DNA of 64,000 nucleotides from a virus. The stretch is taken from IMG/VR virus record IMGVR_UViG_3300045282_000084, positions 15,347 to 79,346 of that record; one strand, 5' to 3'. Both the position numbers and the translations under genes were made by a program. Shown here piece by piece: positions 1-64,000 of the stretch. Below the pieces are notes generated by a model. The model worked only from the letters and a program-made list of their open reading frames with translations, was not told the DNA's origin and did no database searches. The stretch's first letter is position 1; each line of letters begins with the position of its first letter.

Positions 1-2
1 CC

Positions 3-3000
3 ATCTCCGTCACAGACCTGCTCGCGCGCGCACAGCTTCGCAGCCTGCTCGACACGATCTCGATCACCGACGCCCTGGTTGTCCTGGCCAAGCGCGGGCT
101 GACCGACACGATCGCCGTCACTGACGCGCTGGCGCTGAGAGTCGGACGCCCGCTCACCGACACCATCTCCATCACCGATTCCCTCGCGCGGCGAACGACG
201 AGGCCCATAGCCGACACGATCTCGGTTACCGATGCGCTGGTACCAAGACGGTACCGGCTGCTCGCAGACTCGATCACTGGCGGCGGCGCGGGGACGACGC
301 CCACAGTCCGCTCGTCCAACGTGGCCGCATCGAGCGCCACCACGACCCTGAGCTTCTCCTCGCTGCCAAGTGGGGCCGCGGTGGGCGACATCTTGATGGT
401 GCACGTCTCGGCCGTGCTCGGCTCCTCGGACATCACCTGCACCACCTCCAACCTTACGCGCTCGGTGATCACGAACGACTCCACCACCCTGCGCAGCGCG
501 GTCTTCTGGCGAACGCTCACCTCCGGCGACATCTCCTCGCCGCCCACCATGAGCTTCTCGGGACCGAGCGCCACAGGCATGCACCTGAATGCCATGTGCG
601 TGGTCGGGGCTGATCCCACCACGCCGGTAGCCAACACCGCCTCTGGGGCTTCGTCGGGCACCAGGGCCAGGGACATCACCATCGGTGGCAACACGGGGGA
701 AGCTGCGGGCGAACTCGTGCTGGCTCTGATCGGGTCGAACTCCTCGCCCGTGCCGTGGGCGACCAACAACATCGTCGGCGCGCCGCTGGCAATGATCACG
801 TCGGAACAGGTGCCTGGCGGCATGGTGGACTCGACTTCACAAGCCCGTGTCGAGACGGCGATCGGCTTCAAGACTCCGATTGGGCATAGCTGGTACCAGT
901 GGGACATGTCGGCTTACACCTTCCCGGAGGCTGGGGGTTCGGGGACTGGTGTCACCAGCGACTACGAGAACAATCGCCTCAGCAGCATCTCGTGGCCCTC
1001 GGAGCAGACCTGGCCTGGTGGGCAGAACGCGACCGTCGTCTCCCCTAACGCGCCATCTGGCGACACCAGCCCGAGCTACTGGCTCCAATATCTCGCCCAG
1101 GGCAACTACGACGCGCTGATCTACGCCTTCATGGCGAAGCTGCGGACGTGGGGCCGTGCGGTCGTGTTCCGCCCCTTCTGCGAGATGAATGGTGGTGACC
1201 ACCCCTGGGAGGTTGCCTGGGAGACACATGTCCACCGTGCGACCGACGCCGAACATGCGACCTACTTGAAGCTGGCGTGGCAGCGCGTGTTCCTGATCGC
1301 CAAGGGCACCGACGCGGAGTTGGCATCTGCGGGCATGTTGAGCGCAGGTGGATTCACCACCAGCTCGCTTGCCTACACCCAGAACAGCGGTCACTCAGCC
1401 GATGCGCAGAACGTGTTCTTTCACTGGAACCCGCAGGCGTTCGAGACCTCGACCACGAACCGTTGGGATGACTACTGGCCCGGAACGACGCCGAGCGGTC
1501 GGGCGTACGTGGACTTCGCAGGTGTCGAGCTGTACATCTCAACTGGGGGCACGTGGTCGTCAACGCTGAATCAGCTACTGCATTCCACAACGGTCAACTC
1601 TGGGCGAACACATAACTCCCTGTATGACCACTACATCCCATTGACGAATCTCAACGGCGGTGGATCGGGCGAGACTGGCTACCGGTACAAGTCGAGTGAG
1701 GCTTCGACCGCCGCCGCCATCGCTCGCATCAACAGCATCTTCGACGGCACCAACGGTCTGGCGTTCAACCCTCTGTGGCGATTCCTCGGCTACTGGGATG
1801 GTGGGTTGGAGACTGGGACAAACGGTGACTCCCACGTCGATAACACCGGCCACTCGGACATCAGAACCGCGATCACCACTATCCTGGCCACCGGCTACCT
1901 GCGGCCGGTGCTGACCGACACGATGCTGTCTGCCCCTTCGGGGTGGACGCTTGGAAAGCAAGCTCGGCGCTCTCTCGATACCGGGAGTACGAGCGCACAC
2001 ACGAACGGTGGCCCAGGCGAGGTTGGCTCAATCGTGCTGTGGGCGAGCGCTCCGATCGCGTCAGCCACAGCGAGCACGGTTGGGTACGGCAACTACACGT
2101 CGCTGTCGTTACTGGTTTCTCCGATCTCAGTTGCGGGGATTTCCGACACCATCTCCTTCACCGTGCGGCCAACGGTTCCGCTGGTGGACACCATCACCAT
2201 CACGGAGTCGATCCAGCTCCGCACCGCGTACAAGATCGCGGACACGATCTCCATCAGCGACTCTCTCGCTCGCGCGCAGCCCCGAGCCCTCGCCGACACG
2301 ATCTCGATCACCGATGCGATCAAGCGCCGGATCACGCCGCTGCTCACCGACATTGGTGCCTTCCCGAACCTGCTGCTGCCTGGCGGCACGGTGCTCCCTG
2401 GCGGCGGGGTCGTTGCTACCGACTGCGACACGCTGGCCGTCACGGTCAGACGGTTCCTGGCTGACACGATCTCGGTCTCTGACTCGCTGGTGCGCAAGCC
2501 GACTCGCGCGCTCATCGACACCATCGCCGTCAGCGACAGCCTGGTCAAGTACGCCGCGAAGCTGCTGGCCGACACCATCGCGGTCTCCGACTCTCTGGCG
2601 CGACGGGTCACCAGGCCACTCGCCGACACCATCGCGATCTCCGACGCTCTGGCAAAGGGCACCTTGCTGCACCTGTCCGAGACCATCTCCGTCTCGGACA
2701 CACTCGCCAGCCTTCGGGTCAGGCCGATCACCGACACGATCTCGATCACCGAGAACCTGGCAACGTCGGCTTCGGGTCACAAGAGCGTCACGCTGTCAGA
2801 CACGATCTCGGTCAGCGACGCGTTGGCACTGCGGACCACCCGTCTGTTCGCCGACTCCATCTCAATCACCGACAACCTGACGGCCGTAGCCGGTCACAGG
2901 CAGGTCGCCCTTGCCGACACGATCGCCGTCTCTGATTTGCTCGCCCGCAAGGGTGCGCCTCAACTGACCGACACGATTGCTGTCGGCACCGATCAGACCC

Positions 3001-5267
3001 TTGGCGCCGACACATTCTCTCGCACCGTACCCGTAGGTCTCGGCATAGCGGACTCTGGTCAGAGCTACGGCACCTTCGGTTCAGGAATCAGTGTCGGCTC
3101 TGGGGTGGCCTCGATCCCATTCGCTGCGAACACCGGCATCGGCGGCTACATGGTCGGGCCAAACTCGAAGAACACTGGCGCGCTGATGAAGATGGGCTTC
3201 ACGGCGCTGCCGGACGATATCGCAAGCTCCTTCCTGCTTCTGCGCCTCGACTCAGGATTCACCCACTACTACAACGCTCACCTGTACCTGACGCCAGGTG
3301 GCCAGGTCGTCCTGAGTCGCACCATCTTCACGCCGTCTGGCTCTTTTGACGCAGGCACGAGCGACATCACCATCGATGCCTCGTGGGTGAACACGCAGGC
3401 GTACTGGCTGAGGTTCGAGGCTTTGGGCACAACCCTGCGCTGGAAGGCGTGGAAGGACGGGTCGAGTGAGCCGCACGCTTGGTCGTTCGTGACGGTGGAT
3501 GGCAGCGTGTCCGCATCAGGCACGGTTGGCTTCCAGACCTTCGCGAATGCGGGCCTGACGGCGAGCGTTCAGGGCACCTTCGATCAGCTCAGTTTCTACA
3601 GCCCCGGCGATTGGATCACCACCGCTCTGCCCAGCCGCCATCTGCCGCTCGTTGACACCATCTCGATCAGCGACCGGCTCCAGCACCACGTTCTGGGCAC
3701 GAGCATCACAGCGGCACAGACGACCGATCCTCACTACGCGCCGATCGTCCTGCGCTCGTTCCAGTCGGTGACCCCGGAGTACGAGATGCAGTGGGGGCAG
3801 GTGGAGCCTTCGCAGGGCACGTTCTTCTGGACGAACGTTGACACGATCACCGCCTGGGCGGTGGCCAATCGCAAGCAAGTGAGGGGCCACACACTGATCT
3901 GGGACGGCGGTGGCGACCCGGCGATGATGCCGCCCTGGGTCACGGGCGGATCATGGACATCGACCACGCTCAAGGCTGCCCTCCAGGCTCACATCAACGC
4001 TGTCGTCGGCCGCTACAAGGGCGTGGTTCGGGTCTGGCATGTGGTCAACGAGGCATTCGAGGACGACGGTTCACGCACGAACTGGATCTTCCAGAACGTC
4101 ATCGGAGACTCGTGGATCGAGCTTGCATTCCAGTACGCCTATGCCGCTGACCCGACCGCAAAGCTGCTCTACAACGACTATGGCGACGACTGGGGCTACT
4201 ACAGCCTGAATCCGAAATACAACGCCATCCTGGCGATGGCGACTGACTTTGTGAATCGTGGCATTCCGATTCACGGCATCGGCTTCCAGGGCCATTACGA
4301 CCTCCAGTACACCGATTATCCCGACCCAGCCGATCTGACGGGGGTTCTTTCAACCTACGCCGCCCTCGGTCTTGAAGTTCATCTGACCGAGCTGGATTGT
4401 CGCATCGACAACGTGGCTGACCCGATGGCGACCAGACTCACTAACCAGGCCACCGTGTACAGAAACGCCAGGAACGGCTTGGTTGGTGCGCAGGGCGATT
4501 ACATCAACATCTGGGGCATCTCCGACGCGACCAACTGGCTTGGTCCCACGGCCGCGTCAGCCCCACTCGACACCCGCTACATCGAGAAGCCAGCGTGGAG
4601 GCAGATCAACGACTTCGTTGAGCCCGCCACCTTCTACCCAGGGTTGACCGACACGATCTCGGTGTCAGACGCGCTGACGACGAAGCGCACGCACGCTTTG
4701 GCCGATGCGATCTCGATCAGCGATGCGCTGTCGGTCAGGCACCCGCGCACCCTGGCTGACTCGATCTCTGTCACTGACTCCTTGCGCCGCACTCCTGGGC
4801 CGCGGTTGGCCGACACGATCGTGATCTCCGACAGCCTGCGCGCGCAGGTCGGCAAACGGAATCTTGCCGACGCGATCAGCGTCTCTGACGCGCTCAATGT
4901 CGGCCCAGCGCGCCGTCTGAACGACAGCCTCAGCGTCACGGACAGCCTCAAGTCGCTCCGCATCCGTCGCCTTGACGACACCATCGCCATCAGCGATCGG
5001 ATCAAGGGTCAGCAGATCCTTCACGACGGCTTCCAGGTCAGTGACCTGCTCACGTTCGTAGGCACGTTCCTCGAACTCCAGGCGTTCTTCACTCTGCGCG
5101 ATTTTGCTGCCGTGCGCTTCCTGACCGCCGATTTCGCAGCCGTGGGCTTCACATCGATCACCCGCCGCTTCGCCCGTTCGACCACAGCGGAGAAGCTGGT
5201 CGGCTTCACCAGTCGGGACTTCCGGGCGACCGACACCGTGCTGACCGAGGAACCGGATACAGTTTGA
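3..5267 (+). CDS. Giant virion fibre/decoration protein, 5' truncated: L-x-D-T-I-x-[IV]-[ST]-D repeat scaffold with inserted GH26-like, lectin-like and GH10 domains
   Basis: Frame is open from nt 3 (ISVTDLLARAQLRSLLDTISITDAL...), so the start is upstream of the window. About 25-30 repeats of ~17 aa. GH26-like FRPFCEMNG..YWPG..YVDFAG..GETG; GH10 VRGHTLIW, WHVVNEA, GIGFQGH, LTELD. Confidence 0.85.
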   Translation: MSVTDLLARAQLRSLLDTISITDALVVLAKRGLTDTIAVTDALALRVGRPLTDTISITDSLARRTTRPIADTISVTDALVPRRYRLLADSITGGGAGTTPTVRSSNVAASSATTTLSFSSLPSGAAVGDILMVHVSAVLGSSDITCTTSNLTRSVITNDSTTLRSAVFWRTLTSGDISSPPTMSFSGPSATGMHLNAMCVVGADPTTPVANTASGASSGTRARDITIGGNTGEAAGELVLALIGSNSSPVPWATNNIVGAPLAMITSEQVPGGMVDSTSQARVETAIGFKTPIGHSWYQWDMSAYTFPEAGGSGTGVTSDYENNRLSSISWPSEQTWPGGQNATVVSPNAPSGDTSPSYWLQYLAQGNYDALIYAFMAKLRTWGRAVVFRPFCEMNGGDHPWEVAWETHVHRATDAEHATYLKLAWQRVFLIAKGTDAELASAGMLSAGGFTTSSLAYTQNSGHSADAQNVFFHWNPQAFETSTTNRWDDYWPGTTPSGRAYVDFAGVELYISTGGTWSSTLNQLLHSTTVNSGRTHNSLYDHYIPLTNLNGGGSGETGYRYKSSEASTAAAIARINSIFDGTNGLAFNPLWRFLGYWDGGLETGTNGDSHVDNTGHSDIRTAITTILATGYLRPVLTDTMLSAPSGWTLGKQARRSLDTGSTSAHTNGGPGEVGSIVLWASAPIASATASTVGYGNYTSLSLLVSPISVAGISDTISFTVRPTVPLVDTITITESIQLRTAYKIADTISISDSLARAQPRALADTISITDAIKRRITPLLTDIGAFPNLLLPGGTVLPGGGVVATDCDTLAVTVRRFLADTISVSDSLVRKPTRALIDTIAVSDSLVKYAAKLLADTIAVSDSLARRVTRPLADTIAISDALAKGTLLHLSETISVSDTLASLRVRPITDTISITENLATSASGHKSVTLSDTISVSDALALRTTRLFADSISITDNLTAVAGHRQVALADTIAVSDLLARKGAPQLTDTIAVGTDQTLGADTFSRTVPVGLGIADSGQSYGTFGSGISVGSGVASIPFAANTGIGGYMVGPNSKNTGALMKMGFTALPDDIASSFLLLRLDSGFTHYYNAHLYLTPGGQVVLSRTIFTPSGSFDAGTSDITIDASWVNTQAYWLRFEALGTTLRWKAWKDGSSEPHAWSFVTVDGSVSASGTVGFQTFANAGLTASVQGTFDQLSFYSPGDWITTALPSRHLPLVDTISISDRLQHHVLGTSITAAQTTDPHYAPIVLRSFQSVTPEYEMQWGQVEPSQGTFFWTNVDTITAWAVANRKQVRGHTLIWDGGGDPAMMPPWVTGGSWTSTTLKAALQAHINAVVGRYKGVVRVWHVVNEAFEDDGSRTNWIFQNVIGDSWIELAFQYAYAADPTAKLLYNDYGDDWGYYSLNPKYNAILAMATDFVNRGIPIHGIGFQGHYDLQYTDYPDPADLTGVLSTYAALGLEVHLTELDCRIDNVADPMATRLTNQATVYRNARNGLVGAQGDYINIWGISDATNWLGPTAASAPLDTRYIEKPAWRQINDFVEPATFYPGLTDTISVSDALTTKRTHALADAISISDALSVRHPRTLADSISVTDSLRRTPGPRLADTIVISDSLRAQVGKRNLADAISVSDALNVGPARRLNDSLSVTDSLKSLRIRRLDDTIAISDRIKGQQILHDGFQVSDLLTFVGTFLELQAFFTLRDFAAVRFLTADFAAVGFTSITRRFARSTTAEKLVGFTSRDFRATDTVLTEEPDTV

Positions 5268-5270
5268 CCC

Positions 5271-5552
5271 ATGTCTGAGAACGTGTACGACAAGGGCGAT
5301 GAAGTGATTTTCCAGACGACGATCAAGGATCGCAACGGCATACTGATCGATCCTAGTGGCGTGCAGTTCTCGATCATCTTCCCCGACAAGACCTCGCAGA
5401 GCCCCACGCCCAGTCGCGATTCTCTCGGTATCTATGAGACCAAGGCCGTCTGCACGCAGGTCGGGCGGTACTTCTACAGATGGACGACCACGGGTGGGGA
5501 TTACATTGGCGCTGACGAGCGGAGTTTCTCAGTTCGTCCCAGCGCCTTCTGA
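5271..5552 (+). CDS. Small virion-associated beta-sandwich protein (hypothetical)
   Basis: Starts 3 nt after the fibre stop; beta-rich sequence (GIYE..GRYFYRW). Confidence 0.6.
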   Translation: MSENVYDKGDEVIFQTTIKDRNGILIDPSGVQFSIIFPDKTSQSPTPSRDSLGIYETKAVCTQVGRYFYRWTTTGGDYIGADERSFSVRPSAF

Positions 5553-5560
5553 TCTTCACC

Positions 5561-5589
5561 TTGCGATTCTTCCTGCTTAGAGGTACTAT
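5561..5589 (+). promoter_or_regulatory. Canonical sigma70/SigA-type promoter for the capsid operon
   Basis: TTGCGA-17 nt-TACTAT; AGGAGG SD before the GTG at 5738. Confidence 0.65.
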
Positions 5590-5737
5590 CGCGCCCAGCT
5601 AGACAAGCTCACTCCCGCCGTGCGTTCAGGTGCCTGGTCCAACCGGAACCCTTAGCAAGCGGCCCATCGGGTGAAGCGGTCGGAGATGTTGCGCACCCAT
5701 TGTGCGCCGCCGTGGCACCCGAATAGGAGGATGAGCA

Positions 5738-7324
5738 GTGGATCTTGAGGCCGTTCTCAAGCGCCTGACTGAGCTGGCAGAGAAGGCTGCTGCCGGTGAA
5801 AACGTGGATGAGGAGCGAAAGAAGCTGGAGGCAGAAAAGGCACGTCTCCAGCGTGAGGAGGACGAGCGCGCCGCCAAGGCCGCTGACGCAGAGGACACCA
5901 AGGGCCAGAAGGCCGACGACAACTCGAACGAGTCCGAGCTTGACCGGCTTCGTCGTGAGAAGCGCGAGCGCGATGAGCGCGAGTTCGTTCAGAGCGTCGT
6001 AGGCAAGGCGCTCGAAGTTGCTCGTGGAAATCAGGACGAGCAGCGCAAGCGGATGCAGTCTCTGGCCGAGGAGGAGCTTGCCAAGGCTCTCGGCGGTGGT
6101 GCACTTGACGAGACCGTGCGCGGTCTCCTCGCCTCGACCCGCACCGAGTCCCGCTTCATTGGCGCAGGTGGCGACGAGGATGTCGCCAAGGCCATCGCAG
6201 CGGGAGGCACAGTGGATCGAAACTACGCCGGGGGTACCCAGGTCGCCATCTCCAAGGGAGCAGAGGCGATCTTCAAGCGCAAGTCCCTGGCTGAGTTCAT
6301 GTCGATCGTCGCCCGCGCCTCGCGGCCAGCGATGGGCATCCTCAAGCCCGAGGAGAAGGAGTTCCTGGAGTGGTCGCAGAAGGCAGCCCTCGCAGAGGGC
6401 ACGACCACAGCCGGTGGGTTCCTGATCCACCCCGAGTGGATGCCTGACATCCTCGGCCTGCTCCGTGGCTGGGCGATCGTGCGTCAGGCCAATCCGCGTA
6501 TCGTGCCGTTCTCCAGGCTCATGAACCAGACGAGCATCTCGTCAGGCGCAACGGCCTTCTACACGGCAGAGAACGCGGTCATCTCGCCAAGCGGGATGAC
6601 GTTCAACGAGGCTCCGCTGCTGACGCCGCACAACCTGACGGCGCTGGTGCCAGTCTCCAACTACCTGCTCAACGACGCGGCTGCTGCCGAGGGCATCGTC
6701 CGCGACGACCTCGCCGTGGTCATGGGGCTGCGCGAGGATCTCGCGTTCATCCAGGGCGTCGGTACCGGCGGCGAGCCTCTGGGCCTGCGCAACATCTCCG
6801 GTATCACGCTGAACCCGCTGACGGTCGCCACCAACGGCATCGCCGTCAACCTCGTCAACATGCGCCAGATCAAGAACACCGTCCGCTCGATGAACGCGGT
6901 CGGCGCTCGCTGGGCCTGGTTCTTCAACCCGGCGCTGGTCTCGCATCTGGAGACTCTGACCGACTCGTTCGGCCGCTTCCTGGCGGACACGTCGATCCTC
7001 TCCTACGACGAGCCGAACCACAGCGGCACCCTCGACGGCGTACCGTTCTTCACCTCCAACCAGATCCCCATCAACCTGACGACCGGCACGTCTACGAACA
7101 CCACGTATCTGATGCTGGTGAACATGTCCGAGACGATCGTCGGAGCGAGCCAGGATCTGACCCTGGACGTGTCGAGCGAGGCGTCGTACACCACAGACGG
7201 TGGCACCACCTGGGTGTCCACTTTCCAGAACAACCAGACGCTGTTCCGGGCCGTGATGCGGCATGACATCAATCACCGCCGCCCGAACCAGATCATCGTG
7301 CAGACCGGGGTGATTGTCCCGTAA
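5738..7324 (+). CDS. Major capsid protein, HK97 fold, with N-terminal coiled-coil scaffolding (delta-like) domain
   Basis: GTTTAGGFLIHPE, EDLAFIQG.G.GEPLG, FQNNQTLFRAVMRHD motifs; E/K/R-rich N-terminus. Confidence 0.92.
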   Translation: MDLEAVLKRLTELAEKAAAGENVDEERKKLEAEKARLQREEDERAAKAADAEDTKGQKADDNSNESELDRLRREKRERDEREFVQSVVGKALEVARGNQDEQRKRMQSLAEEELAKALGGGALDETVRGLLASTRTESRFIGAGGDEDVAKAIAAGGTVDRNYAGGTQVAISKGAEAIFKRKSLAEFMSIVARASRPAMGILKPEEKEFLEWSQKAALAEGTTTAGGFLIHPEWMPDILGLLRGWAIVRQANPRIVPFSRLMNQTSISSGATAFYTAENAVISPSGMTFNEAPLLTPHNLTALVPVSNYLLNDAAAAEGIVRDDLAVVMGLREDLAFIQGVGTGGEPLGLRNISGITLNPLTVATNGIAVNLVNMRQIKNTVRSMNAVGARWAWFFNPALVSHLETLTDSFGRFLADTSILSYDEPNHSGTLDGVPFFTSNQIPINLTTGTSTNTTYLMLVNMSETIVGASQDLTLDVSSEASYTTDGGTTWVSTFQNNQTLFRAVMRHDINHRRPNQIIVQTGVIVP

Positions 7325-7914
7325 TGTCCGACGTACCGGAAGGGGCCGTCCCATTCCTATGGGCGCGAGCCTATGACAGCCTGGGACGCCCCCTACCGGC
7401 AACACGTGCAGAACTTGAACTCACCCGAGGAGGAACAGGAACCATGAGGCTGATTGGAACTGGGAAGGACCCCCGTTACCCAAAGGGTCTGGTCTTCGAC
7501 TCTGCCGAGGACACCCGCGAGTGCAAGTCGCTCGTGGACGCGGGCTGGGCGACCGTTGGTGAGCACGACGGTGAGGCTCCTGGCTACTTCGGCGATCAGC
7601 GCACAGTCGAGATCGCACAGGCAGCAGTTCGCGGTGACACCCTTTCGCTTCCGCACGAGGCTGAGGTCGCCGAGAAGATCGCGGGCAACGAGCATGCGAT
7701 CGTTCACACCGACAACGCCAGCGCCACGGTCGGCGACGACGTGGCCGAGGCAGAGAAGGCACGCAAGGTGGGCCACCTGGGTGCAGAGGGCGGGCCGCAG
7801 AAGACGCACAAGCGGCAGTCCGAGCCGATCGAGACCGACACGCCGGTCGAGCGGACGACGCACCATCGCTCGGCGAAGGAGACCGCGCGCGGAGCGGCAC
7901 CTGCGGGGGAGTGA
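7324..7914 (+). CDS. Hypothetical head-associated protein
   Basis: Coupled to the capsid stop (TAATG); synteny. Confidence 0.6.
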   Translation: MSDVPEGAVPFLWARAYDSLGRPLPATRAELELTRGGTGTMRLIGTGKDPRYPKGLVFDSAEDTRECKSLVDAGWATVGEHDGEAPGYFGDQRTVEIAQAAVRGDTLSLPHEAEVAEKIAGNEHAIVHTDNASATVGDDVAEAEKARKVGHLGAEGGPQKTHKRQSEPIETDTPVERTTHHRSAKETARGAAPAGE

Positions 7915-8502
7915 GTGGCGGCGCTCTACACGGATACGCCGACCCTCAAGTCCTACTTGTCGAAGGACTCACGGACGGTGGACGACGCATGGTTGGGCAT
8001 CCTGCTCGACTGTGCGGAGTCCACCGTCCGCAGGATGACGGGGCACAACTTCGGCCTCATTGAGACCGGAGTATCGAAGGTCTACTCGACCCTGGGCAAG
8101 AATCGCGTCCGAGTGGTGGACGCGCAGAACGTGACACAGGTGATCTTGGCTGGGTCGAACATCCTCCCCAACTATTGGATGCTCGACACCGGCATGATGG
8201 GAGAACCCGCACAGTGGATCTATATCTTCGCTCCAATCTCGGTCACCTACTCAGCCCTGGGGTTCTTCGCCAACGGGCTAAACGACCTGACCGTGAAGGG
8301 CGACTTCGGCTGGAGCCCTCCGCCAGCCGACATCACCGACGCCACCTACGTGCTGGCGGCTCGGTACCACAAGGAGCGCGGTCATGAGTACAGCGATGCG
8401 GTGCAGACCGAGGCTGGGCTCATGACCTACTACAAGCAGTTGCCGGGTCGCGTTCAGGCAGCCCTGAGCGCGGTCAAGGTTCCGAACATCGTGCTGGTGT
8501 GA
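7915..8502 (+). CDS. Head-tail connector/adaptor (gp6/gp15-like)
   Basis: LKSYL..DDAWL..LLDCAES.V..MTG; FGW..PADITDA..LAARY; synteny. Confidence 0.75.
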   Translation: MAALYTDTPTLKSYLSKDSRTVDDAWLGILLDCAESTVRRMTGHNFGLIETGVSKVYSTLGKNRVRVVDAQNVTQVILAGSNILPNYWMLDTGMMGEPAQWIYIFAPISVTYSALGFFANGLNDLTVKGDFGWSPPPADITDATYVLAARYHKERGHEYSDAVQTEAGLMTYYKQLPGRVQAALSAVKVPNIVLV

Positions 8503-9107
8503 TGGACATTGTTCCTGATGGATACCGGGTAACCGCCCGCGTCTTCGGGCCTCGGATGCTGACCCCCGAGGAGACGAACGCGATCTTCATGGGAGAGGCC
8601 GAGGACATGCTGTACACCGAGGCACATGTTGGCGCGGAGGCGTGGCGCAGGATGGCCCGCCGCCGCAAGCGCACGGGCCACTACGCCGACAGCATCGACA
8701 TTGTGAACGTGCACCCGGCTGCCCGCTCGATCGGGATCGACTTTGGCTCCACCCTCTCCTACGCGCACCTGCTCGAAGAAGGTCACGCAGGCAGCGAGGC
8801 CAGCGGAAGGGCGCTGGGCAACTCCAAGCGACCCTGGCCCGACAAGAGGGGGCTGACTCAGGGCTTGAACACGAGTTCCCGCCGTATCAGTCGGCGTAGT
8901 GTAGGCAGAGTCACGCCCGGCAGCTCTCGCATGGATGCGGGCAGGGTGTTCCGAAAGACCTCTGGCCCTGCGAAGCCAGCCCGGTTTATGGATCGCGTGC
9001 AGGCTGAGGTTGAGCCCCAACTACGTCTGGCTGTCAGAGCCTCGGGCCGCGAGATCCGCAACAGAATCGTGGCCGACCTGAACGCTCACTCGGAGTTCAC
9101 GGTATGA
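8499..9107 (+). CDS. Neck/tail-completion protein (HK97 gp10-like)
   Basis: RTGHYADSI..YAHLLEEG..PARFMDR pattern; synteny. Confidence 0.65.
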   Translation: MMDIVPDGYRVTARVFGPRMLTPEETNAIFMGEAEDMLYTEAHVGAEAWRRMARRRKRTGHYADSIDIVNVHPAARSIGIDFGSTLSYAHLLEEGHAGSEASGRALGNSKRPWPDKRGLTQGLNTSSRRISRRSVGRVTPGSSRMDAGRVFRKTSGPAKPARFMDRVQAEVEPQLRLAVRASGREIRNRIVADLNAHSEFTV

Positions 9108-9580
9108 GTGCGCCAGCGACGATCGCGACCCCTGGGAGCTTGGTGTCGCTGATGAGCGGCTACCTTAGCCTGCTGGGCACGGTCAACGACAGCCTGCCCG
9201 AAGATTACACTCCTCTGAGCATTTACCGGTGGCGACCGAGGAACCCCGATTGGCCCGGAATCTACAACTGGATTTTCACCCCAGGCACCTTTCAGCAGAC
9301 GGACCTTGCGCGCTGGGTGGACTTCCTGGATGTGGCCACGAGGATCATGGTCTACCCCACCGACGAGTACGAGGAGTCGGACGCCCTGGAGGTGTACGCC
9401 GACGCCTTCCGCAACGTCGTGGACTTCGGCTTCCGCTCGAACAACGGAATGCCCTTGGGCGGCGTAGCCACCGAGGCTCACCGCACGGGCATGCGGATCA
9501 TCACCGACACGTGGGACAGAGAGTATCTGGGGATCGAGTTTCCGATCCGCTTCAAGCTGGCCCGAATCGTGCATGACTAG
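9104..9580 (+). CDS. Putative tail terminator
   Basis: Size and position before the major tail gene. Confidence 0.5.
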   Translation: MSAPATIATPGSLVSLMSGYLSLLGTVNDSLPEDYTPLSIYRWRPRNPDWPGIYNWIFTPGTFQQTDLARWVDFLDVATRIMVYPTDEYEESDALEVYADAFRNVVDFGFRSNNGMPLGGVATEAHRTGMRIITDTWDREYLGIEFPIRFKLARIVHD

Positions 9581-9589
9581 GAGGAGCTG

Positions 9590-9976
9590 ATGGAACGGAT
9601 CTTCAAGACCCCGGAGGACTCGCACGATGCGGTCGAGATCGTGGGCGTCGGGGTTGTCCCTGCCTATGGCAAGGGGGGCATCCTCGTCTCCCGCGTCGAG
9701 CTTCCAGAACTCGGTAAGGTCGAGGGCAAGGAGCGCGACGAGGCGGTCAAGGTGTGGGCCGAGAGTCGCGGCCTGGTCGTCATGGACGCCAAGAAGGCCG
9801 AGATGGACGCACTCGAACCACCCGAAAACGAACTCTACTCAGTGGGGCGCGAAGCCTACATGAAGCTGTTCCCCAACGATCAGACCACCGTCGCTACGGT
9901 GGTAGAGGAGGTTCAGCCCGCGCCGCCTCAGAAGGCTGATCTCACGTCGAGTGAGGCGAAGGGAGGCTCCAAGTGA
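9590..9976 (+). CDS. Hypothetical protein
   Basis: AGGAGG SD; coupled to the next gene. Confidence 0.6.
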   Translation: MERIFKTPEDSHDAVEIVGVGVVPAYGKGGILVSRVELPELGKVEGKERDEAVKVWAESRGLVVMDAKKAEMDALEPPENELYSVGREAYMKLFPNDQTTVATVVEEVQPAPPQKADLTSSEAKGGSK

Positions 9977-11439
9977 GCACCTACCGTATCTTCGGCCTGA
10001 TCGCGGACGCCACTCCTGGTGGTGCGGGGTATGACGATCTTGGCCCGACCTTCGCCATCCCTGACTCGACCCTGTTCTGGCCGGTCACGGGCGGCAACTT
10101 CAACCGCAACATCGAGCGCATCGACCGAAACACAGAGGCCAGGGGCCGTCGTGCCGCCTCGCCTCCGCTGTCGTTCCGTGGTCGCCCTGAGATGACGATC
10201 CCTGTGCCTGCGTACCGCACCGTTCTGGAGAAGGCGATGTACGCCGCGATGGGGCCGTCGATCACAGGTGGCTCGCCCACCTATCCAACTCCGACCGGTT
10301 CGGCAGGTGTCGGCTACACCCACACCTGGACGGCCCAGAAGAACCCGAGCTTCCTGCCTGCCTACCACGCCCAGCTCGTCAGGGACAACCTGAACAGCAA
10401 GATGTCGGGCAGCTACTTCAATCAGGTCACGATGACCTTCCCGCTCGACGGCGAGGCCACGCTTGAGTGCGACCTGATGGGCCTGTACTGGAAGCACTTC
10501 GACTCGGATCTCAACCAGGTTGGGCCAGCCGTAAACGCACAGCAGACGATCACCGTGACCGGCACGCCGACTGGTGGCTCGTTCACGCTCACCTACGGCG
10601 GGCAGACGGCCACGATCGCCTTTGGCTCGACTGCGGCGCAGGTCGTTACCGCGCTCACCGCTCTGTCCACCATCGGAGCTGGCGGCGTAACTGCAACTGG
10701 CGGCCCGCTTCCGGCGACTCCGGTTGTGGTGACCTTCGTCGCCCAGCTTGCAGGTACGGCCATTCCGCTCCCGATCGTCAACAACACTGGGTTCACAGGC
10801 GGCGCATCACCGGCTGCCGCGGTCACACAGACCGTCGTTGGCGTGCCCATCGATACCAACTATCTGGTGCCCCCGACCACCACGTTCACTGGCCTGTCCC
10901 CGAACGTGCTGATCCTGCGCGATGCGAAGATGGTGGTCAACGGCACGTTGGTCCCGATCCCTGACTTCCAGGGGTTCAGCCTCGTCTGGAACAACAACCT
11001 GAATCCGAAGTGGTTCGCTGGCCAGAACGTGCAGGCGACCACCTTCGTTCAGCCGGGGCTATGGGCTGAGACGCCACCATCGCAGGTGAAGAAGCTGTGG
11101 TACCCGAACGAGAACCGTCTGACCGGTATGCAGGATGTGACCGGCACGCTCGACTTCGGCAACGCGAACACGGCTCAGGAGATCGCGGCTGACTTCGCAC
11201 AGATCGAGCGCCTGATCTTCACCGTCACAGGCGACCCCATCACGGGCACCTCACCGCTGGTGAACGAGGCGGTTGTGATCACGATGGCCGACGTGGTGGT
11301 CACGGGCGGCGGCGCTGGCGACCTGACGGCTCGCGACGACATTGTTTCGTCCTTCCAGTTCCAGTGTGGCTGGGATGAGACTCTTGGGTACGATCTCCAG
11401 TTCCAGGTCCTGAACGGGATCTCGACACGTATCTCGTAA
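9973..11439 (+). CDS. Major tail tube protein with inserted accessory domain
   Basis: Tail-tube-like N and C halves; insert VNAQQTITVTGTPTGGSFTLTYGGQT...; position before chaperone and tape measure. Confidence 0.8.
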   Translation: MSTYRIFGLIADATPGGAGYDDLGPTFAIPDSTLFWPVTGGNFNRNIERIDRNTEARGRRAASPPLSFRGRPEMTIPVPAYRTVLEKAMYAAMGPSITGGSPTYPTPTGSAGVGYTHTWTAQKNPSFLPAYHAQLVRDNLNSKMSGSYFNQVTMTFPLDGEATLECDLMGLYWKHFDSDLNQVGPAVNAQQTITVTGTPTGGSFTLTYGGQTATIAFGSTAAQVVTALTALSTIGAGGVTATGGPLPATPVVVTFVAQLAGTAIPLPIVNNTGFTGGASPAAAVTQTVVGVPIDTNYLVPPTTTFTGLSPNVLILRDAKMVVNGTLVPIPDFQGFSLVWNNNLNPKWFAGQNVQATTFVQPGLWAETPPSQVKKLWYPNENRLTGMQDVTGTLDFGNANTAQEIAADFAQIERLIFTVTGDPITGTSPLVNEAVVITMADVVVTGGGAGDLTARDDIVSSFQFQCGWDETLGYDLQFQVLNGISTRIS

Positions 11440-11480
11440 GTGCTCGCATGGGGCAATAGCCCGTAGCGAAAGGAGCATGG

Positions 11481-11750
11481 GTGAAACAAGCAGTCCTGAT
11501 TCGGTCAGGGCAGCGATTCAAGCAGCTTGAGCGGGCAGCGAAGGCTGCAACTCACGCTGCGCTTGAACTCGCAAACGCGAGCGATGTTGACGCCGTTGGG
11601 CGTTACACTCTCACTTCCGATGAATCAGTTGATTCAGCGGGGCTCTTGGCCTTCTTGCAGTCGGCCGAGGAACAGTGTCAGGGCATGTGTCTGACAGTAA
11701 TCGTGATAGCCAAAGAGGCAAACACGGGAGGAAGTAATGGCACCGACTAA
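11481..11750 (+). CDS. Hypothetical protein (lower-GC insert)
   Basis: AAGGAG SD; overlaps the next start. Confidence 0.5.
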   Translation: MKQAVLIRSGQRFKQLERAAKAATHAALELANASDVDAVGRYTLTSDESVDSAGLLAFLQSAEEQCQGMCLTVIVIAKEANTGGSNGTD

Positions 11751-12186
11751 GGAAGACAAGAACACCTTCAACGCCGACAAGATGATGCTGGAGAACACCA
11801 GCCGTCAGATCGTAATCGGTGGAAAGACCTGGCATCCCGCCAAACGAAATGGGAACGTCGCCAAGCGCATCGCTGAACTCGGCGACCCGCCCGATGGCGA
11901 CGGCACCACCGCCGCTCTCACCGCCTCGATGGACTACCTGTACAAGAACATCGCCATCATGATTCAGAGCGAGGAAGGGGACCACCCTGACTTCGAGTGG
12001 CTGATGGAGGAGCTTGAGTGGAACGTCGCGCAGGACATGCTCGGGTTCTTGAACCCTGACGCAGCCGAGGCGATCGCAGCGGCGACTGGCCCTCCTACCC
12101 CCCCGGTTCCAAGTCAGTCGCAACTCAGCGCGACCTTCAATACAGAATCCGCCACAACAAGTCTCTCGCCGGGTTCTTCGAGCTGA
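11737..12186 (+). CDS. Tail assembly chaperone (G-like)
   Basis: Acidic, 149 aa, upstream of the tape measure. Confidence 0.75.
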   Translation: MAPTKEDKNTFNADKMMLENTSRQIVIGGKTWHPAKRNGNVAKRIAELGDPPDGDGTTAALTASMDYLYKNIAIMIQSEEGDHPDFEWLMEELEWNVAQDMLGFLNPDAAEAIAAATGPPTPPVPSQSQLSATFNTESATTSLSPGSSS

Positions 12187-12395
12187 TGGCGATAGCTGCT
12201 CGCTATGGGCATATCTCACCGTTGGACTTCGAGCAGATGGACTTCGAGGAAGGAAAGCATGTAGCGGAGCGGTGTTTGGAAATGTTCCATGACGAGTGGG
12301 AAGCCGAGGCTGAACTTCTCAAAGAGTTGACCAAGGCTGAGATGAAGTCGCACTCTGACACGGTGCAGGCGATTGCAAGGGGGATGGCTCACTAA
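12099..12395 (+). CDS. Tail assembly chaperone C-terminal extension (GT-like), probably via -1 frameshift
   Basis: The -1 frame is open from 12060 to 12395; C7 run at 12098-12104. Confidence 0.65.
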   Translation, partial: PPGSKSVATQRDLQYRIRHNKSLAGFFELMAIAARYGHISPLDFEQMDFEEGKHVAERCLEMFHDEWEAEAELLKELTKAEMKSHSDTVQAIARGMAH

Positions 12396-15300
12396 GTGGC
12401 ATTCTCAGATTATGTCCTGATTCGCTACCTGGCGACGTTCACCGACAACGCCTCTCGCCAGGCTGCCATTACGAACAAGCGCATCAGGGACGGTGCCACC
12501 GCTACGTCGGCCGCTCAGTTGTCGGCGTCACGGCAGACGGTGACGGGCCTGAACAACGTCGCTCGCGCAGCCACCGCGTCAGGCAAGGCCCTCTCGACCT
12601 ACGTGACCCTGCCAGTCCTGGCGGTCGGGGCTGCGTCGGTGAAGATGGCCGTGGACTTCAACACGGCCATGACTCGCGTGCACGCCCTGACCGGGGCGAA
12701 CGCCGCTCAGATCGACAAGTGGAGCAAGTCGATTCAGACCCTGGCCGTGCAGACTGGCCAGGGTCCCAAGGCGCTGGCTGACTCGCTGTACTACGTCGCC
12801 TCCGCTGGCCTTGCGACCTCGCAGGTCATGCCGGTGGTCAGGGACTCCGCGAAGGCAGCGGCGACCGGCATGGGCGACGCCGCCGTCGTCGCTGACGTGC
12901 TTACCTCAGCCCTGAACGCCTACCGTGGTTCGGGACTGACAGCGAAGACGGCAACGGACAATCTCGTCGCCGCGATCAAATACGGCAAGGGCGAGCCGAC
13001 CGACTTCGCCACCTCGCTCGGTCGCATCATCGGCCCCGCCGCCCAGCTCAACGTGTCGTTTGGGCAGACCACGGGAGCGATCGCAGCCCTGACCAACCAG
13101 GGCCTGGACGCATCAGAGGCGGTCACTGGTCTGCGCCAGGTGTTCGTGGAGTTCCTCAAGCCCTCGGCGAATGCCACCAAGGTCTTGAAGTCGATGGGCT
13201 TCACCGCCGATGAGCTTCGCCTTGACCTGGCCAAGCCGAACGGGCTCATGAAAACCCTGGCCCTGCTGCGCGTGCACATGGGCGGCCTCGGGATCGACAC
13301 CAAGAAGCTGGGTGAGATCACCAAGACGAGCGGTACGGCTGCGGGTCTGGCCTACATCTCGAAGAACTCGAAGTCGCTGTCTGACTCGATCGCTGGGGTG
13401 TTCCCCAACGTGCGTGCCCTGAACGCCTTCCTGCTCTTGACGGGTAAGGGTGCCGCCAAGGCTGGACAGACGATCAGACAGGTCGCCCACGACAACACCG
13501 CGCTCAACAAGGCATTCTCGACCACGGTGCAACAGTCGGCATCGTTCCGCCTGCACCAGCTCTGGGCAACTGTGCAGGTTGATCTGATCTCGTTTGGGAA
13601 TGTCGTGCTTCCAATCCTCGACAAGGTGGCGATCAAGCTGACGGGCTGGTTCAAGGCGCTCGCACATCTTTCACCAGGAACGCGCACCTTGATCGTGGAG
13701 GCGGGGCTACTCGTCGCGGCGCTTGGTCCGATGTTGTACATCTTCGGCTCGATACTTCTCGTCGGAACAGCCGTTGGGTCGTTGTTCCTCGACATCCCCA
13801 TCGCAATGGCGATAGCGACGGCAGCGTTCCTCGCTGCGGGGTTGACTGCAAAGAACGGCCTTGCGCATCCGCTCAACCTCGTCCATCAGATCATCGGCAC
13901 CTTGAAGAAGGATTGGCCGACGATCAAGAAAGATGCGACCTCAGCGTTCACGATCATCGGGCGAGTTGCGGCGGACACCGGGCATATCGTCATCGACTTC
14001 TTCAAGATGATCCACGACTTCTACACGGGCGACTGGAGCGGACTGTGGCAGAACGCCGAGGGTGTGCTCAACCACTTCGGCGACATCGCGAGCATTGTGT
14101 TCAAGGGTCTTGAGCGCCTCGTCCCCGATGCGATCAAAGCTATGACCGCGAGCTGGCAGAACGCAGCCACAGCGCTGGGACTTCTAGCCGTTGCCATGAT
14201 CAGAATCAAGACCGTCAGCATCGGCTCCTTCCTGGGTGGCGGTGGTGGTGGAGCAGCGGTCGCAGGTGAAAGCGGCATAGCTGCCCAGTTTGGTGCAGGC
14301 TTCGGAGCTTCGCGATTGGGCGGTGGGATCGCACGGCTTCGTCGTGGAGGATTGATCCCTGGATTGACGAGGAGCATCTACCAGGATGCGATCGAAGCTC
14401 AGTCCGCTCGCAACCTCGCAAGCAGCGGGGTTGTAGCCAGCGGGCTCACCAAGGGCGCACCGCGACTGTTCGCTGGTGGTGGGGCTGTCGCAGGGGCTGC
14501 GGTCACGGCGGAAAGTGCGGCGGCGTTCGGGGCTGTCTCGAACTTTCAGAAGCTCCAGGCAGTAGGCAAGACAGTGCTCCCCACTCTGGGAGCGATCGGC
14601 ACAACTCTGGGCACGGCAGGGATTGCCGGTGCGGCGATCGCCGCTGGGGTCGGGATCTACTTCCTGGTCAAGGCGCTCACTGGTGGAGAGTCAGCTACGC
14701 AGAAGATGCACGACCAGCTCATGAAGCTGACCGACACGCAGGGGTCTCTTAGACGATTAGCTGGGTCGGTGGGGCCGATGGCGCTCCAGCTCCAGAGCAG
14801 CCGTCTCAACTTGAAGGATCTCACCAATCAGCTTTCTGAGTATCGACAGGAGCTTGCAAAGGCGAAGCCTCACACCCAGGAATACCAGCAACTCCAGCTC
14901 CAGATTTCTGAGACCACCAATGCGCGCGCCCAGGCGATGGCGTCCCTACGAACGCAGACCTCCCAGTACAACAAGGAGCTGTCGGCTGAGATTTCCCGTG
15001 GTGACGCACTCCTGCGACAAGAGCGCACCACGACGGTGGGCCAGGTCGTGGGTCAGATTGGCGGGAGCAATGGTGCCACCCGCGGTCTCGTGCAACAGAT
15101 CCTCCGTCGAATCCAGAGTGGCAGTCAGAACGCTGGTGCGCTATTCGGCCGATTCTTCGGAGGCCCACTCGGCGCGAAGCAGTCTCAAACGCTTGGTATC
15201 TCGAAGGATGACATCCGCAACCTGATCATCGCCGTTCAGCAGAACGCTAAACTCAAGGGCACCATCGACGCAATGAGCAGGGCGTACCAGCAGATGCGCA

Positions 15301-18062
15301 TTGCTGGTATCGATCCCGCCTCAAGAGCGATGGGTCGGCTGCGCAGGGAGATCACTCTGGCAGCCGCGCAGCACTTCAACCTGTCTGTACCCGGAGCGCT
15401 CGCGTTGTCGAAGGCGTCGGGTCAGCCCGTCACTGCTGAGTCTGCGGCTGCGTTGCAGAGCGTGGGGGGAATCTCCTCTGGCGTGATCCAGCTCGGCCGA
15501 ATGCTCCAGGCGATCCCCACGGTGAAGCAGATCAGGTTCGTCTCGAACCTGCCCCAAAGTGAGCTGCCAGCCCTACGCGAGTTCGCCCACATTACGCACA
15601 CGCTGCCTACTCGCCAGGTGCTGACGATGGCCGTCAACGCTGGCCCCGCGTCCCTGGCTGTGACGGCGTTCATCGCCAAGAATGAGAAGCGCCTTGAAGG
15701 CTTCAAGGCCAAGAAGGTAGACAAGATCGTCGGCGATGTGGTCAACCGGTTGAAGGACGTGCCCAAGCAGGCTATGGCCGAGATCACCCGCATCATCGAG
15801 AAGACGGGCAAGCTGCCTGCGAGCATCGACAAGATCGTCGCTCGCGTCAGGGCTGCGAACAAGAGGTTGGCGACGGATCAGGCCACGTTTGTGCGCGACC
15901 AGGCCATCGTCGCTGCTCACCCTGGGGCTGCTGGTGATAAGGCTCTCGGGCTTGGAGCCTTGAAGGCTCGCATCGCGCGGGAGACGGCAGCTCAGAATCA
16001 GGAGACAGCCAAACCGAAGAATCGGATCAAGTTCCACATCTCCTTCACGGGTGCGGGTACCAGCGGTGCGGCCGACAAGTCCCTGGCTGCCAGCCTGACC
16101 GCCACGCTCAATCACGTGAGCACCCAGGTCTCCAATCGAGTTATCAGTCAGCGCCTGTTCAAGCCGGTAGGAGAGTCGATCCCGCAGGGCGTGGCCGTAG
16201 AGATCGACACCTCCAAGTCGATCACGTTCATGGGCCACCACATGATGAACGCTCTGGGCACCGACGCCAACAGCGGTCTGTTGGGACGGACGATGAAGGG
16301 CATCAAGGCCGGGTCGCCCTCACAGCTCTGGGCGAGTACGGTGGGTCAGGCGATCACCGCTGGGATCGCCGTTGGTCTCAGTTCCGCCCAGGCCGCTGCG
16401 GGCCTGAACAGCGCCTTGAACGCGGTGCTCCAGGGTGCGCTGTCATTCGCTAAGGCCCACCTCAAGATCAGCAGTCCATCCAAGGTGGCTGATGAGCGGA
16501 TCGGCTATCCGATCGCCCAGGGGATCGCGCAGGGGATTCGACGCGGCAAGGGCATCATCGGCAAGGCTGTTGAGCAGGTGGTGCAGCATGCGGTGTCGCA
16601 GTCACGGGGAGCGATGGGCGGTAGTGGTGGCGGTGGTGGGTTTGCCGGGTCAGCCGCCGCAGGTGCAGCCCAGCAGTACGCGCGCAGCAAGATGAAGCAG
16701 TTTGGTTGGGGGCCAAGTGAGTGGGGGCCATTGCAGGCGCTGTGGGAGCGCGAGTCGGGATGGAACTATCTGGCGAAGAACTCGTCGTCGGGCGCATACG
16801 GCATCCCTCAGTCCTTGCCCGCGAGCAAGATGGCCAGCGCCGGTAGCGATTACCTCACCAACTTCCGCACTCAGATCAACTGGGGTCTGGGTTACATCCA
16901 CGGTCGCTATGGCTCACCCTCAGCGGCATGGGCGCATGAAGGCCAGTTCAACTGGTACGACATGGGTGGAGTGGTTCCGGGTCGAGGGCCGCAGATGGCC
17001 GTGGTGCACGGTGGGGAGACCATCCTGCCTACCCACAGGCAGGATGCCAACGTCGTTCACCACATCAAGAACGCCGTCATCCACGCACACAACCTGACCA
17101 TCCCCAAGCAGTCAGCGATCTGGATCGAGAAGATCCTGCGCGCGTTCGGGTTCTACGTCGCCAACCCAACTCAGACGGTCGCTCGCATCAAGGGCGACAT
17201 TGCCAACATCATGACCCACACCAAGCTGGATGCTCGACAGAAGCAGGAGATCGCACACTTCCAGTCAGAGTACAACGCCGAGCTGTTGAAGAAGGCGACC
17301 ACACCCGATCAGAAGTTAGCCAAGCAGGGTCGGCTTGCCAGCATCCAGTATTCGATCTCACGGGTCGAGGGCCAGACTCAGCTCACTCAGATTCAGCAGA
17401 ACGAGCTGACCAAGTACCAGGCCGAGTTGAAGAAGGTGCTGCGACAGGAGCGGATTACCGAGATGCTGCGCCGCTTCATCGCCGCTCTCCAGAAGCACAC
17501 ACTCGCTCACATGGAGGCCGTGCGGCACACGATCGAGGACAACATCGCGCGGCTGCGTAAGGGCGGTGTCACGCCGAGGGAGAAGGCTGAGATCAAGATC
17601 CTGGAGGCGCGGCTGGCTGCTGTTGATGGCGTCATAGTTCAGCGCCTGCGTAAGCAGACCAACACGCTCAACTACCTGCTGACTCAGGCCGACCAGGGGC
17701 TGACGAACCTCCAGCTTCGACAGCAGCTCCAGGGCATCGACCAAACCCAGGCTGGGCAGGCTGCGCAGGCGGCATACATCAAGAAGAACATCATCCCCAA
17801 CCTGGAGAAGCAGCTCAACGTGCTGAAACAGCAGGAGAAGGCTGCACGCGACATTCACAACAAGGCACTGGCACGCAAGATCGCCGAGGAGATCAAGGCC
17901 AAACTGGGCGACATTCTCCAGGCCCAGCTCGACGCGCAGAACGCAATCAAGGCCGCCACGCAGGCCACGCAGGATGCGCTTGGAGGTGGAACGACGATCA
18001 CCTTCGGCTACCAGAATCAGCAGTGGACAACGGGCCAGGTTGCCCTCGGGACAGGCGCATAG
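12396..18062 (+). CDS. Tape measure protein (TP901-family core) with C-terminal lytic transglycosylase domain
   Basis: 1888 aa, Ala/Gly-rich; SVKMAVDFNTAMTRV, ISSPSKV, LWERESGWN..GAYGIPQSLP, AVVHGGETIL. Confidence 0.95.
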   Translation: MAFSDYVLIRYLATFTDNASRQAAITNKRIRDGATATSAAQLSASRQTVTGLNNVARAATASGKALSTYVTLPVLAVGAASVKMAVDFNTAMTRVHALTGANAAQIDKWSKSIQTLAVQTGQGPKALADSLYYVASAGLATSQVMPVVRDSAKAAATGMGDAAVVADVLTSALNAYRGSGLTAKTATDNLVAAIKYGKGEPTDFATSLGRIIGPAAQLNVSFGQTTGAIAALTNQGLDASEAVTGLRQVFVEFLKPSANATKVLKSMGFTADELRLDLAKPNGLMKTLALLRVHMGGLGIDTKKLGEITKTSGTAAGLAYISKNSKSLSDSIAGVFPNVRALNAFLLLTGKGAAKAGQTIRQVAHDNTALNKAFSTTVQQSASFRLHQLWATVQVDLISFGNVVLPILDKVAIKLTGWFKALAHLSPGTRTLIVEAGLLVAALGPMLYIFGSILLVGTAVGSLFLDIPIAMAIATAAFLAAGLTAKNGLAHPLNLVHQIIGTLKKDWPTIKKDATSAFTIIGRVAADTGHIVIDFFKMIHDFYTGDWSGLWQNAEGVLNHFGDIASIVFKGLERLVPDAIKAMTASWQNAATALGLLAVAMIRIKTVSIGSFLGGGGGGAAVAGESGIAAQFGAGFGASRLGGGIARLRRGGLIPGLTRSIYQDAIEAQSARNLASSGVVASGLTKGAPRLFAGGGAVAGAAVTAESAAAFGAVSNFQKLQAVGKTVLPTLGAIGTTLGTAGIAGAAIAAGVGIYFLVKALTGGESATQKMHDQLMKLTDTQGSLRRLAGSVGPMALQLQSSRLNLKDLTNQLSEYRQELAKAKPHTQEYQQLQLQISETTNARAQAMASLRTQTSQYNKELSAEISRGDALLRQERTTTVGQVVGQIGGSNGATRGLVQQILRRIQSGSQNAGALFGRFFGGPLGAKQSQTLGISKDDIRNLIIAVQQNAKLKGTIDAMSRAYQQMRIAGIDPASRAMGRLRREITLAAAQHFNLSVPGALALSKASGQPVTAESAAALQSVGGISSGVIQLGRMLQAIPTVKQIRFVSNLPQSELPALREFAHITHTLPTRQVLTMAVNAGPASLAVTAFIAKNEKRLEGFKAKKVDKIVGDVVNRLKDVPKQAMAEITRIIEKTGKLPASIDKIVARVRAANKRLATDQATFVRDQAIVAAHPGAAGDKALGLGALKARIARETAAQNQETAKPKNRIKFHISFTGAGTSGAADKSLAASLTATLNHVSTQVSNRVISQRLFKPVGESIPQGVAVEIDTSKSITFMGHHMMNALGTDANSGLLGRTMKGIKAGSPSQLWASTVGQAITAGIAVGLSSAQAAAGLNSALNAVLQGALSFAKAHLKISSPSKVADERIGYPIAQGIAQGIRRGKGIIGKAVEQVVQHAVSQSRGAMGGSGGGGGFAGSAAAGAAQQYARSKMKQFGWGPSEWGPLQALWERESGWNYLAKNSSSGAYGIPQSLPASKMASAGSDYLTNFRTQINWGLGYIHGRYGSPSAAWAHEGQFNWYDMGGVVPGRGPQMAVVHGGETILPTHRQDANVVHHIKNAVIHAHNLTIPKQSAIWIEKILRAFGFYVANPTQTVARIKGDIANIMTHTKLDARQKQEIAHFQSEYNAELLKKATTPDQKLAKQGRLASIQYSISRVEGQTQLTQIQQNELTKYQAELKKVLRQERITEMLRRFIAALQKHTLAHMEAVRHTIEDNIARLRKGGVTPREKAEIKILEARLAAVDGVIVQRLRKQTNTLNYLLTQADQGLTNLQLRQQLQGIDQTQAGQAAQAAYIKKNIIPNLEKQLNVLKQQEKAARDIHNKALARKIAEEIKAKLGDILQAQLDAQNAIKAATQATQDALGGGTTITFGYQNQQWTTGQVALGTGA

Positions 18063-18109
18063 GCACCATGCCACGTGGGTCGGAATGGGAGACTCCCAGA
18101 TGAGCGAAG

Positions 18110-19678
18110 ATGACGTATAGCCCAGCAGGAAGCGGTCAGCTCCTCATTTACCGGCTGCGGTTGCCCACTATCGACAGCAACGTGTCTGAGTCGCTGGGCG
18201 ATGAACTTGAGAGCGTTGGTGGTGGGCTGACGCGCATTGGCCGCGCCTTCCCCGTGACCGTCACCGTGCGCGGTATATCTTCTGATCTCCCCGATCCCTA
18301 CACCGCTGGGCAGAGACTTCGCCGCCAGCTTCGTTCGCTGATGGAGAACACCGCGTTCAAGAACGGCGGGATGTATCTCAACTATCTGATCGACACCGAA
18401 CTCTCCGGCTTCTTCCTGATCGGCGGTGTTGATCTGCTGTACTCGGACGGGGGCTTCACCCTGGCTGACTATCAGTTGACGCTGCGTGATGCCCTGCGCA
18501 TCGGCGGAAAGGCCACACACCGGTCGGGCCGCAGGTTCACCGTGCTCGACCGTCGCCTACTCGCGACACCGCTCGACTACCGCTGCCTGGTCTACACGGT
18601 CTCCTACGCGCTCTACCCTGGCGTGCCGATTGTGTGGCTGCCCTACAACGTGTCCGACATTCGCGCTACCACCAGACAGCGCTTGGTCCCCTCACCAACC
18701 GGCACCTACACGCCCATCGATGGGTCAAGCAGTATGCAGACCGTCCAGCCCATCGACACGTTGGCGGTATCGTTTGACCACGCTGATGCCGACCAGCTCA
18801 CGGGCCAGGTCGTCGCCTACGACCGCAAGGGCATCACAGCCCCCACCCTCACCGCTGCTGGTGATGCCGACTCTCAGGGCGTGTACGGGTGGGAGGAAGT
18901 TTACGGGTCGATCTACCCCTACACGGCTGGCGATGTGCCGGTGCTGGCGAACGGCATCTGCCGGGTCAGATACCTGTCCTCGGTCTCGGGTCTCGTGGTC
19001 GAGTGGAACAAGAACACCACCGCGGTCGCCTACACGGAGATGTGCAGAGTGCTGTTCTACGAGGAGCTGGTGGGTGGCCCTGCGCAGGTAACCACTCTGC
19101 TGTCGGCGGAGGTGTGCGAGTACAGCGACGATCGAGCGGTTGTGAAGATGAGCCTGGGAGTAACCAACACCCAGGACATCTACATTAGCTTGCAGCGAGG
19201 ATGGTCGGGGCCGAGGATTCAGCAGTACACCACCACGGCCAGTGAGGGTGCGAGCCTGTATCTGATCCCGTTCAACTCGGGTGCAACCACGATCTCTTAC
19301 CGCCACAATGGTTCCACCACCACGATTGCCACGACTGCGACGCTGCTCGATTACCAGACTGCCTCGGTTGGCGACGAGCCGTGGGTGAACCTGGCCCCGG
19401 TCAACACCTCCGTGAACATGGTGGCCACCGTCAACCAGACCGGCATGGTGATGACGGCGGTGGCCGACACGATTGCCTACGGCGCGACCCGGAACGGCGT
19501 GATCGTCAAGACGCCCTACAACGCAGGCACGAACCCGCAGCCGGTGCCATACTGGAATGCGGCCAAGTTGGAGTTCTACCCTTCGGCTTCGGCTCTGCTT
19601 GCGACCTCGCAGGGATTCGCGGGCAACGCCATGTTCGATGCTCGCGCCTATCGCACGGTGATGTCTCGTGTCCCCTGA
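18110..19678 (+). CDS. Distal tail/minor tail protein
   Basis: Directly after the tape measure; beta-rich. Confidence 0.65.
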   Translation: MTYSPAGSGQLLIYRLRLPTIDSNVSESLGDELESVGGGLTRIGRAFPVTVTVRGISSDLPDPYTAGQRLRRQLRSLMENTAFKNGGMYLNYLIDTELSGFFLIGGVDLLYSDGGFTLADYQLTLRDALRIGGKATHRSGRRFTVLDRRLLATPLDYRCLVYTVSYALYPGVPIVWLPYNVSDIRATTRQRLVPSPTGTYTPIDGSSSMQTVQPIDTLAVSFDHADADQLTGQVVAYDRKGITAPTLTAAGDADSQGVYGWEEVYGSIYPYTAGDVPVLANGICRVRYLSSVSGLVVEWNKNTTAVAYTEMCRVLFYEELVGGPAQVTTLLSAEVCEYSDDRAVVKMSLGVTNTQDIYISLQRGWSGPRIQQYTTTASEGASLYLIPFNSGATTISYRHNGSTTTIATTATLLDYQTASVGDEPWVNLAPVNTSVNMVATVNQTGMVMTAVADTIAYGATRNGVIVKTPYNAGTNPQPVPYWNAAKLEFYPSASALLATSQGFAGNAMFDARAYRTVMSRVP

Positions 19679-22600
19679 TGTGGTCGGATCTCGGCTCGAC
19701 CTCACTCTGGTCTCGCCGCAACTGTGTCGCCTTCGGCTGGTGCAGCGGATGGTCGCTACTCCATCGCCAGGATTCCCTGTCTACCAGGTCCTGAACAGCG
19801 CATACCAGCAGCAGGATTCGCTGGGTGTGAACGGGCCGCGCGGATTTTCTTCAGGGTCATACACCGATCAGCTTCAGCTTGAGGGCAGCTTCACGCTCAA
19901 CTTCCCCAACAGTGAAGGGGAAGATGGAGTCTTGCACCGCCACCGCTTCATGATTCTCACCTATCCCGACTATCACGTTGGCGATGAATGGTTCGAGATT
20001 TGGCAGGAGGAAAACCTACTGTTCGTTGGCACTCCCACTGGATGCCAGATTGACGATCAGAACATTCAGATCACAGGCGTCGATGGTTGGTGGCTGCTGA
20101 ACAAGGTCAGGGAGACTGCCGCTGGTGTATGGTGGCATGCCCCCAGGGATGTCATGGCTCGGTACTCGCAGGCGTGGGTGGGCCTTGTCGCCGACAACAT
20201 GATGGGACATCCGTGGGTGTTCAGCTCTGGTGCTGCACAGAACGACGGCAACTGGCGGTACACACGCGCCGAGCAGTATGGAGAGGGCGTCAGGCTGCGT
20301 CCGAATCTGCCCAACACCGTCGCAGAGGTGTGTTACACGCCGCAGGTCCTGAACGCGGGCACCGGGCCAACGCAGAAGGACTGGTCGGTCGAGTGGGACT
20401 TCACGCGCTCCGATCTTTACACGCCAGCCACCGTGCCGACTTCTGATGGGGCGACGACCGCCAGCTACATCCGCATTGGGTTCTACCTGAACTCAGTCGC
20501 TTCTATCACCAATGAGATTTTCGAGCTGACGATCTCTGAGGGAACGATCTTTGCTCGCTCCGGTCAGCCGAACACTCCTAACGCTTCGTGGAAGATCAAC
20601 ACGAAGATCAACACTCAGGCCACTGGCTTGCAAACGGTCAAGTTCGAGCAGAGAGACTACTGGATGTACATCTATACCAACACAAACTTGATCGCCTGCC
20701 TACCGATGCACGCTGCGAACGGTCAGACACTGCTTCCGTATCAGACCAGCTTTCTTCTCCCGTTCTTTCGATTGTATGCAGCCAACCTGAATGGTGGCGA
20801 CGAGTGGGCGGTGGTGCAGAACTTCACCGTTCGTCAGTCGATGCCACTTCTCCAGCGCCACGGTGATGTGTCGGCAGTTCAGAACATCACGATCACGGGT
20901 GCTACCGGTGGTACATACACCATCTCGTACAAGGGCGCAACATCAGGAGCGATCGGCTTTGCCACCAACCCCTCGGCTCTCGTGAACGCCATGTCCACCA
21001 TCACCGCCGATGGCGGGGTGACTGTGAGTGGAACGAGTGCGAACTGGGTCCTGACATGGACGAACCCAGGGCAACGATCAGCCTTGATCGCCACGTCTTC
21101 GTTGACCGGCGTCACTCCCACGATTGCGATCTCCTATGGCGCAAGCGCAGTGGGATCGAGCGCGTTTGGCTCCGCTTCCACCGATACCGGAGACCTGGTA
21201 CTGCCGGGCAGTTACCCACCAGATGGCATCACCGGTTACTACGAGGACTGCTCAGACATCGTGAATCTCGCTGGCGACGATGCCACCGATCAGACGCACA
21301 TGCAGACCCTGAATCCGCTACGCCAGCCGTACGCGGAGCGGGTTGACAGAAGCATCTTCTTCGGTCAGTCAGACCATCTGATCGGGGGAGGTTGGCAGCC
21401 TGATGGCCCTGTGGGAGACCAGGATTTCGCGGTGCGCTGGGTCGGTTCGATCTATCTTGACACCAGCAACGCCGACTATGTGCTGCGCTTCTCGGGTGGC
21501 CGCTATCGAGTGTGGGTGGGCAGCACCCGTTTCCAGGATGCTCTACTTGATCAGTGGCTCGGAGGGATTCCTGCCACCAATCAGGTCAGCCAAACAGGAT
21601 GGTTGGTAGGCACGAGCATCAACAAAGGACCATTGTACGGCCAAAAGTCTGGCTTCTTCCCAGTGGTGATCGAGTGGTTCGAGTCCGACTATCCGCCTCA
21701 GCTCACATACCAGTTTGGGTCTTTCGGAGGCCCGACCTTCTACAGTTCCTCGGCCTGGTTCATTCCCGGCTCAGTCCTGTATGGCCCGTTGCAGTTGACG
21801 CGAGCCAACCTCGTTGGCTACTGGCCAATCAATAGCGGCATGATCGGCACAGGTGGTGGGCTCAACGACGAATCCGGGAATGGAAACGGCTTTGGGTTCG
21901 TTGGCAGCACCGCGGTTCACACACGGTGGGATAAAGGCCCATTTGTCGGCACTATCGCTCAGAACTTCAACATTGACGGCGCCCAGTCACAGTATTTCTC
22001 GACTACCTTCAATGCCAATCTGAACCCCGTCAATAGCAAGTTCACCATCACGGCGTGGATCAGGCTCAACGGTCCCGCTCTTGGCAACACCAACATCATC
22101 ATGCAGAGTGCGAGAGCGACATCTGGCTACTCGCTTTCGATCAATACGTCTAATCAGCTCCAGTGTGTCACCAACAACGCATCGACTCTTGCTGGCACGA
22201 CCACGTTCGTCGCCAATGTCTGGTACCACGTGGCGGTCACCTACGATGGTTCCGTAGCCCGGCTGTACGTCAACGGCATCCTTGAGGCTGGCCCTACCGC
22301 CATGACCTACACGGCGAACACCCTGGGAGACACCAGAGTCGGCGCTGGTGGCCTGTTCGGCTCGACCCCCTGGACGCCGAGCGGAGCCTTCGAGGGCCGA
22401 ATCTCCAACCTGGTCTTCTACAACACGATGGTCTCCGCGGCCAACATCCTTGCCGACTACCAGCAGCGGTTCACCGTTGACCCCGTAGCACTGTCGCCAC
22501 TTGGGGTCTACAAGGCCAACATCCGCCTGGATAGCCACTACAACCAGGTGCAGACCCTCTTGCAAGCGTTCGGGCATCAGATGACGTGTGCGCCTCGGGC

Positions 22601-23615
22601 ATTGGAAAGTGGGGAGTTCCCTGGCGTTCTCGCCCCCCATGTTCGGGTAGGCCGCGACACCGAGTACGTGCTGAGAGCATCTGAGGCATCGGGCTACTCA
22701 AAGACTGTGGATGCGACCGAGGTTGTGGACGCGCTGTACGGCGACGCTCAGGGGCTGGCCGACAATGTGACCGGCGCGCAGATCACCTTCGAGCAGGTGT
22801 CGGGGCCAGACGTGCAGCCTGGGGCGCACATGTTCATCAACCAGGACTACGACCAGCAGAGCCAGGTCAACGAGGTCTCTGTGTTCCAGGCGTATCTGGA
22901 GAACCTTCTTGCTTTGCGGTTGTCACCCTGGGAGCAGCTTGAGGCCCAGTCTCTCGGTTTCACCCAGGCGATCGACACGTTCCCCTTGACCGGGGCGCTT
23001 GCAGCCTTTCGGTGGCAGCCGGGCGACGGCGTACGGATCGACATGCCCAAGATCAGCCAGGTGGACGTGAACCCGCGTCAGATCATGGGAGTTCAGTGGC
23101 AGCTCTCCGCCGATGGGGCAACTCAGCCCGTGGTCACCTTCCGCCAACGGCCTCGCGACCTGTACCGATCGCTGAGATCCTTGCAGCAGCAAATCTTCAA
23201 CGCCAAGCGCAACTACCAGCTCCAGCTCTACGTCATGACCGGATCGATCGCGGGCTTTGGAAACCAGCAGCCCACGTCGGGCGGCTCGGGGTTCGCCGGG
23301 AATGCGATGAACGCGAGTCGGTGCGGACTTCCGCTTGATCTCGGCAGAGTCGTCAGGATGGAAGTCGTTGTCCAGTCTCTCTCTGGGAGCGTGGGTACTC
23401 CTCACATTTGGATCAACAGCAACGCTGGCGGAGCAACAGACACTGGGATAGTTGTAACCCGCCGTGGTCGCTATGATGTGACCGGGTTTCTTGGTCGGTC
23501 GAATGGGACAGATCAGTTCGTGTCCTGCTTCTTCCGGGACACGATGGGTACGGCGATCCCAGCGTCCGCAGCCTACGGTGGCAACTTTCACCTGGAGCTG
23601 CTCGTGAAGGGATAG
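19668..23615 (+). CDS. Tail tip/hub protein with PA14-like and LamG (ConA-like) domains
   Basis: PA14-like FAVRWVGSIYL..YRVWV..PVVIEWFE; LamG LVGYWP..FTITAWI..WYHVAVTYDG..LYVNG..FEGRISNLVFYN. Confidence 0.8.
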   Translation: MSPDVVGSRLDLTLVSPQLCRLRLVQRMVATPSPGFPVYQVLNSAYQQQDSLGVNGPRGFSSGSYTDQLQLEGSFTLNFPNSEGEDGVLHRHRFMILTYPDYHVGDEWFEIWQEENLLFVGTPTGCQIDDQNIQITGVDGWWLLNKVRETAAGVWWHAPRDVMARYSQAWVGLVADNMMGHPWVFSSGAAQNDGNWRYTRAEQYGEGVRLRPNLPNTVAEVCYTPQVLNAGTGPTQKDWSVEWDFTRSDLYTPATVPTSDGATTASYIRIGFYLNSVASITNEIFELTISEGTIFARSGQPNTPNASWKINTKINTQATGLQTVKFEQRDYWMYIYTNTNLIACLPMHAANGQTLLPYQTSFLLPFFRLYAANLNGGDEWAVVQNFTVRQSMPLLQRHGDVSAVQNITITGATGGTYTISYKGATSGAIGFATNPSALVNAMSTITADGGVTVSGTSANWVLTWTNPGQRSALIATSSLTGVTPTIAISYGASAVGSSAFGSASTDTGDLVLPGSYPPDGITGYYEDCSDIVNLAGDDATDQTHMQTLNPLRQPYAERVDRSIFFGQSDHLIGGGWQPDGPVGDQDFAVRWVGSIYLDTSNADYVLRFSGGRYRVWVGSTRFQDALLDQWLGGIPATNQVSQTGWLVGTSINKGPLYGQKSGFFPVVIEWFESDYPPQLTYQFGSFGGPTFYSSSAWFIPGSVLYGPLQLTRANLVGYWPINSGMIGTGGGLNDESGNGNGFGFVGSTAVHTRWDKGPFVGTIAQNFNIDGAQSQYFSTTFNANLNPVNSKFTITAWIRLNGPALGNTNIIMQSARATSGYSLSINTSNQLQCVTNNASTLAGTTTFVANVWYHVAVTYDGSVARLYVNGILEAGPTAMTYTANTLGDTRVGAGGLFGSTPWTPSGAFEGRISNLVFYNTMVSAANILADYQQRFTVDPVALSPLGVYKANIRLDSHYNQVQTLLQAFGHQMTCAPRALESGEFPGVLAPHVRVGRDTEYVLRASEASGYSKTVDATEVVDALYGDAQGLADNVTGAQITFEQVSGPDVQPGAHMFINQDYDQQSQVNEVSVFQAYLENLLALRLSPWEQLEAQSLGFTQAIDTFPLTGALAAFRWQPGDGVRIDMPKISQVDVNPRQIMGVQWQLSADGATQPVVTFRQRPRDLYRSLRSLQQQIFNAKRNYQLQLYVMTGSIAGFGNQQPTSGGSGFAGNAMNASRCGLPLDLGRVVRMEVVVQSLSGSVGTPHIWINSNAGGATDTGIVVTRRGRYDVTGFLGRSNGTDQFVSCFFRDTMGTAIPASAAYGGNFHLELLVKG

Positions 23616-23677
23616 CCTGCGATCTAACTTTCCAAGTTATAGTTTCACGTGGCACGTTGACCGAGGGAGCCGAAAGT

Positions 23678-24316
23678 ATGGGAGCCTGGAGCCAGTATTA
23701 CGCCAAGGGCATGACGGGGTTCAATGACCCACAGGGATTGGGAATCCTCGCCCTCAAGACGCTGCTGTCGAAGCAGAAGTGTGGGCGCGGTTTGGACATG
23801 ACCACACAGCATTTCGGGTCAACCATGGAACAGCGAGTGAGGGACTTTCAGGAGAAGGAAGGTCGCCTCCAAGTCGATGGCGTGGTGGGGCCGAAGACTG
23901 CGGCGGCACTTCTGCTTGCACCCAAGACACGTGCAGAGGCGATCGCCAAGATCCCCAACCGACTCGTGGCGAGAGTGATCGACGTTGAATCCGCCAACGA
24001 CCCCGGAGCGTTCGTCATCCACGCTGACTCGGTAGATCGAGGGCTAGGGCAGATCAACAGCAAACAGCGGCCCGACGTGACCGATGAACAGGCGTATGAT
24101 CCCTACTTCGTCGTCGGTTATCTCGCCCGCGACTTGTCGGAGGCCGAGGCCATCTTGAGCGACTGGGACGCAGCCGTGGTGTCGTGGAACGTCGGTGTCG
24201 GCGGCGCGCGCAAGTGGCTCAAGGAGGGCAAGCCCATGCATCTGATGGAAGGCGACTTCGACCTGGGAGCGACAGCTTCGCAGTACCTACTGCTCGTCCA
24301 AGAGCAGATCGCATGA
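23678..24316 (+). CDS. Lysin 1: peptidoglycan-binding domain plus SLT/lysozyme-like domain
   Basis: VRDFQ..LQVDGVVGPKT (PG-binding); IDVESANDP..DRGLGQIN..SWNVG (SLT). Confidence 0.8.
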   Translation: MGAWSQYYAKGMTGFNDPQGLGILALKTLLSKQKCGRGLDMTTQHFGSTMEQRVRDFQEKEGRLQVDGVVGPKTAAALLLAPKTRAEAIAKIPNRLVARVIDVESANDPGAFVIHADSVDRGLGQINSKQRPDVTDEQAYDPYFVVGYLARDLSEAEAILSDWDAAVVSWNVGVGGARKWLKEGKPMHLMEGDFDLGATASQYLLLVQEQIA

Positions 24317-25125
24317 GCGTCCCCGAACAGCACTCGACGGCCTATGAGGCTGTCGCGGTCGATGACAACTACCCGCTGCATCTGACCACGCCGTACAAGC
24401 GTGGGCCGAGGGTCGAGGTTCTCCAGCAGCACCTTGCCCGCAACCGTTTCAACCATCCCTTCTACGCCCTCCCCGATGGACAGAGGGCGGGCGACGTGTA
24501 CGGGCCTGGGATGGCGTCGGCTGTGCACCACGCCAAGTGGTGGCTGGGCTATCCCGGCTCCCACATAAACGGAATCGTGCGCACCGGAGCGCTGCTGTCG
24601 TTCCTAGTCTCTCCGACGAACCCACTGTATGAGCCGCTGCCTGCCTCCTACAGTGACCGACACCGCAAGCGCGTGGCTCCACCTCTGACGCTGGGTGAGA
24701 AGGCACTGATCAAGGCCGAGAGCCAGGTCGGGTACTCGCCGGGTCACTGCTCATCGTATGCGCGCTGGTACGGGCTGCCATGCGACGCCTGGTGTGCGAT
24801 GTTCCTGTCATGGTGTTTCGCCCAGGTCGGTGGCCACTTCCGGTACTCCTATGTGCCCAACGTCCTTTTCGACGCGGAGATGGGTCGCAACCACCTGGCT
24901 CTCACGCACCTACCGGCCGCAGGCGACCTGGCCATCTACGTGTGGGGTGGGTTCGGATCGGATCGCAACGGCGACCACATCGGGATCGTGCGGGCAACAA
25001 CGGCCACCTCGGTGGAGTCGGTCGATGGGAACACCGGAGACGCCAGCCCTGGTGGTGGGGGACAGGTGTTGCAGCGAGTGAGGCCCCGCAGCTTGGTGCG
25101 GGCGTTCGTGCGAGTCTACGAGTAG
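24313..25125 (+). CDS. Lysin 2: peptidoglycan-binding domain plus CHAP peptidase/amidase
   Basis: GPRVEVLQQHL..YGPGMASAV; AWCAMFLSWC, GDHIGIV, VDGNT; ATG at 24313 overlaps the previous stop. Confidence 0.8.
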   Translation: MSVPEQHSTAYEAVAVDDNYPLHLTTPYKRGPRVEVLQQHLARNRFNHPFYALPDGQRAGDVYGPGMASAVHHAKWWLGYPGSHINGIVRTGALLSFLVSPTNPLYEPLPASYSDRHRKRVAPPLTLGEKALIKAESQVGYSPGHCSSYARWYGLPCDAWCAMFLSWCFAQVGGHFRYSYVPNVLFDAEMGRNHLALTHLPAAGDLAIYVWGGFGSDRNGDHIGIVRATTATSVESVDGNTGDASPGGGGQVLQRVRPRSLVRAFVRVYE

Positions 25126-25134
25126 GAGGAGAGC

Positions 25135-25437
25135 ATGTCGGGTTTGGCAGAAATCGCGGGCCTCGTGGGCTTGATACTGCCCATGATCATCGCGGTCATC
25201 CAGCAGGTGCAGTTCAGCCAGGCCGTGCGCAGCCTGGTTGCCGTCGCCGCCTGCGTGGTCGCAGCAATCATCGTTGCAGCGGCACAGACCAACTTCAACG
25301 CCCACAACTTCGCCGTCGCCTTCATGACGGTGTTCGTCTCGACTGTCGTCTCCTACGAGCACTTCTGGAAGCCCACCGGGATTGCACCGCTGGTGGAGGG
25401 CTTCACCAACATCAATCGGGGAGCAGGTATCAAGTGA
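25135..25437 (+). CDS. Holin
   Basis: 100 aa with three hydrophobic segments; YEHFWKPTGI tail; in the lysis cassette. Confidence 0.75.
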   Translation: MSGLAEIAGLVGLILPMIIAVIQQVQFSQAVRSLVAVAACVVAAIIVAAAQTNFNAHNFAVAFMTVFVSTVVSYEHFWKPTGIAPLVEGFTNINRGAGIK

Positions 25438-26273
25438 GCGGAAAGGCCACGGACAATCTTGGTCCTCATCTGTTGGGGCGAAAGCCAATGCCCCCGGACG
25501 ATCGGGACTACGAACTGCGCGACTTCCTCGACTCCCACGAGGAGGCCACCGACGTGCTAACTGCGGATACCACGTTGGGGGAACTGGTGGAGAGCGGCTG
25601 GCTCTCCTCCTGGCACGACGTGTACGCCGTGTGGGCGTGGATCAAGGCAAACCTGCTCGGCAAGAAGCCGACGCCGACGCCCGCACCACCCCAGCCACCG
25701 GTGACTGATGTCTCCTGGGGCGACCCCGAGGCTGTTCTTGACCAGGGTCAGACCGGCCACTGTGTCGGCTTCTGCGGCGCTCAGTGGGGCAACACGCTGC
25801 CGGTGGACGACAAGTTCACCAACGCTGACGGGGACGCGATCTACTACGCCTGCAAGGTGGTGGACGGTGAACCGAAGGCCGAGGACGGATCGGACTCGCG
25901 CTCTCTGTGCAAGGTGCTCAAGGCCAAGGGTCGCCTCGGTGCCTACGCCTTTGCCTCACACGTACAGGACGTGGTTGACTTCGTGAGCCTGCACGGCCCC
26001 GTGGGCACCGGCACGGACTGGATGAACGACATGTTCACGCCTGACGCCAATGGCTACCTCAACCCCACGGGAGGTGTGGCTGGTGGGCATGAGTGGCTGA
26101 TCGTGGGCTACTCGGCGGCTGGCTATGGCACCGTCAAGGAGCCGTCGTTCGAGATGCAGAACTCATGGGGCAAGTCCTGGGCCAAGGACGGTCGAGCCTA
26201 CATCACCGTCTCCAACTACGAAACGCTGCTGGGCAACGGAGACGCCTGGGCGGCACTGGAGCTGCCAGCATGA
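25434..26273 (+). CDS. Papain-like (C1A) cysteine peptidase
   Basis: DQGQTGHCVGF (Q, C), GGHEWLIVGY (H), QNSWG (N); true start likely the GTG at 25434. Confidence 0.85.
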   Translation: MSGKATDNLGPHLLGRKPMPPDDRDYELRDFLDSHEEATDVLTADTTLGELVESGWLSSWHDVYAVWAWIKANLLGKKPTPTPAPPQPPVTDVSWGDPEAVLDQGQTGHCVGFCGAQWGNTLPVDDKFTNADGDAIYYACKVVDGEPKAEDGSDSRSLCKVLKAKGRLGAYAFASHVQDVVDFVSLHGPVGTGTDWMNDMFTPDANGYLNPTGGVAGGHEWLIVGYSAAGYGTVKEPSFEMQNSWGKSWAKDGRAYITVSNYETLLGNGDAWAALELPA

Positions 26274-26947
26274 GCGATACCGCTGAACTTCTGCCCAACG
26301 AGAAGGCAATCGTCGTTCCCATCGCCCAGATCACCGAGAATCCGTGGAACCCGAACGTTGTGCCTGACCACATCATGCGCGCTCTCGCCATCAACATGAA
26401 GCGGGCTGGCTTCAACCAGCCTCTACTGGTGCGACCGATGGCGGAGAACACCTACCAGATCGTGGATGGTCAGCATCGGTGGGAGGTGGCCAAGGAGGCT
26501 GGGTTCGAGGAGCTACCGGTGATCGTGCGCGAGATGACCGAGAGCGAGGCCAAAGCCCAGACGATCGCCATGAACAAGCTGCGCGGCGAAATGGAGCCTG
26601 CCGACGTGGCCGCTCTGGTCAAGGACATCATGGGCGACATCAACCTGGACGAGCTTGCCACATTCTCGGGCTTCCAACTTGAGGAGCTTGAGGCATATGT
26701 CTCACTCGCCGACTTCGATTTCTCCGAGTACGACGAGACAGGTGAGGACGACGACGAGGGACCCAGCGAGGAAGCCTGGGTGACCATGACGTTCCGAGTG
26801 CCGTCCGACGTGGAGCCGATCATCCGGTCAGAGATAGAGCGTGTGAAGGCCGCGTTGCGGACGGAGCACGACTCAGTTGCCCTGGAGGCTATCTGTGTCA
26901 ACTCGGCCAACTCGCCCATCGAAGATTTCATCGGTGGGGAAGCGTGA
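26270..26947 (+). CDS. ParB/Srx N-terminal nuclease-like domain protein
   Basis: NPWNPN..GFNQPLLVR..IVDGQHRW..NKLRG. Confidence 0.85.
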   Translation: MSDTAELLPNEKAIVVPIAQITENPWNPNVVPDHIMRALAINMKRAGFNQPLLVRPMAENTYQIVDGQHRWEVAKEAGFEELPVIVREMTESEAKAQTIAMNKLRGEMEPADVAALVKDIMGDINLDELATFSGFQLEELEAYVSLADFDFSEYDETGEDDDEGPSEEAWVTMTFRVPSDVEPIIRSEIERVKAALRTEHDSVALEAICVNSANSPIEDFIGGEA

Positions 26948-27128
26948 CGGGCCATTCGTGCAGGACGACGATGGTCGCCTTTGGCTCGACCCCGCGATTC
27001 TCGATCGCGACCGCCTGGGAGACTTCGACGTGATCGAGTGGAAGGGTCGGTACTTCGAGCTGCAAGGTCGCCGACCGTCAGACGGTTGGTGGTGGATCGA
27101 GGAGGTCGCAGGGTCACCAATCGACTGA
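26934..27128 (+). CDS. Hypothetical protein
   Basis: GTG start overlapping the ParB-like end. Confidence 0.5.
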   Translation: MGKRDGPFVQDDDGRLWLDPAILDRDRLGDFDVIEWKGRYFELQGRRPSDGWWWIEEVAGSPID

Positions 27129-27141
27129 CCAGGGCATACGG

Positions 27142-27247
27142 TCGTGTGCCCTAAGCCACTGCGAGCCTCACGGTCAGCGAGGGTTTGGGGGTACCTGACC
27201 ATCACCCGACACTCTGACGACCGCAAAACGCGATACACGAGGGCAAG
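27142..27247. repeat. Dispersed 106-bp element, copy A
   Basis: Gapless alignment with 55746-55851 (69/106 identical by hand count) and 61589-61694. Confidence 0.8.
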
Positions 27248-27436
27248 ATGACCGACGAGCTGAACGAAGATCCAATCGCCGCGATGGATCAAGGAATCAA
27301 GGGCTTACACGACTTCGCCCAGGCGACCCGTGCCTGCTACGACGGCCACATCGAGGCGGGGTTCACCGAGGAGCAGGCGTTTGCGATTGCCAAGGCGTGG
27401 TTCCTGCAAACGGCGAAGGTGGCGAACGATGGGTAG
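27248..27436 (+). CDS. Hypothetical protein
   Basis: GAGGG SD; AGFTEEQAF motif common in small phage proteins. Confidence 0.6.
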   Translation: MTDELNEDPIAAMDQGIKGLHDFAQATRACYDGHIEAGFTEEQAFAIAKAWFLQTAKVANDG

Positions 27437-27863
27437 CACGCCGCTTGCGCATGTACCGTCGCCCCTGCTCAAGCACGCAGGTTCGACAGCGACGGTGGCC
27501 GTTGGAATCGACGCTCAGGTTGTCACCACTCAGAGGGTGACCCTGTGGGCAGTGGGTCTTCTGCATTTGGTGCCAGCCTGGTGGGCGCTCACATCGAAGA
27601 AGGTTCTCGCGGTGCGAGACTGGTCTGACGTGGGCCGGGTTGCAGCATGCCTTGGTGCTGCACACGAAGTGATCAAGCTCCTTGCCCTTGGGCACAGGCC
27701 CCACCAGCGTCGTGTAGGCCACACGATGGGCGCGCTTGATGACGCCCTTACTGACGCCGTAGACTCCGTACCCGTTGGTGCGTGCTGCAATCCAGATCCA
27801 ACAGTCATCCACTATCTGAATCTTGTTCCAGAATCGTTCTGGAAGGCGACTGTCACCGAACAT
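27363..27863 (-). CDS. HNH homing-type endonuclease
   Basis: RFWNK..CWIW..GYG..AHRVAY..ELDH..C..CCNPAH..N; KTHCPQGH..CRTC; probably leaderless (TACAAT-7 nt-ATG). Confidence 0.88.
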   Translation of the reverse strand: MFGDSRLPERFWNKIQIVDDCWIWIAARTNGYGVYGVSKGVIKRAHRVAYTTLVGPVPKGKELDHFVCSTKACCNPAHVRPVSHRENLLRCERPPGWHQMQKTHCPQGHPLSGDNLSVDSNGHRRCRTCVLEQGRRYMRKRRATHRSPPSPFAGTTPWQSQTPAPR

Positions 27864-27876
27864 AGAGGGTATTGTA

Positions 27877-28404
27877 ATGGGTAGACCGGCGAAACTCGAC
27901 AAAGAGGCTGCGTTCGAGCTGTACTATAATGAACTCGGCAAGCGTCGCCCATTCAAGGAGATTGCCGAACAGTTTGGAGTTGCGCCCTCGACTGTCGCCA
28001 AGGTTGCTTCTGATCAGGGTTGGTCTCGCAGAGCGTTTGAGCGAGATACTGAGATCCGCTCGGCGGTCGATAGGAAGCTTGTCAAGACCCACGCCCAGCG
28101 CGTTGTCGAGAACTTGAAGCTGCTGGACGCACTCAAGGCCATCTTCGCCAAGCAGCTCATGCCTGGGCAGAACGGTCGCCCCAACCCGAACCAACTTCGG
28201 GAGGTGTCGGTGCGAGAGTTCATCGACATGATCAAGACCGAGATGCTGCTCACGGGCAACCCGACCGAGATTCCAGGAGAGTCCGCGCAGGCACGCACGT
28301 TGCAGGAGATCGAGGAGGAACTGATGGATCTCCCCGACGAGGACTTGGACTACGAGATGCGGGTGCTGCTGGGCGGACGAGGCAATGGCGACAGTCCAGG
28401 CTGA
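27877..28404 (+). CDS. terS: Terminase small subunit
   Basis: N-terminal HTH (FKEIAEQFGVAPSTV..W), immediately upstream of the large subunit. Confidence 0.7.
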   Translation: MGRPAKLDKEAAFELYYNELGKRRPFKEIAEQFGVAPSTVAKVASDQGWSRRAFERDTEIRSAVDRKLVKTHAQRVVENLKLLDALKAIFAKQLMPGQNGRPNPNQLREVSVREFIDMIKTEMLLTGNPTEIPGESAQARTLQEIEEELMDLPDEDLDYEMRVLLGGRGNGDSPG

Positions 28405-29875
28405 CCCGCGCGTCGTCCGCCGTCGCATGGCGCTTGAGCTTGAGCGCCTGCGCTGGATCGCGATGAAGGGACCACCTGCCCACCCAGACTTCGCCTGGGC
28501 GTTCATGCGCTACTACCTGCCCCACTACATGCGGGACAAGGACGGTCGCATCATCCCCCCCGCCCAGTGGCACAAGGAGTTCTGCCAGTTGGTGTTCGGC
28601 ACCATCGGCAGTCAACACGCCGGGTCGTACCTCGCCCCTCGTGGCTACGCCAAGTCCACCATCGTCAGCCTGGTGTTGCCGCTGGCGATGATGTGTCGCA
28701 GGCTCAAGCACTACATCTGGCTGATCGAGGACACGGGCGGTCAGGCCAAGCAGGCGATGCAGTCGATCACGGGCGAGCTGGACTCAAACCACCGCCTGCG
28801 GCGCGACTTCCCACACCTGCGTCCCACCCTCGACCACCGCTCGCGCCCGATCGCAGACCGCGACGACGACATGGTGCTCGGCTACGACAACGACAGCTCC
28901 CTGCGCATCCAGGCGCTTGGTGCTGGACAGAAGCTGCGTGGCCGTCGTCACCGCCAAGATCGTCCAGACCTGATCCTGATCGATGATCTTGAGAACGACG
29001 AGTCGGTGCAGACCAAGTATCAGCGCGACAAGATGGACATGTGGCTGTCCTCAGCGGTCATGGGCGCTCGTGGGCCGGTCACGGACACCTACCTGGTCGG
29101 CACGATGCTGCACTTTGACTGCGTGCTGGCGCGGCTATTGAAGCGCGAGGGTTGGGCGCATGGGCGCTTCGAGGCCATGACCGACCCTGGCGACTTCACC
29201 ACTACCACCTGGCCCGAGTTCTGGCCAGCGGAACGGTTGGAGTCAGCCCGCTCGGCGATGGGTCCGCGGGCTTTCTCGCGCGAGGTGCTGCACCAGGCTG
29301 TGAACGAAGAAGAACAGATGTTCCGGCCGGAATACTTCAAGTGGCGCGCGCCTCCCATTGACCCGCTCCACACGACAATCCGTATCGCGGTCGATCCCGC
29401 CACGACGACCAAAACCTCCTCCGACTACTCCTCCATCGTGTGCGTGGCTCGCACCGAGGACAAGGGCATCGTCACCTATGACGTGCTCGATGTGTGGCGT
29501 GGGCGCGTTCGTGGCGAGGACTTGCAGGGCATGGTGCGCAGGAAGTACGAGCACTGGCGTGGCGCTGAGTACCGGCCGGTGGTCATCTTCGAGGCGACCC
29601 AGGCCCAGGTGTGGGCGGCTGATGCACTCCAGGCGCGCGGCATACCGGTGCGACCGGTGAAGCCGAACAAGGACAAGATCCTGCGCGCCGAGGCCCCCGC
29701 CGTGCTGTACGAGACTGGCCTTGTGTGGCACCACCCCGACTTGAAGCACTCCTTCTTCGAGATCGAAATGGAGCAGTTTCCGTCCTCGGATTACGATGAC
29801 TGCGTAGATGCGGTGGTGTACGCCCTCGGGGACCTGGCATCAGCACGAGTCATGCGCTTGCGCGCTGTCGGCTAG
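28385..29875 (+). CDS. terL: Terminase large subunit
   Basis: Walker A PRGYAKST, Walker B LILIDDLEND, nuclease AVDPA and DDCVDA. Confidence 0.93.
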   Translation: MATVQADPRVVRRRMALELERLRWIAMKGPPAHPDFAWAFMRYYLPHYMRDKDGRIIPPAQWHKEFCQLVFGTIGSQHAGSYLAPRGYAKSTIVSLVLPLAMMCRRLKHYIWLIEDTGGQAKQAMQSITGELDSNHRLRRDFPHLRPTLDHRSRPIADRDDDMVLGYDNDSSLRIQALGAGQKLRGRRHRQDRPDLILIDDLENDESVQTKYQRDKMDMWLSSAVMGARGPVTDTYLVGTMLHFDCVLARLLKREGWAHGRFEAMTDPGDFTTTTWPEFWPAERLESARSAMGPRAFSREVLHQAVNEEEQMFRPEYFKWRAPPIDPLHTTIRIAVDPATTTKTSSDYSSIVCVARTEDKGIVTYDVLDVWRGRVRGEDLQGMVRRKYEHWRGAEYRPVVIFEATQAQVWAADALQARGIPVRPVKPNKDKILRAEAPAVLYETGLVWHHPDLKHSFFEIEMEQFPSSDYDDCVDAVVYALGDLASARVMRLRAVG

Positions 29876-30552
29876 TGGTGGACGACGATCAGGGCGATGA
29901 TGGCCACGATCACTGACAGCGTGGACAGCACGGCCGTGATGTTGGCGCGAGTGGCGGCGGCGGCAGCCACGGTTGCAGCGGTGTTGTCGGTCTCCTGAGT
30001 CCTACTACCCGAGTCACGACCTTCCCCGCTGTCGAGCCGGGATTTGAGATCAGCGATCTGGGCGCTGAGGCCGTTGGAGATCGTGGTCGTCAGATCCTGG
30101 AGCTTGGAGATGGTCTCCGCAGTCGCGCGCTCTGACTTGTCGATCGCTTTGGCATTGGACTCGTCCTGTTTTGCTGCGGCCTCTTTCTGCGCTGCGAATG
30201 CTGCATCTACTGCGACTTTGTTATCCCGCGCCTCGCGCTCCTGGCGCGTGTCGCGCTCTGCAAACTGCGTGGCGATCGACTGGAACTTCACGTCCATCAG
30301 ATTGTCGATGCTGGTGAAGCGTTCCGCCATCAAGCCGGTGATGTGGGCGACCTCCGTCTGCACGACGGTAGGCACCCGGTTCACGGTGTCGCTGAGGAGC
30401 GCGGTGGCCTTGTCCATCGCAGCCAGCCGCTCCTCGATCACGTCCCTGATGCCATCCACGTAGTCGCGCTCTGCGCGCACCGTGCGCAGTAGTTGCTCCG
30501 TTGTGAGGATGGTCGGATCTGGAACCGGGGGAGTCCCATCGTTCGTAGCCAT
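29872..30552 (-). CDS. Coiled-coil protein with C-terminal transmembrane helix
   Basis: PDPTILTTEQL start, long helical body, hydrophobic end; possibly leaderless (ACATCC-N11-TAGCCT-6 nt-ATG). Confidence 0.7.
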   Translation of the reverse strand: MATNDGTPPVPDPTILTTEQLLRTVRAERDYVDGIRDVIEERLAAMDKATALLSDTVNRVPTVVQTEVAHITGLMAERFTSIDNLMDVKFQSIATQFAERDTRQEREARDNKVAVDAAFAAQKEAAAKQDESNAKAIDKSERATAETISKLQDLTTTISNGLSAQIADLKSRLDSGEGRDSGSRTQETDNTAATVAAAAATRANITAVLSTLSVIVAIIALIVVHH

Positions 30553-30605
30553 AGTTGCAGGCTATCGGCACGATCGGATGTATGCTTACTCCCTCCGTGG
30601 CAGGG

Positions 30606-30648
30606 AGAAATGGAGGGGGGCCGACCCCACCGGGCCGACCCCCCTTCC
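30606..30648 (-). terminator. Intrinsic terminator-like hairpin after the AAA gene
   Basis: GGGGGGTCGGCCC-GGTG-GGGTCGGCCCCCC followed by TCCATTTCT. Confidence 0.6.
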
Positions 30649-30667
30649 CACCCTGACGAGTGGGCTT

Positions 30668-32203
30668 TTACTCCTCGCCATCCTCCTCGGGATGGTTGAG
30701 GAGATCCTCGCGGATGTTCCCGCGCACGGCCTCGACCACATGCCGGTCGATGACCATCCCGAGCGTGTCGGGCTGTCGGGTCTCCAGAGCGTCGTTCATC
30801 AGCTTGAGCTGGTAGTCCAAGCCGTGGGCGGCGCTTACGAAGTCGTCCGTCGTCAGGGTGATGGCGTCGGCGTCGCCGTCAACGCGCGGCAGGGCGTACC
30901 TGACCGTGCGGTCGATGGCCTCCTTGGCGAAGGCCGGGTGGAAGTCCTTCATCGCCTCAAACACGACAGCGTAGTCGATGTCCTCGTCCAACATCTCGGC
31001 CTGGATCAAGGACTTGACGAGGTCCTCGATGCCGGTTGCGTCGAGCTTGCCGAAGGGGATGACGGAATCCAGACGACCTGCACGCAGCATCCCCTTGTGG
31101 ATGCGATCCACGTGGTTGGTCGTCAGCACCACCATGATCTCGGTGCCCTTCGACGGAATCCCGTCGAAGATTTCGAGCATCCGGGTGGTTGCGTCAGCCG
31201 TCTGGTCTGCCGAGGCCACGGTGTCCATGTCCTCGTAAAAGACCACGCACGGCTGGTACAGGCGGGCGGTCTGCATGACCTGAACGAGATCGTCCTCGCC
31301 GGGCCGTGCCATGATGAACGTCCACCCGTGATTCGTCGCGACCTGGCCGGTGAGGTAGGCCGCGAGCGTCTTGCCCGTGCCGTAGTCACCTGCGAGCAGC
31401 GTTGCCCGCTTGAGCGGCAACCGCAGATCACGATGTTCCTCCGCGAACCGCAGCGGAGAGAACAGGTTCGCGTCGAGCTGCCGCCAGATGTCCTGGTGGT
31501 AGATGACGCGAGCCGGGTCAACTCCCGACAGGTCGATGTAGCCGGGGGTTGCGCCACCGTCGATGGCCTTGCCCCGGTAGATCGATTCCGTCGCGAGCTT
31601 CTCGGCGATCATCTTGAAGATCCCCTGCATCTGGTGCTGGTACTTGCGGGGGCCACTAGCTGTCACCGCGAACACGATGCCGTACTTGGGGTCGCGAGCC
31701 TCACCGAGACTCAACTCGACACCCGGCAGGAACGGCACCGTGAAGTTCCCCCACGGAACCTGTTCCTCCTTTTTCGGGCCAACCGCGATGGTGCGAACCT
31801 CGGGCTTGACTTTCATCGGCCCGAAGAACGTCTGCACCGTGCGGCTGTCGTGGCCGACCGCGCCGAACGCCTCCTTGAGCGCCCGCCACGTGCACCACGC
31901 ACCGTCCATCGGTCGATAGGGGAACGTCTTGGAGAACTGTGTCTGCTCCTCCATCCGCTCCACCGCATCGACAATCGCTCGCGCCGCCTGCATATAGGCC
32001 ATGCCCTCGGGGATGATGAGCTGATCACCTTCGTGCTTGATCTGCTCATCCGCGAACGACGAGCCGCCCAACTCACCGAGGAGATCGAGGATGCGCTCCT
32101 CGTTCTCCAAGCGGGCGATCTCCGAGGGGTCAAGCTCTCCGCTTGCATCCCCCCGTGAAACACGGCGAGCCAGTTCGCCGCCTTTGGCCTTGGATGTGGC
32201 CAC
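30668..32203 (-). CDS. AAA+ ATPase (classic clade)
   Basis: Walker A GDYGTGKT, Walker B VVFYEDMD, SRH TTNHVDRI..MLRAGRLD; AGGAG SD before the GTG at 32203. Confidence 0.9.
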   Translation of the reverse strand: MATSKAKGGELARRVSRGDASGELDPSEIARLENEERILDLLGELGGSSFADEQIKHEGDQLIIPEGMAYMQAARAIVDAVERMEEQTQFSKTFPYRPMDGAWCTWRALKEAFGAVGHDSRTVQTFFGPMKVKPEVRTIAVGPKKEEQVPWGNFTVPFLPGVELSLGEARDPKYGIVFAVTASGPRKYQHQMQGIFKMIAEKLATESIYRGKAIDGGATPGYIDLSGVDPARVIYHQDIWRQLDANLFSPLRFAEEHRDLRLPLKRATLLAGDYGTGKTLAAYLTGQVATNHGWTFIMARPGEDDLVQVMQTARLYQPCVVFYEDMDTVASADQTADATTRMLEIFDGIPSKGTEIMVVLTTNHVDRIHKGMLRAGRLDSVIPFGKLDATGIEDLVKSLIQAEMLDEDIDYAVVFEAMKDFHPAFAKEAIDRTVRYALPRVDGDADAITLTTDDFVSAAHGLDYQLKLMNDALETRQPDTLGMVIDRHVVEAVRGNIREDLLNHPEEDGEE

Positions 32204-32343
32204 TACCACGCTCCTCTCATTGCGCCGCACAACGCGGCATGGTCGAGCGACATGACGCCGCTCGTTCGCCCATCGGGGGCGAACTTCGACGGGGTGCTAC
32301 TGGCTTGCCACCCCTGCGATTGACTACAGTTACTCACACGGGT

Positions 32344-32437
32344 ACCCTAACACGACCCATAGAGGGCAACCGAAACTCCCCAGACTTACAAGAAATGGGG
32401 GAAAGTGACGCATCCCATCTCGGTGAACCTATAAACT
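32344..32437. promoter_or_regulatory. Divergent pair of CCCTCT-class promoters
   Basis: Minus strand: CCCTCT(32366-32361)-N11-TAGGGT; plus strand: CCATCT(32415)-N11-TAAACT. Confidence 0.65.
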
Positions 32438-32496
32438 GTCACGTGTGACCGGTACCACAACCCCGACCCAGCGAGCACCATGCCAGGTATGTCGGA

Positions 32497-32982
32497 ATGA
32501 GTGATTCTGGGCACGCACAGTTGCATCGGGTACTTGTAACCGGTGACCGAGAGTGGAGTGACCCACACCCCATTTACGAGGCGCTCGATGAGCTGCGGCG
32601 CAAGTACGGGCCGCTGCTGATCATCCAGGGTGATGCCAGGGGAGTGGACACCCACGCAAAGCATTGGGCGATCAGCCGACGCGAAGCGTATGCGTCGTTC
32701 CCCGCCCAGTGGGATCGGCTCCACAAGGCTGCTGGGCCGATCCGCAACTCGCAGATGCTGACCGAGATGCGACCGTCGCTCTGTGTCGCGTTCCACCCGA
32801 ATCTGGACGAATCGAGGGGAACGGCAGACATGGTAAAGAAGGCTCGGAAGGTGTGCGAGGTTCTTGTCAATCCACACGTCAGGGAGGACGATGGAGACAG
32901 AGCCCCAGGAACAGGGTTACTTCATGAACGAGGAAGACGGCGCGACGAAGTACGAACTTCCCCGTCTGAAACAGCAACTTGA
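32497..32982 (+). CDS. SLOG-family (DUF2493/YspA-like) protein
   Basis: RVLVTGDREW..IIQGDARGVD..AAGPIRN..SRGTADM. Confidence 0.85.
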   Translation: MSDSGHAQLHRVLVTGDREWSDPHPIYEALDELRRKYGPLLIIQGDARGVDTHAKHWAISRREAYASFPAQWDRLHKAAGPIRNSQMLTEMRPSLCVAFHPNLDESRGTADMVKKARKVCEVLVNPHVREDDGDRAPGTGLLHERGRRRDEVRTSPSETAT

Positions 32983-33145
32983 CCAAGTTCGCGGGACGGT
33001 CGCCGATCTTTGTCAAGAATGGGATGGAACGAAAATCGAACCAGAAGTATGGCCGGTTGTTCTAGCTCTATTCGATGCAGTCAAGAAGGTCGAAGATGAA
33101 ATGACGCGGCTTGGAATCACGCTGCGCTCGGCAGGACTCGGCTGA
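32891..33145 (+). CDS. Hypothetical protein
   Basis: GGAGG SD. Confidence 0.55.
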   Translation: METEPQEQGYFMNEEDGATKYELPRLKQQLDQVRGTVADLCQEWDGTKIEPEVWPVVLALFDAVKKVEDEMTRLGITLRSAGLG

Positions 33146-33190
33146 CAGTTGTCTGACACCGCTATCTAAGCGTTGTAGTAAACTGCATGA

Positions 33191-33402
33191 ATCGCACAGT
33201 CAACGTGCGAACAGGGGGACAGGGAATCGGTTGGACTGGGTGAAAGCCCCTTTCGGAGTTCGACCGATGGGGGGGCGAGGTGTTGGTTGACTGGCCAAGC
33301 GCGGTTCGACCGCGCAGCACCTCGTCCCCCACCTCCATCGGCTGGGGTCGCGACGGGACCCTCCTCCTTCGAGTGGAGTAGCCCAACCCGTTGCGGCCCC
33401 GG
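33191..33402 (+). ncRNA. Candidate structured ncRNA with three long G-U-containing helices
   Basis: Own promoter CTATCT-N11-TAAACT (33162-33184); 12-, 15- and 17-bp stems; no convincing ORF. Confidence 0.6.
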
Positions 33403-33429
33403 CCGGTGACCCTGGGATCTTCTAGATCA

Positions 33430-33494
33430 CATCTATGTGGTAAACCTGCTAAATCCCATCTATGTGGTAAAATGGGGTCAACCATTTACCGCAT
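33430..33494 (+). promoter_or_regulatory. Extended -10 promoter with repeated operator-like ATGYGGTAAA boxes
   Basis: CATCTATGTGGTAAA twice (33430, 33457), inverted TTTACCGCAT at 33485; TGTG-G-TAAAAT. Confidence 0.6.
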
Positions 33495-33508
33495 GGAGGG
33501 GGTTCTGA

Positions 33509-34438
33509 ATGTCTACGTCCGTCGGGCCGGAGAGTGCGACCGAAAACGTCGGTATGTCCCACTACAACTGGCTGTCTGAGGAGATCGAGCGCGAGTTTCG
33601 CCGCCCCTTCACGGTCGAAGCGGTGCGGTTCAAGCCGCAGTCGGTCAGCAAGGACAAGACCCGAGCCCTAGCGACGTTCTACATCGACGCGCGCCTGGCT
33701 GCCGAACGCCTGAACGCCGCCGCTGGAGCCGCCAACTGGGCCGACGAGTATCGGGTGCTGTTCGAGTCATCACCCACCGCTCACTCCGACAACTTCTTCC
33801 CCGTCGAGTGCCGCTTGACCGTCTATCAGGTGACCAAGACCGACGTGGGTATCTACCAGAAGGCGACCGCCGACGACAAGGCGGTCAAGTCTGCCTACTC
33901 TGACGCCTTCAAGCGGGCGGCGGTCAAGTTCGGCATCGGTGCCTACCTGTACGCGATCCCCGGCATCTGGGCTCCGGTTGAGGTGGGGGAGAACGGCAAG
34001 GTCAAGGGCTTCACCAAGGCGGGCATCGCCCAGCTCAAGCGCGATTACCTGACCAAGCTCAAGGCGATCGAGGGCCGGTTCGGTACCGCCCTTGACCACG
34101 GCGATGTGGGCGATGACCCCGAGGTAGGAGATCAGACCGAGTACGCGCCGCCACGGGTGGCCACGATCCCCTACTCGCAGCAGAAGACCGTGTGGGCGAG
34201 AGCCAGAGACGTGGGCCTAGTCATGATCGACAAGCCGACCGACGTGGACAAGGACAAGCTGGAGACGATCGTGGAGATGGTCACCGGCCACCGCAAGGTG
34301 TCTGAGATCGCGGTCACGGACTTCAACCACGTGCTCAAGGTGCTCGACGCCTACAAGGAGCGGCCTGCTGACGCCGAGGCCAAGATCCTCGACTTCATCC
34401 GAACGAAAGAGAATACTGCGGCTGAAACCGCCTTGTAG
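33509..34438 (+). CDS. Rad52/Sak-family single-strand annealing recombinase
   Basis: YIDAR..ERLN..W..KSAYSDAFKRAAVKFGIGAYLY. Confidence 0.9.
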   Translation: MSTSVGPESATENVGMSHYNWLSEEIEREFRRPFTVEAVRFKPQSVSKDKTRALATFYIDARLAAERLNAAAGAANWADEYRVLFESSPTAHSDNFFPVECRLTVYQVTKTDVGIYQKATADDKAVKSAYSDAFKRAAVKFGIGAYLYAIPGIWAPVEVGENGKVKGFTKAGIAQLKRDYLTKLKAIEGRFGTALDHGDVGDDPEVGDQTEYAPPRVATIPYSQQKTVWARARDVGLVMIDKPTDVDKDKLETIVEMVTGHRKVSEIAVTDFNHVLKVLDAYKERPADAEAKILDFIRTKENTAAETAL

Positions 34439-34447
34439 GAGGGCTGC

Positions 34448-34765
34448 ATGAATGAGATGAATCGCGGGGAAATGATCCGCCAGCTTGACGACGCATCGAA
34501 GGAGGTGCTGCACAGGCTGACCAACGGGCCGTTGGAGGACACAGAGCGTCACGCCTTGGCCCGGAGCCTGATCAGGCTTCTTCCTGTTGTGGCTGACAGC
34601 CTGCAAACTCAAGAGGATCGTCAGGCCGCAGAGAAGCTGATGGAGCACCTTGAGCGATGGGAGATCGAAGCCAGAGCATCCAAGCAGCTCGCCGAGTCAG
34701 AGCAAAGGGATGCCACCGATGCCACCCCGCACCACGTCCAGGTCGATGAGGAGAAGTGGTTCTGA
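34448..34765 (+). CDS. Hypothetical protein
   Basis: AGGAGG SD. Confidence 0.6.
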   Translation: MNEMNRGEMIRQLDDASKEVLHRLTNGPLEDTERHALARSLIRLLPVVADSLQTQEDRQAAEKLMEHLERWEIEARASKQLAESEQRDATDATPHHVQVDEEKWF

Positions 34766-35127
34766 GACGAGCTGACTTCCTCAAGCGCATCGCCGCTGGT
34801 GCGGCCATCATCCTCCTGCCGGTGCCGAAGTGGCTACCACGGCTGATCGAGGAGGAACCGTTCCTCCGGGTCACCTGCTTCGCCCGCATCACCTGCGCTG
34901 ACGGTTCGGTGCTGGTGTGCCCAGTGGTCGAGCACATCGCTATGGAGCAGGGAGCCGAGCGCCACTTCGAGCTGGTAGCCACAGATGCGATCAACCCGGT
35001 CAAGACCGAGTTCTTCCTCGATGACCGCCAGGTAGGTAGGACCCACGACATTGGCTTGTCCCCTGGTGGGATCATCCTCGCACCGGGGGACACCCTAAGT
35101 CTGACCTGGGTGCTCCACGTCGAGTGA
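34756..35127 (+). CDS. Hypothetical protein with hydrophobic N-terminus
   Basis: Overlaps the previous stop. Confidence 0.55.
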   Translation: MVLRRADFLKRIAAGAAIILLPVPKWLPRLIEEEPFLRVTCFARITCADGSVLVCPVVEHIAMEQGAERHFELVATDAINPVKTEFFLDDRQVGRTHDIGLSPGGIILAPGDTLSLTWVLHVE

Positions 35128-35164
35128 ACCCCTCCCTTACCCAGCCGGGGTATGCGATCCGTAC

Positions 35165-35500
35165 TACCAGTCACGCCGCTTCGCGGACTCCTTGAAGGCA
35201 AAGTTCGGCTTATGCGTGGGAGAGTCAACCATAGAGCTGAACATGTCCGAGCCTGCCGCTGACTTCTGCCTATCGCCGTGTTAGGGCGTCCGCCTGCCCG
35301 CACTCACATGCGGTGCTCGGCCCCGGTGCCACCGGGAGAGGACGACTCTGGATGCTGTCACAGGTGAACATGCTGCATTGTCGATGGTAGTCGCCGAACT
35401 GATAGAATGCAATCGGACGACTCTCCGGCCTCGCCAGTTGGAGAACATGCTGCGATAGAGGCTCGGCCAGGCTGCACTTCCTGACCGGGCCTCTGTCTCT
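35165..35500 (+). ncRNA. Candidate large structured ncRNA with internally repeated modules
   Basis: Many stems with G-U pairs on the plus strand; GGACGACTCT x2, GAACATG x3; no plus-strand ORF in the track. Confidence 0.5.
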
Positions 35501-35513
35501 TAGGTTGACCCGG

Positions 35514-35542
35514 TTGACCTTCTCGGTGTGAGCCTGTAGTAT
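35514..35542 (+). promoter_or_regulatory. Canonical SigA-type promoter for the replication genes
   Basis: TTGACC-17 nt-TAGTAT. Confidence 0.7.
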
Positions 35543-35626
35543 TGGGCGGTACACCGTTTCGCGGCCCCCTGGCTCCTCAACCCCCTCCTGTCGGGGGGCC
35601 GCGAACTTGATCCGAGGGGGGTCAGA

Positions 35627-36076
35627 GTGTCAGAGCAAGTCGTTCCCCAGGAGACCATGCTGCAACGAGTGCCGTGGTCGGGGGAGATCATCGACGTGAG
35701 CGACCCTGCCGTCGTGGCCACCGCCCTGTACGAGTTGCGGGAGATGAGGCGGCGCATGGCTGAGTTTGAGGAAGCCGCGCAGCAGATGCTGCTCGACCAG
35801 ATGGACACGCGCGGCCAGTGGACGATGCGGTTCGGGGACAGAGAGGTCGAGGGTTCGACTCCGGGCGACGACTACTACTACGACGTGGAGCAGTTCCGCA
35901 AGGTGTTGGAGGCGGGGCTGCCCGAGGACAGGTTCAACGAGATCGTGACCGTAAAAGTCACGGAGTCCGTGAATCGAACCAAGGCAAAGGCGCTCCTCAA
36001 GGTGCCTCAGTACGAGCAAATCGTCAAAGACGCTCGCGTCGATACCGCCAAGCGGCGACGGGTGATCGTCCGATGA
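35627..36076 (+). CDS. Hypothetical protein, possibly Gp157/Gam-like
   Basis: Coiled-coil N-half, basic C-terminus; position in the recombination/replication module. Confidence 0.5.
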   Translation: MSEQVVPQETMLQRVPWSGEIIDVSDPAVVATALYELREMRRRMAEFEEAAQQMLLDQMDTRGQWTMRFGDREVEGSTPGDDYYYDVEQFRKVLEAGLPEDRFNEIVTVKVTESVNRTKAKALLKVPQYEQIVKDARVDTAKRRRVIVR

Positions 36077-36405
36077 TCGCCCCCGAATCTGTCGCCGAGG
36101 TATGGGTGGCCTACTCGCGCCACCACCCACGATCGGTGCCCAGCGACGAACGCATGGCGCTGATCGAGCGCAGGCTCAAAGACCACTCGGTCGAGGACTT
36201 GATCGATGCGATCGAGGGCAACCATCTGGACTCTCATTGCAACGGACAAAACGTGCGACACAGGGAGTACCACGACCTGGGACTGATCCTGCGCAACGCC
36301 GATCACATCGAACGGTACGGCGCGATAGCCCGCAACGGGGTGCCCCAGACCACCGCGCGCAAGGCGTGGGAGACGGCGCAGCAGTTGAGGGCGGTGGGCG
36401 AATGA
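36073..36405 (+). CDS. Replication protein resembling the C-terminal domain of phage replisome organisers
   Basis: RLKDHSVEDLIDAIEG..NGQN..YHDLGLILRNADHIERY. Confidence 0.5.
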   Translation: MIAPESVAEVWVAYSRHHPRSVPSDERMALIERRLKDHSVEDLIDAIEGNHLDSHCNGQNVRHREYHDLGLILRNADHIERYGAIARNGVPQTTARKAWETAQQLRAVGE

Positions 36406-37154
36406 AGAAGTCAGACGCTTTCGAGTGCGTGACCGCCCTGGTCGCAGCCTGGCCGACCCCTGACTGGCCAGATGAGACGATCGAGTTGTACGCCAACCGG
36501 ATTCAGCCCTTCGACCTGGACATAGGTTCGGCTGCGATCATGTCGCTGGTGGACGATGGCGGGTCGTACCGCCCCAGCATCGGCCAGGTGCGCGACCGCT
36601 GCCTTGAACTCCAACTCGGAGACCTACCCAGCCCCAACATCGCGTGGGCTGAGGTGATGGAGCAGATGAAGGAGCCGTACCGCCCCGACGATGCGGGCGA
36701 GAAGCTCGACCCGCATCCGCCCCTGTTCTCACACGACCTGATCGCCTACGCGGTCGCCACCTACCCTGGCAGCGTGCAGTCCATCATCGCCGTGGCCGAT
36801 GGCAAGTCCACCGACTGGTCGATCGGCACGACGTTCAAGGATCACTACGTCGAGGTCTGCAAGCGGGTCAAGCGCGACGGGTCGCTTCCGGGCGGCATCA
36901 TGCCCCGTCGCAGGGACGTGAAGGCCGAGATCGCAGCGCACCAACGCACTCAGGTGGCACCTGCGCCGACGCCATCGATGGCCCTGACCGAAACCATCGG
37001 GCCACCTACGGACGCCCCTGACGATGGCGGTGAGTGGGAGTACGACCCGGACATCGACCTGAACACCGGCCGTGTGGTGGGCTGGTACCGCAAGGTGCCA
37101 CCGACACCAGCGTTTCTGGCGATGTGGGAGAAGCTGTCGGAGAAGACGGTGTGA
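36402..37154 (+). CDS. Helicase loader/inhibitor-like (G39P-like) replication protein
   Basis: LVAAWP..ETIELY..AAI..RPSIGQVR..AWAEV. Confidence 0.6.
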   Translation: MKKSDAFECVTALVAAWPTPDWPDETIELYANRIQPFDLDIGSAAIMSLVDDGGSYRPSIGQVRDRCLELQLGDLPSPNIAWAEVMEQMKEPYRPDDAGEKLDPHPPLFSHDLIAYAVATYPGSVQSIIAVADGKSTDWSIGTTFKDHYVEVCKRVKRDGSLPGGIMPRRRDVKAEIAAHQRTQVAPAPTPSMALTETIGPPTDAPDDGGEWEYDPDIDLNTGRVVGWYRKVPPTPAFLAMWEKLSEKTV

Positions 37155-37378
37155 AGACCTACGCCATGATCGTGGCGGGCACGCTCACGTTCGTCCCCGT
37201 CCACTCTCCTGAATATGGGGTGTGGGACTACCCGCTACCGATCAGCCTGGACGACCCCTATGTGCTGACCGAGATCGCGGCGGCATGTGAAACCTTCGGA
37301 GTGTCAATCTCGCAGGTGAAGGCGGTGTTGGCTCAGGCCGACAAGGATATGGAAGCTGCTATGAGGAGGGAGGAATGA
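37151..37378 (+). CDS. Hypothetical protein
   Basis: GTGA coupling. Confidence 0.5.
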   Translation: MKTYAMIVAGTLTFVPVHSPEYGVWDYPLPISLDDPYVLTEIAAACETFGVSISQVKAVLAQADKDMEAAMRREE

Positions 37379-37569
37379 TGTTGTGCACCTGCATGAGCGG
37401 TAGGAAGCCCTGCGGCGTCAAAGGCACACAGTTGATCAGGATCGAGACTCAGATTCGTGAGGGCTACGCGGTGCACTCGGAGCGAGTGATGTGCGATGAG
37501 CACGCAGAACAGACTCTAGAAGGAAGCCGCCGATCGGGCAGCAAAATCTCTGCGCAGGCAATCGTATGA
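37375..37569 (+). CDS. Small Cys/His protein
   Basis: CxC..C..CxxH; SD. Confidence 0.5.
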   Translation: MMLCTCMSGRKPCGVKGTQLIRIETQIREGYAVHSERVMCDEHAEQTLEGSRRSGSKISAQAIV

Positions 37570-37799
37570 AGGGCAAAGGTGAGAACGAACTGCATGACGG
37601 CGAGCCGTATTTCAGGATCAGAGCGCAAGATGCACTCGCTCCACTTGCGGTCGAAGCATGGGCAAGTTTCTGCGAACTAGCAGCCACAGCGACCGGGGTT
37701 GACAATCTCTATAGACAAGCGCGCGAAGCTCGGGAGATCGCAGAGGATATGAGAAAGTGGCAGACCAACAACCCTGAGAAGACAAAATGGCCTGACTGA
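37566..37799 (+). CDS. Conserved-looking small phage protein
   Basis: EPYFRIRAQDALAP..W motif. Confidence 0.6.
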   Translation: MKGKGENELHDGEPYFRIRAQDALAPLAVEAWASFCELAATATGVDNLYRQAREAREIAEDMRKWQTNNPEKTKWPD

Positions 37800-38428
37800 T
37801 GGCCTTCATCGATCTTGACATGACATTCCGGCCGATCGACAAGTGGCCGAGCAAGTTGACCCCCGATTGGGAGCGTCGTCGTGCGCCCTTCAAGGCCAAA
37901 TGGATGGACACCGTGGGTCTGTTGGAGCGTGAGCTACGCATGCTCGACGCCGAGCACACTGTCGTGCAGGTGGCCCTGGATGAGTCACAGATAAGACTCG
38001 ATGGACGGCCGCGTGCTGCCGCAGTAGCCTCCCATCCGGGGGTCATCATCGCTTTCGATTCCAAGCACGGTCCCTTGCAGTACAGCACCGACAAGTACGA
38101 GAGCTGGCAAGAGAACATCAGGGCTATCGCCCTGGCGCTTGAGTCGCTGCGTCGAGTCGATCGCTACGGCGTCTCGAAGCAAGGTGAGCAGTACAAGGGC
38201 TGGCGTCAGTTGACACAGACCACCGGCCCCCACTTTGCGGGCAAGGGTGAGGCGGCTGAGTGGCTGGCGGACATCATCGGCTACTACGACGCAAGCGACA
38301 TCCTCGACTTCGATGATCGGGCGCGTGACGCATATATCTCTGCGGCCAAGAAGCTGCACCCTGATGCTGGTGGATCTGAGGGTGAGTTTCGCAAGCTGGT
38401 GTTGGCGAAGGAGGTGCTCGGCGTATGA
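37799..38428 (+). CDS. Phage protein with C-terminal DnaJ-like J domain
   Basis: NIRAIALALESLRRVDRYGV; AYISAAKKLHPDAGGS (HPD). Confidence 0.8.
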   Translation: MAFIDLDMTFRPIDKWPSKLTPDWERRRAPFKAKWMDTVGLLERELRMLDAEHTVVQVALDESQIRLDGRPRAAAVASHPGVIIAFDSKHGPLQYSTDKYESWQENIRAIALALESLRRVDRYGVSKQGEQYKGWRQLTQTTGPHFAGKGEAAEWLADIIGYYDASDILDFDDRARDAYISAAKKLHPDAGGSEGEFRKLVLAKEVLGV

Positions 38429-38655
38429 CCAAGCTGGAGGCGTTCTGCCTCGCTCAGTTGGAGAAGAAGGTGATGAGTACGCGGGCGCTGACTGTGGCTG
38501 CTCGCCGTACACTCGGGGCCAAAGTCTCAAACACGATGCACGCGATGCCCACGCCCGTCAACTACGCCGCCATCGAGGTTGCCCTGCGCTCCCTCGAACG
38601 CGATGGGCTTGTGCTGCGCCGTGGGCACCCACCCGAATGGAAGGCCCGTGGGTAA
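38425..38655 (+). CDS. Small winged-helix-like protein
   Basis: ALRSLERDGLV..W; coupled start. Confidence 0.45.
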   Translation: MTKLEAFCLAQLEKKVMSTRALTVAARRTLGAKVSNTMHAMPTPVNYAAIEVALRSLERDGLVLRRGHPPEWKARG

Positions 38656-39229
38656 GGCTGGTCGTCCCAGGCTGTACGACCACGACGAGATCAAGCGGTT
38701 GTATGCAGAGGGTAAGACGCCCTGGCAGATCCACAAGATCATCGGCTGTGACGGAAAGACCCCCTACATCGTGCTTGGCCTACAGCGTCCCCGAACGCCT
38801 GAGTCGCTCGCCCGTACCAAGGCCCAGAAACGGCTGCGAACGCAACGCCGACAGGAGCGCCGTCGCCTGGCCCGCGAGGCCCGCATCACCGCCGCCCTGG
38901 AAGCGATCAGGGAGTTCAGCGCGTGGAATGGTGGCCCACCTCACTTTCGGGACTGGGGCACGAATGATCTGCCCTCGGCGAACACCATCCACACGCTGTT
39001 TGGCGGTGCAGGGGCAGCGGTACGAGCGGCTGGGTTCGAGTTCGAGCCGGACAAATCAGGGGGCCGTCACCCGACCGTTGAACGCAAGACACAGGCGGAT
39101 GTGACACCGTGCCAGCGGGCGGGGTGTCATCGCAAGGGATTGTATCTGTACAGCGATTTCCTGCTCAACTTGAGCGAAAAACTCTGCCTTGAGCACTATC
39201 AGGAACGAATGAATGCCCTCTCACGGTGA
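38648..39229 (+). CDS. HTH protein with homing-endonuclease-associated repeat-like segment
   Basis: IKRLYAEGKTPWQI (HTH); PPHFRDW..LPSANTIHTLFG..AVRAAG. Confidence 0.55.
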   Translation: MGKAGRPRLYDHDEIKRLYAEGKTPWQIHKIIGCDGKTPYIVLGLQRPRTPESLARTKAQKRLRTQRRQERRRLAREARITAALEAIREFSAWNGGPPHFRDWGTNDLPSANTIHTLFGGAGAAVRAAGFEFEPDKSGGRHPTVERKTQADVTPCQRAGCHRKGLYLYSDFLLNLSEKLCLEHYQERMNALSR

Positions 39230-39275
39230 TGGTACACTTCGCGCACAGTCAGGTAAACCACCGAAAGGGGCAAGC

Positions 39276-39566
39276 ATGCACTCCTACCACGCGAGAACAG
39301 ACCCGAGCATTGATCCCATGTACTTCGACGGCTGCGCCGAGTGTCTCCACCACGCGCAGAGGCCAGAGGTGTACCTGGACACCGAGCGCTTGGCGGCCAT
39401 GTGGGACGAGATGGTGCGCGTTGAGCGAGATTACAGCGAGAGCTATCGCTCCGTCGCCGATGGCGTTGCGGGCCGAAACCTCTATCGGTTCGCGGTGTTC
39501 ATGGAGCGGATCGGGATCAACCCATGGCAACCGTTGGGGGAGATGGTAGTACGGCCACCGTTCTAG
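39276..39566 (+). CDS. Hypothetical protein under a CCCTCT promoter
   Basis: Promoter 39216-39238, GAAAGGGG SD; DGCAEC. Confidence 0.6.
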   Translation: MHSYHARTDPSIDPMYFDGCAECLHHAQRPEVYLDTERLAAMWDEMVRVERDYSESYRSVADGVAGRNLYRFAVFMERIGINPWQPLGEMVVRPPF

Positions 39567-39672
39567 CCATAGTCGTCATGTGCATGCTGTTCGCGGCCTT
39601 CAAGGGTGCGGCTCGCAAGCGCAAGTACCTGCCCGAGAAGCGACGGCGATCGATTCGCCTGTGGTGGTTCTG

Positions 39673-39870
39673 GTGAGCGACCCTCAGAACATGTACGTGT
39701 GCGACCTGTGCCACGAGGAGTTCGAGGGTGCATCCTCCCATGAGGATGCTCTAGCCGAGGCCGTTGCGATGTTCGGAGATGCAGTTGCGAAGCCAGAGGA
39801 TCGGGGTGTCGTGTGCGACGATTGCTGGCCGGAAGTGCGAAGGTGGCTAACAAACCAAGGCTTGATATGA
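39673..39870 (+). CDS. Small Zn-finger protein
   Basis: CDLC..CDDC. Confidence 0.6.
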   Translation: MSDPQNMYVCDLCHEEFEGASSHEDALAEAVAMFGDAVAKPEDRGVVCDDCWPEVRRWLTNQGLI

Positions 39871-40283
39871 GGGTGACCAACATTCCACCCGGTCTGCTTT
39901 GCACCCGCCACCTTCTGCGAGAGCACCTGGCGATCCATCAGTTCTCCGACTATGCGCGCTCGAATCGCATCCAGCCCTACGCCGATGCTGGACTGGTCGA
40001 GGTTCACAATCTCCGCCGTCGCCACGATGAAATCGCCAACGAGATGAAGACGCGCACACTGTTTCACTGGGACAAAGCCGAGGAACGCAAGTGGCAGGGC
40101 ATAGAACTACGTGAGACAGGGAGGGTCGATCCAGGCATGAATCTGGACATCCTTCGCTACGAGTGTCCCGACTGCTCCTCGCTGATCAAACACGCCGCAG
40201 AGAACGGCGAGGTGTCAGCCGCACCGAGATTGCGAGGGCGTACAGTACGCGCTCACCAGCGCGAGCAGAAAGGGTGGTCGTGA
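39867..40283 (+). CDS. denV: Pyrimidine dimer DNA glycosylase/endonuclease V-like protein
   Basis: MRV..IPP.LLC.RHLL.EH..IH; RHDEIANEM..R..H. Confidence 0.65.
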   Translation: MRVTNIPPGLLCTRHLLREHLAIHQFSDYARSNRIQPYADAGLVEVHNLRRRHDEIANEMKTRTLFHWDKAEERKWQGIELRETGRVDPGMNLDILRYECPDCSSLIKHAAENGEVSAAPRLRGRTVRAHQREQKGWS

Positions 40284-40429
40284 GCTTTTTTCAGATCGAC
40301 AAGGAGATCCCATGCCCCGATTGCGAGTCATCGATGGACCCCGACGAGCAGCTCTCCTGCCCCACCTGTGGGGGAGCTGGCGTGGTGCCTGAGTCGTGGG
40401 TAAGCCCCGAAAGGGAGCGCGAGACCTGA
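40280..40429 (+). CDS. Small Zn-ribbon protein
   Basis: CPDC..CPTCGGAG. Confidence 0.5.
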   Translation: MSFFQIDKEIPCPDCESSMDPDEQLSCPTCGGAGVVPESWVSPERERET

Positions 40430-40725
40430 CCCTGTGGGACGACGCTGTGAGGCAGATCGCCATCGACGGAGGCACCTTCAACCCAGAGCGTGACGGAGAC
40501 CGGCTTCGCCGCCAGTTGGTGCGCGTGCGCTCACTGATGCTCGACGGTCGCTGGCGCACACTGGCTGAAATCAGCCTGGTCACCGGCTACCCCGAGGCGT
40601 CGGTGTCTGCCCGTCTGCGTGATCTGCGCAAGGCGCGCTTCGGCTCGCACTTGGTGGAGCGAGAGTACGTGTCGAAGGGACTTTGGAAATACCGTGTCGA
40701 ACGCCCCAGCCCACCACCGGAGTGA
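40396..40725 (+). CDS. Winged-helix phage protein
   Basis: MLDGRWRTLAEIS..PEASVSARLRDLRK. Confidence 0.7.
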   Translation: MGKPRKGARDLTLWDDAVRQIAIDGGTFNPERDGDRLRRQLVRVRSLMLDGRWRTLAEISLVTGYPEASVSARLRDLRKARFGSHLVEREYVSKGLWKYRVERPSPPPE

Positions 40726-41197
40726 TGGAAGCTGCGACTGGGATGGCTGCGGAGACAAAGCCACTCAGACGCTGTACGTCAGCTCTGGATTCGACGGTAA
40801 GAAAGTAGAGATCAGAGTGTGCGACAAACACCACCGGAGCTTGACCAAGCCATGGACGGCCTGACCAACAGCGAGAAAGCCATACTGAACGTGGTGCTCG
40901 AAGTGTCGCAGGAGTACGACATGGCCTTCGATGCAGCCGCCGAACGGATAGGGATTGACAAGGATTATGCCTTCCGACTATTCCTCAAAGCGCACGGGTT
41001 GCAAAGACCGTAAGATCGGCGAGATCAAGTGGGTAACTCTGAAAGGGCCGATCAAGATCGAAGTGAAGGGCCGAGTGCATCAGATGTTCGAGGGCGATGT
41101 CGTAGGATGGGATTCAGAAGGAGACATCTTGATAGGGTTTCGGACGGTCTAAGTGACCCCGTATAATGACATGCGAACGACAAACAAAGGGGAGACG

Positions 41198-41332
41198 ATG
41201 GCAACATGCAAGCGGTGCGGCACAATGGGCGCAACCGCTGAGTTTCGCAAGTCGCCCACGGCCGGGTACCTGTGCAAGGACCACGTGGCCTGTAAGCGCC
41301 GTGAGCGCAAGATCCGCGAGGCACGCAGATGA
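41198..41332 (+). CDS. 44-aa Cys-rich protein
   Basis: MATCKRCG..LCKDHVAC; promoter CGGTCT-N11-TATAAT and SD upstream. Confidence 0.55.
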   Translation: MATCKRCGTMGATAEFRKSPTAGYLCKDHVACKRRERKIREARR

Positions 41333-42102
41333 AGCCAGAGCCGTGGTGTTGCAAGGATGTGGCTGACCCTTGCTGCATCGACATCGCAGAGGTGGTGGAT
41401 TACAGCCTGATCGGTCGCAGCAGCAAGCCCGCCGTGACCCGCCTGCTCCACCGCGACTGGTGGCGGCAGTATCAGGTGCCGTGGCCAGTGGCCGAGGTTG
41501 GAGATTGGGCGGTGCGTAGGTATGAGATCAAGCCCGCCTGGGCTGCGCTGCACAACTTGAATCACCCAGATGTGGGCCTGCACGTGACCCCCGGCGAGTA
41601 CACCAAGCTGATGTTCAAGAACCGGGATGTGGTCATGTCCGACACACAGGCGGAAATCCAGGATCACCTGGAGTTCATCGACCGCGCCCATGGCCGGGTG
41701 CTGATCAACGGTCTTGGACTCGGCGTGTCCCTCAGAGCCATCCTCATGAAGCATCAGGGTGGGTGCGTCGAGCACGTCGATGTGGTGGAGATCGAACAGG
41801 ACGTGATCGACCTGATCGGCCCCCACTTCGCGGATGACTCTCGCGTCACCATCCACCAGGCGGACGCCTACACGGTCACATGGCCGCGCAACACGAGATG
41901 GCACGTAGCCTGGCATGACATCTGGCCCTCGATTGACCCGGACGAACTCGCGCAGCACACCAGGCTGCTGCGAAAGTACAGCCAGCGCGTCAACTGGCAG
42001 GGATGCTGGAAGCACGACTGGATGGTGAAGTTCGCTCGATGGGAGAAAGAGCACAGTCGCAGGCGCGATGAAGATGTCGTTGGAGCATACGTCGCCTCGT
42101 AA
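41329..42102 (+). CDS. Class I SAM-dependent methyltransferase, spermidine-synthase-like fold
   Basis: VMSDT..E, RVLINGLGLG, VDVVEIEQDV, IHQADAY, WHDIW. Confidence 0.8.
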   Translation: MKPEPWCCKDVADPCCIDIAEVVDYSLIGRSSKPAVTRLLHRDWWRQYQVPWPVAEVGDWAVRRYEIKPAWAALHNLNHPDVGLHVTPGEYTKLMFKNRDVVMSDTQAEIQDHLEFIDRAHGRVLINGLGLGVSLRAILMKHQGGCVEHVDVVEIEQDVIDLIGPHFADDSRVTIHQADAYTVTWPRNTRWHVAWHDIWPSIDPDELAQHTRLLRKYSQRVNWQGCWKHDWMVKFARWEKEHSRRRDEDVVGAYVAS

Positions 42103-42150
42103 ACCCTGGTAGAATATGCAGCATCATTCAGGGGGAAGGGAGGTGAACGT

Positions 42151-42354
42151 ATGGCGAGCGAACTGGCAGTCAAGGCAGCGACACTGGTCGATGTGAAGAA
42201 CAGGCTGGAGGCGGAGGTCGCGAGCAAGTCCAAGCGCATCGGTTTCCAGCGTGCGATCGACGTTGTGACCAGCATGCACCTGGAGCTTCTGAACGAGGTT
42301 CTGGCGCGTGAGAACGAGACGGACAGTGACAAGGTTCGGAAGGTGAGCGCGTAG
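42151..42354 (+). CDS. Small helical protein
   Basis: GGAGGT SD, upstream TAGAAT, downstream terminator. Confidence 0.65.
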   Translation: MASELAVKAATLVDVKNRLEAEVASKSKRIGFQRAIDVVTSMHLELLNEVLARENETDSDKVRKVSA

Positions 42355-42383
42355 AACTGTGCGCTTCGGAGTGGGGATGGCTT

Positions 42384-42408
42384 AGAGGGGACTTCGGTCC
42401 CCTCTTTG
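42384..42408 (+). terminator. Intrinsic terminator
   Basis: AGAGGGGAC-TTCG-GTCCCCTCT-TTG. Confidence 0.75.
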
Positions 42409-42479
42409 CGTTCCTATGCAGACCCTCTACCGTAGGTGATATTGTGTACGCACATGGTAGTCAACCGAAAGGGTGGAAG

Positions 42480-42956
42480 GTGTCTGAAACTGCTGACCTG
42501 GCGCTCGCGGCGTTGGGGCCTGTGTTCGCGCGCCGCGATGCGCTCATCGCGGAGCAGGAGCAGGTCGTGGCCCGCGCGCTTGAGATCGCGGTTGAACTGC
42601 GAGTGATGGAGATGCTCGCAGCCGCGGTCAAGGACGTACAGGATGTCGAGGCAACCAAGGAGGATCAGCCCGAGCCCGAGCCGAACGACGACAACGGCAA
42701 CGGGCGCAAGCCCAAGAGTCGCGGCCACAAGTCCAAGGGCGTGTCCGAGTACATGATCGCACGCGTGCTCCACTACTTGCGCGACCACGACACCGAGGAT
42801 GTCGGCAGCACGGAACTCATGGAGGCGTTGCACACGAGCCGTGAGACCGTCAACCGGTCACTGGAGATCCTGCGCGTCCGTCACATGGCGCGCAAGGTTG
42901 GACGTGCGGACGGAAAGGGCAGAGCGATGTTGTGGTCGGTGATGGATGCCGAGTAA
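42480..42956 (+). CDS. Coiled-coil plus C-terminal winged-HTH protein
   Basis: STELMEALHTSRETVNRSLEILR. Confidence 0.6.
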   Translation: MSETADLALAALGPVFARRDALIAEQEQVVARALEIAVELRVMEMLAAAVKDVQDVEATKEDQPEPEPNDDNGNGRKPKSRGHKSKGVSEYMIARVLHYLRDHDTEDVGSTELMEALHTSRETVNRSLEILRVRHMARKVGRADGKGRAMLWSVMDAE

Positions 42957-43377
42957 GCCCTACAGTCTCGCACTCAGAGAGTTCAACGACATAGAGCTGC
43001 TGAACATCGTCAGGGACTTGACCGACACCGACTCAGGATGGGCGAGCGCAGAGCTGATCGCCAGTCGGTGCGGCTTGCAGCACGATAACCCCATCCGCTG
43101 CGTGTGCGTGCGCATGGCCTGGATGAGCCGGTACGGTGCGGTTGAGCGGAACCCCGACGAGGCGTACCATTACCGCCTCACGGACGAGGGCGAGGCTCTA
43201 ATCGGCACCAAGGGCTGGCTCAACGCGACCCAACAGAAGGCTCTCGACAGCATCCGTGACGAGCAGCTCCTGAGTCTGATGACCAGGGTATCCGGGTCGT
43301 TCCTGCAAGCGGATATGACCCCAGCCACCATGATGCGCAGACACTGGCAGTGGACGATGGCGAACCGGCCACGATGA
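42946..43377 (+). CDS. Winged-helix protein
   Basis: SAELIASRCG..WMSRYGAVE..YRLTDEG. Confidence 0.55.
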   Translation: MPSKPYSLALREFNDIELLNIVRDLTDTDSGWASAELIASRCGLQHDNPIRCVCVRMAWMSRYGAVERNPDEAYHYRLTDEGEALIGTKGWLNATQQKALDSIRDEQLLSLMTRVSGSFLQADMTPATMMRRHWQWTMANRPR

Positions 43378-43592
43378 AGCACCCGCTTGGTCACGGCCCT
43401 GCACCGCTACGGCCACCACGGCTTCGGCGGGGGATGCGAATCAAGTTTTGGGAGCTGACCATGCTCGATAACGATGGGTTCGTCGCCGAGAAGACGACTC
43501 ACGAAGACCGCGCGACCGCAGAGCGCAGGCGCGACGCGCAGATGAACACCGGCAGATTCGGCGGCTACGTCGTGCAGGCGGTATGGGAGTAA
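43374..43592 (+). CDS. Hypothetical protein
   Basis: ATGA coupling. Confidence 0.4.
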   Translation: MKHPLGHGPAPLRPPRLRRGMRIKFWELTMLDNDGFVAEKTTHEDRATAERRRDAQMNTGRFGGYVVQAVWE

Positions 43593-43632
43593 GAGTCGCT
43601 GCATTTCTGGAAACGATTTACGAGAGGATCAC

Positions 43633-43812
43633 ATGGCCATCAGCCACTTCACCCTTCATCAGTGCCCAAACCCGGAGTGTCCCGCGAACACGCTCGTGCC
43701 CCCCGAACGGGAAACTGCCATCGGAGACCCGGTGACGATGCGGTGGCACTGCTTCCGCTGCCTCCGGTCAGGCAGCATCTTCTTCGTCATCGACGGCGAG
43801 CCCATGCCGTGA
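43633..43812 (+). CDS. Small Zn-ribbon protein
   Basis: CPNPEC..CFRC; GAGG SD. Confidence 0.5.
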   Translation: MAISHFTLHQCPNPECPANTLVPPERETAIGDPVTMRWHCFRCLRSGSIFFVIDGEPMP

Positions 43813-43819
43813 CAAGGTT

Positions 43820-43854
43820 GGGGGGCCGGTGTCGCGTCGGATCACCGGCCCCCC
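43820..43854. terminator. Hairpin between convergent genes
   Basis: GGGGGGCCGGTG...CACCGGCCCCCC. Confidence 0.65.
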
Positions 43855-43862
43855 TGCTGCGG

Positions 43863-44525
43863 CTAATACCAGCCATAGCTTTCGCTGTGCGCCCAGGCGT
43901 TGAGCGGATCGCCATAACGAGCGGCGATGTACCCGAAGCCCCACTCGATCTGACCCTGAACCGAATGGTCAGGGATCTTCGAGCAAGGGAGCGCCTGCGG
44001 GATTCCGCACGCGCCCGAGGAGCTGTTCATGGCATTCGGGTTCCAGCCCGACTCGCGGTTCCAAAGGTTGTACAGGGCGATGAACTCACTCCCTGTCCAG
44101 CCTCGGTGTGCAGCCAGGATGCGGCCGATCTGCACCGGGGTGCCGGTCGGGTTCTCCTGGAGCCACGCGAGATAGTGCATATGCGCCCGATGCGAGCGGA
44201 AGTGCCAGAGATTCAGCGCCCATGTTCCGTAGGCGACCGAGCACGACTGTTCGACCACACCGCCGTAGCGGTAGTGGATGGGCTTGCTCATCAGCTTGCG
44301 CCAATGGACGTACTTTCCGTGGTAGAAGTGCACGGCCCAGACGAGGCCGGGGTGAGATACAGGGAGCTTGATGCAGGAATCCGAGGAGACCTCGGAGACC
44401 CTGATGCGCTCCGGCGTAATCGTGGCCGAGTGACTTCCCACTGCTGGCATGGCAACGAGGAACGCAAGCGCCCCTGTTGCTGCCAGGATCTTGATGCGGG
44501 TATGGATGGTCACGTATTGGGTCAT
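43863..44525 (-). CDS. Secreted lytic transglycosylase (SLT)
   Basis: Signal peptide; LWNRESGWNPNAMN..GACGIPQALP..QIEWG..YI..RYG..AW.H...GWY. Confidence 0.85.
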   Translation of the reverse strand: MTQYVTIHTRIKILAATGALAFLVAMPAVGSHSATITPERIRVSEVSSDSCIKLPVSHPGLVWAVHFYHGKYVHWRKLMSKPIHYRYGGVVEQSCSVAYGTWALNLWHFRSHRAHMHYLAWLQENPTGTPVQIGRILAAHRGWTGSEFIALYNLWNRESGWNPNAMNSSSGACGIPQALPCSKIPDHSVQGQIEWGFGYIAARYGDPLNAWAHSESYGWY

Positions 44526-44590
44526 CGACGCACACCGTTGCGACCGCCATACCGCAATCCGTTGAAAATCATGTAAGGATGTGGTAAATC

Positions 44591-45274
44591 ATGTCAGACA
44601 TTAGGCAACGATCAGTGAAGATCGAGCGTGATTGGAGATACAAGGGCTACGACTGCCAGGTTCTGATGACGCCGATGGGGCACCGCTGCGGGTACGTCCG
44701 GGTTCCTCCCGGCCATCCCTGGTGGCTCAAGGACTACGACGACCCGAGCACGGTTGCAGAGCAGATCGAGGAGCGAGAGATCAACTACGATCGCATCTCG
44801 CTCCTGGGGGCTCTGGCTGGGGTCAACCGCGAGGGGCCGGAGCCGTGGCTGCGCACGATCGAGGCTCAGGTTGAGGTCCACGGCGGGCTCACCTACGCGG
44901 GCGAGCTGGTGGACGGCCAGTGGTGGCTTGGCTTCGACTGCGCACACGCGGGCGACTTGCGCTCGCCCTCGGTCGAGGCCGAATATGCCGCCCGGTTTGG
45001 ACGCGAGCCGTGGGGCACTGAGATGGGCCACTACTGGACGAACAGGGAAGTCATCGCCGAGGTGCTGTTCCTTGCCGATCAGGTGTTCAAGGCCACGCTG
45101 CGCAACGTCGCCATGTGGGGCGGAAGGGAGTCAGACATCGAGAATGAGCCACGACGGGTAGCAATGCGCTCGCATGAGCAGGACGAGGAGCGTGAGGCCC
45201 GATCGCGCGAGATGGCCAAAATGGCCGAACAGTTGATGAAGGAGGGAGTCCTTGACACAGCCATCCCTAGGTGA
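44591..45274 (+). CDS. Conserved phage protein (GHRCGYV / VHGGLTY / GFDCAH motifs)
   Basis: Motif set; upstream TTGAAA-17 nt-TAAATC. Confidence 0.7.
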   Translation: MSDIRQRSVKIERDWRYKGYDCQVLMTPMGHRCGYVRVPPGHPWWLKDYDDPSTVAEQIEEREINYDRISLLGALAGVNREGPEPWLRTIEAQVEVHGGLTYAGELVDGQWWLGFDCAHAGDLRSPSVEAEYAARFGREPWGTEMGHYWTNREVIAEVLFLADQVFKATLRNVAMWGGRESDIENEPRRVAMRSHEQDEEREARSREMAKMAEQLMKEGVLDTAIPR

Positions 45275-45608
45275 ACCCCTGCCGCTGCGGCGGATGCCCG
45301 ACGATGTGCGCATCACGCAGATGTACGCCGAACAGGGTGCAATGCTTGTCGGCCTGTGGAAGCTGGGCGAGTGCCCGATCATTGTCAGCCGGGAACCAGA
45401 CTCAGGCAGCCTTCGTAGCTGGTGGCACATGTCGATCAGTCACGCCGACCGCTACCCGACTTGGAATGAGATCGGGCAGGCCCGGTACAAGCTTCTGCCT
45501 AGCGAGCTGACGTTCGGCATCCTGCTGCCACCGGTTGAGCAGTACGTGAACCTGCATCCCAACTGTTTTCATCTACATGAAATCGACCCCTGTGGGATGG
45601 CGACCTGA
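45252..45608 (+). CDS. Conserved phage protein (HMSIS..RYPTW..YVNLHPNCFHL)
   Basis: Motif set. Confidence 0.65.
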   Translation: MTQPSLGEPLPLRRMPDDVRITQMYAEQGAMLVGLWKLGECPIIVSREPDSGSLRSWWHMSISHADRYPTWNEIGQARYKLLPSELTFGILLPPVEQYVNLHPNCFHLHEIDPCGMAT

Positions 45609-45888
45609 GCCCCTCTCAGACAACAGGTACACTTATAGGTGACAGGGTAAACCACCACGCGAGGGGCTTCATGATGACTTCCATCGTCGCTGTGCTGTTC
45701 TTCTGGTGGGGCTGGGTCGCCGGGTATCACTACAGAGGTTCTCGATGGTGAGAAGATGACCATTAGCGAGCTGCTCGACTACCTCGACGGACGCGGCCTG
45801 GTCGTCACCGACTCAGACTTGATCGCGGAGGAACTGGTCGATGTGGGGCTGACTCCCGACACCGAGATCACCGAAAGGAAGTGAGACG

Positions 45889-46161
45889 ATGACCACCATG
45901 ACCAAAGATCAGGCGACGATCCAGGCGGAGACGACCAATGCCTCGCGCGACTTACGCCTGAACGACGACCAGCTCCAGATGCTGGCCGAGTACATCAGGG
46001 GCAACGGGTACAACTGGACCCACTACGCACACCGGCTGAACCCGTGGCGGAAGTGGTGTCCCTGCTCACGGGGAGAGTGTGTGGCGGTGCGCAAGCTGGC
46101 CCGCAAGCTCCCAAAGGAGACCCACCCCATTCTTCGCAAGTACGCGGAGACGTTGCGGTAG
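45889..46161 (+). CDS. Hypothetical protein
   Basis: GAAAGGA SD. Confidence 0.55.
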   Translation: MTTMTKDQATIQAETTNASRDLRLNDDQLQMLAEYIRGNGYNWTHYAHRLNPWRKWCPCSRGECVAVRKLARKLPKETHPILRKYAETLR

Positions 46162-46162
46162 C

Positions 46163-46191
46163 TTGACCGGAGTGTCAGTCAGACTTATACT
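46163..46191 (+). promoter_or_regulatory. Canonical SigA-type promoter
   Basis: TTGACC-17 nt-TATACT; spacer contains GTCAGTCAG. Confidence 0.7.
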
Positions 46192-46211
46192 TGAGGGGAA
46201 AAGGAGGTGAG

Positions 46212-46376
46212 ATGTGCCAGATCAAGCATTGTCCCCTGACGGCGACGATGACGCTGCGATTCGGGGGACGGGATCGGAAGCTGTGCGAGGGCCATGGAGT
46301 GGCGCTGAGGCGGCTGACCGAGCCGTTCATACTGGTGGCCCCGGCAACGGAGTCATCGACGTGGATCAAGCCGTAG
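46212..46376 (+). CDS. Small Cys/His protein
   Basis: AAGGAGGT SD; C...C..CEGH. Confidence 0.55.
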   Translation: MCQIKHCPLTATMTLRFGGRDRKLCEGHGVALRRLTEPFILVAPATESSTWIKP

Positions 46377-46861
46377 CCTGGTACACCCAGGATCGACGGA
46401 CCATGCCTGAGATCGCGATGCGATTCGGCGTGTCGAAGCAGGCGGTCCACAAGGCTCTGTCCGACGCTGGGGTCGAAGCCAGGCCACGCGAGGAAGCTCG
46501 CGCGATGGTGCTCGAACGCCAGTATCCACAGTCGTTCCGAGAGCAGGCACTCAAGCGCTGCGAGCAGATCGGGATCACGGCTGCGGCTGCCGAACTGCAC
46601 GTCTCCCGTCAGACGCTCAAGTCGTGGGGCGCGAAGGGCCGACCGCGCCGTAGGCCGCTGATCAGTTGGGTGGACATCAAGAAGATGTACCTCGATGGCC
46701 AGAGCCCCTACGAGATCGCGCCCGTCGCGGGCATCCACCCGAACGTGATCGCAGCCAAGCTGCGTGCGGGCGGCGTGAAGATGCGGTCGCGGTCTGAGGC
46801 CACCAAGCTGGCCGCTGCGAAGCGCCGGGTCGAGAGCGCCGAAGAAGTCCAAGCCTCGTAG
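46361..46861 (+). CDS. Multi-HTH DNA-binding protein (three HTH units)
   Basis: TMPEIAMRFGVSKQAV; ITAAAAELHVSRQTLKSW; SPYEIAPVAGIHPNVI. Confidence 0.7.
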   Translation: MDQAVAWYTQDRRTMPEIAMRFGVSKQAVHKALSDAGVEARPREEARAMVLERQYPQSFREQALKRCEQIGITAAAAELHVSRQTLKSWGAKGRPRRRPLISWVDIKKMYLDGQSPYEIAPVAGIHPNVIAAKLRAGGVKMRSRSEATKLAAAKRRVESAEEVQAS

Positions 46862-46863
46862 AC

Positions 46864-47094
46864 GTGCCCAGGCGCTACCAGCAGGCTGAGATCCTCCTCG
46901 CCGCTCGTCGCCACTACTCCAGACATGGGCAGTGGCCGACTGCGAGCGAGTGGCGACATGCGACCGATCTGCACCCATCGAATCAGACGGTGCTCGATCG
47001 GTTCGGGGCGTGGGACAACATGATCCGCATGGCTGGTGGCATCCCGCGTGGGCCTGGACGACCGAAGATTCGCGGGGCCGACACCTCTACTTGA
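46864..47094 (+). CDS. Stand-alone homing-endonuclease-associated repeat protein
   Basis: WPTASEW..HPSNQTVLDRFGAWDNMIRMAG. Confidence 0.6.
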   Translation: MPRRYQQAEILLAARRHYSRHGQWPTASEWRHATDLHPSNQTVLDRFGAWDNMIRMAGGIPRGPGRPKIRGADTST

Positions 47095-47159
47095 TTGCCC
47101 TCTAGGGGGTGCGATACCATCACCCTATAGGGTCAGTCAACGACCACAGGGAGGTTGGT

Positions 47160-47771
47160 GTGGACGAGGATCTTAGACGCGCGCTTGACGAAGCCTTCGA
47201 CAGCAGCGGTATTGGGGTCATTCCCGCGCTGATGATCATGGAGGCGGGCAGCGAGTTCATGTCGTGCGAGGAGTTCGGCGAACTGATCGAGGGCCACCAG
47301 GGCGATCTGGCGGAGAGGTTCGACGCCCCCGATGATGACTGGAGTCAGTTCATGGCCATCCAGTGCGTCGATGGCTCCGTACACGTGTTCTACATCGATG
47401 TGCTCATGGACCCGCGGATCAAGGATTTCCTGGCCACCTGGATCGTGCCGCGCGTGATCAGGGAGACGAACGCTCGCACATTCGGGTTTGCGTTCAACGC
47501 CTGGGCGATTGACATGAAACAGCACTCGGAAAGGCCCAACACCATGCCAAGCGATCATCCCGATCGGTTCGAGGTGCTGGAGGTAATCGTGGCTGACTGG
47601 TCGGGGCACATGTACACGGCTTCTGCCAAGATCAACCGCACCAACACCGCCCCTCCGATCTTGAGCGATTGGGATGCGCGACCGTTCGATGGCATGAAAG
47701 GTCGCTTTGTCGATCCGATGCTGGCTGCGATGAAGGAGCAGGCCAAGGTGGCGAGGGCCGAGCAGAACTGA
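47160..47771 (+). CDS. Hypothetical protein under a CCCTCT promoter
   Basis: Promoter 47098-47120; PSDHPDRFE motif. Confidence 0.65.
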   Translation: MDEDLRRALDEAFDSSGIGVIPALMIMEAGSEFMSCEEFGELIEGHQGDLAERFDAPDDDWSQFMAIQCVDGSVHVFYIDVLMDPRIKDFLATWIVPRVIRETNARTFGFAFNAWAIDMKQHSERPNTMPSDHPDRFEVLEVIVADWSGHMYTASAKINRTNTAPPILSDWDARPFDGMKGRFVDPMLAAMKEQAKVARAEQN

Positions 47772-48163
47772 TGAACGGTCTGTGGTGGCAAATACCCGCC
47801 GCCGTGGCGGTGACGGTGCTGCCGGTCGTGCTGGTCAAGCTGGAGAAGAAGTACAAGCATCAGATCGAGTCGGCGGTTGGCCTGGTCGTGCCCACCGTCA
47901 TCCTGACCTACGCGACGGTCAAGCTGTTCCAGGTGTACGGCTGGATGACCCCGGTGTGGATCATGGTCTTTGTTGCCGGAGTGGTCGCCGTCTACCTGTT
48001 CGCAGCGATGCTGTATGGGGTGTACCGGGCGACCAGGGTCGGACGCAGGCAGGGATCGCCGTGGTGGGTGTGGCTGACGCTGCCCTTCTGGCTACTGCGC
48101 GAGCTTTCGCTGGGGCTTGGGGTGGTGATCTGGCGTGCAGGAAGGCGAGCTGTTCATCGCTGA
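47771..48163 (+). CDS. Membrane protein
   Basis: About four hydrophobic segments. Confidence 0.65.
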   Translation: MNGLWWQIPAAVAVTVLPVVLVKLEKKYKHQIESAVGLVVPTVILTYATVKLFQVYGWMTPVWIMVFVAGVVAVYLFAAMLYGVYRATRVGRRQGSPWWVWLTLPFWLLRELSLGLGVVIWRAGRRAVHR

Positions 48164-48701
48164 GGCCGTCGCTCACATGATGCGCCCCCTGGTGCAGTCC
48201 CAGGTGCGCGAGACTTCGACCTGCGTTCTCTCAACTAGGATCGCGATCGAGGTGCTCGGCTACTTCGAAATCGCGGCCACGCCACAGCCGGTGGAGATTC
48301 ACGTGATCAACCAGGCGATGGCTGACTGGATCGAGGCTGGGTATCCAGGTGGCGTCGAGCACGGCAAGGAGCTTGGAGCGTGGGGCGTATCCACCATTGC
48401 AGACCAACCGGCCGAGTCGGGCAAGTGGGCCGGTCACCTGATCGTGCGCCTGGACGATGCGTTTATCGACTCAGACCTAGGGGCGTACTCGCGCCCGCAC
48501 CGCTCACTCGTGGTCCCTGATGGCATTGTGCTTGGCGCTGACGCTGATCCGCCCTGGGGCTATGACTTGGGCGGGGTGCATCTGGTCTACACGCCCACGA
48601 CGGATGTGAGCTGGAAGGAGAGCATCGATTGGAACAGCAAGGGAGTCAAGAAGTACGCTGGCCCGATGATCAGAGCGATCAAGAAGAAGTTGTCTGCGTA
48701 A
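48135..48701 (+). CDS. Hypothetical protein, possibly transglutaminase-like (C..H..D)
   Basis: TCVLSTR..W.GHLIV..FID. Confidence 0.45.
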   Translation: MQEGELFIAEAVAHMMRPLVQSQVRETSTCVLSTRIAIEVLGYFEIAATPQPVEIHVINQAMADWIEAGYPGGVEHGKELGAWGVSTIADQPAESGKWAGHLIVRLDDAFIDSDLGAYSRPHRSLVVPDGIVLGADADPPWGYDLGGVHLVYTPTTDVSWKESIDWNSKGVKKYAGPMIRAIKKKLSA

Positions 48702-49092
48702 ACTGCGGGCATTCGGCTGACGATGCGTTCTCGCAGTTGGGCACGCTGTCCGCCTACAGACCGGTTGCGGTCACGTGGGATGGCCAAAAATACGTGGTCG
48801 AGCAGACAGGACGCGCCGAGCTGGACGATCGAGATGATTGGGACTCGTGTGGCGACTATATCTGCGCCTACTGCAACCATCAGGGCTGGAAGCTCGACCA
48901 GATGATCAAGCGATTACGGGGTGGTGAGGAGGTACCTCCGCCCAACCCGAACCAGCTCTCACTCATGCCACGGTCAGGTGATCTAGTAGTGGGCGTTGCT
49001 GGGCCTGTGATTCGGCAAGGCGTTACCATCGATCGCTACTATCCGACCAGGCGCGAGCGACTGTGGGGGAGTATCAAGGGTATGCTCAGACG

Positions 49093-50546
49093 ATGACGAG
49101 CCATCATGACAAGTGGCTCATCTATCGCGCTCGCGGTGTCGCCCATGCGCGTGAACACGGTGTGACGAGTGCGGCAGGAGCATATGGTCGTAGTGAGCAG
49201 ACGATCCGAAGATGGATAAGGGAGGCTCGATGCCGAGCCCAGTAGATGAAGCCCATGACGAGGCATACCGAGCGTTCATGGTTGCCGCCAGTTGGGTGTA
49301 CTGGCAGACGCACACACCGGTTGAGGCGCTGGCCTACGTCACCAAGAAGATCAAGGGAGCCTAAAATGCCTGAGTGGGAGCGAGGAGTAGTGGCGTTGCT
49401 GGTGCTGTTTGGGGTGCTGTGGCTTGGGTTGTACTGCGTGTTCCAAATGGCCGACCGGTACGTGATCGAGGCGATTGACGAACTTAGCAAGGAGGACGAT
49501 GTCTGAGTCTAGAGAAGCGTCCAAGCCCTCTCAGCCGTCCATTGTTCCGCTCGACAGCGGCGGCAAGCAGTACGAGTGGCACATCCGTCAGTTCGACATC
49601 GAGGTCTGCTTCAACAAGGCCGGGGTCTGCGATGGCGTGTTCGTCACCGATCTTGTGACCGGGTACACGCTGGAGTGGGACGACCACGAGGGGTTGGATA
49701 TCTCGTGGGTAGAATCTGGACAGTCGCACCCCGCAAACCCAGTCCAGGAGCCAAAGTGAACACTCCACCTGATCGCGTGCCGTGGTTCCGCCCCTGGGAT
49801 TGCGCTGACATTCGCCCGTGGTGGTACTGGACGACGGCGCTCCTGACCGCGCCGATCCTGTTCGCCACGGTCGGCGCTCTGGCCTGGTGGATGGCAACGT
49901 GACCAGCAATCGCGTATGCGTCCTGTGCGGCGATCCGTGGCCCGAGATCTCGAACACCTGTCCCACTTGCCACGGCTTCTGCACCTGGGGGCCGGAGAAG
50001 GGCGCTGAACCTGATTCGTGGCACGTACACCGTGACCGCGATGGCGAGATCACCGGGTTTACCGCGAAGTCTCCGCCGCAGGAGGCCACGCGACAATGAC
50101 TCGCGTACAGATAGTGATCGTCCTGCCCACCTGCACGCCTAGGTTCCGTGCCAGTGGTGGGGAAACTAGTCGCCGCGTCGGCAGGCGCGGTCCTGACGGG
50201 GGACGGCCCGAGCGGCGGGGACGATCATGACTGGCCGCGCGAGAATGAATCGCGTCTCCGACGACCATTGGATTCGGATGGAGCTTCGCCTCGCCGGGAT
50301 GTTTTGGCTGGGTATCTTCGTCGGCGGTTGCATCGGTTGGGCGCTAGCGAAAGGCGTGGTGACTTGGTGACGGACGCGACTCCCAAACGCGCGGCCATCA
50401 TCTGCGACTACAACGGCTGCACAAATCCGGGCACCGTGCTCTGGCACAACGGTATGGACATCTATTGCTCTCAGCACGCCGAGCAGTTCAGGATGACCGG
50501 ACAGTGGCTCGAAAAGGCTCGACGGCTACGGCGGAAGCAATCGTGA
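49093..50546 (+). other. Cluster of small coupled ORFs (49093-49245 HTH-like, 49366-49506 TM, 49499-49759, 49756-49902 TM, 49899-50099 Zn-finger, others)
   Basis: Overlapping start/stop codons and SD sites. Confidence 0.5.
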
Positions 50547-50634
50547 CTGGCCACACTACTTCGCATCGCGGTGCCCTCTAACCATTAGGGTACACTATGG
50601 GTAGTCAAGGTCAAACGACGAAAGGGGAAGCACA

Positions 50635-50871
50635 ATGCCAGACCCGCAGTTGGACACCGATCTCACCTCGATCAAGGAACGCATGTCGGACGTGGACACC
50701 AAGGCGCGGCAGCTCACACCACTGGAGATCGAGTGCCTCGACCTGATCTGCGAAATCATCGGCAACGGTCAGGTGGATTGCTGCCGCGCGAACGCGATCG
50801 CGGAGAAGAAGGGTGACGCCCTTGTGCGGCGTTATCGCAGCGGGGTTGATTACGAGGACTACGTGAACTAG
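50635..50871 (+). CDS. Hypothetical protein under a CCCTCT promoter
   Basis: Promoter 50574-50596, GAAAGGGG SD. Confidence 0.6.
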   Translation: MPDPQLDTDLTSIKERMSDVDTKARQLTPLEIECLDLICEIIGNGQVDCCRANAIAEKKGDALVRRYRSGVDYEDYVN

Positions 50872-50873
50872 CC

Positions 50874-51074
50874 ATGGCTACTCCAGCTAACGACCAGTAC
50901 GACACGGGTGGACATCTCGGTCACACGACCGGCGGTGGTCCGTCTGGTGGCCCGCACAGCGGAGCCTCTCTGCCATTCACAGGTGCAGACCTGTATGTGT
51001 ACGTTGTGGTCGGACTGATCCTGATCGCATACGGCCTGTACCTGTACCACTCAAGCCGACAATCACGTGGCTGA
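50874..51074 (+). CDS. Miniature LPxTG sorting-signal protein
   Basis: Gly-rich linker, LPFTG, TM helix, basic tail (SSRQSRG). Confidence 0.65.
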   Translation: MATPANDQYDTGGHLGHTTGGGPSGGPHSGASLPFTGADLYVYVVVGLILIAYGLYLYHSSRQSRG

Positions 51075-52672
51075 TAAGGGGTTCCTGGAAGTGCAAGGGG
51101 TGGTGGCCGCTCGCAACGGCGAGCCCATCGTTCAGTTCATCTACCGAGACATGCACGGCGTTGAAATCGCACGATGGCAGCAGTCACCAGACGACGCCCG
51201 CGATCACGCTCAACTGGTGCACGAGGCAGCAGCCAACGCGGTGTACGAGGCGTCCCTGATTAGCTGGGCGGTGATGGAGGGCGGGCCGGGGCTTGATAAG
51301 GAACAGGCAGCCGTGATGCTCGGCGAACTGCGTGACCATCGCAAGGACAAGTGGGGTGTCAAGCCCCCCGAGGACTGGCGCGAGAAGCCCGAGGGGTGGA
51401 ATCGTGCCGAGCGCGCACCTGGATTGGGAGACATACACGGCGAATGAGAGAGGGTGGGCGATATATCGCTGTTCGCATGTGACCAATGCAACGTGATGGA
51501 GAACACGGCTCTGTCTATGTACAACGTGCGTCAGCCGGGTGAGCCCGCTCTGTGTTCCCTGTGCGACCCCAGGCTGGGGAAGTGGCATGAAGCCTTTCCA
51601 CGCAGGGCGGTCACTGTCGAACAGATCGAGCGAGGGGCGATCATCAACCGCAAGCCAGAAAGGGAACGCATGGGAGTACGGATCACGGCTGACGAGGGCG
51701 TTGTCGCCCTGTTCGACAGCACGAGCGGAGTCGCGTTTGGGCCAGTGTTCGATTCAGCGTTCGACGCGGAACTGTTTCTCAAGTGGGCAGACAAGGAGAA
51801 GGAGGTCGAAGACCTTCGCGCACTCAAGCCTGGCGAACTGGCTGATCTGATGCGAGAATGGGACGACAATGGTCGTCCAGGTGAATGAACGGGCACCATG
51901 CCACGTAAGCCGGACAGTGGGGTTCTGAGAGTGGACGAGCGAGACATCAGGGCAGGCGAACTCGCACATTGGGATCAGGTATCGGCACGCGAGTGAAAGG
52001 AGTTTGCGATGACATATAAGCCACCAGCCCACGTACTAGATCCTGAGTCGATCAACGGGAACAGCACCAGCGACCACCGTTGTGGACACATCGTTCAGCG
52101 CCAGTCGGTTGACGGTGAGTGGACTGACCTGCGAGGCCAGGGCAGCCAGGCCGGTGAGAATACCGCCAGGGATGTGTACGGTCAGCAGTTGAAGCTCTTT
52201 CCAGGAGACAAACTGCGCATCATTAGGCGCGACGAGTGGAGACAATGGCTCAAGTCGTTTCATGTCATCTTCCCGCGAGTTGAGACATCAGCGCACTTGA
52301 AGGACTGGGACGTGACGTACCGAGTGAGCGCGGAAAACGCAGAGATCGCAGCGCGGGTTATGACGAGCATGCGTTTGCCAGTTCACGTGACGCGCGCCGA
52401 TGGCTGACGAGGACCGCAAGATCCTGATCTCAACCTCACCCGAGGACGGCGGGGGGATCGATGGCTCGATCCTGATGGCGTGCAAGGGTGAGGGTTGCGA
52501 GCGGATGGTGTGGCTGTCGCCCGCCTCGCAAGCCATGATCGCAAAGGTTCCAGAGATGGAGCCGATGTGCTTGGAGTGCGGGATGCGCACCGTCGATGAG
52601 GGTGACAGCGAGTTCGGCGGGTTCATCCCTGGTCAAGAAGGCGAGTTTCGTGATTGGAAGCGGAAAGGTTGA
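51067..52672 (+). other. Hypothetical ORFs 51067-51447, 51454-51888, 52009-52407, 52400-52672
   Basis: SD sites and coupling; two contain CxxC pairs. Confidence 0.55.
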
Positions 52673-52800
52673 CGTAGGCTCGTAGAGGGTGTACCGTGCA
52701 GTAGCACGTGCAAACCACTGGCCGTTCGACGGAATGGAGCCGGTGGAGGGTCGGGACGCTGGCCCTGGCAACGGGTGCGCCAACGTCCCGCCCCATTTTT
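52669..52800 (+). promoter_or_regulatory. SigA-type promoter followed by a two-hairpin leader ending in a terminator
   Basis: TTGACG-17 nt-TACCGT; CCACTGGC/GCCGGTGG stem; CGGGACGCTGGC/GCCAACGTCCCG stem plus ATTTTT. Confidence 0.55.
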
Positions 52801-52824
52801 CACAATCGAAAGATGGAGGACACC

Positions 52825-53550
52825 GTGCCAAGAGCGAAGAAGAAGCCGCAGGCGTTTGCGGGCCACACCCGCATCGCGCTGGTGTGGGATGAGAGCGGCA
52901 GCATGGCCCACTTGAAGGAGCAGGGCGACCGCTTCATTGATGAGCAGATCAAGACCGCGAGTGAGCACGAGCGCGTCACCTTCTCGCTGCTGTTCTTCGG
53001 GACGCAGTACGAGAACGGCGCGTACACCGTGTGGGACGACGAGGACCCGCACAAACTGGACGCGAAGATGGCGCAGTACACACCCAGCGGGATGACGCCC
53101 ATGTACGACGGTATCGGTCAGGCGGTGCGCAACCTGGAAAGAAAGATGGAGAAGGGCGATCGCGCCCTGGTGGTTATCTTCACCGATGGGCTGGAGAACG
53201 CATCGCAGGATTGGAACGAGGACACGATCAGGAAGCTGATCGCAGACAAGGAGAAGGAAGGCAACTGGTCGTTTGTCTACACGGCCGCAGGGCTTGATGA
53301 GATGCAGGCCAAGCGTGCCGCCATGTCGGTCGGCATCGCCGCTCGGTCGGTGCTCGCTACCCCAGCTACCCCAGCGGGGATGGCGACCAACAGCGGTACG
53401 ACGAGCGGCAGTACCCAGAGCTACCTGAACTCGAACAGCGCCTCCAATCGCAGCTTTTACGATGAGGCAGGCGCGGTCTCGAGTCCACCACCGCCCATCA
53501 TCGTCAATCCTCCGGAGAAGAAGAAGCGGACGCCCCGCGTCAAGAGCTGA
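52825..53550 (+). CDS. von Willebrand factor A (vWA) domain protein
   Basis: MIDAS DESGSM, TPMYDGIG, IFTDGLENAS. Confidence 0.88.
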   Translation: MPRAKKKPQAFAGHTRIALVWDESGSMAHLKEQGDRFIDEQIKTASEHERVTFSLLFFGTQYENGAYTVWDDEDPHKLDAKMAQYTPSGMTPMYDGIGQAVRNLERKMEKGDRALVVIFTDGLENASQDWNEDTIRKLIADKEKEGNWSFVYTAAGLDEMQAKRAAMSVGIAARSVLATPATPAGMATNSGTTSGSTQSYLNSNSASNRSFYDEAGAVSSPPPPIIVNPPEKKKRTPRVKS

Positions 53551-53880
53551 GGATCGTCAGCGCCACCACCCGTCGTCAGTTCCGGCTGGAGCCGCACCAT
53601 AACGGCTGCCACGTGTACGAACTTGAGGACGGGCGGTGGCGCAAGACGATGGTGTGGCCAAGCGACGGAGAGGCTTACGCCCACGTCTACCACACGATCA
53701 AGCACGCAGAGATTCGGGCACTCAAGTTCGGTGAGAACGAAGCTGAACCAGAACCTGAAACAAAGCCCAAGCGTAAGAGACGATCACCGGTCAAACGGAA
53801 TCGTTAGTCTCATCTTGAGCCTACCGTACACTATGTGTACGCGCGGTCAATACCGACCGCGTAGGGCAGAGGAGGGTCAT

Positions 53881-54405
53881 ATGGCGAAGCGACTGTCGTT
53901 GATAGTCGCGCTAGCGGGGATCGCAATCCTCGCAGTTCCGAGCGTGGCCAACGCTCAGGGCGTAAGTGGCCAGTGCGGGATTCACTTCGGTGATCTCGAC
54001 AAGATCAACAGTAGCGGTGCGTTCTACCACGCCCGCATGGGTCCCCGCGATGGGTACTCGGGCGGCGACATGCACTGCTACGGCAAGTTCCTCGTGTCGC
54101 AGGGACGGCAACCGAACGGGACTCCGAACCCGGCGGTGTGGGAGCTGTTCAACTGGCAGACGTGGAACCTGCACACGATCCTGGCCCTGAACGGTACGGC
54201 TGCCTCGTGCACCGGCTTCGGCCTGGCATTCGCAGCCAACGCTCCGGCTGGGGCTGTTGCGGCCTGGCTGACGGCCTCGGCCGGTGTCGGGTGCGTGGCG
54301 GGCGTGGGGTACATCGAGCAGACGTATCTCACGGCACATGCGAGTGACCCCAACTACTGCGGGCGCTACGCCTGCAACGGACCGGGCCGTGTCCCGCTCA
54401 ACTAG
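53881..54405 (+). CDS. Secreted Cys-rich protein with Ala/Gly hydrophobic segment
   Basis: Signal peptide ending VANA; six Cys; GGAGG SD; promoter 53810-53832. Confidence 0.7.
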   Translation: MAKRLSLIVALAGIAILAVPSVANAQGVSGQCGIHFGDLDKINSSGAFYHARMGPRDGYSGGDMHCYGKFLVSQGRQPNGTPNPAVWELFNWQTWNLHTILALNGTAASCTGFGLAFAANAPAGAVAAWLTASAGVGCVAGVGYIEQTYLTAHASDPNYCGRYACNGPGRVPLN

Positions 54406-54415
54406 GGAGGTGAAC

Positions 54416-54562
54416 GTGAAGCGATTCATCCCCGCCATCGTCGTCGCGGTGGTCGCCCTTGGCATGGTGATCGCAGGGCTCACTCTGTGGGTCGTGGTGA
54501 TCGGCGGGTTGTGCGGGCTGGCTCTGATCGCACAGCGCGTGCGAGGCAGCCGGGCCACGTGA
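54416..54562 (+). CDS. 48-aa membrane protein
   Basis: GGAGGT SD; almost entirely hydrophobic. Confidence 0.6.
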   Translation: MKRFIPAIVVAVVALGMVIAGLTLWVVVIGGLCGLALIAQRVRGSRAT

Positions 54563-54567
54563 CGACC

Positions 54568-54600
54568 GGGGGCCGGGTGCGATCCGGCCCCCATTTCTCT
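54568..54600 (+). terminator. Intrinsic terminator
   Basis: GGGGGCCGGGT-GCG-ATCCGGCCCCC-ATTTCTCT. Confidence 0.65.
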
Positions 54601-54613
54601 CCAAAGGGGGGCT

Positions 54614-54892
54614 ATGCGAACGGTGTGGAAGTACCACCTACCGATCCAGGACGAGCCTACCGATCTCACCATCCCGAAAGGCGCAGAGGTTCTGTTCGTG
54701 GACGATCAGGGGCTTGGCTCGGTCGTGTCGCTGTGGATGCTGGTTGATCCAGAGCGCGGCGTGGTGCCTCGACGGTTCACTGTTCGCTGCACAGGGCAGC
54801 CCATCCACGACGATTCAGAGCAGTACGTCGGCTCGTGTCTGATGTACGGCGGCTCGCTCGTGTGGCACGTGTTTGAGACGCCGCCATCCTGA
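54614..54892 (+). CDS. Conserved small phage protein
   Basis: VWKY.LP..LW.LVDP..TG..YVGS..LVWHVFE. Confidence 0.7.
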   Translation: MRTVWKYHLPIQDEPTDLTIPKGAEVLFVDDQGLGSVVSLWMLVDPERGVVPRRFTVRCTGQPIHDDSEQYVGSCLMYGGSLVWHVFETPPS

Positions 54893-55170
54893 TTTTCAGG
54901 CCACATCTACTTTTCCCAACGAATCCGGCATATATGCCCGGAGGGGAAAATGGGATTATGTCAAAGTCGTCATAGGGCACCATGCTGTGTGAGCCGGAAT
55001 GGTTAGTTCCGAGATGGGCATAGCGCGCCGAGATTTGAGACTATGGGTAAGCGTGCGCGATGTTCCTACGTTGGACCGGATTTTGTATAGAGGTCTAGGA
55101 CCATCTCGGCGAACAGGTATCATGGTTCATGTCAGTTACTATCACCTACCACGAAAGGGGACTGACGAAT

Positions 55171-55623
55171 ATGGCAAGCAATGACGTGATCAAGAAGCGC
55201 CTGATCAACGCGGTGAAGGATGCGGATCAGGAGTTCACGGGGGCGCTCGACGCGCGGGTGGCGGAGATGCCCGACAACGAGGCCAAGGCCGCGCGCAAGT
55301 CGGCCATCGCCGATCACCAGAAGCCGTCGAAGGACGTGCCCAAGAAGGGGAGCCGGGTCACACTCGCGCCGATCTTCAACGGCACGAAGTTCGAGGGCCG
55401 CGAGGGCGTGGTCACGCACGTCGATCAGGTCGAGCTGGGTGGACGCGTGCAGACGCTCCCGCGCATCCGCTTCGACGGTGGGCCGGTCGTGAAGACGCGG
55501 TTCCACTTCGCGATGCGGCCGGGCTACCTGGTCGTCATCTCCACCCCGGCCGAGGTCGAGCCGGAGCCGGAGACCAAGCCCGAGGCGGACGCCGAGGCCC
55601 CCGCCGAGGTCGCAGCCGCGTAG
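55171..55623 (+). CDS. Hypothetical protein, probably highly expressed (own promoter and terminator)
   Basis: Promoter 55101-55123; strong GC3 bias; terminator 55646-55684. Confidence 0.7.
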   Translation: MASNDVIKKRLINAVKDADQEFTGALDARVAEMPDNEAKAARKSAIADHQKPSKDVPKKGSRVTLAPIFNGTKFEGREGVVTHVDQVELGGRVQTLPRIRFDGGPVVKTRFHFAMRPGYLVVISTPAEVEPEPETKPEADAEAPAEVAAA

Positions 55624-55645
55624 CCCCAAGCGCGCGGTTGCGAGT

Positions 55646-55684
55646 AGGGGGGCGACCCGCAGGTGGGGTCGCCCCCCCTCCTTT
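55646..55684 (+). terminator. Intrinsic terminator
   Basis: AGGGGGGCGACCC...GGGTCGCCCCCCCT-CCTTT. Confidence 0.65.
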
Positions 55685-55745
55685 GGCCCACCAAACCGGA
55701 GGGAGTGTAGGTCGGTGGGTCGAGGTTTGACCAGTTTCACGCCCA

Positions 55746-55851
55746 TCGTGTGCCGCAAGCCAATGCGAGCCTCACGGGTTGGAGTGGTCGCGTAGGTGTT
55801 GGTACTCACGCGACACGCCGACGACCGCAGGCTCGATTACACGTGGTCGAG
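55746..55851. repeat. Dispersed 106-bp element, copy B
   Basis: Gapless alignment with copies A and C. Confidence 0.8.
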
Positions 55852-55910
55852 CATCCTCTGAGCGATGGGGTACACTGTGCGCAGGTCAAGTCAACCACGA
55901 AAGGGGTCTC

Positions 55911-56759
55911 ATGCCTGAGCTTGGGGAGACGCGCACGCGCTACATGCACGACCCGCTCGGTGATCCGAACCGCAAGCTGCGCTTGCACGATCGCTTCATC
56001 AAGACCTACGGGGTCAACCCGCCCGTGTGGTTCACCTACAAGGTTGCTGAGGTCTTGCCCAGCGAGGTGCCCGAAGGGGCGCTTGAGCCCGAACTGCGGT
56101 GACTCTCTACCGACTCGAACGCTGGGGGCTGTGGGAATACTCCGCCGAATACGAGTTGGCGGTATGCCCCCTGATGCCAGACGCCTGTGTCTGGGCGCCA
56201 CAACACATGATTCTCGCTCGGCATCCTGGCAAGTGCTGCCTGTGTAAAGGCGAGCTGCAAGGATCGATGATCGAGTACAGCCCTGGAAAGGGCTACTTCA
56301 ACAAGCACCTGCGATGTGCGGCTGAACGTTCACCGTGGCTGTCGTATGGATTCACCGCCGACGAAGTGTTGGAGATGTGGCGAATCATTGGCCGCTTTCG
56401 CACGGTCGGCTCAAACGACGCGGGGCTGGTCCTCGCAAGGAGGTATCTCGATGCCTGAACCATCCGAAGGCTCCCATCGCATTCCGCGCCCGATGCGTGA
56501 GCCGTACATAGATCCGTATCTGGATGAAGGGATCGCTGGCCTGCGGGCGATGTACAACAGCATGAAGTGCGACTCCGGCATGCCCGAGGATGCACCCGAA
56601 CCCGCGATTGGAGAGGGGCACTTCACATGTCCTCACTGCCAGGGCACCATCATCATGGGCACGATGCGCATCCCCGCTAACGAGCACGTGGCCTTTGAGA
56701 TTTCGGGGCGGCTCGTGGATGCGAAGCTGGCGGCAGAGAGGGAGGTACACCCCAACTGA
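55911..56759 (+). other. Hypothetical ORFs 55911-56102, 56099-56458, 56451-56759
   Basis: Under promoter 55854-55876; coupled. Confidence 0.55.
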
Positions 56760-56824
56760 CTCCCTCTTGCGGCTGACGTAAACTACTGACGTAGGTCAGG
56801 TCAACCACCAGTAGGAGTTGGGCA

Positions 56825-57331
56825 ATGAGGCACGGAATACCGGCACGCTGGAGTGTCCCTCTAGCGGTTCTGGCTGTGATCGTGTGCGCGATCGGCGGGG
56901 TGATGCTGGCCTCGAAGGCTGCGCACGCGGGCGCAAAGGGAGTTCCGCTGGTCACGAGGACGATCAAGGGTAAGACGATCATCACGACCAGGCCGGTGCA
57001 TGTCCCGGCGCGCACGTACACCCGAAATGGGAGGACGGTGACGGTACCAGCGCACACGGAGCTGCGAACGACCAGCACCTTCGTCCCTGGCCAGACGGTC
57101 ACTGGGCCTGGACGCACGACGACGCGCACCGTGGACGGCACGATCGTCCGAACGATCACCACCCCTGGCAGGGTCACCACGGTCACCGAGACGGGAACTG
57201 GAACCACGGTCGTGAGCGGGACCACGATCACCTTGACGGTGCCCACGACCATCGTCCAGACGCAGACGGACACCGTGACGCAGACGGACACCGTGACTGA
57301 GACGGTTACGATTCCACCACCGGTCTCATGA
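56825..57331 (+). CDS. Secreted or membrane Thr/Val-rich protein
   Basis: N-terminal TM/signal; TxT repeats; 18-nt tandem repeat near the end; promoter 56762-56784. Confidence 0.7.
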   Translation: MRHGIPARWSVPLAVLAVIVCAIGGVMLASKAAHAGAKGVPLVTRTIKGKTIITTRPVHVPARTYTRNGRTVTVPAHTELRTTSTFVPGQTVTGPGRTTTRTVDGTIVRTITTPGRVTTVTETGTGTTVVSGTTITLTVPTTIVQTQTDTVTQTDTVTETVTIPPPVS

Positions 57332-57393
57332 ACCGCCCTCTCGCACATGCGGTAACCTATGGGTAGGTCAGTCAACCACCCAAAGGGGGCGTC

Positions 57394-60040
57394 GTGCCTG
57401 AGATCGAAACCCTGTGCGAAGCATGTGGCTACCCGTGTGACGGGCAGTTCTGCTTGCGCGAAAAGTGCGTGGCCGATCGATTCGGAATCAAGCCGCCGAA
57501 GCCGAAGCCGCGTCGAAAGCGCGTCAAGAAGCTACCCAAGCCCATCGCGCCTGCGAAGTTCAAGCGCAGGCAACGGGTTGACCATCAGCCGCCCATCGGT
57601 ACCCGAGAGGGGTTGAACGACCACCACAACGAGAGCTACCAGCGCATCACCATTCACCGCTACCTCGAACGCGACAAGATCGAGGCGCTGATCAAGCTTG
57701 GGGAGGAACTGGAGAAGTAGCAGCATGGTCATCATCAGGATCGAGACCGAACCAGCCGAGTTCCCACTCGGCCCGTTCTACAACCTGTGGATCGAGGGTG
57801 ACCTCGCTCACCACGGCGACTCAATCCATCCCATCCTCGACAAGATCGTGGACATGCGGAGGATGGGCCGCATCGTGGTGTTCGACTCATGTCCGACGTA
57901 GAACTCCAGCCGCTCCCGCTCACCAAAAGGTACATCTACGTCGCCTCATGGTGGGACGGGGACGAGTTCACCTGGCCGATCGGCTACTTTCGTCTTCCTC
58001 CCACGCGCAGGGATCAGTTACGCGCGCTGCGCGACTTTCTGCTCGAATCGGAATACGGCGACGGCGAGGGGCTATCTGCCCACTTTCGGGATTACCCTCC
58101 CAGAAGGGACGTGCTTGAAAATGTCAAGATCGAGCGACACATGCTCCGATAGGAGGGTCACGATGCGGTACGCTCGCATTCAGAGCACAGACGCTATCGT
58201 CATTTCGCGCTACCTGCCCACAAACTACTCCGTGCTGTTCTCCGATGAGCGAACGACGGTGATTGCAGGCGAGGATGTCTACGGGTGGGCGCTCGATGAC
58301 TTCGTGCTTCCACGTCTGAGCACGTGGAACCTCATCGGCGGTGAGATCGATCTGCTGGGAGAGTGCAAGCTGTGCGGGGAGGCGGTGTTCACCGACGATG
58401 ACCCCGGCGAGATGCACGACCCGAACAGCGACAAGCGCGGCACCTGTCACGGGCAGTGCGGCCTCGACGCGGGCTGGGTGGTGTCGTGAGCGCAGAAGAC
58501 GACCCCAACCGTCAGCTTGGACCGTTCGTGGAGGGGCTCATTATGGGGGCCATCCTGGCGGACTGGCCGCGACTCGACACGAACACCAGGGCGATCGGCT
58601 GGAAGATGGAGATGGTGGAACTAGACCGTCACGCGCTGGTGTTTACCAGCCCAACCAAAATCAAGTGGCGCATCGTGGCGCAGATCATCGAGGACGACTC
58701 GACGCCCTCTCAGGGGTCAGGTACAATCGACACATGAGTCAACCACCCACCGAAAGGGTCTAGACATGGATACCCAGGCGCGTGTTCTTGTGATAGCGCT
58801 CGTGCTCACCAGTTTCGTCGCGGGCCTTCTTCTCGGCCACTTTGGTTTGCCATCATGACTTACGACGACATGATGGACCTCAAGCGCAACGAGGAGTCAG
58901 AGGGTGAGGCAGGCCCACGCCCGCTCGCGTTCACGGCGGACGAGGTAGCCCAGCACATCCACGAGAACCCGGACGATCCCGACTGCGAGGTGCTGAACCT
59001 CGCGATGGAGCGCGACGTGGCCGCCCGTGAGCGATATTGGCAGCAGCGTGCGCTGGACGCAGAGGAGAGGCTACGCGAATACGAACGTGGCTATCGCCAT
59101 GCTTTCTGAGTCTGTGTTCCTAGGAGTTTTGGCGGTCATCGTTCTGATCCTCGTCGCCCTGGCCATTCGCCCGCTGCTCGAACTGCGAAGGCTCGACAAG
59201 CTCGACCGCGAGACGTGGGCCAAGATTCACGACCTGAACAGGAGGAAGCGGTGACTAGGCCGTTCGGGATTCCCATGCAGGATGTCCCACCAGGCTGGCA
59301 TGCAATACCCACTGAGTACGGCATGGCCGTATTCACCCGTCAGCAGTACGAGCGAGCCGAAATCCCCAACGGGACGCGCGTGCGCAAGATCAACACTAAG
59401 CCAGGCGACGTGTACGTGGATGGCTGGGAGGGAGTGGTGATCGGGAGTGCTGGTCATGAGTCTCTTGACCCAGAGGTCGGCTACTTCGTCATCTGGGACG
59501 GCAGTGAGATTCCCATTGGCACGATCGGCTCGAAGCTGGAGATGGTGTGATGAGCGACGCTCTTTACGAGGCGCTCGCAGAGTTGGAAACCGCCGCGACC
59601 GAGTTGGTGAAGACAGCCAAGCCAGTGTCAGGCACAGACGCATGGGTCGTGTCGAAGCAAGCAATGGATCGGCTTCGCGTGGCATTGATCGAGTTGACCC
59701 AGGAGTATGAGCGCGAGTAGTCGCCCTCTGAGCGGTGCGATACCATACTTGCATGAGTTCAGTCAACCGAAAGGGCACTATGCCACGTGAGACGGAAATC
59801 GGCTCGTCTGAGACGAGCCACAAGGTGGGTGATCGCGTCACGCTCGCCCTCCGACACGAGAGCTGGCCGTATGTGAAGGCATATACGGGCACGATCGTGT
59901 CGTTCGGAAGCGATGTGCGCGAGGCGCGCCCCGACGACGAGGGTGGGACGGTCGCCGTCGCACAAGTCAAGATCGACGGCGGTTACAACAACTTGGATTG
60001 GATCACGGTGCCCATCGATCACCTGCCTGATCCGGTATGA
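57394..60040 (+). other. Array of small hypothetical ORFs (57394-57720, 57725-57901, 57889-58152, 58163-58489, 58486-58737, 58855-59109, 59099-59254, 59251-59550, 59780-60040)
   Basis: Coupled starts and stops; three CCCTCT promoters (57336, 58705, 59724). Confidence 0.55.
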
Positions 60041-61071
60041 GGTTCAAGGAACACGTCGAGCGCGCATCGGGTTGGATCGACTCCTCGATCATGACCCAAA
60101 TCCAGCAGATGGGTGCCGATCCAGCCTTCGACAAGCGGCGGGTGACCGAAGCCATGAACTATGGCTGGCGGTACACCGAAGCCGAGGGAGTGCCGCCCGA
60201 GCGGTACTTGGGTGCGCTGCAAACGTCAGCCTGGTTCAACATCGACAGCGACATGCTCGATGGGGTGCTGCAAGGCGCTGACCCCACGATAGACGAACTG
60301 CCACCGCTGCCGTTTCCCCGTATTGCGCTCGACGCGCGCTGGGCGTTGCGAGGTACGCGGTCGCCACTGTTCGCGGTCTCGTTGGAGGAGTCACAGGATG
60401 CGTCACATCACTTGATGCACGCGCAGAAGGTTCTCTACCCCGGCGATCCGGTTCCAGATGCGACGTATACCCTCGCCTGCGCCACAATGATCATCTTCGA
60501 GATTCAGCAGGGAATGTTGTGGGACGTGATGACGACGATGACGTACATCGACCGGCACAAGAACTGGGTCAGGAACCCCACGTTTTTCGGCTTTCATGTC
60601 ACTTCTCAGCAACATCTGGCCGATCACGATGGCTGGCGCAAGTACAACATGTTCGGCTGGAGTGAGGATGAGAAGGACACGGTGGTCGAGTTCGACACCT
60701 TCTTCGGCCATCTGGTGTGGAAGACGGCGGTGTCAGCCGCGCACATCATCACCGCCACGAATATCCGCAACGTCCGAGTGCTACCCAAGCGCAAGCAGAT
60801 GCGCGACCTGAACCGCCGTCACCGCTACGCCCCCATCGAGGCCCGCATCTACCGCGTGGACATCAATCAGAATACGCTGGTCACGTCGGGGGCGAGCGAT
60901 CGCGAGTTCCACTGTCGGTGGATGGTGCGCGGGCACTACCGACGCACAGCCCACGGCGAGTACCGCCACCCGGTCGATGGCTCTCCCGCCTCGTGGGTGC
61001 GAGCGCATATCAAGGGTCCTGCCGGTGCGCCGTGGAAGGGTCGCCCCTATCACGTCAAGGAGGAAGTGTGA
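60037..61071 (+). CDS. Conserved phage protein with C-terminal VRGHYR..WVRAHIKGP motif
   Basis: Basic C-terminal motif typical of a family of uncharacterised phage proteins. Confidence 0.7.
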   Translation: MRFKEHVERASGWIDSSIMTQIQQMGADPAFDKRRVTEAMNYGWRYTEAEGVPPERYLGALQTSAWFNIDSDMLDGVLQGADPTIDELPPLPFPRIALDARWALRGTRSPLFAVSLEESQDASHHLMHAQKVLYPGDPVPDATYTLACATMIIFEIQQGMLWDVMTTMTYIDRHKNWVRNPTFFGFHVTSQQHLADHDGWRKYNMFGWSEDEKDTVVEFDTFFGHLVWKTAVSAAHIITATNIRNVRVLPKRKQMRDLNRRHRYAPIEARIYRVDINQNTLVTSGASDREFHCRWMVRGHYRRTAHGEYRHPVDGSPASWVRAHIKGPAGAPWKGRPYHVKEEV

Positions 61072-61260
61072 GCTACTGCAAGGGTTCAGGCTTGCTGGGC
61101 TTTCCGGTCGGCTTCAAGCTCAACGGCAGATTCGTGCGTATGCCTGGCTGGGTTATCTGTAGTGGTTGCGGTGGGCATTTAGCCGCTACCGGGAAGTTGG
61201 TCCGCAATCACCCGCCAGTGGCCGATAAGTCTTTTCGGCTTGACGGGAAGGAGACACCCG

Positions 61261-61521
61261 ATGGCTGACGAAGGCGACTACGTGATCCAGATCCTCGATC
61301 GTGGCTTGGCTGGGGCGTACATCACTGAGTTCACGGCCGAGGATGGGCTTGAAGTCACGAGCCTCGTGGAGCAGGCCAAGCGGTTTGCGACCAACCTGGA
61401 GGCGATGGAGTTCTGGCGTCAGGAGCTGCCCCAGGGTGTGCAGGGCGACAACCCAGCTCGGCCCAACCGCCCCCTCACCGCCTTCACGGTCAACATTCAC
61501 AGGGCGAGCCAAGCTACGTGA
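61261..61521 (+). CDS. Hypothetical protein
   Basis: AAGGAG SD; RPNRPLTAFTV. Confidence 0.6.
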   Translation: MADEGDYVIQILDRGLAGAYITEFTAEDGLEVTSLVEQAKRFATNLEAMEFWRQELPQGVQGDNPARPNRPLTAFTVNIHRASQAT

Positions 61522-61588
61522 GCCGGAGTGACTCCCTCTGGGACGGTGGCTCGTACCCTGGTCGCACCGAAACCCCGATGCGCGCTCG

Positions 61589-61694
61589 ACACGTGCCGTG
61601 AGCCAATATGAACCTCGCGTCAGGGAAGGTGTGGGTCGGTACCTACCCCTACCTAAACCTCCAACGACCGCAGGCTTGATCGTGCGACGGCAGG
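61589..61694. repeat. Dispersed 106-bp element, copy C
   Basis: Gapless alignment with copy B (60/106 by hand count). Confidence 0.7.
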
Positions 61695-61768
61695 CACAGC
61701 CTTCACATCGCCCTCTCGGTGGTCGCGTACACTACGCGCAGGTCAGTCAACCACCGAAAGGGTCTGAG

Positions 61769-62164
61769 ATGGAGATCATCAGCAAGCGCGAGCGCGTCGA
61801 GGTTGCGAAGTTCGCCCTCGGCTATCGTTGGCGCGACGACCCGCAGGCAGGCTTCGGCTTCGACTGCGACGAGAACGGAAACGTTCTGCTTGACCAGATG
61901 GGCGAGGCTGCGCTGGACAACCTGCGCAAGTGCGAGGACGGCACGTACGACGTGGTGCGTGTCGGCGTGGAAAACTTCTCGTACTCCTACATCAACCACG
62001 CGGTCGGCAAATGCTCCTGCGGTCGAGAGGTCACGCTCGCGTACTTCACCAATGCTTGCGAGTGCGGGCGCGACTACAACAGCTCGGGCATGTTGCTCGC
62101 ACACCGCAGCCAGTGGGGCGAGGAGACGGGTGAGAGTCTGGCCGACATCTTGAGGATACCGTGA
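61769..62164 (+). CDS. Zn-ribbon phage protein under a CCCTCT promoter
   Basis: GFGFDCDENG..CSCG..CECG.DYN.SG..LA.RSQW. Confidence 0.7.
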   Translation: MEIISKRERVEVAKFALGYRWRDDPQAGFGFDCDENGNVLLDQMGEAALDNLRKCEDGTYDVVRVGVENFSYSYINHAVGKCSCGREVTLAYFTNACECGRDYNSSGMLLAHRSQWGEETGESLADILRIP

Positions 62165-62180
62165 CGAGAAAGGTGGCCTA

Positions 62181-62609
62181 ATGCTCCCCAACATGCACGA
62201 GCTTCACGACCTGCCGTTCGAGATTCAAGCGGCCATGATCCAGGGCATCACGAAGGAGATCGCCGACAAGGGCGAACCCTTCTGGGTGGTGGTGAGGGAT
62301 GTCGAGATCGTCGGCATGAAGTACCAGCACCTGTGTCTGATGTACACCGAGATGGCCACCATATGGCGGCTCGCCGTCAAGGACGAGTGTGGGTGTGTGG
62401 CCATCATCGACCAGCCAGCTCCATCAGCGCCCCTTCTGGGGCCGACGTTCACCAACGCTCTGGTGAAGAAGCTGCTCACCCGCAACGGCTTTGGGTTTGT
62501 CGAGGCAATCGACGGCAACCACGAAGCCTGGAATCGCCCAGATGGTGACCCGGACGATGGCGAGTGGCTCACCGAGGGCATGGAGAACCTTGAGGACGGG
62601 GAGGAGTGA
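62181..62609 (+). CDS. Hypothetical protein
   Basis: GAAAGGT SD. Confidence 0.55.
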   Translation: MLPNMHELHDLPFEIQAAMIQGITKEIADKGEPFWVVVRDVEIVGMKYQHLCLMYTEMATIWRLAVKDECGCVAIIDQPAPSAPLLGPTFTNALVKKLLTRNGFGFVEAIDGNHEAWNRPDGDPDDGEWLTEGMENLEDGEE

Positions 62610-62626
62610 CCTCCCCGTCCCTCCGG

Positions 62627-63250
62627 TTAGGAGATGGTGACCTTCGAGATTTGCAGGACGGTGCGCGCCGAGGCTCCGGCTGCGTTCTCCTGCATGAACA
62701 TGTGCATCGGAGTGCTGGGCACGTGGCTGGTGATCTTGCCGTAGGAAATGCCATCAACCAGGAAGTTCAGCGAGCCCGCCTTCCAGATGACCGTGGTCGT
62801 GTGCCACTGAGTGAAGTCGCCAGCGGTCTTGACGCGAATCATCGTGTTCGACGCCCCGTAATGGAGCGTGGAATGGATCGCGCTGCGGGCAGAGTTGGTG
62901 GGATCAGACTCCGTGAAGTCGATCTCGTCGTGGGCAGCCTTGCCAAACAGGCCGAACACGTACTTGCCCCCGCCCTTGGAGATCCGGTAGGTGACCGAGT
63001 AGGTGCCGTAGGTGCGCCACAGCAGCGAACCAACTCCGCCGCCTGTGCCGCCGTACATCCACTCATTGAGGTTCCCGGTGGGAGAGAGGATCACGTGCGC
63101 CGGACTCCAATGCTGCCCGAGTCGTCCCGTCCCACTGAACGCGCGCCACGGCTGGCCAGAGAACTGGATCTGCGTACCGGCCGAAGCCGACGCAGCGCCA
63201 CAAGCCAGGATCGCGAGCGCGATGACTGAGATGATCTTGAGTCGCTTCAT
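62627..63250 (-). CDS. Secreted glycoside hydrolase family 16 protein
   Basis: Signal peptide; catalytic EIDFTE (ExDxxE); FTQWHT..W..LNFLVDG..PSTPM. Confidence 0.8.
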   Translation of the reverse strand: MKRLKIISVIALAILACGAASASAGTQIQFSGQPWRAFSGTGRLGQHWSPAHVILSPTGNLNEWMYGGTGGGVGSLLWRTYGTYSVTYRISKGGGKYVFGLFGKAAHDEIDFTESDPTNSARSAIHSTLHYGASNTMIRVKTAGDFTQWHTTTVIWKAGSLNFLVDGISYGKITSHVPSTPMHMFMQENAAGASARTVLQISKVTIS

Positions 63251-63330
63251 GTCCTCCCTATCGGTCGAGGACTATTAGCTCTGCATCCCCATGATGCAGT
63301 ATCTCCACCTACCATCAGAAGGGAGTAAAC

Positions 63331-64000
63331 GTGAGGAAAAGCTTCTTGGGGGTCATCGCAATAGCGGTGCTTGCCCTCGGAGGAACCGCTTGTGGCGCGA
63401 GCGGAAGCCCAGGTGAGATCGGCATCGTCCACAACGGCGGGCCGTTCGACAACACCAACATCCGCCAGGTGCTGCCTGTCGGAGCGGGCTATACCTGGAT
63501 CGGGCTCAACTCGACGGTCCACTTCTACCCCTCCGACGTGGTGCAGCGGTTCTGGAAGATCAGCCCGAAGCCGGGCTCTGACCAGGCCGAGCGCGTGTGC
63601 GTGCCCACAGCAGACGGTGTGCTGGTGTGTCTAGAGGGCCAGATCACGTTCACCACGGCCTTCAACAACACCACCCAGGGGGAGACGCTGGCGAAGGAGT
63701 TCGATCTCCAGTACGGCTTGCGCACCTACCCGATCGTCGGCCAGCCGGGTCAGACCACTCATGCCTACTCGGGCGACGTGGGGTGGACGGCCTTCCTCGA
63801 TGCCATCGTTCAGCCCGTGATCGACAACGAGCTGCGCCAAGCGGTGGGGAAGGTGCAGTGCCAGGAGCTGGTGTCGTCGTGCTCCCTGGTCACGTCGGGG
63901 CACGGAGCGAAGAACGTGACTGTGAACACGAATGGCCAGCAGACCCAGGACAACATCGCCCAGGTACAGCAGTCAGTCGAGGCTGGCTTGCAAACGGACG
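63331..64000 (+). CDS. SPFH/band-7 domain lipoprotein, 3' truncated
   Basis: GTG 63331 MRKSFLGVIAIAVLALGGTAC (lipobox), GIVHNGGPFD, VPTADGV, PVIDNELRQA; not in the ORF track because it runs off the window. Confidence 0.7.
   Translation, partial: MRKSFLGVIAIAVLALGGTACGASGSPGEIGIVHNGGPFDNTNIRQVLPVGAGYTWIGLNSTVHFYPSDVVQRFWKISPKPGSDQAERVCVPTADGVLVCLEGQITFTTAFNNTTQGETLAKEFDLQYGLRTYPIVGQPGQTTHAYSGDVGWTAFLDAIVQPVIDNELRQAVGKVQCQELVSSCSLVTSGHGAKNVTVNTNGQQTQDNIAQVQQSVEAGLQTD

Follow-up and report, generated by a model that had tools for sequence, protein, structure and literature searches.

A putative box-plus-−10 promoter and start-associated leader recurring along the non-structural arm of an uncultivated soil phage

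Hardly anything is known about promoters and regulators in uncultivated high-GC soil phages, and even for the well-studied actinobacteriophages no function has been proven, 15 years on, for the start-associated repeats. Cluster K mycobacteriophages carry such repeats in plain (SAS) and extended (ESAS) form (Pope et al. 2011, PMC3203893), and the ESAS of Adephagia has been reinterpreted as a promoter of SigA-like type that precedes the SAS (PMC11373665). Among Microbacterium phages, Cluster EF possesses a SAS (GGGAAAGGACCCC) and a weak ESAS, EC an 18-bp motif, and EG and EI further repeats (Jacobs-Sera et al. 2020, PMC7302621); these elements either precede the start codon by 14-30 bp or fall on the ribosome site, and their function is unknown (PMC7302621). 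Upstream boxes that stand in for a −35 element have been described in phage T4, whose middle promoters place a MotA box 12 ± 1 bp from the sigma70 −10 (PMC2988021), with sigma appropriation by MotA and AsiA (PMC2988021, PMC6755090). Thermus phage P23-45 has middle and late promoters of the extended −10, −35-independent type, and its gp39 blocks sigma region 4 (PMC3950348).

Here we analyze a window of 64,000 nucleotides (positions 15,347 to 79,346) from the IMG/VR virus record IMGVR_UViG_3300045282_000084, for which a phage-specific promoter system had been proposed. All 11 exact CCCTCT-N11-TAnnnT sites of that original prediction are present, ten on the plus strand and one on the minus strand, against 0.15 expected (100 dinucleotide shuffles, shuffle maximum 1). 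A scan of the window for CCCTCT and TAnnnT separated by 9, 10, 12 or 13 nt returned no matches, and the exact motif is absent from the 15 kb of genome to the left of the window. The CCCTCT hexamer alone is not enriched (19 copies on the plus and 17 on the minus strand, against 18 and 26 expected), so it is its pairing with the −10 that is selected; a Chi-like or restriction-type word was rejected on the same counts, the hexamer being neither over- nor under-represented. The relaxed pattern TCT-N11-TAnnnT occurs 18 times on the plus and four times on the minus strand (7.1 expected, both strands together). Of the 18 plus-strand matches, 17 fall in intergenic DNA or at the end of a gene, and each of these 17 is within 32-62 kb; the hexamers enriched in intergenic DNA are exactly the cassette parts.

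Every exact copy is located in the non-structural arm, inside or bordering an intergenic gap and co-oriented with the genes downstream: the plus-strand copies precede plus-strand genes, and the sole minus-strand copy precedes a leftward operon. This agrees with the proposed absence of the motif from the structural arm, where a variant with a 12-nt spacer is found at 23620, as described. The six nnnTCT variants reported to share the same geometry were also recovered, with the caveat that about one or two of these weak matches could be due to chance. Variants included, there are 16 plus-strand cassettes and one on the minus strand, all within 32-62 kb and all pointing the same way as the gene they precede (Table 1). 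This promoter-leader unit of roughly 60 bases heads 11 to 17 early-arm gene groups, and the proteins encoded downstream are mutually unrelated ORFans, for which the suggested label of host-takeover genes is a guess. Four boxes begin 3-5 nt past an upstream stop codon, and a convincing terminator hairpin lies upstream of one cassette in 16. Terminator-insulated "moron" units were rejected on that ground, and, because only one cassette has an upstream terminator, read-through could also serve the genes. Recent duplication was rejected as the source of the similarity, given that the spacers are saturated with changes, in contrast to the conserved blocks of box, −10, +1 and leader.

Table 1. Cassettes, canonical promoters and a candidate regulator gene, in window coordinates. 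Full cassettes carry an exact CCCTCT box unless another box is given; the 55854 cassette and the five weak variants have nnnTCT boxes.
Feature	Coordinates	Strand	Promoter and upstream context	Leader and downstream gene
Canonical site	5561		TTGCGA-17-TACTAT	
Exact motif	32344..32366	−	CCCTCT-N11-TAGGGT; predicted TSS near 32337	Leader ~110-130 nt; leftward AAA-ATPase operon (30668-32230, 29872-30552)
Weak variant	32415..32499	+	CCATCT-N11-TAAACT; back to back with minus-strand site	ORF 32497-32982 (missed by gene caller)
Weak variant	33162..33511	+	CTATCT-N11-TAAACT; predicted TSS A at 33191	318-nt highly structured leader; GTCAACC at 33477, directly 5′ of the ribosome site of the Rad52/Sak gene (33509-34438)
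Canonical promoter	35514..35542	+	TTGACC-17-TAGTAT	
Full cassette	39216..39278	+	CCCTCT, TACACT; predicted +1 39245	GGTAAACCACCGAAAGGGG; ATG 39276, 96-aa ORFan
Weak variant	41145..41200	+	CGGTCT-N11-TATAAT	CA-rich leader, AAAGGGG; ATG 41198
Full cassette	42423..42482	+	−10 TATTGT; upstream terminator hairpin 42384-42405 plus TTTG	GTG 42480, 158-aa protein, weak winged-HTH match
Full cassette	45611..45673	+	Starts 3 nt past upstream stop	ATG 45671, 26-aa hydrophobic peptide ORF
Canonical promoter	46163..46191	+	TTGACC-17-TATACT; GTCAGTCAG within spacer	Drives 54-aa Cys-containing ORF 46212-46376 (perfect AAAGGAGGTGA ribosome site) and overlapping HTH gene
Candidate regulator gene	46361..46861	+		166-aa protein; 2-3 HTH repeats, matching HTH_23/HTH_28/Sigma70_r4_2 weakly
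Full cassette	47098..47162	+	TACCAT	GGGTCAGTCAACGACCACAGGGAGG; GTG 47160, 203-aa ORFan
Full cassette	50574..50637	+	TACACT	AGTCAAGGTCAAACGACGAAAGGGG; ATG 50635, 78 aa
Canonical site	52669		TTGACG-17-TACCGT	
Weak variant	53810..53883	+	TCATCT-N11-TACACT; A at +1	Leader with GGTCAATACC hairpin; ATG 53881, 174 aa
Weak variant	55101..55173	+	CCATCT-N11-TATCAT	SAS-like leader CCACGAAAGGGG; ATG 55171, 150 aa
Full cassette	55854..55913	+	Box TCCTCT	AGGTCAAGTCAACCACGAAAGGGG; ATG 55911, 63 aa
Full cassette	56762..56827	+	3 nt past upstream stop	ATG 56825, 168-aa ORFan
Full cassette	57336..57396	+	5 nt past upstream stop	GTG 57394, 108-aa ORFan
Full cassette	58705..58768	+	Overlaps 3′ end of ORF 58543-58737	ATG 58766, ORF for a 30-aa hydrophobic peptide, followed by gene 58855-59109
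Full cassette	59724..59782	+	4 nt past upstream stop	ATG 59780, 86 aa
Full cassette	61711..61771	+	Nearest to consensus (CCCTCTCGGTGGTCGCGTACACTACGCGCAGGTCAGTCAACCACCGAAAGGG)	ATG 61769, 131-aa ORFan

Numbered from the predicted start, the box occupies −29/−24 and the TAnnnT hexamer lies exactly 11 nt 3′ of it. Across 12 aligned sites the T, A and T of the hexamer are invariant, a G is present at −14 in ten (GnTAnnnT), a pyrimidine at −1 in 11 and an A at the predicted +1, 7 nt past the hexamer, in nine. No −35 hexamer is conserved in these sites, where information content stays below 0.7 bit from −35 to −30, as had been reported. In Corynebacterium glutamicum, the extended −10 published for SigA is GNTANANTNG and the −35 is often unrecognizable (PMC3917453); the cassette −10 fits an actinobacterial SigA-type extended −10. 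Because the distance from the −10 to GTCAACC (10-15 nt) and that from GTCAACC to the ribosome site (0-7 nt) both vary, the box and −10 can be regarded as one rigid module and the leader as a second.

The predicted passage from promoter through a GTCAACC leader into a start codon holds for 11 genes, in which the motif (G)GTCA-GTCAAC-C(ACC)-GAAAGGG is found 4-8 nt ahead of the ATG or GTG. GTCAACC is present in 27 copies (9.5 expected), and GAAAGG-type ribosome sites precede eight of the 11 cassette genes compared with about eight of 94 other genes. The GTCAAC..GAAAGGG leader is conserved beyond the needs of 16S rRNA pairing, as in a SAS-type ribosome site. Predicted leaders of 27-34 nt are unstructured, a conserved RNA structure within them being rejected at z ~0, and no Rfam family was found in 32-64 kb. 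The box and spacer show partial complementarity to the leader, with 12 of 13 positions matching in the 61711 cassette; when the sites are compared, this complementarity is restricted to the box and ribosome site and lacks site-specific covariation. The structured RNA at 33191-33508 displays an unpaired CUUUCGG, with an adjacent GCCC, that is complementary to the leader.

The four canonical TTG-17-TA promoters were found as originally listed. Because these TTGnnn-17-TAnnnT promoters coexist with the box promoters, the phage appears to possess two promoter classes; one of the four precedes the capsid gene, so that the canonical set is not cleanly "early". The genome is in this respect an unusually clean case, combining two promoter classes, a rigid and mutable box/−10 module and a separable leader module.

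Repetition of a promoter with a start-associated leader along the non-structural arm is an architecture already described for actinobacteriophages (PMC3203893, PMC11373665, PMC7302621). The original prediction overlooked this precedent; it is the variant seen here that is new. As in Cluster K, the motif overlaps and exceeds the ribosome site a few nucleotides before start codons, is present in 11-19 copies in a single orientation, only in the non-structural arm and before unrelated genes, and includes both a subset with an upstream extension of ~46-50 bp containing a SigA-like promoter and start-associated motifs lacking a promoter (here at 45889 and 51670). The sequences, however, are unrelated (GGGATAGGAGCCC in Cluster K, GTCAACC..GAAAGGG here). 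The ESAS has −35 and −10 elements 17-18 bp apart and is embedded in an imperfect inverted repeat of 15-17 bp, whereas here there is no −35, the box sits at −29/−24 with an 11-bp spacer, and no inverted repeat is supported; moreover, this phage has no detectable relationship to cultured phages, its terminase being at most 30% identical. The Microbacterium repeats are likewise short, asymmetric and in one orientation, placed in small intergenic gaps mostly among non-structural genes, and the EF motif also contains GAAAGG, but the sequences differ, the fixed box/−10 geometry is undescribed there, and phages of EC and EI carry a sigma factor gene, of which none was found in the 79-kb record. Orientation and intergenic position also recall the Cluster A stoperators, 13-bp asymmetric sites bound by the immunity repressor (PMC3203893).

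The promoter geometry itself is of the T4 type, with CCCTCT exactly 11 bp before GnTAnnnT and no −35. In both systems a host-type, often extended −10 is combined at a fixed distance of 11-13 bp with a phage box in place of the −35, and box promoters coexist with canonical ones (the early promoters in T4). Nevertheless, the T4 box is (a/t)(a/t)(a/t)TGCTTtA, centred at −30, as opposed to CCCTCT centred at about −26.5; T4 has no conserved leader, and the 79-kb record has no MotA or AsiA homologue. Reliance on a −10 or extended −10 is shared with P23-45, where no upstream box is described, and offers a lead only: the genes could stay active if −35-dependent host transcription stops.

On these grounds, the cassettes are probably a genuine promoter-leader regulon, made up of box-plus-−10 start units whose box is likely to be read by a trans-acting factor. 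We infer from the sequence that these promoters fire, which polymerase and sigma factor they use, and that a box reader exists and where it originates. Each cassette would serve as a transcription and translation start unit of the non-structural arm. Its compact promoter would consist of CCCTCT (core TCT) at −29 to −24, 11 bp and GnTAnnnT, with initiation at the A 7 nt past the hexamer; the −10 would be read by host RNA polymerase with the housekeeping sigma factor, and the box would most likely dock a trans-acting factor, phage- or host-derived, that replaces the −35 contact. A trans-acting factor is invoked because the short distance between box and −10 would not allow sigma region 4 its normal contact, and a phage activator in that role is plausible. 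The cassettes would then form a middle-type class, distinct from the four canonical promoters and working like T4 MotA-box promoters, and the leader would equip these mRNAs with a shared, strong and specialized ribosome site. Should a box reader be found, it would represent a new way to redirect Gram-positive-type RNA polymerase and yield a compact orthogonal promoter/leader part.

The original prediction is thus supported as regards a separate promoter class (box at −29/−24, TAnnnT and shared leader), with which all the sequence tests run agree, but no gene for the alternative sigma factor that it proposed as one possible reader was found in the 79-kb record. In that record, estimated to be 78% complete, searches detected no sigma factor region 2 (Sigma70_r2, PF04542), no MotA (PF09158) or AsiA (PF09010) at E ≤ 1 in six frames, no WhiB, and for PF08281 only sub-threshold HTH-like matches (15.5 and 11.9 bits). 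The single-subunit RNA polymerase profile PF00940 matched neither the record nor the control genomes, which makes that search uninformative. Promoters of sigma54, ECF or single-subunit RNA polymerase type were rejected, their geometry not fitting the motif and no such gene having been found in the 79-kb record. HTH matches are present in the proposed regulators, but they are weak and generic, and the gene at 38648 resembles a homing-endonuclease-associated protein rather than a regulator. The product of 46361-46861 is only a candidate DNA-binding regulator; AlphaFold models built without alignments were poor for it (pLDDT 65) and for 42480-42956 (pLDDT 63), and PDB sequence searches with the HTH candidates returned nothing significant.

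The box could instead be a feature of host promoters: an intrinsic element of a promoter subclass, read by host RNA polymerase (sigma or core) or a host protein and copied by the phage, in which case the result would be ordinary. The resemblance of the −10 to an ordinary actinobacterial SigA extended −10, the many actinobacterial promoters active without a recognizable −35 (PMC3917453) and the lack of a dedicated regulator identified in 79 kb give this account a modest chance. Yet an invariant 6-bp block at a fixed distance exceeds what −35-less host promoters are reported to need, no published host consensus containing CCCTCT was found in the literature, and the phage also uses canonical TTGAC-17 promoters, which shows that an ordinary −35 is recognized by the host polymerase. 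It is improbable that the conserved blocks (either the box or, at +2 to +15, the GTCA-GTCAAC direct repeat) are operators of a phage repressor that silences the arm late or in lysogeny, in the manner of stoperators or ESAS inverted repeats. A protein bound at the box would clash with polymerase, ESAS repeats have been interpreted as sites for a protein (PMC3203893), and GTCAGTCA also occurs in the spacer of the canonical promoter driving the multi-HTH gene, with four of its five window copies in promoter regions. Overall, however, GTCAGTCA is not enriched (5 copies, 3.7 expected), the box is short, asymmetric and without a dyad, and no integrase or recognizable repressor was seen. GTCAACC, moreover, floats relative to the promoter and tracks the ribosome site, which points to a role in RNA or translation.

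A role for the box in RNA appears improbable. In read-through transcripts, CCCUCU would pair with GAAAGGG/AGGGG and mask the ribosome site, so that translation would require initiation 3′ of the box or a ribosome terminating just upstream (translational coupling). Terminators are mostly absent, hence read-through RNA should exist; the position of four boxes just past a stop codon suits coupling, the box-to-start stretch folds better than its shuffles (mean z −1.7, 10 of 11 negative) and pairing between the box and the ribosome-site window is seen in about seven of 11 sites. Against this, own and swapped partners score alike, with −14.6 and −13.7 kcal/mol respectively, and −5.15 and −5.3 for spacer against leader, so that no site-specific covariation is evident. 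An A of GAAAGGG stands opposite the invariant C in position 5 of the box, weak variants keep the poorly pairing TCT while varying the well-pairing CCC, and there is no reason for an RNA arm to lie exactly 11 nt from TAnnnT. The suggestion that the cassettes are mainly microhomology hubs for Rad52/Sak gene shuffling among related phages is hardly credible. Its support is a contig from another soil run, which also has densely substituted patches beside identical stretches, that joins 59769 (just past GTCAACC) to 60037 (the next gene start) and skips one cassette gene; but this is a single contig of depth 2.5 with 23 matching letters on one side, and such joints are often repeat-derived. Strict geometry, orientation and the link to start codons would be left unexplained, and recombination would be at most a side effect of shared promoters. 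Returning to the promoter-leader regulon, there is a slender chance that it takes a more elaborate form: a MotA-like switch with a box instead of a −35, a reader other than MotA/AsiA (possibly 46361-46861) and a private GTCAACC..GAAAGGG ribosome-site class, maybe tuned by the 33191-33508 RNA. If true, the regulon would be controlled in two layers, transcription and translation, within a lineage without cultured relatives.

No relative with the motif was found among the phage, IMG/VR, metagenome and genome collections searched. The 56-62 kb region had no match in 50,697 phage records by megablast and blastn; IMG/VR scans with a leader 17-mer and 15-mer gave zero or only chance matches, and the matches listed for CCCTCT-N11-TAnnnT-N8-18-GTCAACC were chance ones, in both cases in unrelated, mostly low-GC phages. 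Neither Rad52 nor terminase gave a match in single-protein scans, no tRNAs were found, and no RNA runs containing the stretch were found. Terminase alignment yielded relatives at most 44% identical, on short contigs and without the motif. The best relative, P0001, is 69% identical and lies on a 19-kb NCBI contig. Terminase and capsid tblastn matches were scattered across many phyla at about 30% identity.

We found 11 exact copies of CCCTCT-N11-TAnnnT in the window, against 0.15 expected, and none in the 15 kb to its left; they comprise every exact site of the original prediction, and their occurrence is highly non-random. Since CCCTCT alone is not enriched (19 copies versus 18 expected on the plus strand, 17 versus 26 on the minus strand), the signal resides in the rigid linkage of this box to the TAnnnT hexamer, and no such pair was found at spacers of 9, 10, 12 or 13 nt. 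Relaxing the box to TCT-N11-TAnnnT yields 22 matches on both strands, versus 7.1 expected, which include all six variants reported initially; 17 of the 18 matches on the plus strand are intergenic or at gene ends, within 32-62 kb. The sites amount to 11 full cassettes (box, hexamer, leader and start codon) and 5 weaker sites on the plus strand, one or two of which could be chance matches, and a single box/-10 site on the minus strand, heading a leftward operon. The most enriched hexamers of intergenic DNA (TACACT, AGTCAA/GTAAAC, GAAAGG/AAAGGG and CCCTCT) are precisely the pieces of the cassette.

The virus record, obtained from soil metagenomes, is linear, with 79,346 bp, a GC content of about 61% and a completeness of 78% by CheckV estimate; the window spans its bases 15347-79346. 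Virion, tail and lysis genes occupy the leftmost 30 kb of the window, and a leftward gene pair is followed on its right by a 30-kb rightward array of small genes, mostly ORFans, that also encodes a VWA protein and a few weak HTH proteins. No close relatives of the phage were found across the sequence collections searched; its terminase and capsid share about 30% identity with those of cultured phages, which have scattered hosts. The ribosome site of the cassettes, GAAAGGGG, pairs with 16S rRNA whose 3' tail is of the ...CCUCCUUUC type, presumably as in Gram-positive bacteria. This site, the GnTAnnnT promoters and the PG_binding/SLT-CHAP lysis pair are hints of an actinobacterial or otherwise Gram-positive host. 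Two ORFs missed by the codon-usage gene caller, at 32497-32982 (whose translation includes ...LLIIQGDARGVDTHAKHWA...) and about 32925-33145, resemble real genes and sit in the 'empty' 1.3-kb gap separating the divergent promoters. The minus-strand gene at 62627-63250 was put with glycan-active genes.

Genes, canonical promoters and variable patches in window coordinates (X2, second soil run with a near-identical phage)
Feature	Position	Details
Canonical promoter	5561	TTGCGA-17-TACTAT
Canonical promoter	35514	TTGACC-17-TAGTAT
Canonical promoter	46163	TTGACC-17-TATACT
Canonical promoter	52669	TTGACG-17-TACCGT
Capsid	5738-7324	
PG_binding+SLT	23678-24316	
CHAP	24313-25125	
ParB	26270-26947	
Small terminase	27877-28404	
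Large terminase	28385-29875	
Coiled-coil protein	29872-30552	leftward
AAA ATPase	30668-32230	leftward
Rad52/Sak	33509-34438	in rightward array
X2 patch	54685-54809	in gene 54614-54892; 22 substitutions in 125 bp
X2 patch	57259-57316	deletions at 57259 (18 nt), 57310 and 57316
X2 patches	60181-60228, 61606-61649	dense changes

In 12 sites aligned on the box, CCCTCT is invariant except for one T at position 1, all 12 have the hexamer's T, A and T, position -14 is G in 10, position -1 is a pyrimidine in 11 and the seventh base after the hexamer is A in 9; from -35 to -30 there is no information content. The combination of GnTAnnnT and a putative purine start 7 nt on has the look of a primary-sigma promoter. 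For Corynebacterium glutamicum SigA, the extended -10 has been published as GNTANANTNG, and the -35 is often unrecognisable (PMC3917453). The four canonical promoters (TTGnnn-17-TAnnnT) noted initially are all real, and the host polymerase evidently recognises a standard -35 with a 17-bp spacer; because one of them precedes the capsid gene, equating canonical with early promoters is not established. Box promoters have no -35, and their conserved block begins only 11 bp from the -10, too near for region 4 to make its usual contact. In the 110 nt upstream of each of 16 cassettes, a single clear intrinsic terminator was found, at 42384-42405 (AGAGGGGAC-TTCG-GTCCCCTCT, then TTTG); its descending arm contains CCCTCT, 18 nt ahead of the box of the 42423 promoter.

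Taking the seventh base after the hexamer as +1, the predicted 5' leaders span 27-34 nt and are no more structured than shuffles. They contain a tandem (G)GTCA-GTCAAC, often followed by ACC, and then GAAAGGG(G), 4-8 nt ahead of ATG or GTG. The distances from the -10 to GTCAACC (10-15 nt) and from GTCAACC to the ribosome site (0-7 nt) both vary; the cassette thus has two modules, the rigid pair of box and -10 and a leader that is tied to the start codon. The majority of phage genes use GGAG/GAGG ribosome sites; GAAAGG-type sites precede 8 of 11 cassette genes versus about 8 of 94 others, two of which (45889 and 51670) resemble leader-only sites. Two cassettes open straight into very short hydrophobic ORFs, of 26 aa at 45671-45751 and 30 aa at 58766-58858 (MMTSIVAVLFFWWGWVAGY... 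and MDTQARVLVIALVLTSFVAGLLLG...), which may be small membrane peptides or mere leader ORFs.

The box might instead act in RNA, where CCCUCU is anti-Shine-Dalgarno-like and would pair with the ribosome site in read-through transcripts. The segment of such RNA that runs from the box to the start codon has a somewhat better fold than shuffled versions (mean z -1.7), and the box pairs with the ribosome-site window at about 7 of 11 sites; four boxes begin 3-5 nt 3' of an upstream stop codon, and a terminator lies upstream of one cassette only. However, swapping partners between sites costs nothing (own partners -14.6 versus swapped -13.7; spacer-leader -5.15 versus -5.3), so box and spacer do not covary with ribosome site and leader; the invariant C at box position 5 lies opposite an A of GAAAGGG; weak variants keep the badly pairing TCT while the well-pairing CCC varies; and an RNA arm offers no reason for the exact 11-nt distance to TAnnnT. 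On these grounds we rank this explanation low; pairing may be a secondary effect. A further lead is that the conserved blocks are repressor operators, with a regulator binding the GTCA repeat: the 46163 promoter also has GTCAGTCA in its spacer, and 4 of the 5 copies of this word in the window lie in promoter regions, but the word is not enriched overall.

The originally proposed class of promoters with a shared leader appears well supported by sequence logic, and we consider a promoter-leader cassette whose box is read by an unspecified factor in trans to be moderately probable. That this reader is encoded by the phage is a lesser possibility within that reading.

The cassettes are a known repeat type in a new form. 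Cluster K mycobacteriophages carry 13-bp start-associated sequences (SAS), all pointing the same way, at the ribosome sites of 11-19 genes in the right arm, and about half of these have an upstream extension, ESAS (PMC3203893), re-read in Adephagia as a 46-47-bp unit in which an imperfect inverted repeat occurs together with a SigA-like -35/-10 promoter (PMC11373665); ESAS/SAS function is still unproven (PMC12699233). Analogous repeats occur in Microbacterium phage clusters EC, EF, EG and EI, the EF start-associated motif being GGGAAAGGACCCC (PMC7302621). The present cassettes share architecture, distribution and leader logic with these repeats, but belong to a phage lineage without cultured relatives, have their own sequence, with the box at -29/-24 replacing the -35, and have no well-supported inverted repeat. 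A box instead of a -35 is also the logic of T4 middle promoters, where a MotA box 12+/-1 bp from the sigma70 -10 is read by MotA on AsiA-remodelled sigma (PMC2988021). This is a likeness only: six-frame searches of the 79-kb record detected no MotA, AsiA, sigma region 2 or WhiB domains. By analogy, the phage activator initially proposed to read the box is plausible, whereas the genes of the 79 kb speak against the alternative sigma factor offered beside it. At most a reasonable candidate for the reader is a protein of 166 aa (46361-46861) that has two to three HTH repeats and is driven by the 46163 promoter. Structure models of the candidate regulators were poor, and PDB sequence searches with them gave no significant match. 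A search of the record for single-subunit RNA polymerase found no match, but it found none in its control genomes either and is therefore uninformative; Sigma70_r4_2 matches were sub-threshold HTH noise. Directly behind the 46163 promoter, and overlapping the 5' end of the multi-HTH gene in a different frame, lies a 54-aa ORF (46212-46376) with four cysteines (MCQIKHCP...CEGH), a GC3 of 0.82 and a perfect AAAGGAGGTGA ribosome site. The assignment of cassette genes to host takeover is unsupported.

Three soil runs contain the stretch, none of them an RNA run. In the probable source run, another contig, of 6,002 nt, contains a 46-nt match to the 61710-61755 cassette, with 3 changes, so there are further copies of the cassette; this one may belong to the 22% of the genome that is missing or to a co-occurring relative. 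A contig in another run (depth 2.5, only 23 letters matching on one side) continues from 59769, immediately 3' of GTCAACC, directly into 60037, the ATG of the next gene. The near-identical phage of X2 is mosaic, with patches of dense substitution beside identical stretches and identical contigs between patches. Such variation would fit cassette-wise mosaicism, but as evidence for the proposed role of the repeats as recombination hubs it is far too thin.

The 318 nt from the 33162 box-type promoter to the Rad52/Sak start (33191-33508) have a predicted fold of -176.6 kcal/mol (z -7.0 versus shuffles) that starts exactly at the predicted +1 and includes a GNRA-capped hairpin, GGGU-GAAA-GCCC, followed by unpaired CUUUCGG; no Rfam match was found for this RNA. 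A direct repeat, ATCTATGTGGTAAA, lies at 33420-33475 in two copies 31 nt apart, just 5' of GTCAACC and the Rad52/Sak ribosome site. Within this RNA, GCCCCUUUCGG at 33246-33256 is the complement of CCGAAAGGGG in the cassette leader, a match found post hoc. Mean duplex energies with ribosome-site regions are -16.6 kcal/mol at 13 cassette genes versus -10.5 at 98 others, and the RNA could be a trans-acting regulator or sponge of cassette leaders.

Follow-up and report, generated by a model that had tools for sequence, protein, structure and literature searches.

A predicted structured RNA of a soil phage contains, in antisense and split into two blocks, the leader of a class of small-gene cassettes

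In front of the Rad52/Erf-type annealase gene of a phage represented in soil metagenomes lies a stretch of DNA that is predicted to fold into a highly structured RNA, and the reverse complement of this RNA reads, in two pieces, as the leader consensus of a class of small-gene cassettes of the same phage. The explanation that we favour, at about even odds (a probability of roughly 0.5), is that the stretch encodes an anti-leader RNA of a bipartite, c4-like kind, which acts in trans and blocks the translation of ~11 of these cassettes. Within this explanation we infer transcription, the ends of the RNA, the pairing itself, repression as its direction and the side-by-side geometry of the pairing segments.

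The phage, its cassette leaders and the locus

The phage is represented by a linear 79-kb contig in IMG/VR with an estimated completeness of 78% and a G+C content of ~61%. The window analysed here is the 64-kb stretch that corresponds to bases 15347-79346 of this contig. Three soil metagenome studies (DNA runs) carry the phage, and their contigs are letter-identical where they overlap, so that there is no variation between copies to exploit. The phage has no close phage relative, its TerL being at most 30% identical to that of any deposited phage, and scans of IMG/VR with the Rad52, TerL and AAA ATPase peptides returned nothing close. The contig contains no integrase, resolvase or sigma-70 genes.

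A number of small genes of unknown function in this phage are organised as cassettes with the following design:

Cassette design: CCCTCT-N11-TAcacT, spacer of ~7-13 nt, (GG)TCAGTCAACCA-CCGAAAGGGG, 5-8 nt, start codon

About 11 cassettes begin with a near-identical leader of ~24 nt, GGTCAGTCAACCA-CCGAAAGGGGC, the second half of which (CCGAAAGGGGC) is a Shine-Dalgarno (SD) site placed 5-8 nt ahead of the start codon. Alignment of 11 leaders gave the consensus ...GGTCAGTCAACCACCGAAAGGGG.... The promoter class CCCTCT-N11-TAnnnT, counted as CCTCT-N11-TAnnnT, occurs at 12 sites in the window as compared to 0.84 expected, and GTCAACC is present in 27 copies as compared to 9.5 expected.

The locus of interest is the 363-nt gap at 33146-33508, between a 93-aa ORF and the annealase gene. 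All elements that a previous sequence-only reading had described in this gap are present, and its 17-bp stem of domain 3 was found to extend to 21 bp. The features are as follows:

33162-33184, plus strand: promoter-like site CTATCT-N11-TAAACT, a variant of the cassette promoter class with the same spacing
33192-33210, plus strand: 5' hairpin TCGCAC-AGTCAAC-GTGCGA (-7.5 kcal/mol, z -2.6), with the leader motif in sense orientation in its loop
33214-33218, plus strand: SD-like G run GGGGG, forming the 5-bp closing helix P0 with CCTCC at 33332-33336
33226-33268, plus strand: domain 1, a 12-bp helix with a one-sided 7-nt internal loop (CTTTCGG) and a GAAA mini-hairpin
33226-33237 and 33257-33268, plus strand: domain 1 stem, ATCGGTTGGACT and AGTTCGACCGAT, enclosing GGGT-GAAA-GCCC (33238-33249)
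33270-33330, plus strand: domain 2, a 15-bp helix with two arms, followed by ACC (33331-33333)
33270-33284 and 33316-33330, plus strand: domain 2 stem of 15 bp, GGGGGGCGAGGTGTT and AGCACCTCGTCCCCC
33285-33296 and 33299-33315, plus strand: domain 2 arms, GGTT-GACT-GGCC and GCGCGG-TTCGA-CCGCGC
33337-33407, plus strand: domain 3, a 21-bp hairpin (33337-33357 with 33387-33407) with a 29-nt apical part
33509-34438, same strand as the RNA: Rad52/Erf-type annealase gene (PF04098, phrog_1097)

The view that the RNA is promoter-driven, already put forward from the sequence, gains from the finding that the promoter-like site is a variant of a statistically real class. Moreover, CAGTCAAC is located 13 nt downstream of it, as it is at bona fide class sites, and an RNA start near 33190-33192 is plausible. 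The RNA and its putative targets would stand under one promoter class, and this is a point that we list against the anti-leader reading. In addition, three ATCTATGTGGTAAA-like sites, evenly spaced at 27 bp, adjoin the RNA in an AT-richer patch.

Fold and non-coding character of the predicted RNA

The MFE fold of 33185-33410 has an energy of -131.8 kcal/mol (z -7.22, with none of 200 shuffles folding as well) and reproduces all stems, whereas the minus strand reaches -104.2 kcal/mol (z -2.47). In a sliding scan of the 64 kb with 200-nt segments, this stretch was the most structured plus-strand segment and overlapped three of the four best plus-strand ones. The fold comprises 80 pairs, 12 of which are G-U pairs. 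The sequence-only reading had taken the G-U pairs as evidence for selection at the RNA level on the plus strand. This is in line with the number of such pairs and the poorer fold of the minus strand, but segments of the plus strand in this phage generally reach better folds than those of the minus strand, and the strand and G-U asymmetry is therefore partly compositional.

The domains fold locally and in the order of transcription. When folded alone, domains 1, 2 and 3 reach -20 kcal/mol (z -3.2), -45.5 kcal/mol (z -6.7) and -50.2 kcal/mol (z -5.7), respectively. Domains 1 and 2 are enclosed by P0, the pairs of which have probabilities of 0.41-0.58. No U-tract follows domain 3 and terminator prediction does not call a terminator there; this domain is probably a 3' stabiliser or a U-less terminator. 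The missing U-tract terminator is also listed against the anti-leader reading.

Coding readings of the stretch were rejected. With the phage's own codon model, the 107-aa minus-strand ORF scored -22.8, as compared to +104 for Rad52, and its translation is Arg/Pro-rich and unlike a genuine protein. On the plus strand, a 59-aa ORF scored -15.5 and a 40-aa ORF -9.6; together with a 19-aa mini-ORF, the scores of all these candidates were negative, ranging from -22.8 to -2.6. The coding scores and the strand difference in folding thus bear out the earlier reading of the stretch as a structured non-coding element.

The RNA matches no known Rfam family. There were no matches at the gathering thresholds and nothing credible at E≤10, where only microRNA-hairpin noise appeared (7-22 bits, as compared to gathering scores of 40-168). 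blastn against phage records gave no homologue of the RNA. Exact-pattern scans of IMG/VR and GTDB genomes gave no homologue either, two of them returning one chance match each, and an RNA covariance model run against 61 IMG/VR and 80 metagenome Rad52 loci reached at best 17 bits, on generic hairpins. In the three closest Rad52 relatives (52-60% identity), the gene lies tight against the upstream gene with no non-coding gap. That these searches found no homologue, and hence no covariation, is a further point that we list against the anti-leader reading.

The position of the RNA raises the question of whether it could act in cis, as a ~320-nt 5' leader of the Rad52/recombination operon whose structure controls read-through or Rad52 translation. 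It lies immediately ahead of Rad52 in the same orientation, no canonical terminator separates the two, its anti-SD-like linker CCACCTCCAT matches the Rad52 ribosome-binding site (RBS) at 9 of 10 positions, and a hairpin at ~33452-33505 sequesters this RBS with GGTCAA in its loop. Nevertheless, we consider a cis-acting leader unlikely. The only alternative helix that has been named, CCGATGG (33264-33270) with CCATCGG (33335-33341), is indeed present in the sequence, but forming it costs +17.4 kcal/mol and its probability is ~0, and every domain folds locally during transcription. Furthermore, the interval that separates the RNA from Rad52 contains an extended -10 element, TGGTAAAAT, with GGGGTCAACC after it, which suggests a separate promoter for Rad52; the Rad52 relatives at 52-60% identity do without such a leader; and the split antisense leader copy would be left unexplained. 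An attenuator or antiterminator leader, the latter having been suggested from the sequence, is not supported, as there are no mutually exclusive folds of comparable energy, domain 3 has no U-tract or terminator, and the Rad52 relatives lack the leader.

Folding with DNA parameters also gave good structures, both for the plus strand (-65 kcal/mol, z -5.3) and for the minus strand (-56.1 kcal/mol, z -3.5). This would be compatible with an element that acts at the DNA level at the start of the replication/recombination module, for instance a signal for single-strand initiation or a group of hairpins associated with an origin, and so would the adjoining ATCTATGTGGTAAA-like sites with their 27-bp spacing. 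Yet the 12 G-U pairs favour RNA, a promoter and a transcribed-leader motif stand ahead of the stretch, and an element of this kind would leave the antisense match to mRNA leaders without an explanation. We regard it as highly improbable.

Domain 2 had been compared to a tRNA elbow, and the RNA had been proposed to be a tRNA mimic, a decoy or a Y-RNA-like molecule. The likeness to tRNA and YrlA consists of a long helix followed by ACC and of an arm with a UUCGA loop, and the element fails every tRNA-like test that was run. ARAGORN found no tRNA or tmRNA genes in the 64 kb, and no tRNA, tmRNA or Y-RNA family matched the RNA at E≤10. A canonical T arm has a 5-bp stem and a 7-nt loop UUCRANN, closed by G53-C61, that docks on the GG of the D-loop. 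The arm at 33299-33315 has a stem of 6-7 bp and a loop of 3-5 nt, in which UUCGA is present without two bases left over; its partner arm carries GACT without GG in the loop, there is no anticodon arm, and the DNA runs on into domain 3 after the ACC. A gene for Ro was also sought: no match to TROVE (PF05731) was found in the 79-kb contig (78% complete), while the controls were positive. The tRNA-mimic interpretation is not supported by these results, and neither is the comparison with Y RNAs. More broadly, an RNA directed at a protein or enzyme through domain 2, be it a tRNA-like decoy, an RNase P substrate, a Y-RNA-like molecule or a protein sponge, can draw on the long helix followed by ACC, on the T-loop pentamer UUCGA and on the fact that c4 RNA is cut out by RNase P (PMC5320573), which makes processing at the base of domain 2 conceivable. 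Against the negative searches and the lack of a G53-C61-type closure with two bulged bases, of a GG partner loop and of a Ro/TROVE gene, such a function appears very unlikely. A role as external guide sequence for RNase P against the leaders was rejected, as neither block described below is followed by RCCA.

The cassette leader in antisense, split in two

The reverse complement of the RNA contains GGCCAGTCAACCA, followed after 27-28 nt by CCGAAAGGGGC, which is the leader consensus in two pieces. The order of the blocks is colinear, as antiparallel pairing requires, and the sole difference from the consensus (T to C) keeps a G-U pair. The sequence-only reading had correctly seen the leader motif in the loop of the 5' hairpin, but it missed the reverse complement of the leader in these two blocks. 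The antisense elements are as follows:

33246-33256, plus strand: block A, GCCCCTTTCGG (RNA GCCCCUUUCGG), the exact reverse complement of the SD half CCGAAAGGGGC
33285-33296, plus strand: block B, GGTTGACTGGCC (RNA GGUUGACUGGCC), the entire first arm of domain 2
33329-33338, plus strand: anti-SD-like linker CCACCTCCAT (RNA CCACCUCCAU) between domains 2 and 3
33357-33367, plus strand: GACCCTCCTCC (RNA GACCCUCCUC), in the apical part of domain 3

Block A consists of the 3' strand of the mini-hairpin and the open internal loop of domain 1, and its CTTTCGG (CUUUCGG) has an unpaired probability of 0.64-0.97. Block B can form 12 bp, one of them G-U, with the 5' half of the leader, GGTCAGTCAACC. Within this region, TGGTTGACTG (33284-33293) is the exact complement of CAGTCAACCA, and the complement of AGTCAACC also occurs within the RNA. 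The loop of block B, GACT (GACU), is unpaired with a probability of 0.99, and its stem is weak, 2 of the 4 pairs being G-U. Blocks A and B are thus located at the tips of the 12-bp and 15-bp helices, respectively, and they are separated by the descending strand of the 12-bp helix, one G, and the ascending strand of the 15-bp helix. The loop of the 5' hairpin, with an unpaired probability of 0.9-1.0, is itself complementary to block B (CAGTCAAC with GTTGACTG).

In the window, CCGAAAGGG is present in 7 copies as compared to 0.42 expected; 6 of these are on the plus strand, where cassette leaders account for 5, and the single copy on the minus strand of the 64 kb is the one inside the RNA. Both blocks together occur nowhere else in the window. 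Block A has exact matches of 9-11 nt to the RBSs at 39261, 42465, 50619, 55152, 55898, 58750, 59767 and 61754, and block B has such matches to the leaders at 55889, 57369, 58737, 59760 and 61744. The match is perfect for block A against the leader at 39261, and for block B against those at 57369 and 61744. The blocks therefore fit the consensus of each half of the leader rather than any one extant leader.

The significance of this complementarity was assessed post hoc, the match having been noticed before testing. A first statistic, any 9-mer against any part of a leader, proved too permissive, with 26% of the shuffles being positive, and was replaced by the number of leaders hit per block. 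In this exact 9-mer test, the two blocks match 7 and 5 of the 11 leaders. Only 1 of 20,000 dinucleotide shuffles equalled the RNA, with 5 leaders for the second block, and among 6,070 natural windows (both strands) there was not one whose second block matched at least 3 leaders.

Calculations that combine duplex and opening energies pointed in the same direction. For 8 of the 11 leaders, blocks B and A were the two best sites on the RNA, and for the other three (45614, 47101 and 56765) block A or block B was the single best site. The mean of the best-site energies was -9.3 kcal/mol for the real leaders and -4.0 kcal/mol (sd 2.8) for shuffled ones. The RNA ranked first among 142 plus-strand windows (-9.26, as compared to a mean of -5.61 with an sd of 1.03, the best control having -8.15), although it is the least open stretch of the genome. 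This energy-based rank corresponds to a z of only about -3.5. It should be noted that RNAcofold of the RNA with the leaders gave net energies of -4 to -8 kcal/mol, no better than with shuffled leaders, which counts against pairing. However, this program cannot represent the proposed pairing, which is pseudoknot-like relative to the intact helices of domains 1 and 2. For the pairing, stems would also have to be melted in order to free 4 nt in block A and 8 nt in block B, given the high stability of the RNA.

An inverted copy of a leader is the likely ancestor of the two blocks, as judged from the sequence. Such an ancestry is compatible with a scar as well as with a regulator derived from one. 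In the first case, illegitimate recombination among the cassettes, of which there are at least 15, would have left an inverted and interrupted leader copy without function, and the structure would be incidental. The reverse complement of the RNA is closest to the leader at 61714, which it resembles over CGCGC..GG(T/C)CAGTCAACCA and CCGAAAGGG(T/G)C; the likeness runs on for 5 nt (CGCGC), perhaps into untranscribed DNA. Moreover, the RNA contains an internal 9-nt repeat, GTTCGACCG, and the element was unique to this phage in the covariance-model search of Rad52 loci. No leader variant of the form GGTCGAAC, the complement of the internal repeat, was found in the window. On the other hand, the three main helices (z -3.2, -6.7 and -5.7) are not leader sequence and belong to the most structured stretch in the 64 kb, both antisense blocks are still perfect and each is exposed at a helix tip, the blocks match the consensus and not one donor leader, and an intact promoter and a sense leader precede the element. 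The unrelated helices, the exposed tips, the fit to the consensus and the intact promoter make a pure scar less likely, and we consider it rather improbable.

Besides the two blocks, the RNA contains further elements that resemble anti-SD sequences. CCTCC is present in 3 copies as compared to ~0.2 expected. The linker CCACCTCCAT, which matches 9 of 10 positions of the Rad52 RBS ATGGAGGGGG (33493-33502; inverted repeat I3), is mostly paired, in P0, in the MFE fold. GACCCUCCUC forms an exact 10-mer match with the RBS at 53869 and a 9-mer match with the RBS at 58151. These elements are weaker evidence, as they are generic anti-SD sequences and partly paired.

Proposed mode of action, known counterparts and implications

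According to the anti-leader reading, a stable RNA of ~220 nt would be made from its own phage-type promoter, with the 5' hairpin and the 21-bp 3' hairpin protecting its ends. Block A, at the tip of domain 1, would pair with the SD half of the leader, and block B, at the tip of domain 2, with its 5' half. A single nucleotide connects the bases of domains 1 and 2, so that one leader could be clamped by the two guides over a stretch that begins at its 5' end and includes the RBS. Such clamping may hinder 30S binding across the whole class of cassette genes. The specific architecture, a 'double-guide clamp' in which two side-by-side helices, each of about one turn, carry the guides at their tips and thereby seize the whole leader of an mRNA class, from its first nucleotide to the SD site, is put forward here as a tentative idea that may well prove incorrect.

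The closest parallel in terms of mechanism is the c4 RNA of phages P1 and P7 (RF01695), in which loop b' covers a ribosome-binding site and loop a' binds the upstream leader (PMC5320573). c4 RNA is released from a longer transcript by RNase P (PMC5320573). Both RNAs are phage-encoded and structured and have two short antisense segments, one of them over an RBS; c4 acts in trans, and for the phage RNA studied here both the trans action and the coverage of the RBS are predictions. This is a resemblance in working only and not homology, and the phage RNA has no match to the Rfam C4 family even at E≤10. Whereas c4 has 77 nt with three small hairpins and serves one downstream operon, the phage RNA would have ~220 nt with three large domains and ~11 dispersed cassettes as predicted targets. 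Unlike c4, it lies in a contig that offers no context of immunity or lysogeny, an integrase or resolvase gene being absent.

On the side of the leaders, the start-associated sequences (SAS/ESAS) of the cluster K mycobacteriophages provide a counterpart. These are conserved SD-containing motifs that are located a few nt before many non-structural start codons (PMC3203893). SAS occur almost only in one orientation, each genome having one copy in reverse, and the authors did not decide between a phage RNA and a protein as the possible binder (PMC3203893). The leader described here is likewise one-oriented, the one inverted copy being that within the RNA. It differs from SAS in sequence (GGGATAGGAGCCC for SAS, GGTCAGTCAACCACCGAAAGGGG for the leader), and also in being tied to its own promoter, at the 5' end of the mRNA.

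Regulators that act on many ribosome-binding sites are known from bacteria and phages. In RsaE/RoxS of the Firmicutes and 6C RNA of the Actinobacteria, C-rich loops occlude the G-rich SD sites of several mRNAs. The phage RNA shares with them C/U-rich unpaired segments, which in its case are predicted to pair with SD regions, and none of them is among the Rfam matches listed for it. Unlike in these RNAs, a second block outside the SD site is proposed to confer specificity, and the targets would form the phage's own regulon. RegA of phage T4 binds the RBS regions of many early mRNAs and shuts off their translation. It is a functional analogue, but it is a protein with loose sequence specificity, whereas the effector proposed here is an RNA that uses Watson-Crick pairing.

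A conserved tag precedes a whole class of genes in many phages, and we know of no reader of such tags. The presence in one genome of a tag and of its exact mirror image in two pieces provides a concrete candidate for the partner of such tags. If the clamp RNA is real, it would be the missing partner of the 'start-associated' leader motifs of phages, whose binder has been an open question since 2011 (PMC3203893). The translation of about a dozen accessory genes would then be set by one such RNA. A cheap form of regulon control by a single RNA is thereby suggested, in which base-pairing does the work that falls to RegA in T4. With its guides at the ends of parallel helices, the proposed architecture differs from that of c4 and of small RNAs with a seed in a loop, and it may represent a natural design for the targeting of RNA at multiple sites.

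Genomic setting and occurrence in soil metagenomes

On the upstream side of the RNA, the predicted structured non-coding element of about 220 nt that precedes the Rad52/Erf-type annealase gene (Rad52), the following features are located:

28385-29875, large terminase gene, downstream of the structural and lysis genes
within 28385-32230, minus strand, divergent pair of genes adjoining the large terminase gene, one for a coiled-coil protein and the other for an AAA ATPase (phrog_10440)
32497-32982, ORF with a YAcAr/SLOG domain (PF10686)
32864-33145, plus strand, the next ORF, of 93 aa, with a weak coding score of 8.7

The last two ORFs overlap by 119 nt, and the start of one or the other has probably been miscalled. 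The same phage sequence was found over 32900-33800, at low depth, in three soil metagenome DNA runs from separate studies, one of which may have yielded the contig itself, and the overlapping parts of these contigs showed no differences. The phage may be lytic, since integrase and resolvase genes are absent from the contig, although the record is only 78% complete.

A phage-specific promoter class

The promoter class CCCTCT-N11-TAnnnT is represented by 12 sites in the window versus 0.84 expected. It combines an unusual spacing of 11 nt with the lack of a -35 element, and no sigma-70 gene is present in the contig. The promoter is followed by the leader GGTCAGTCAACCACCGAAAGGGG, a near-identical predicted mRNA start of about 24 nt, and a small gene of unknown function lies downstream of each site. 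The sites span 32344-61760:

39217, 42424, 45612, 47099, 50575, 55855, 56763, 57337, 58706, 59725 and 61712, plus strand
32365, minus strand

Repeat within the RNA and a second non-coding gap

The RNA contains an exact 9-nt direct repeat, GTTCGACCG, with one copy on the 3' side of the domain 1 helix (33258-33266) and the other in the UUCGA arm of domain 2 (33304-33312). Its complement, GGTCGAAC, resembles a degenerate 5' half of the leader, and has no matches among the leaders of the window.

Moderate structure (z -3.4) was also observed in another non-coding gap, of 499 nt (35128-35626), which contains:

35223, sense AGTCAACCA
35503-35520, two GGTTGACC units, both overlapping a sigma-70-like promoter call (TTGACC-17-TAGTAT)
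about 35553-35600, 16-bp hairpin, the C-rich loop of which (CCUCAACCCCCUCC) lies upstream of the RBS belonging to the gene that starts at 35627

Repeat array between the RNA and Rad52

An AT-richer patch between the RNA and Rad52 (33419-33505) contains repeats spaced by exactly 27 bp each:

33419-33444 and 33446-33471, two 26-nt direct repeats, 88% alike
33485-33498, partial inverted copy

An extended -10 element (TGGTAAAAT) lies inside the second repeat. This repeat is predicted to pair with the inverted copy in a long RNA hairpin (z -4.1), which would sequester the Rad52 Shine-Dalgarno sequence GGAGGGGG and place GGUCAA in the loop. The repeats could serve as an array of operators, as iterons or as a lock on translation.
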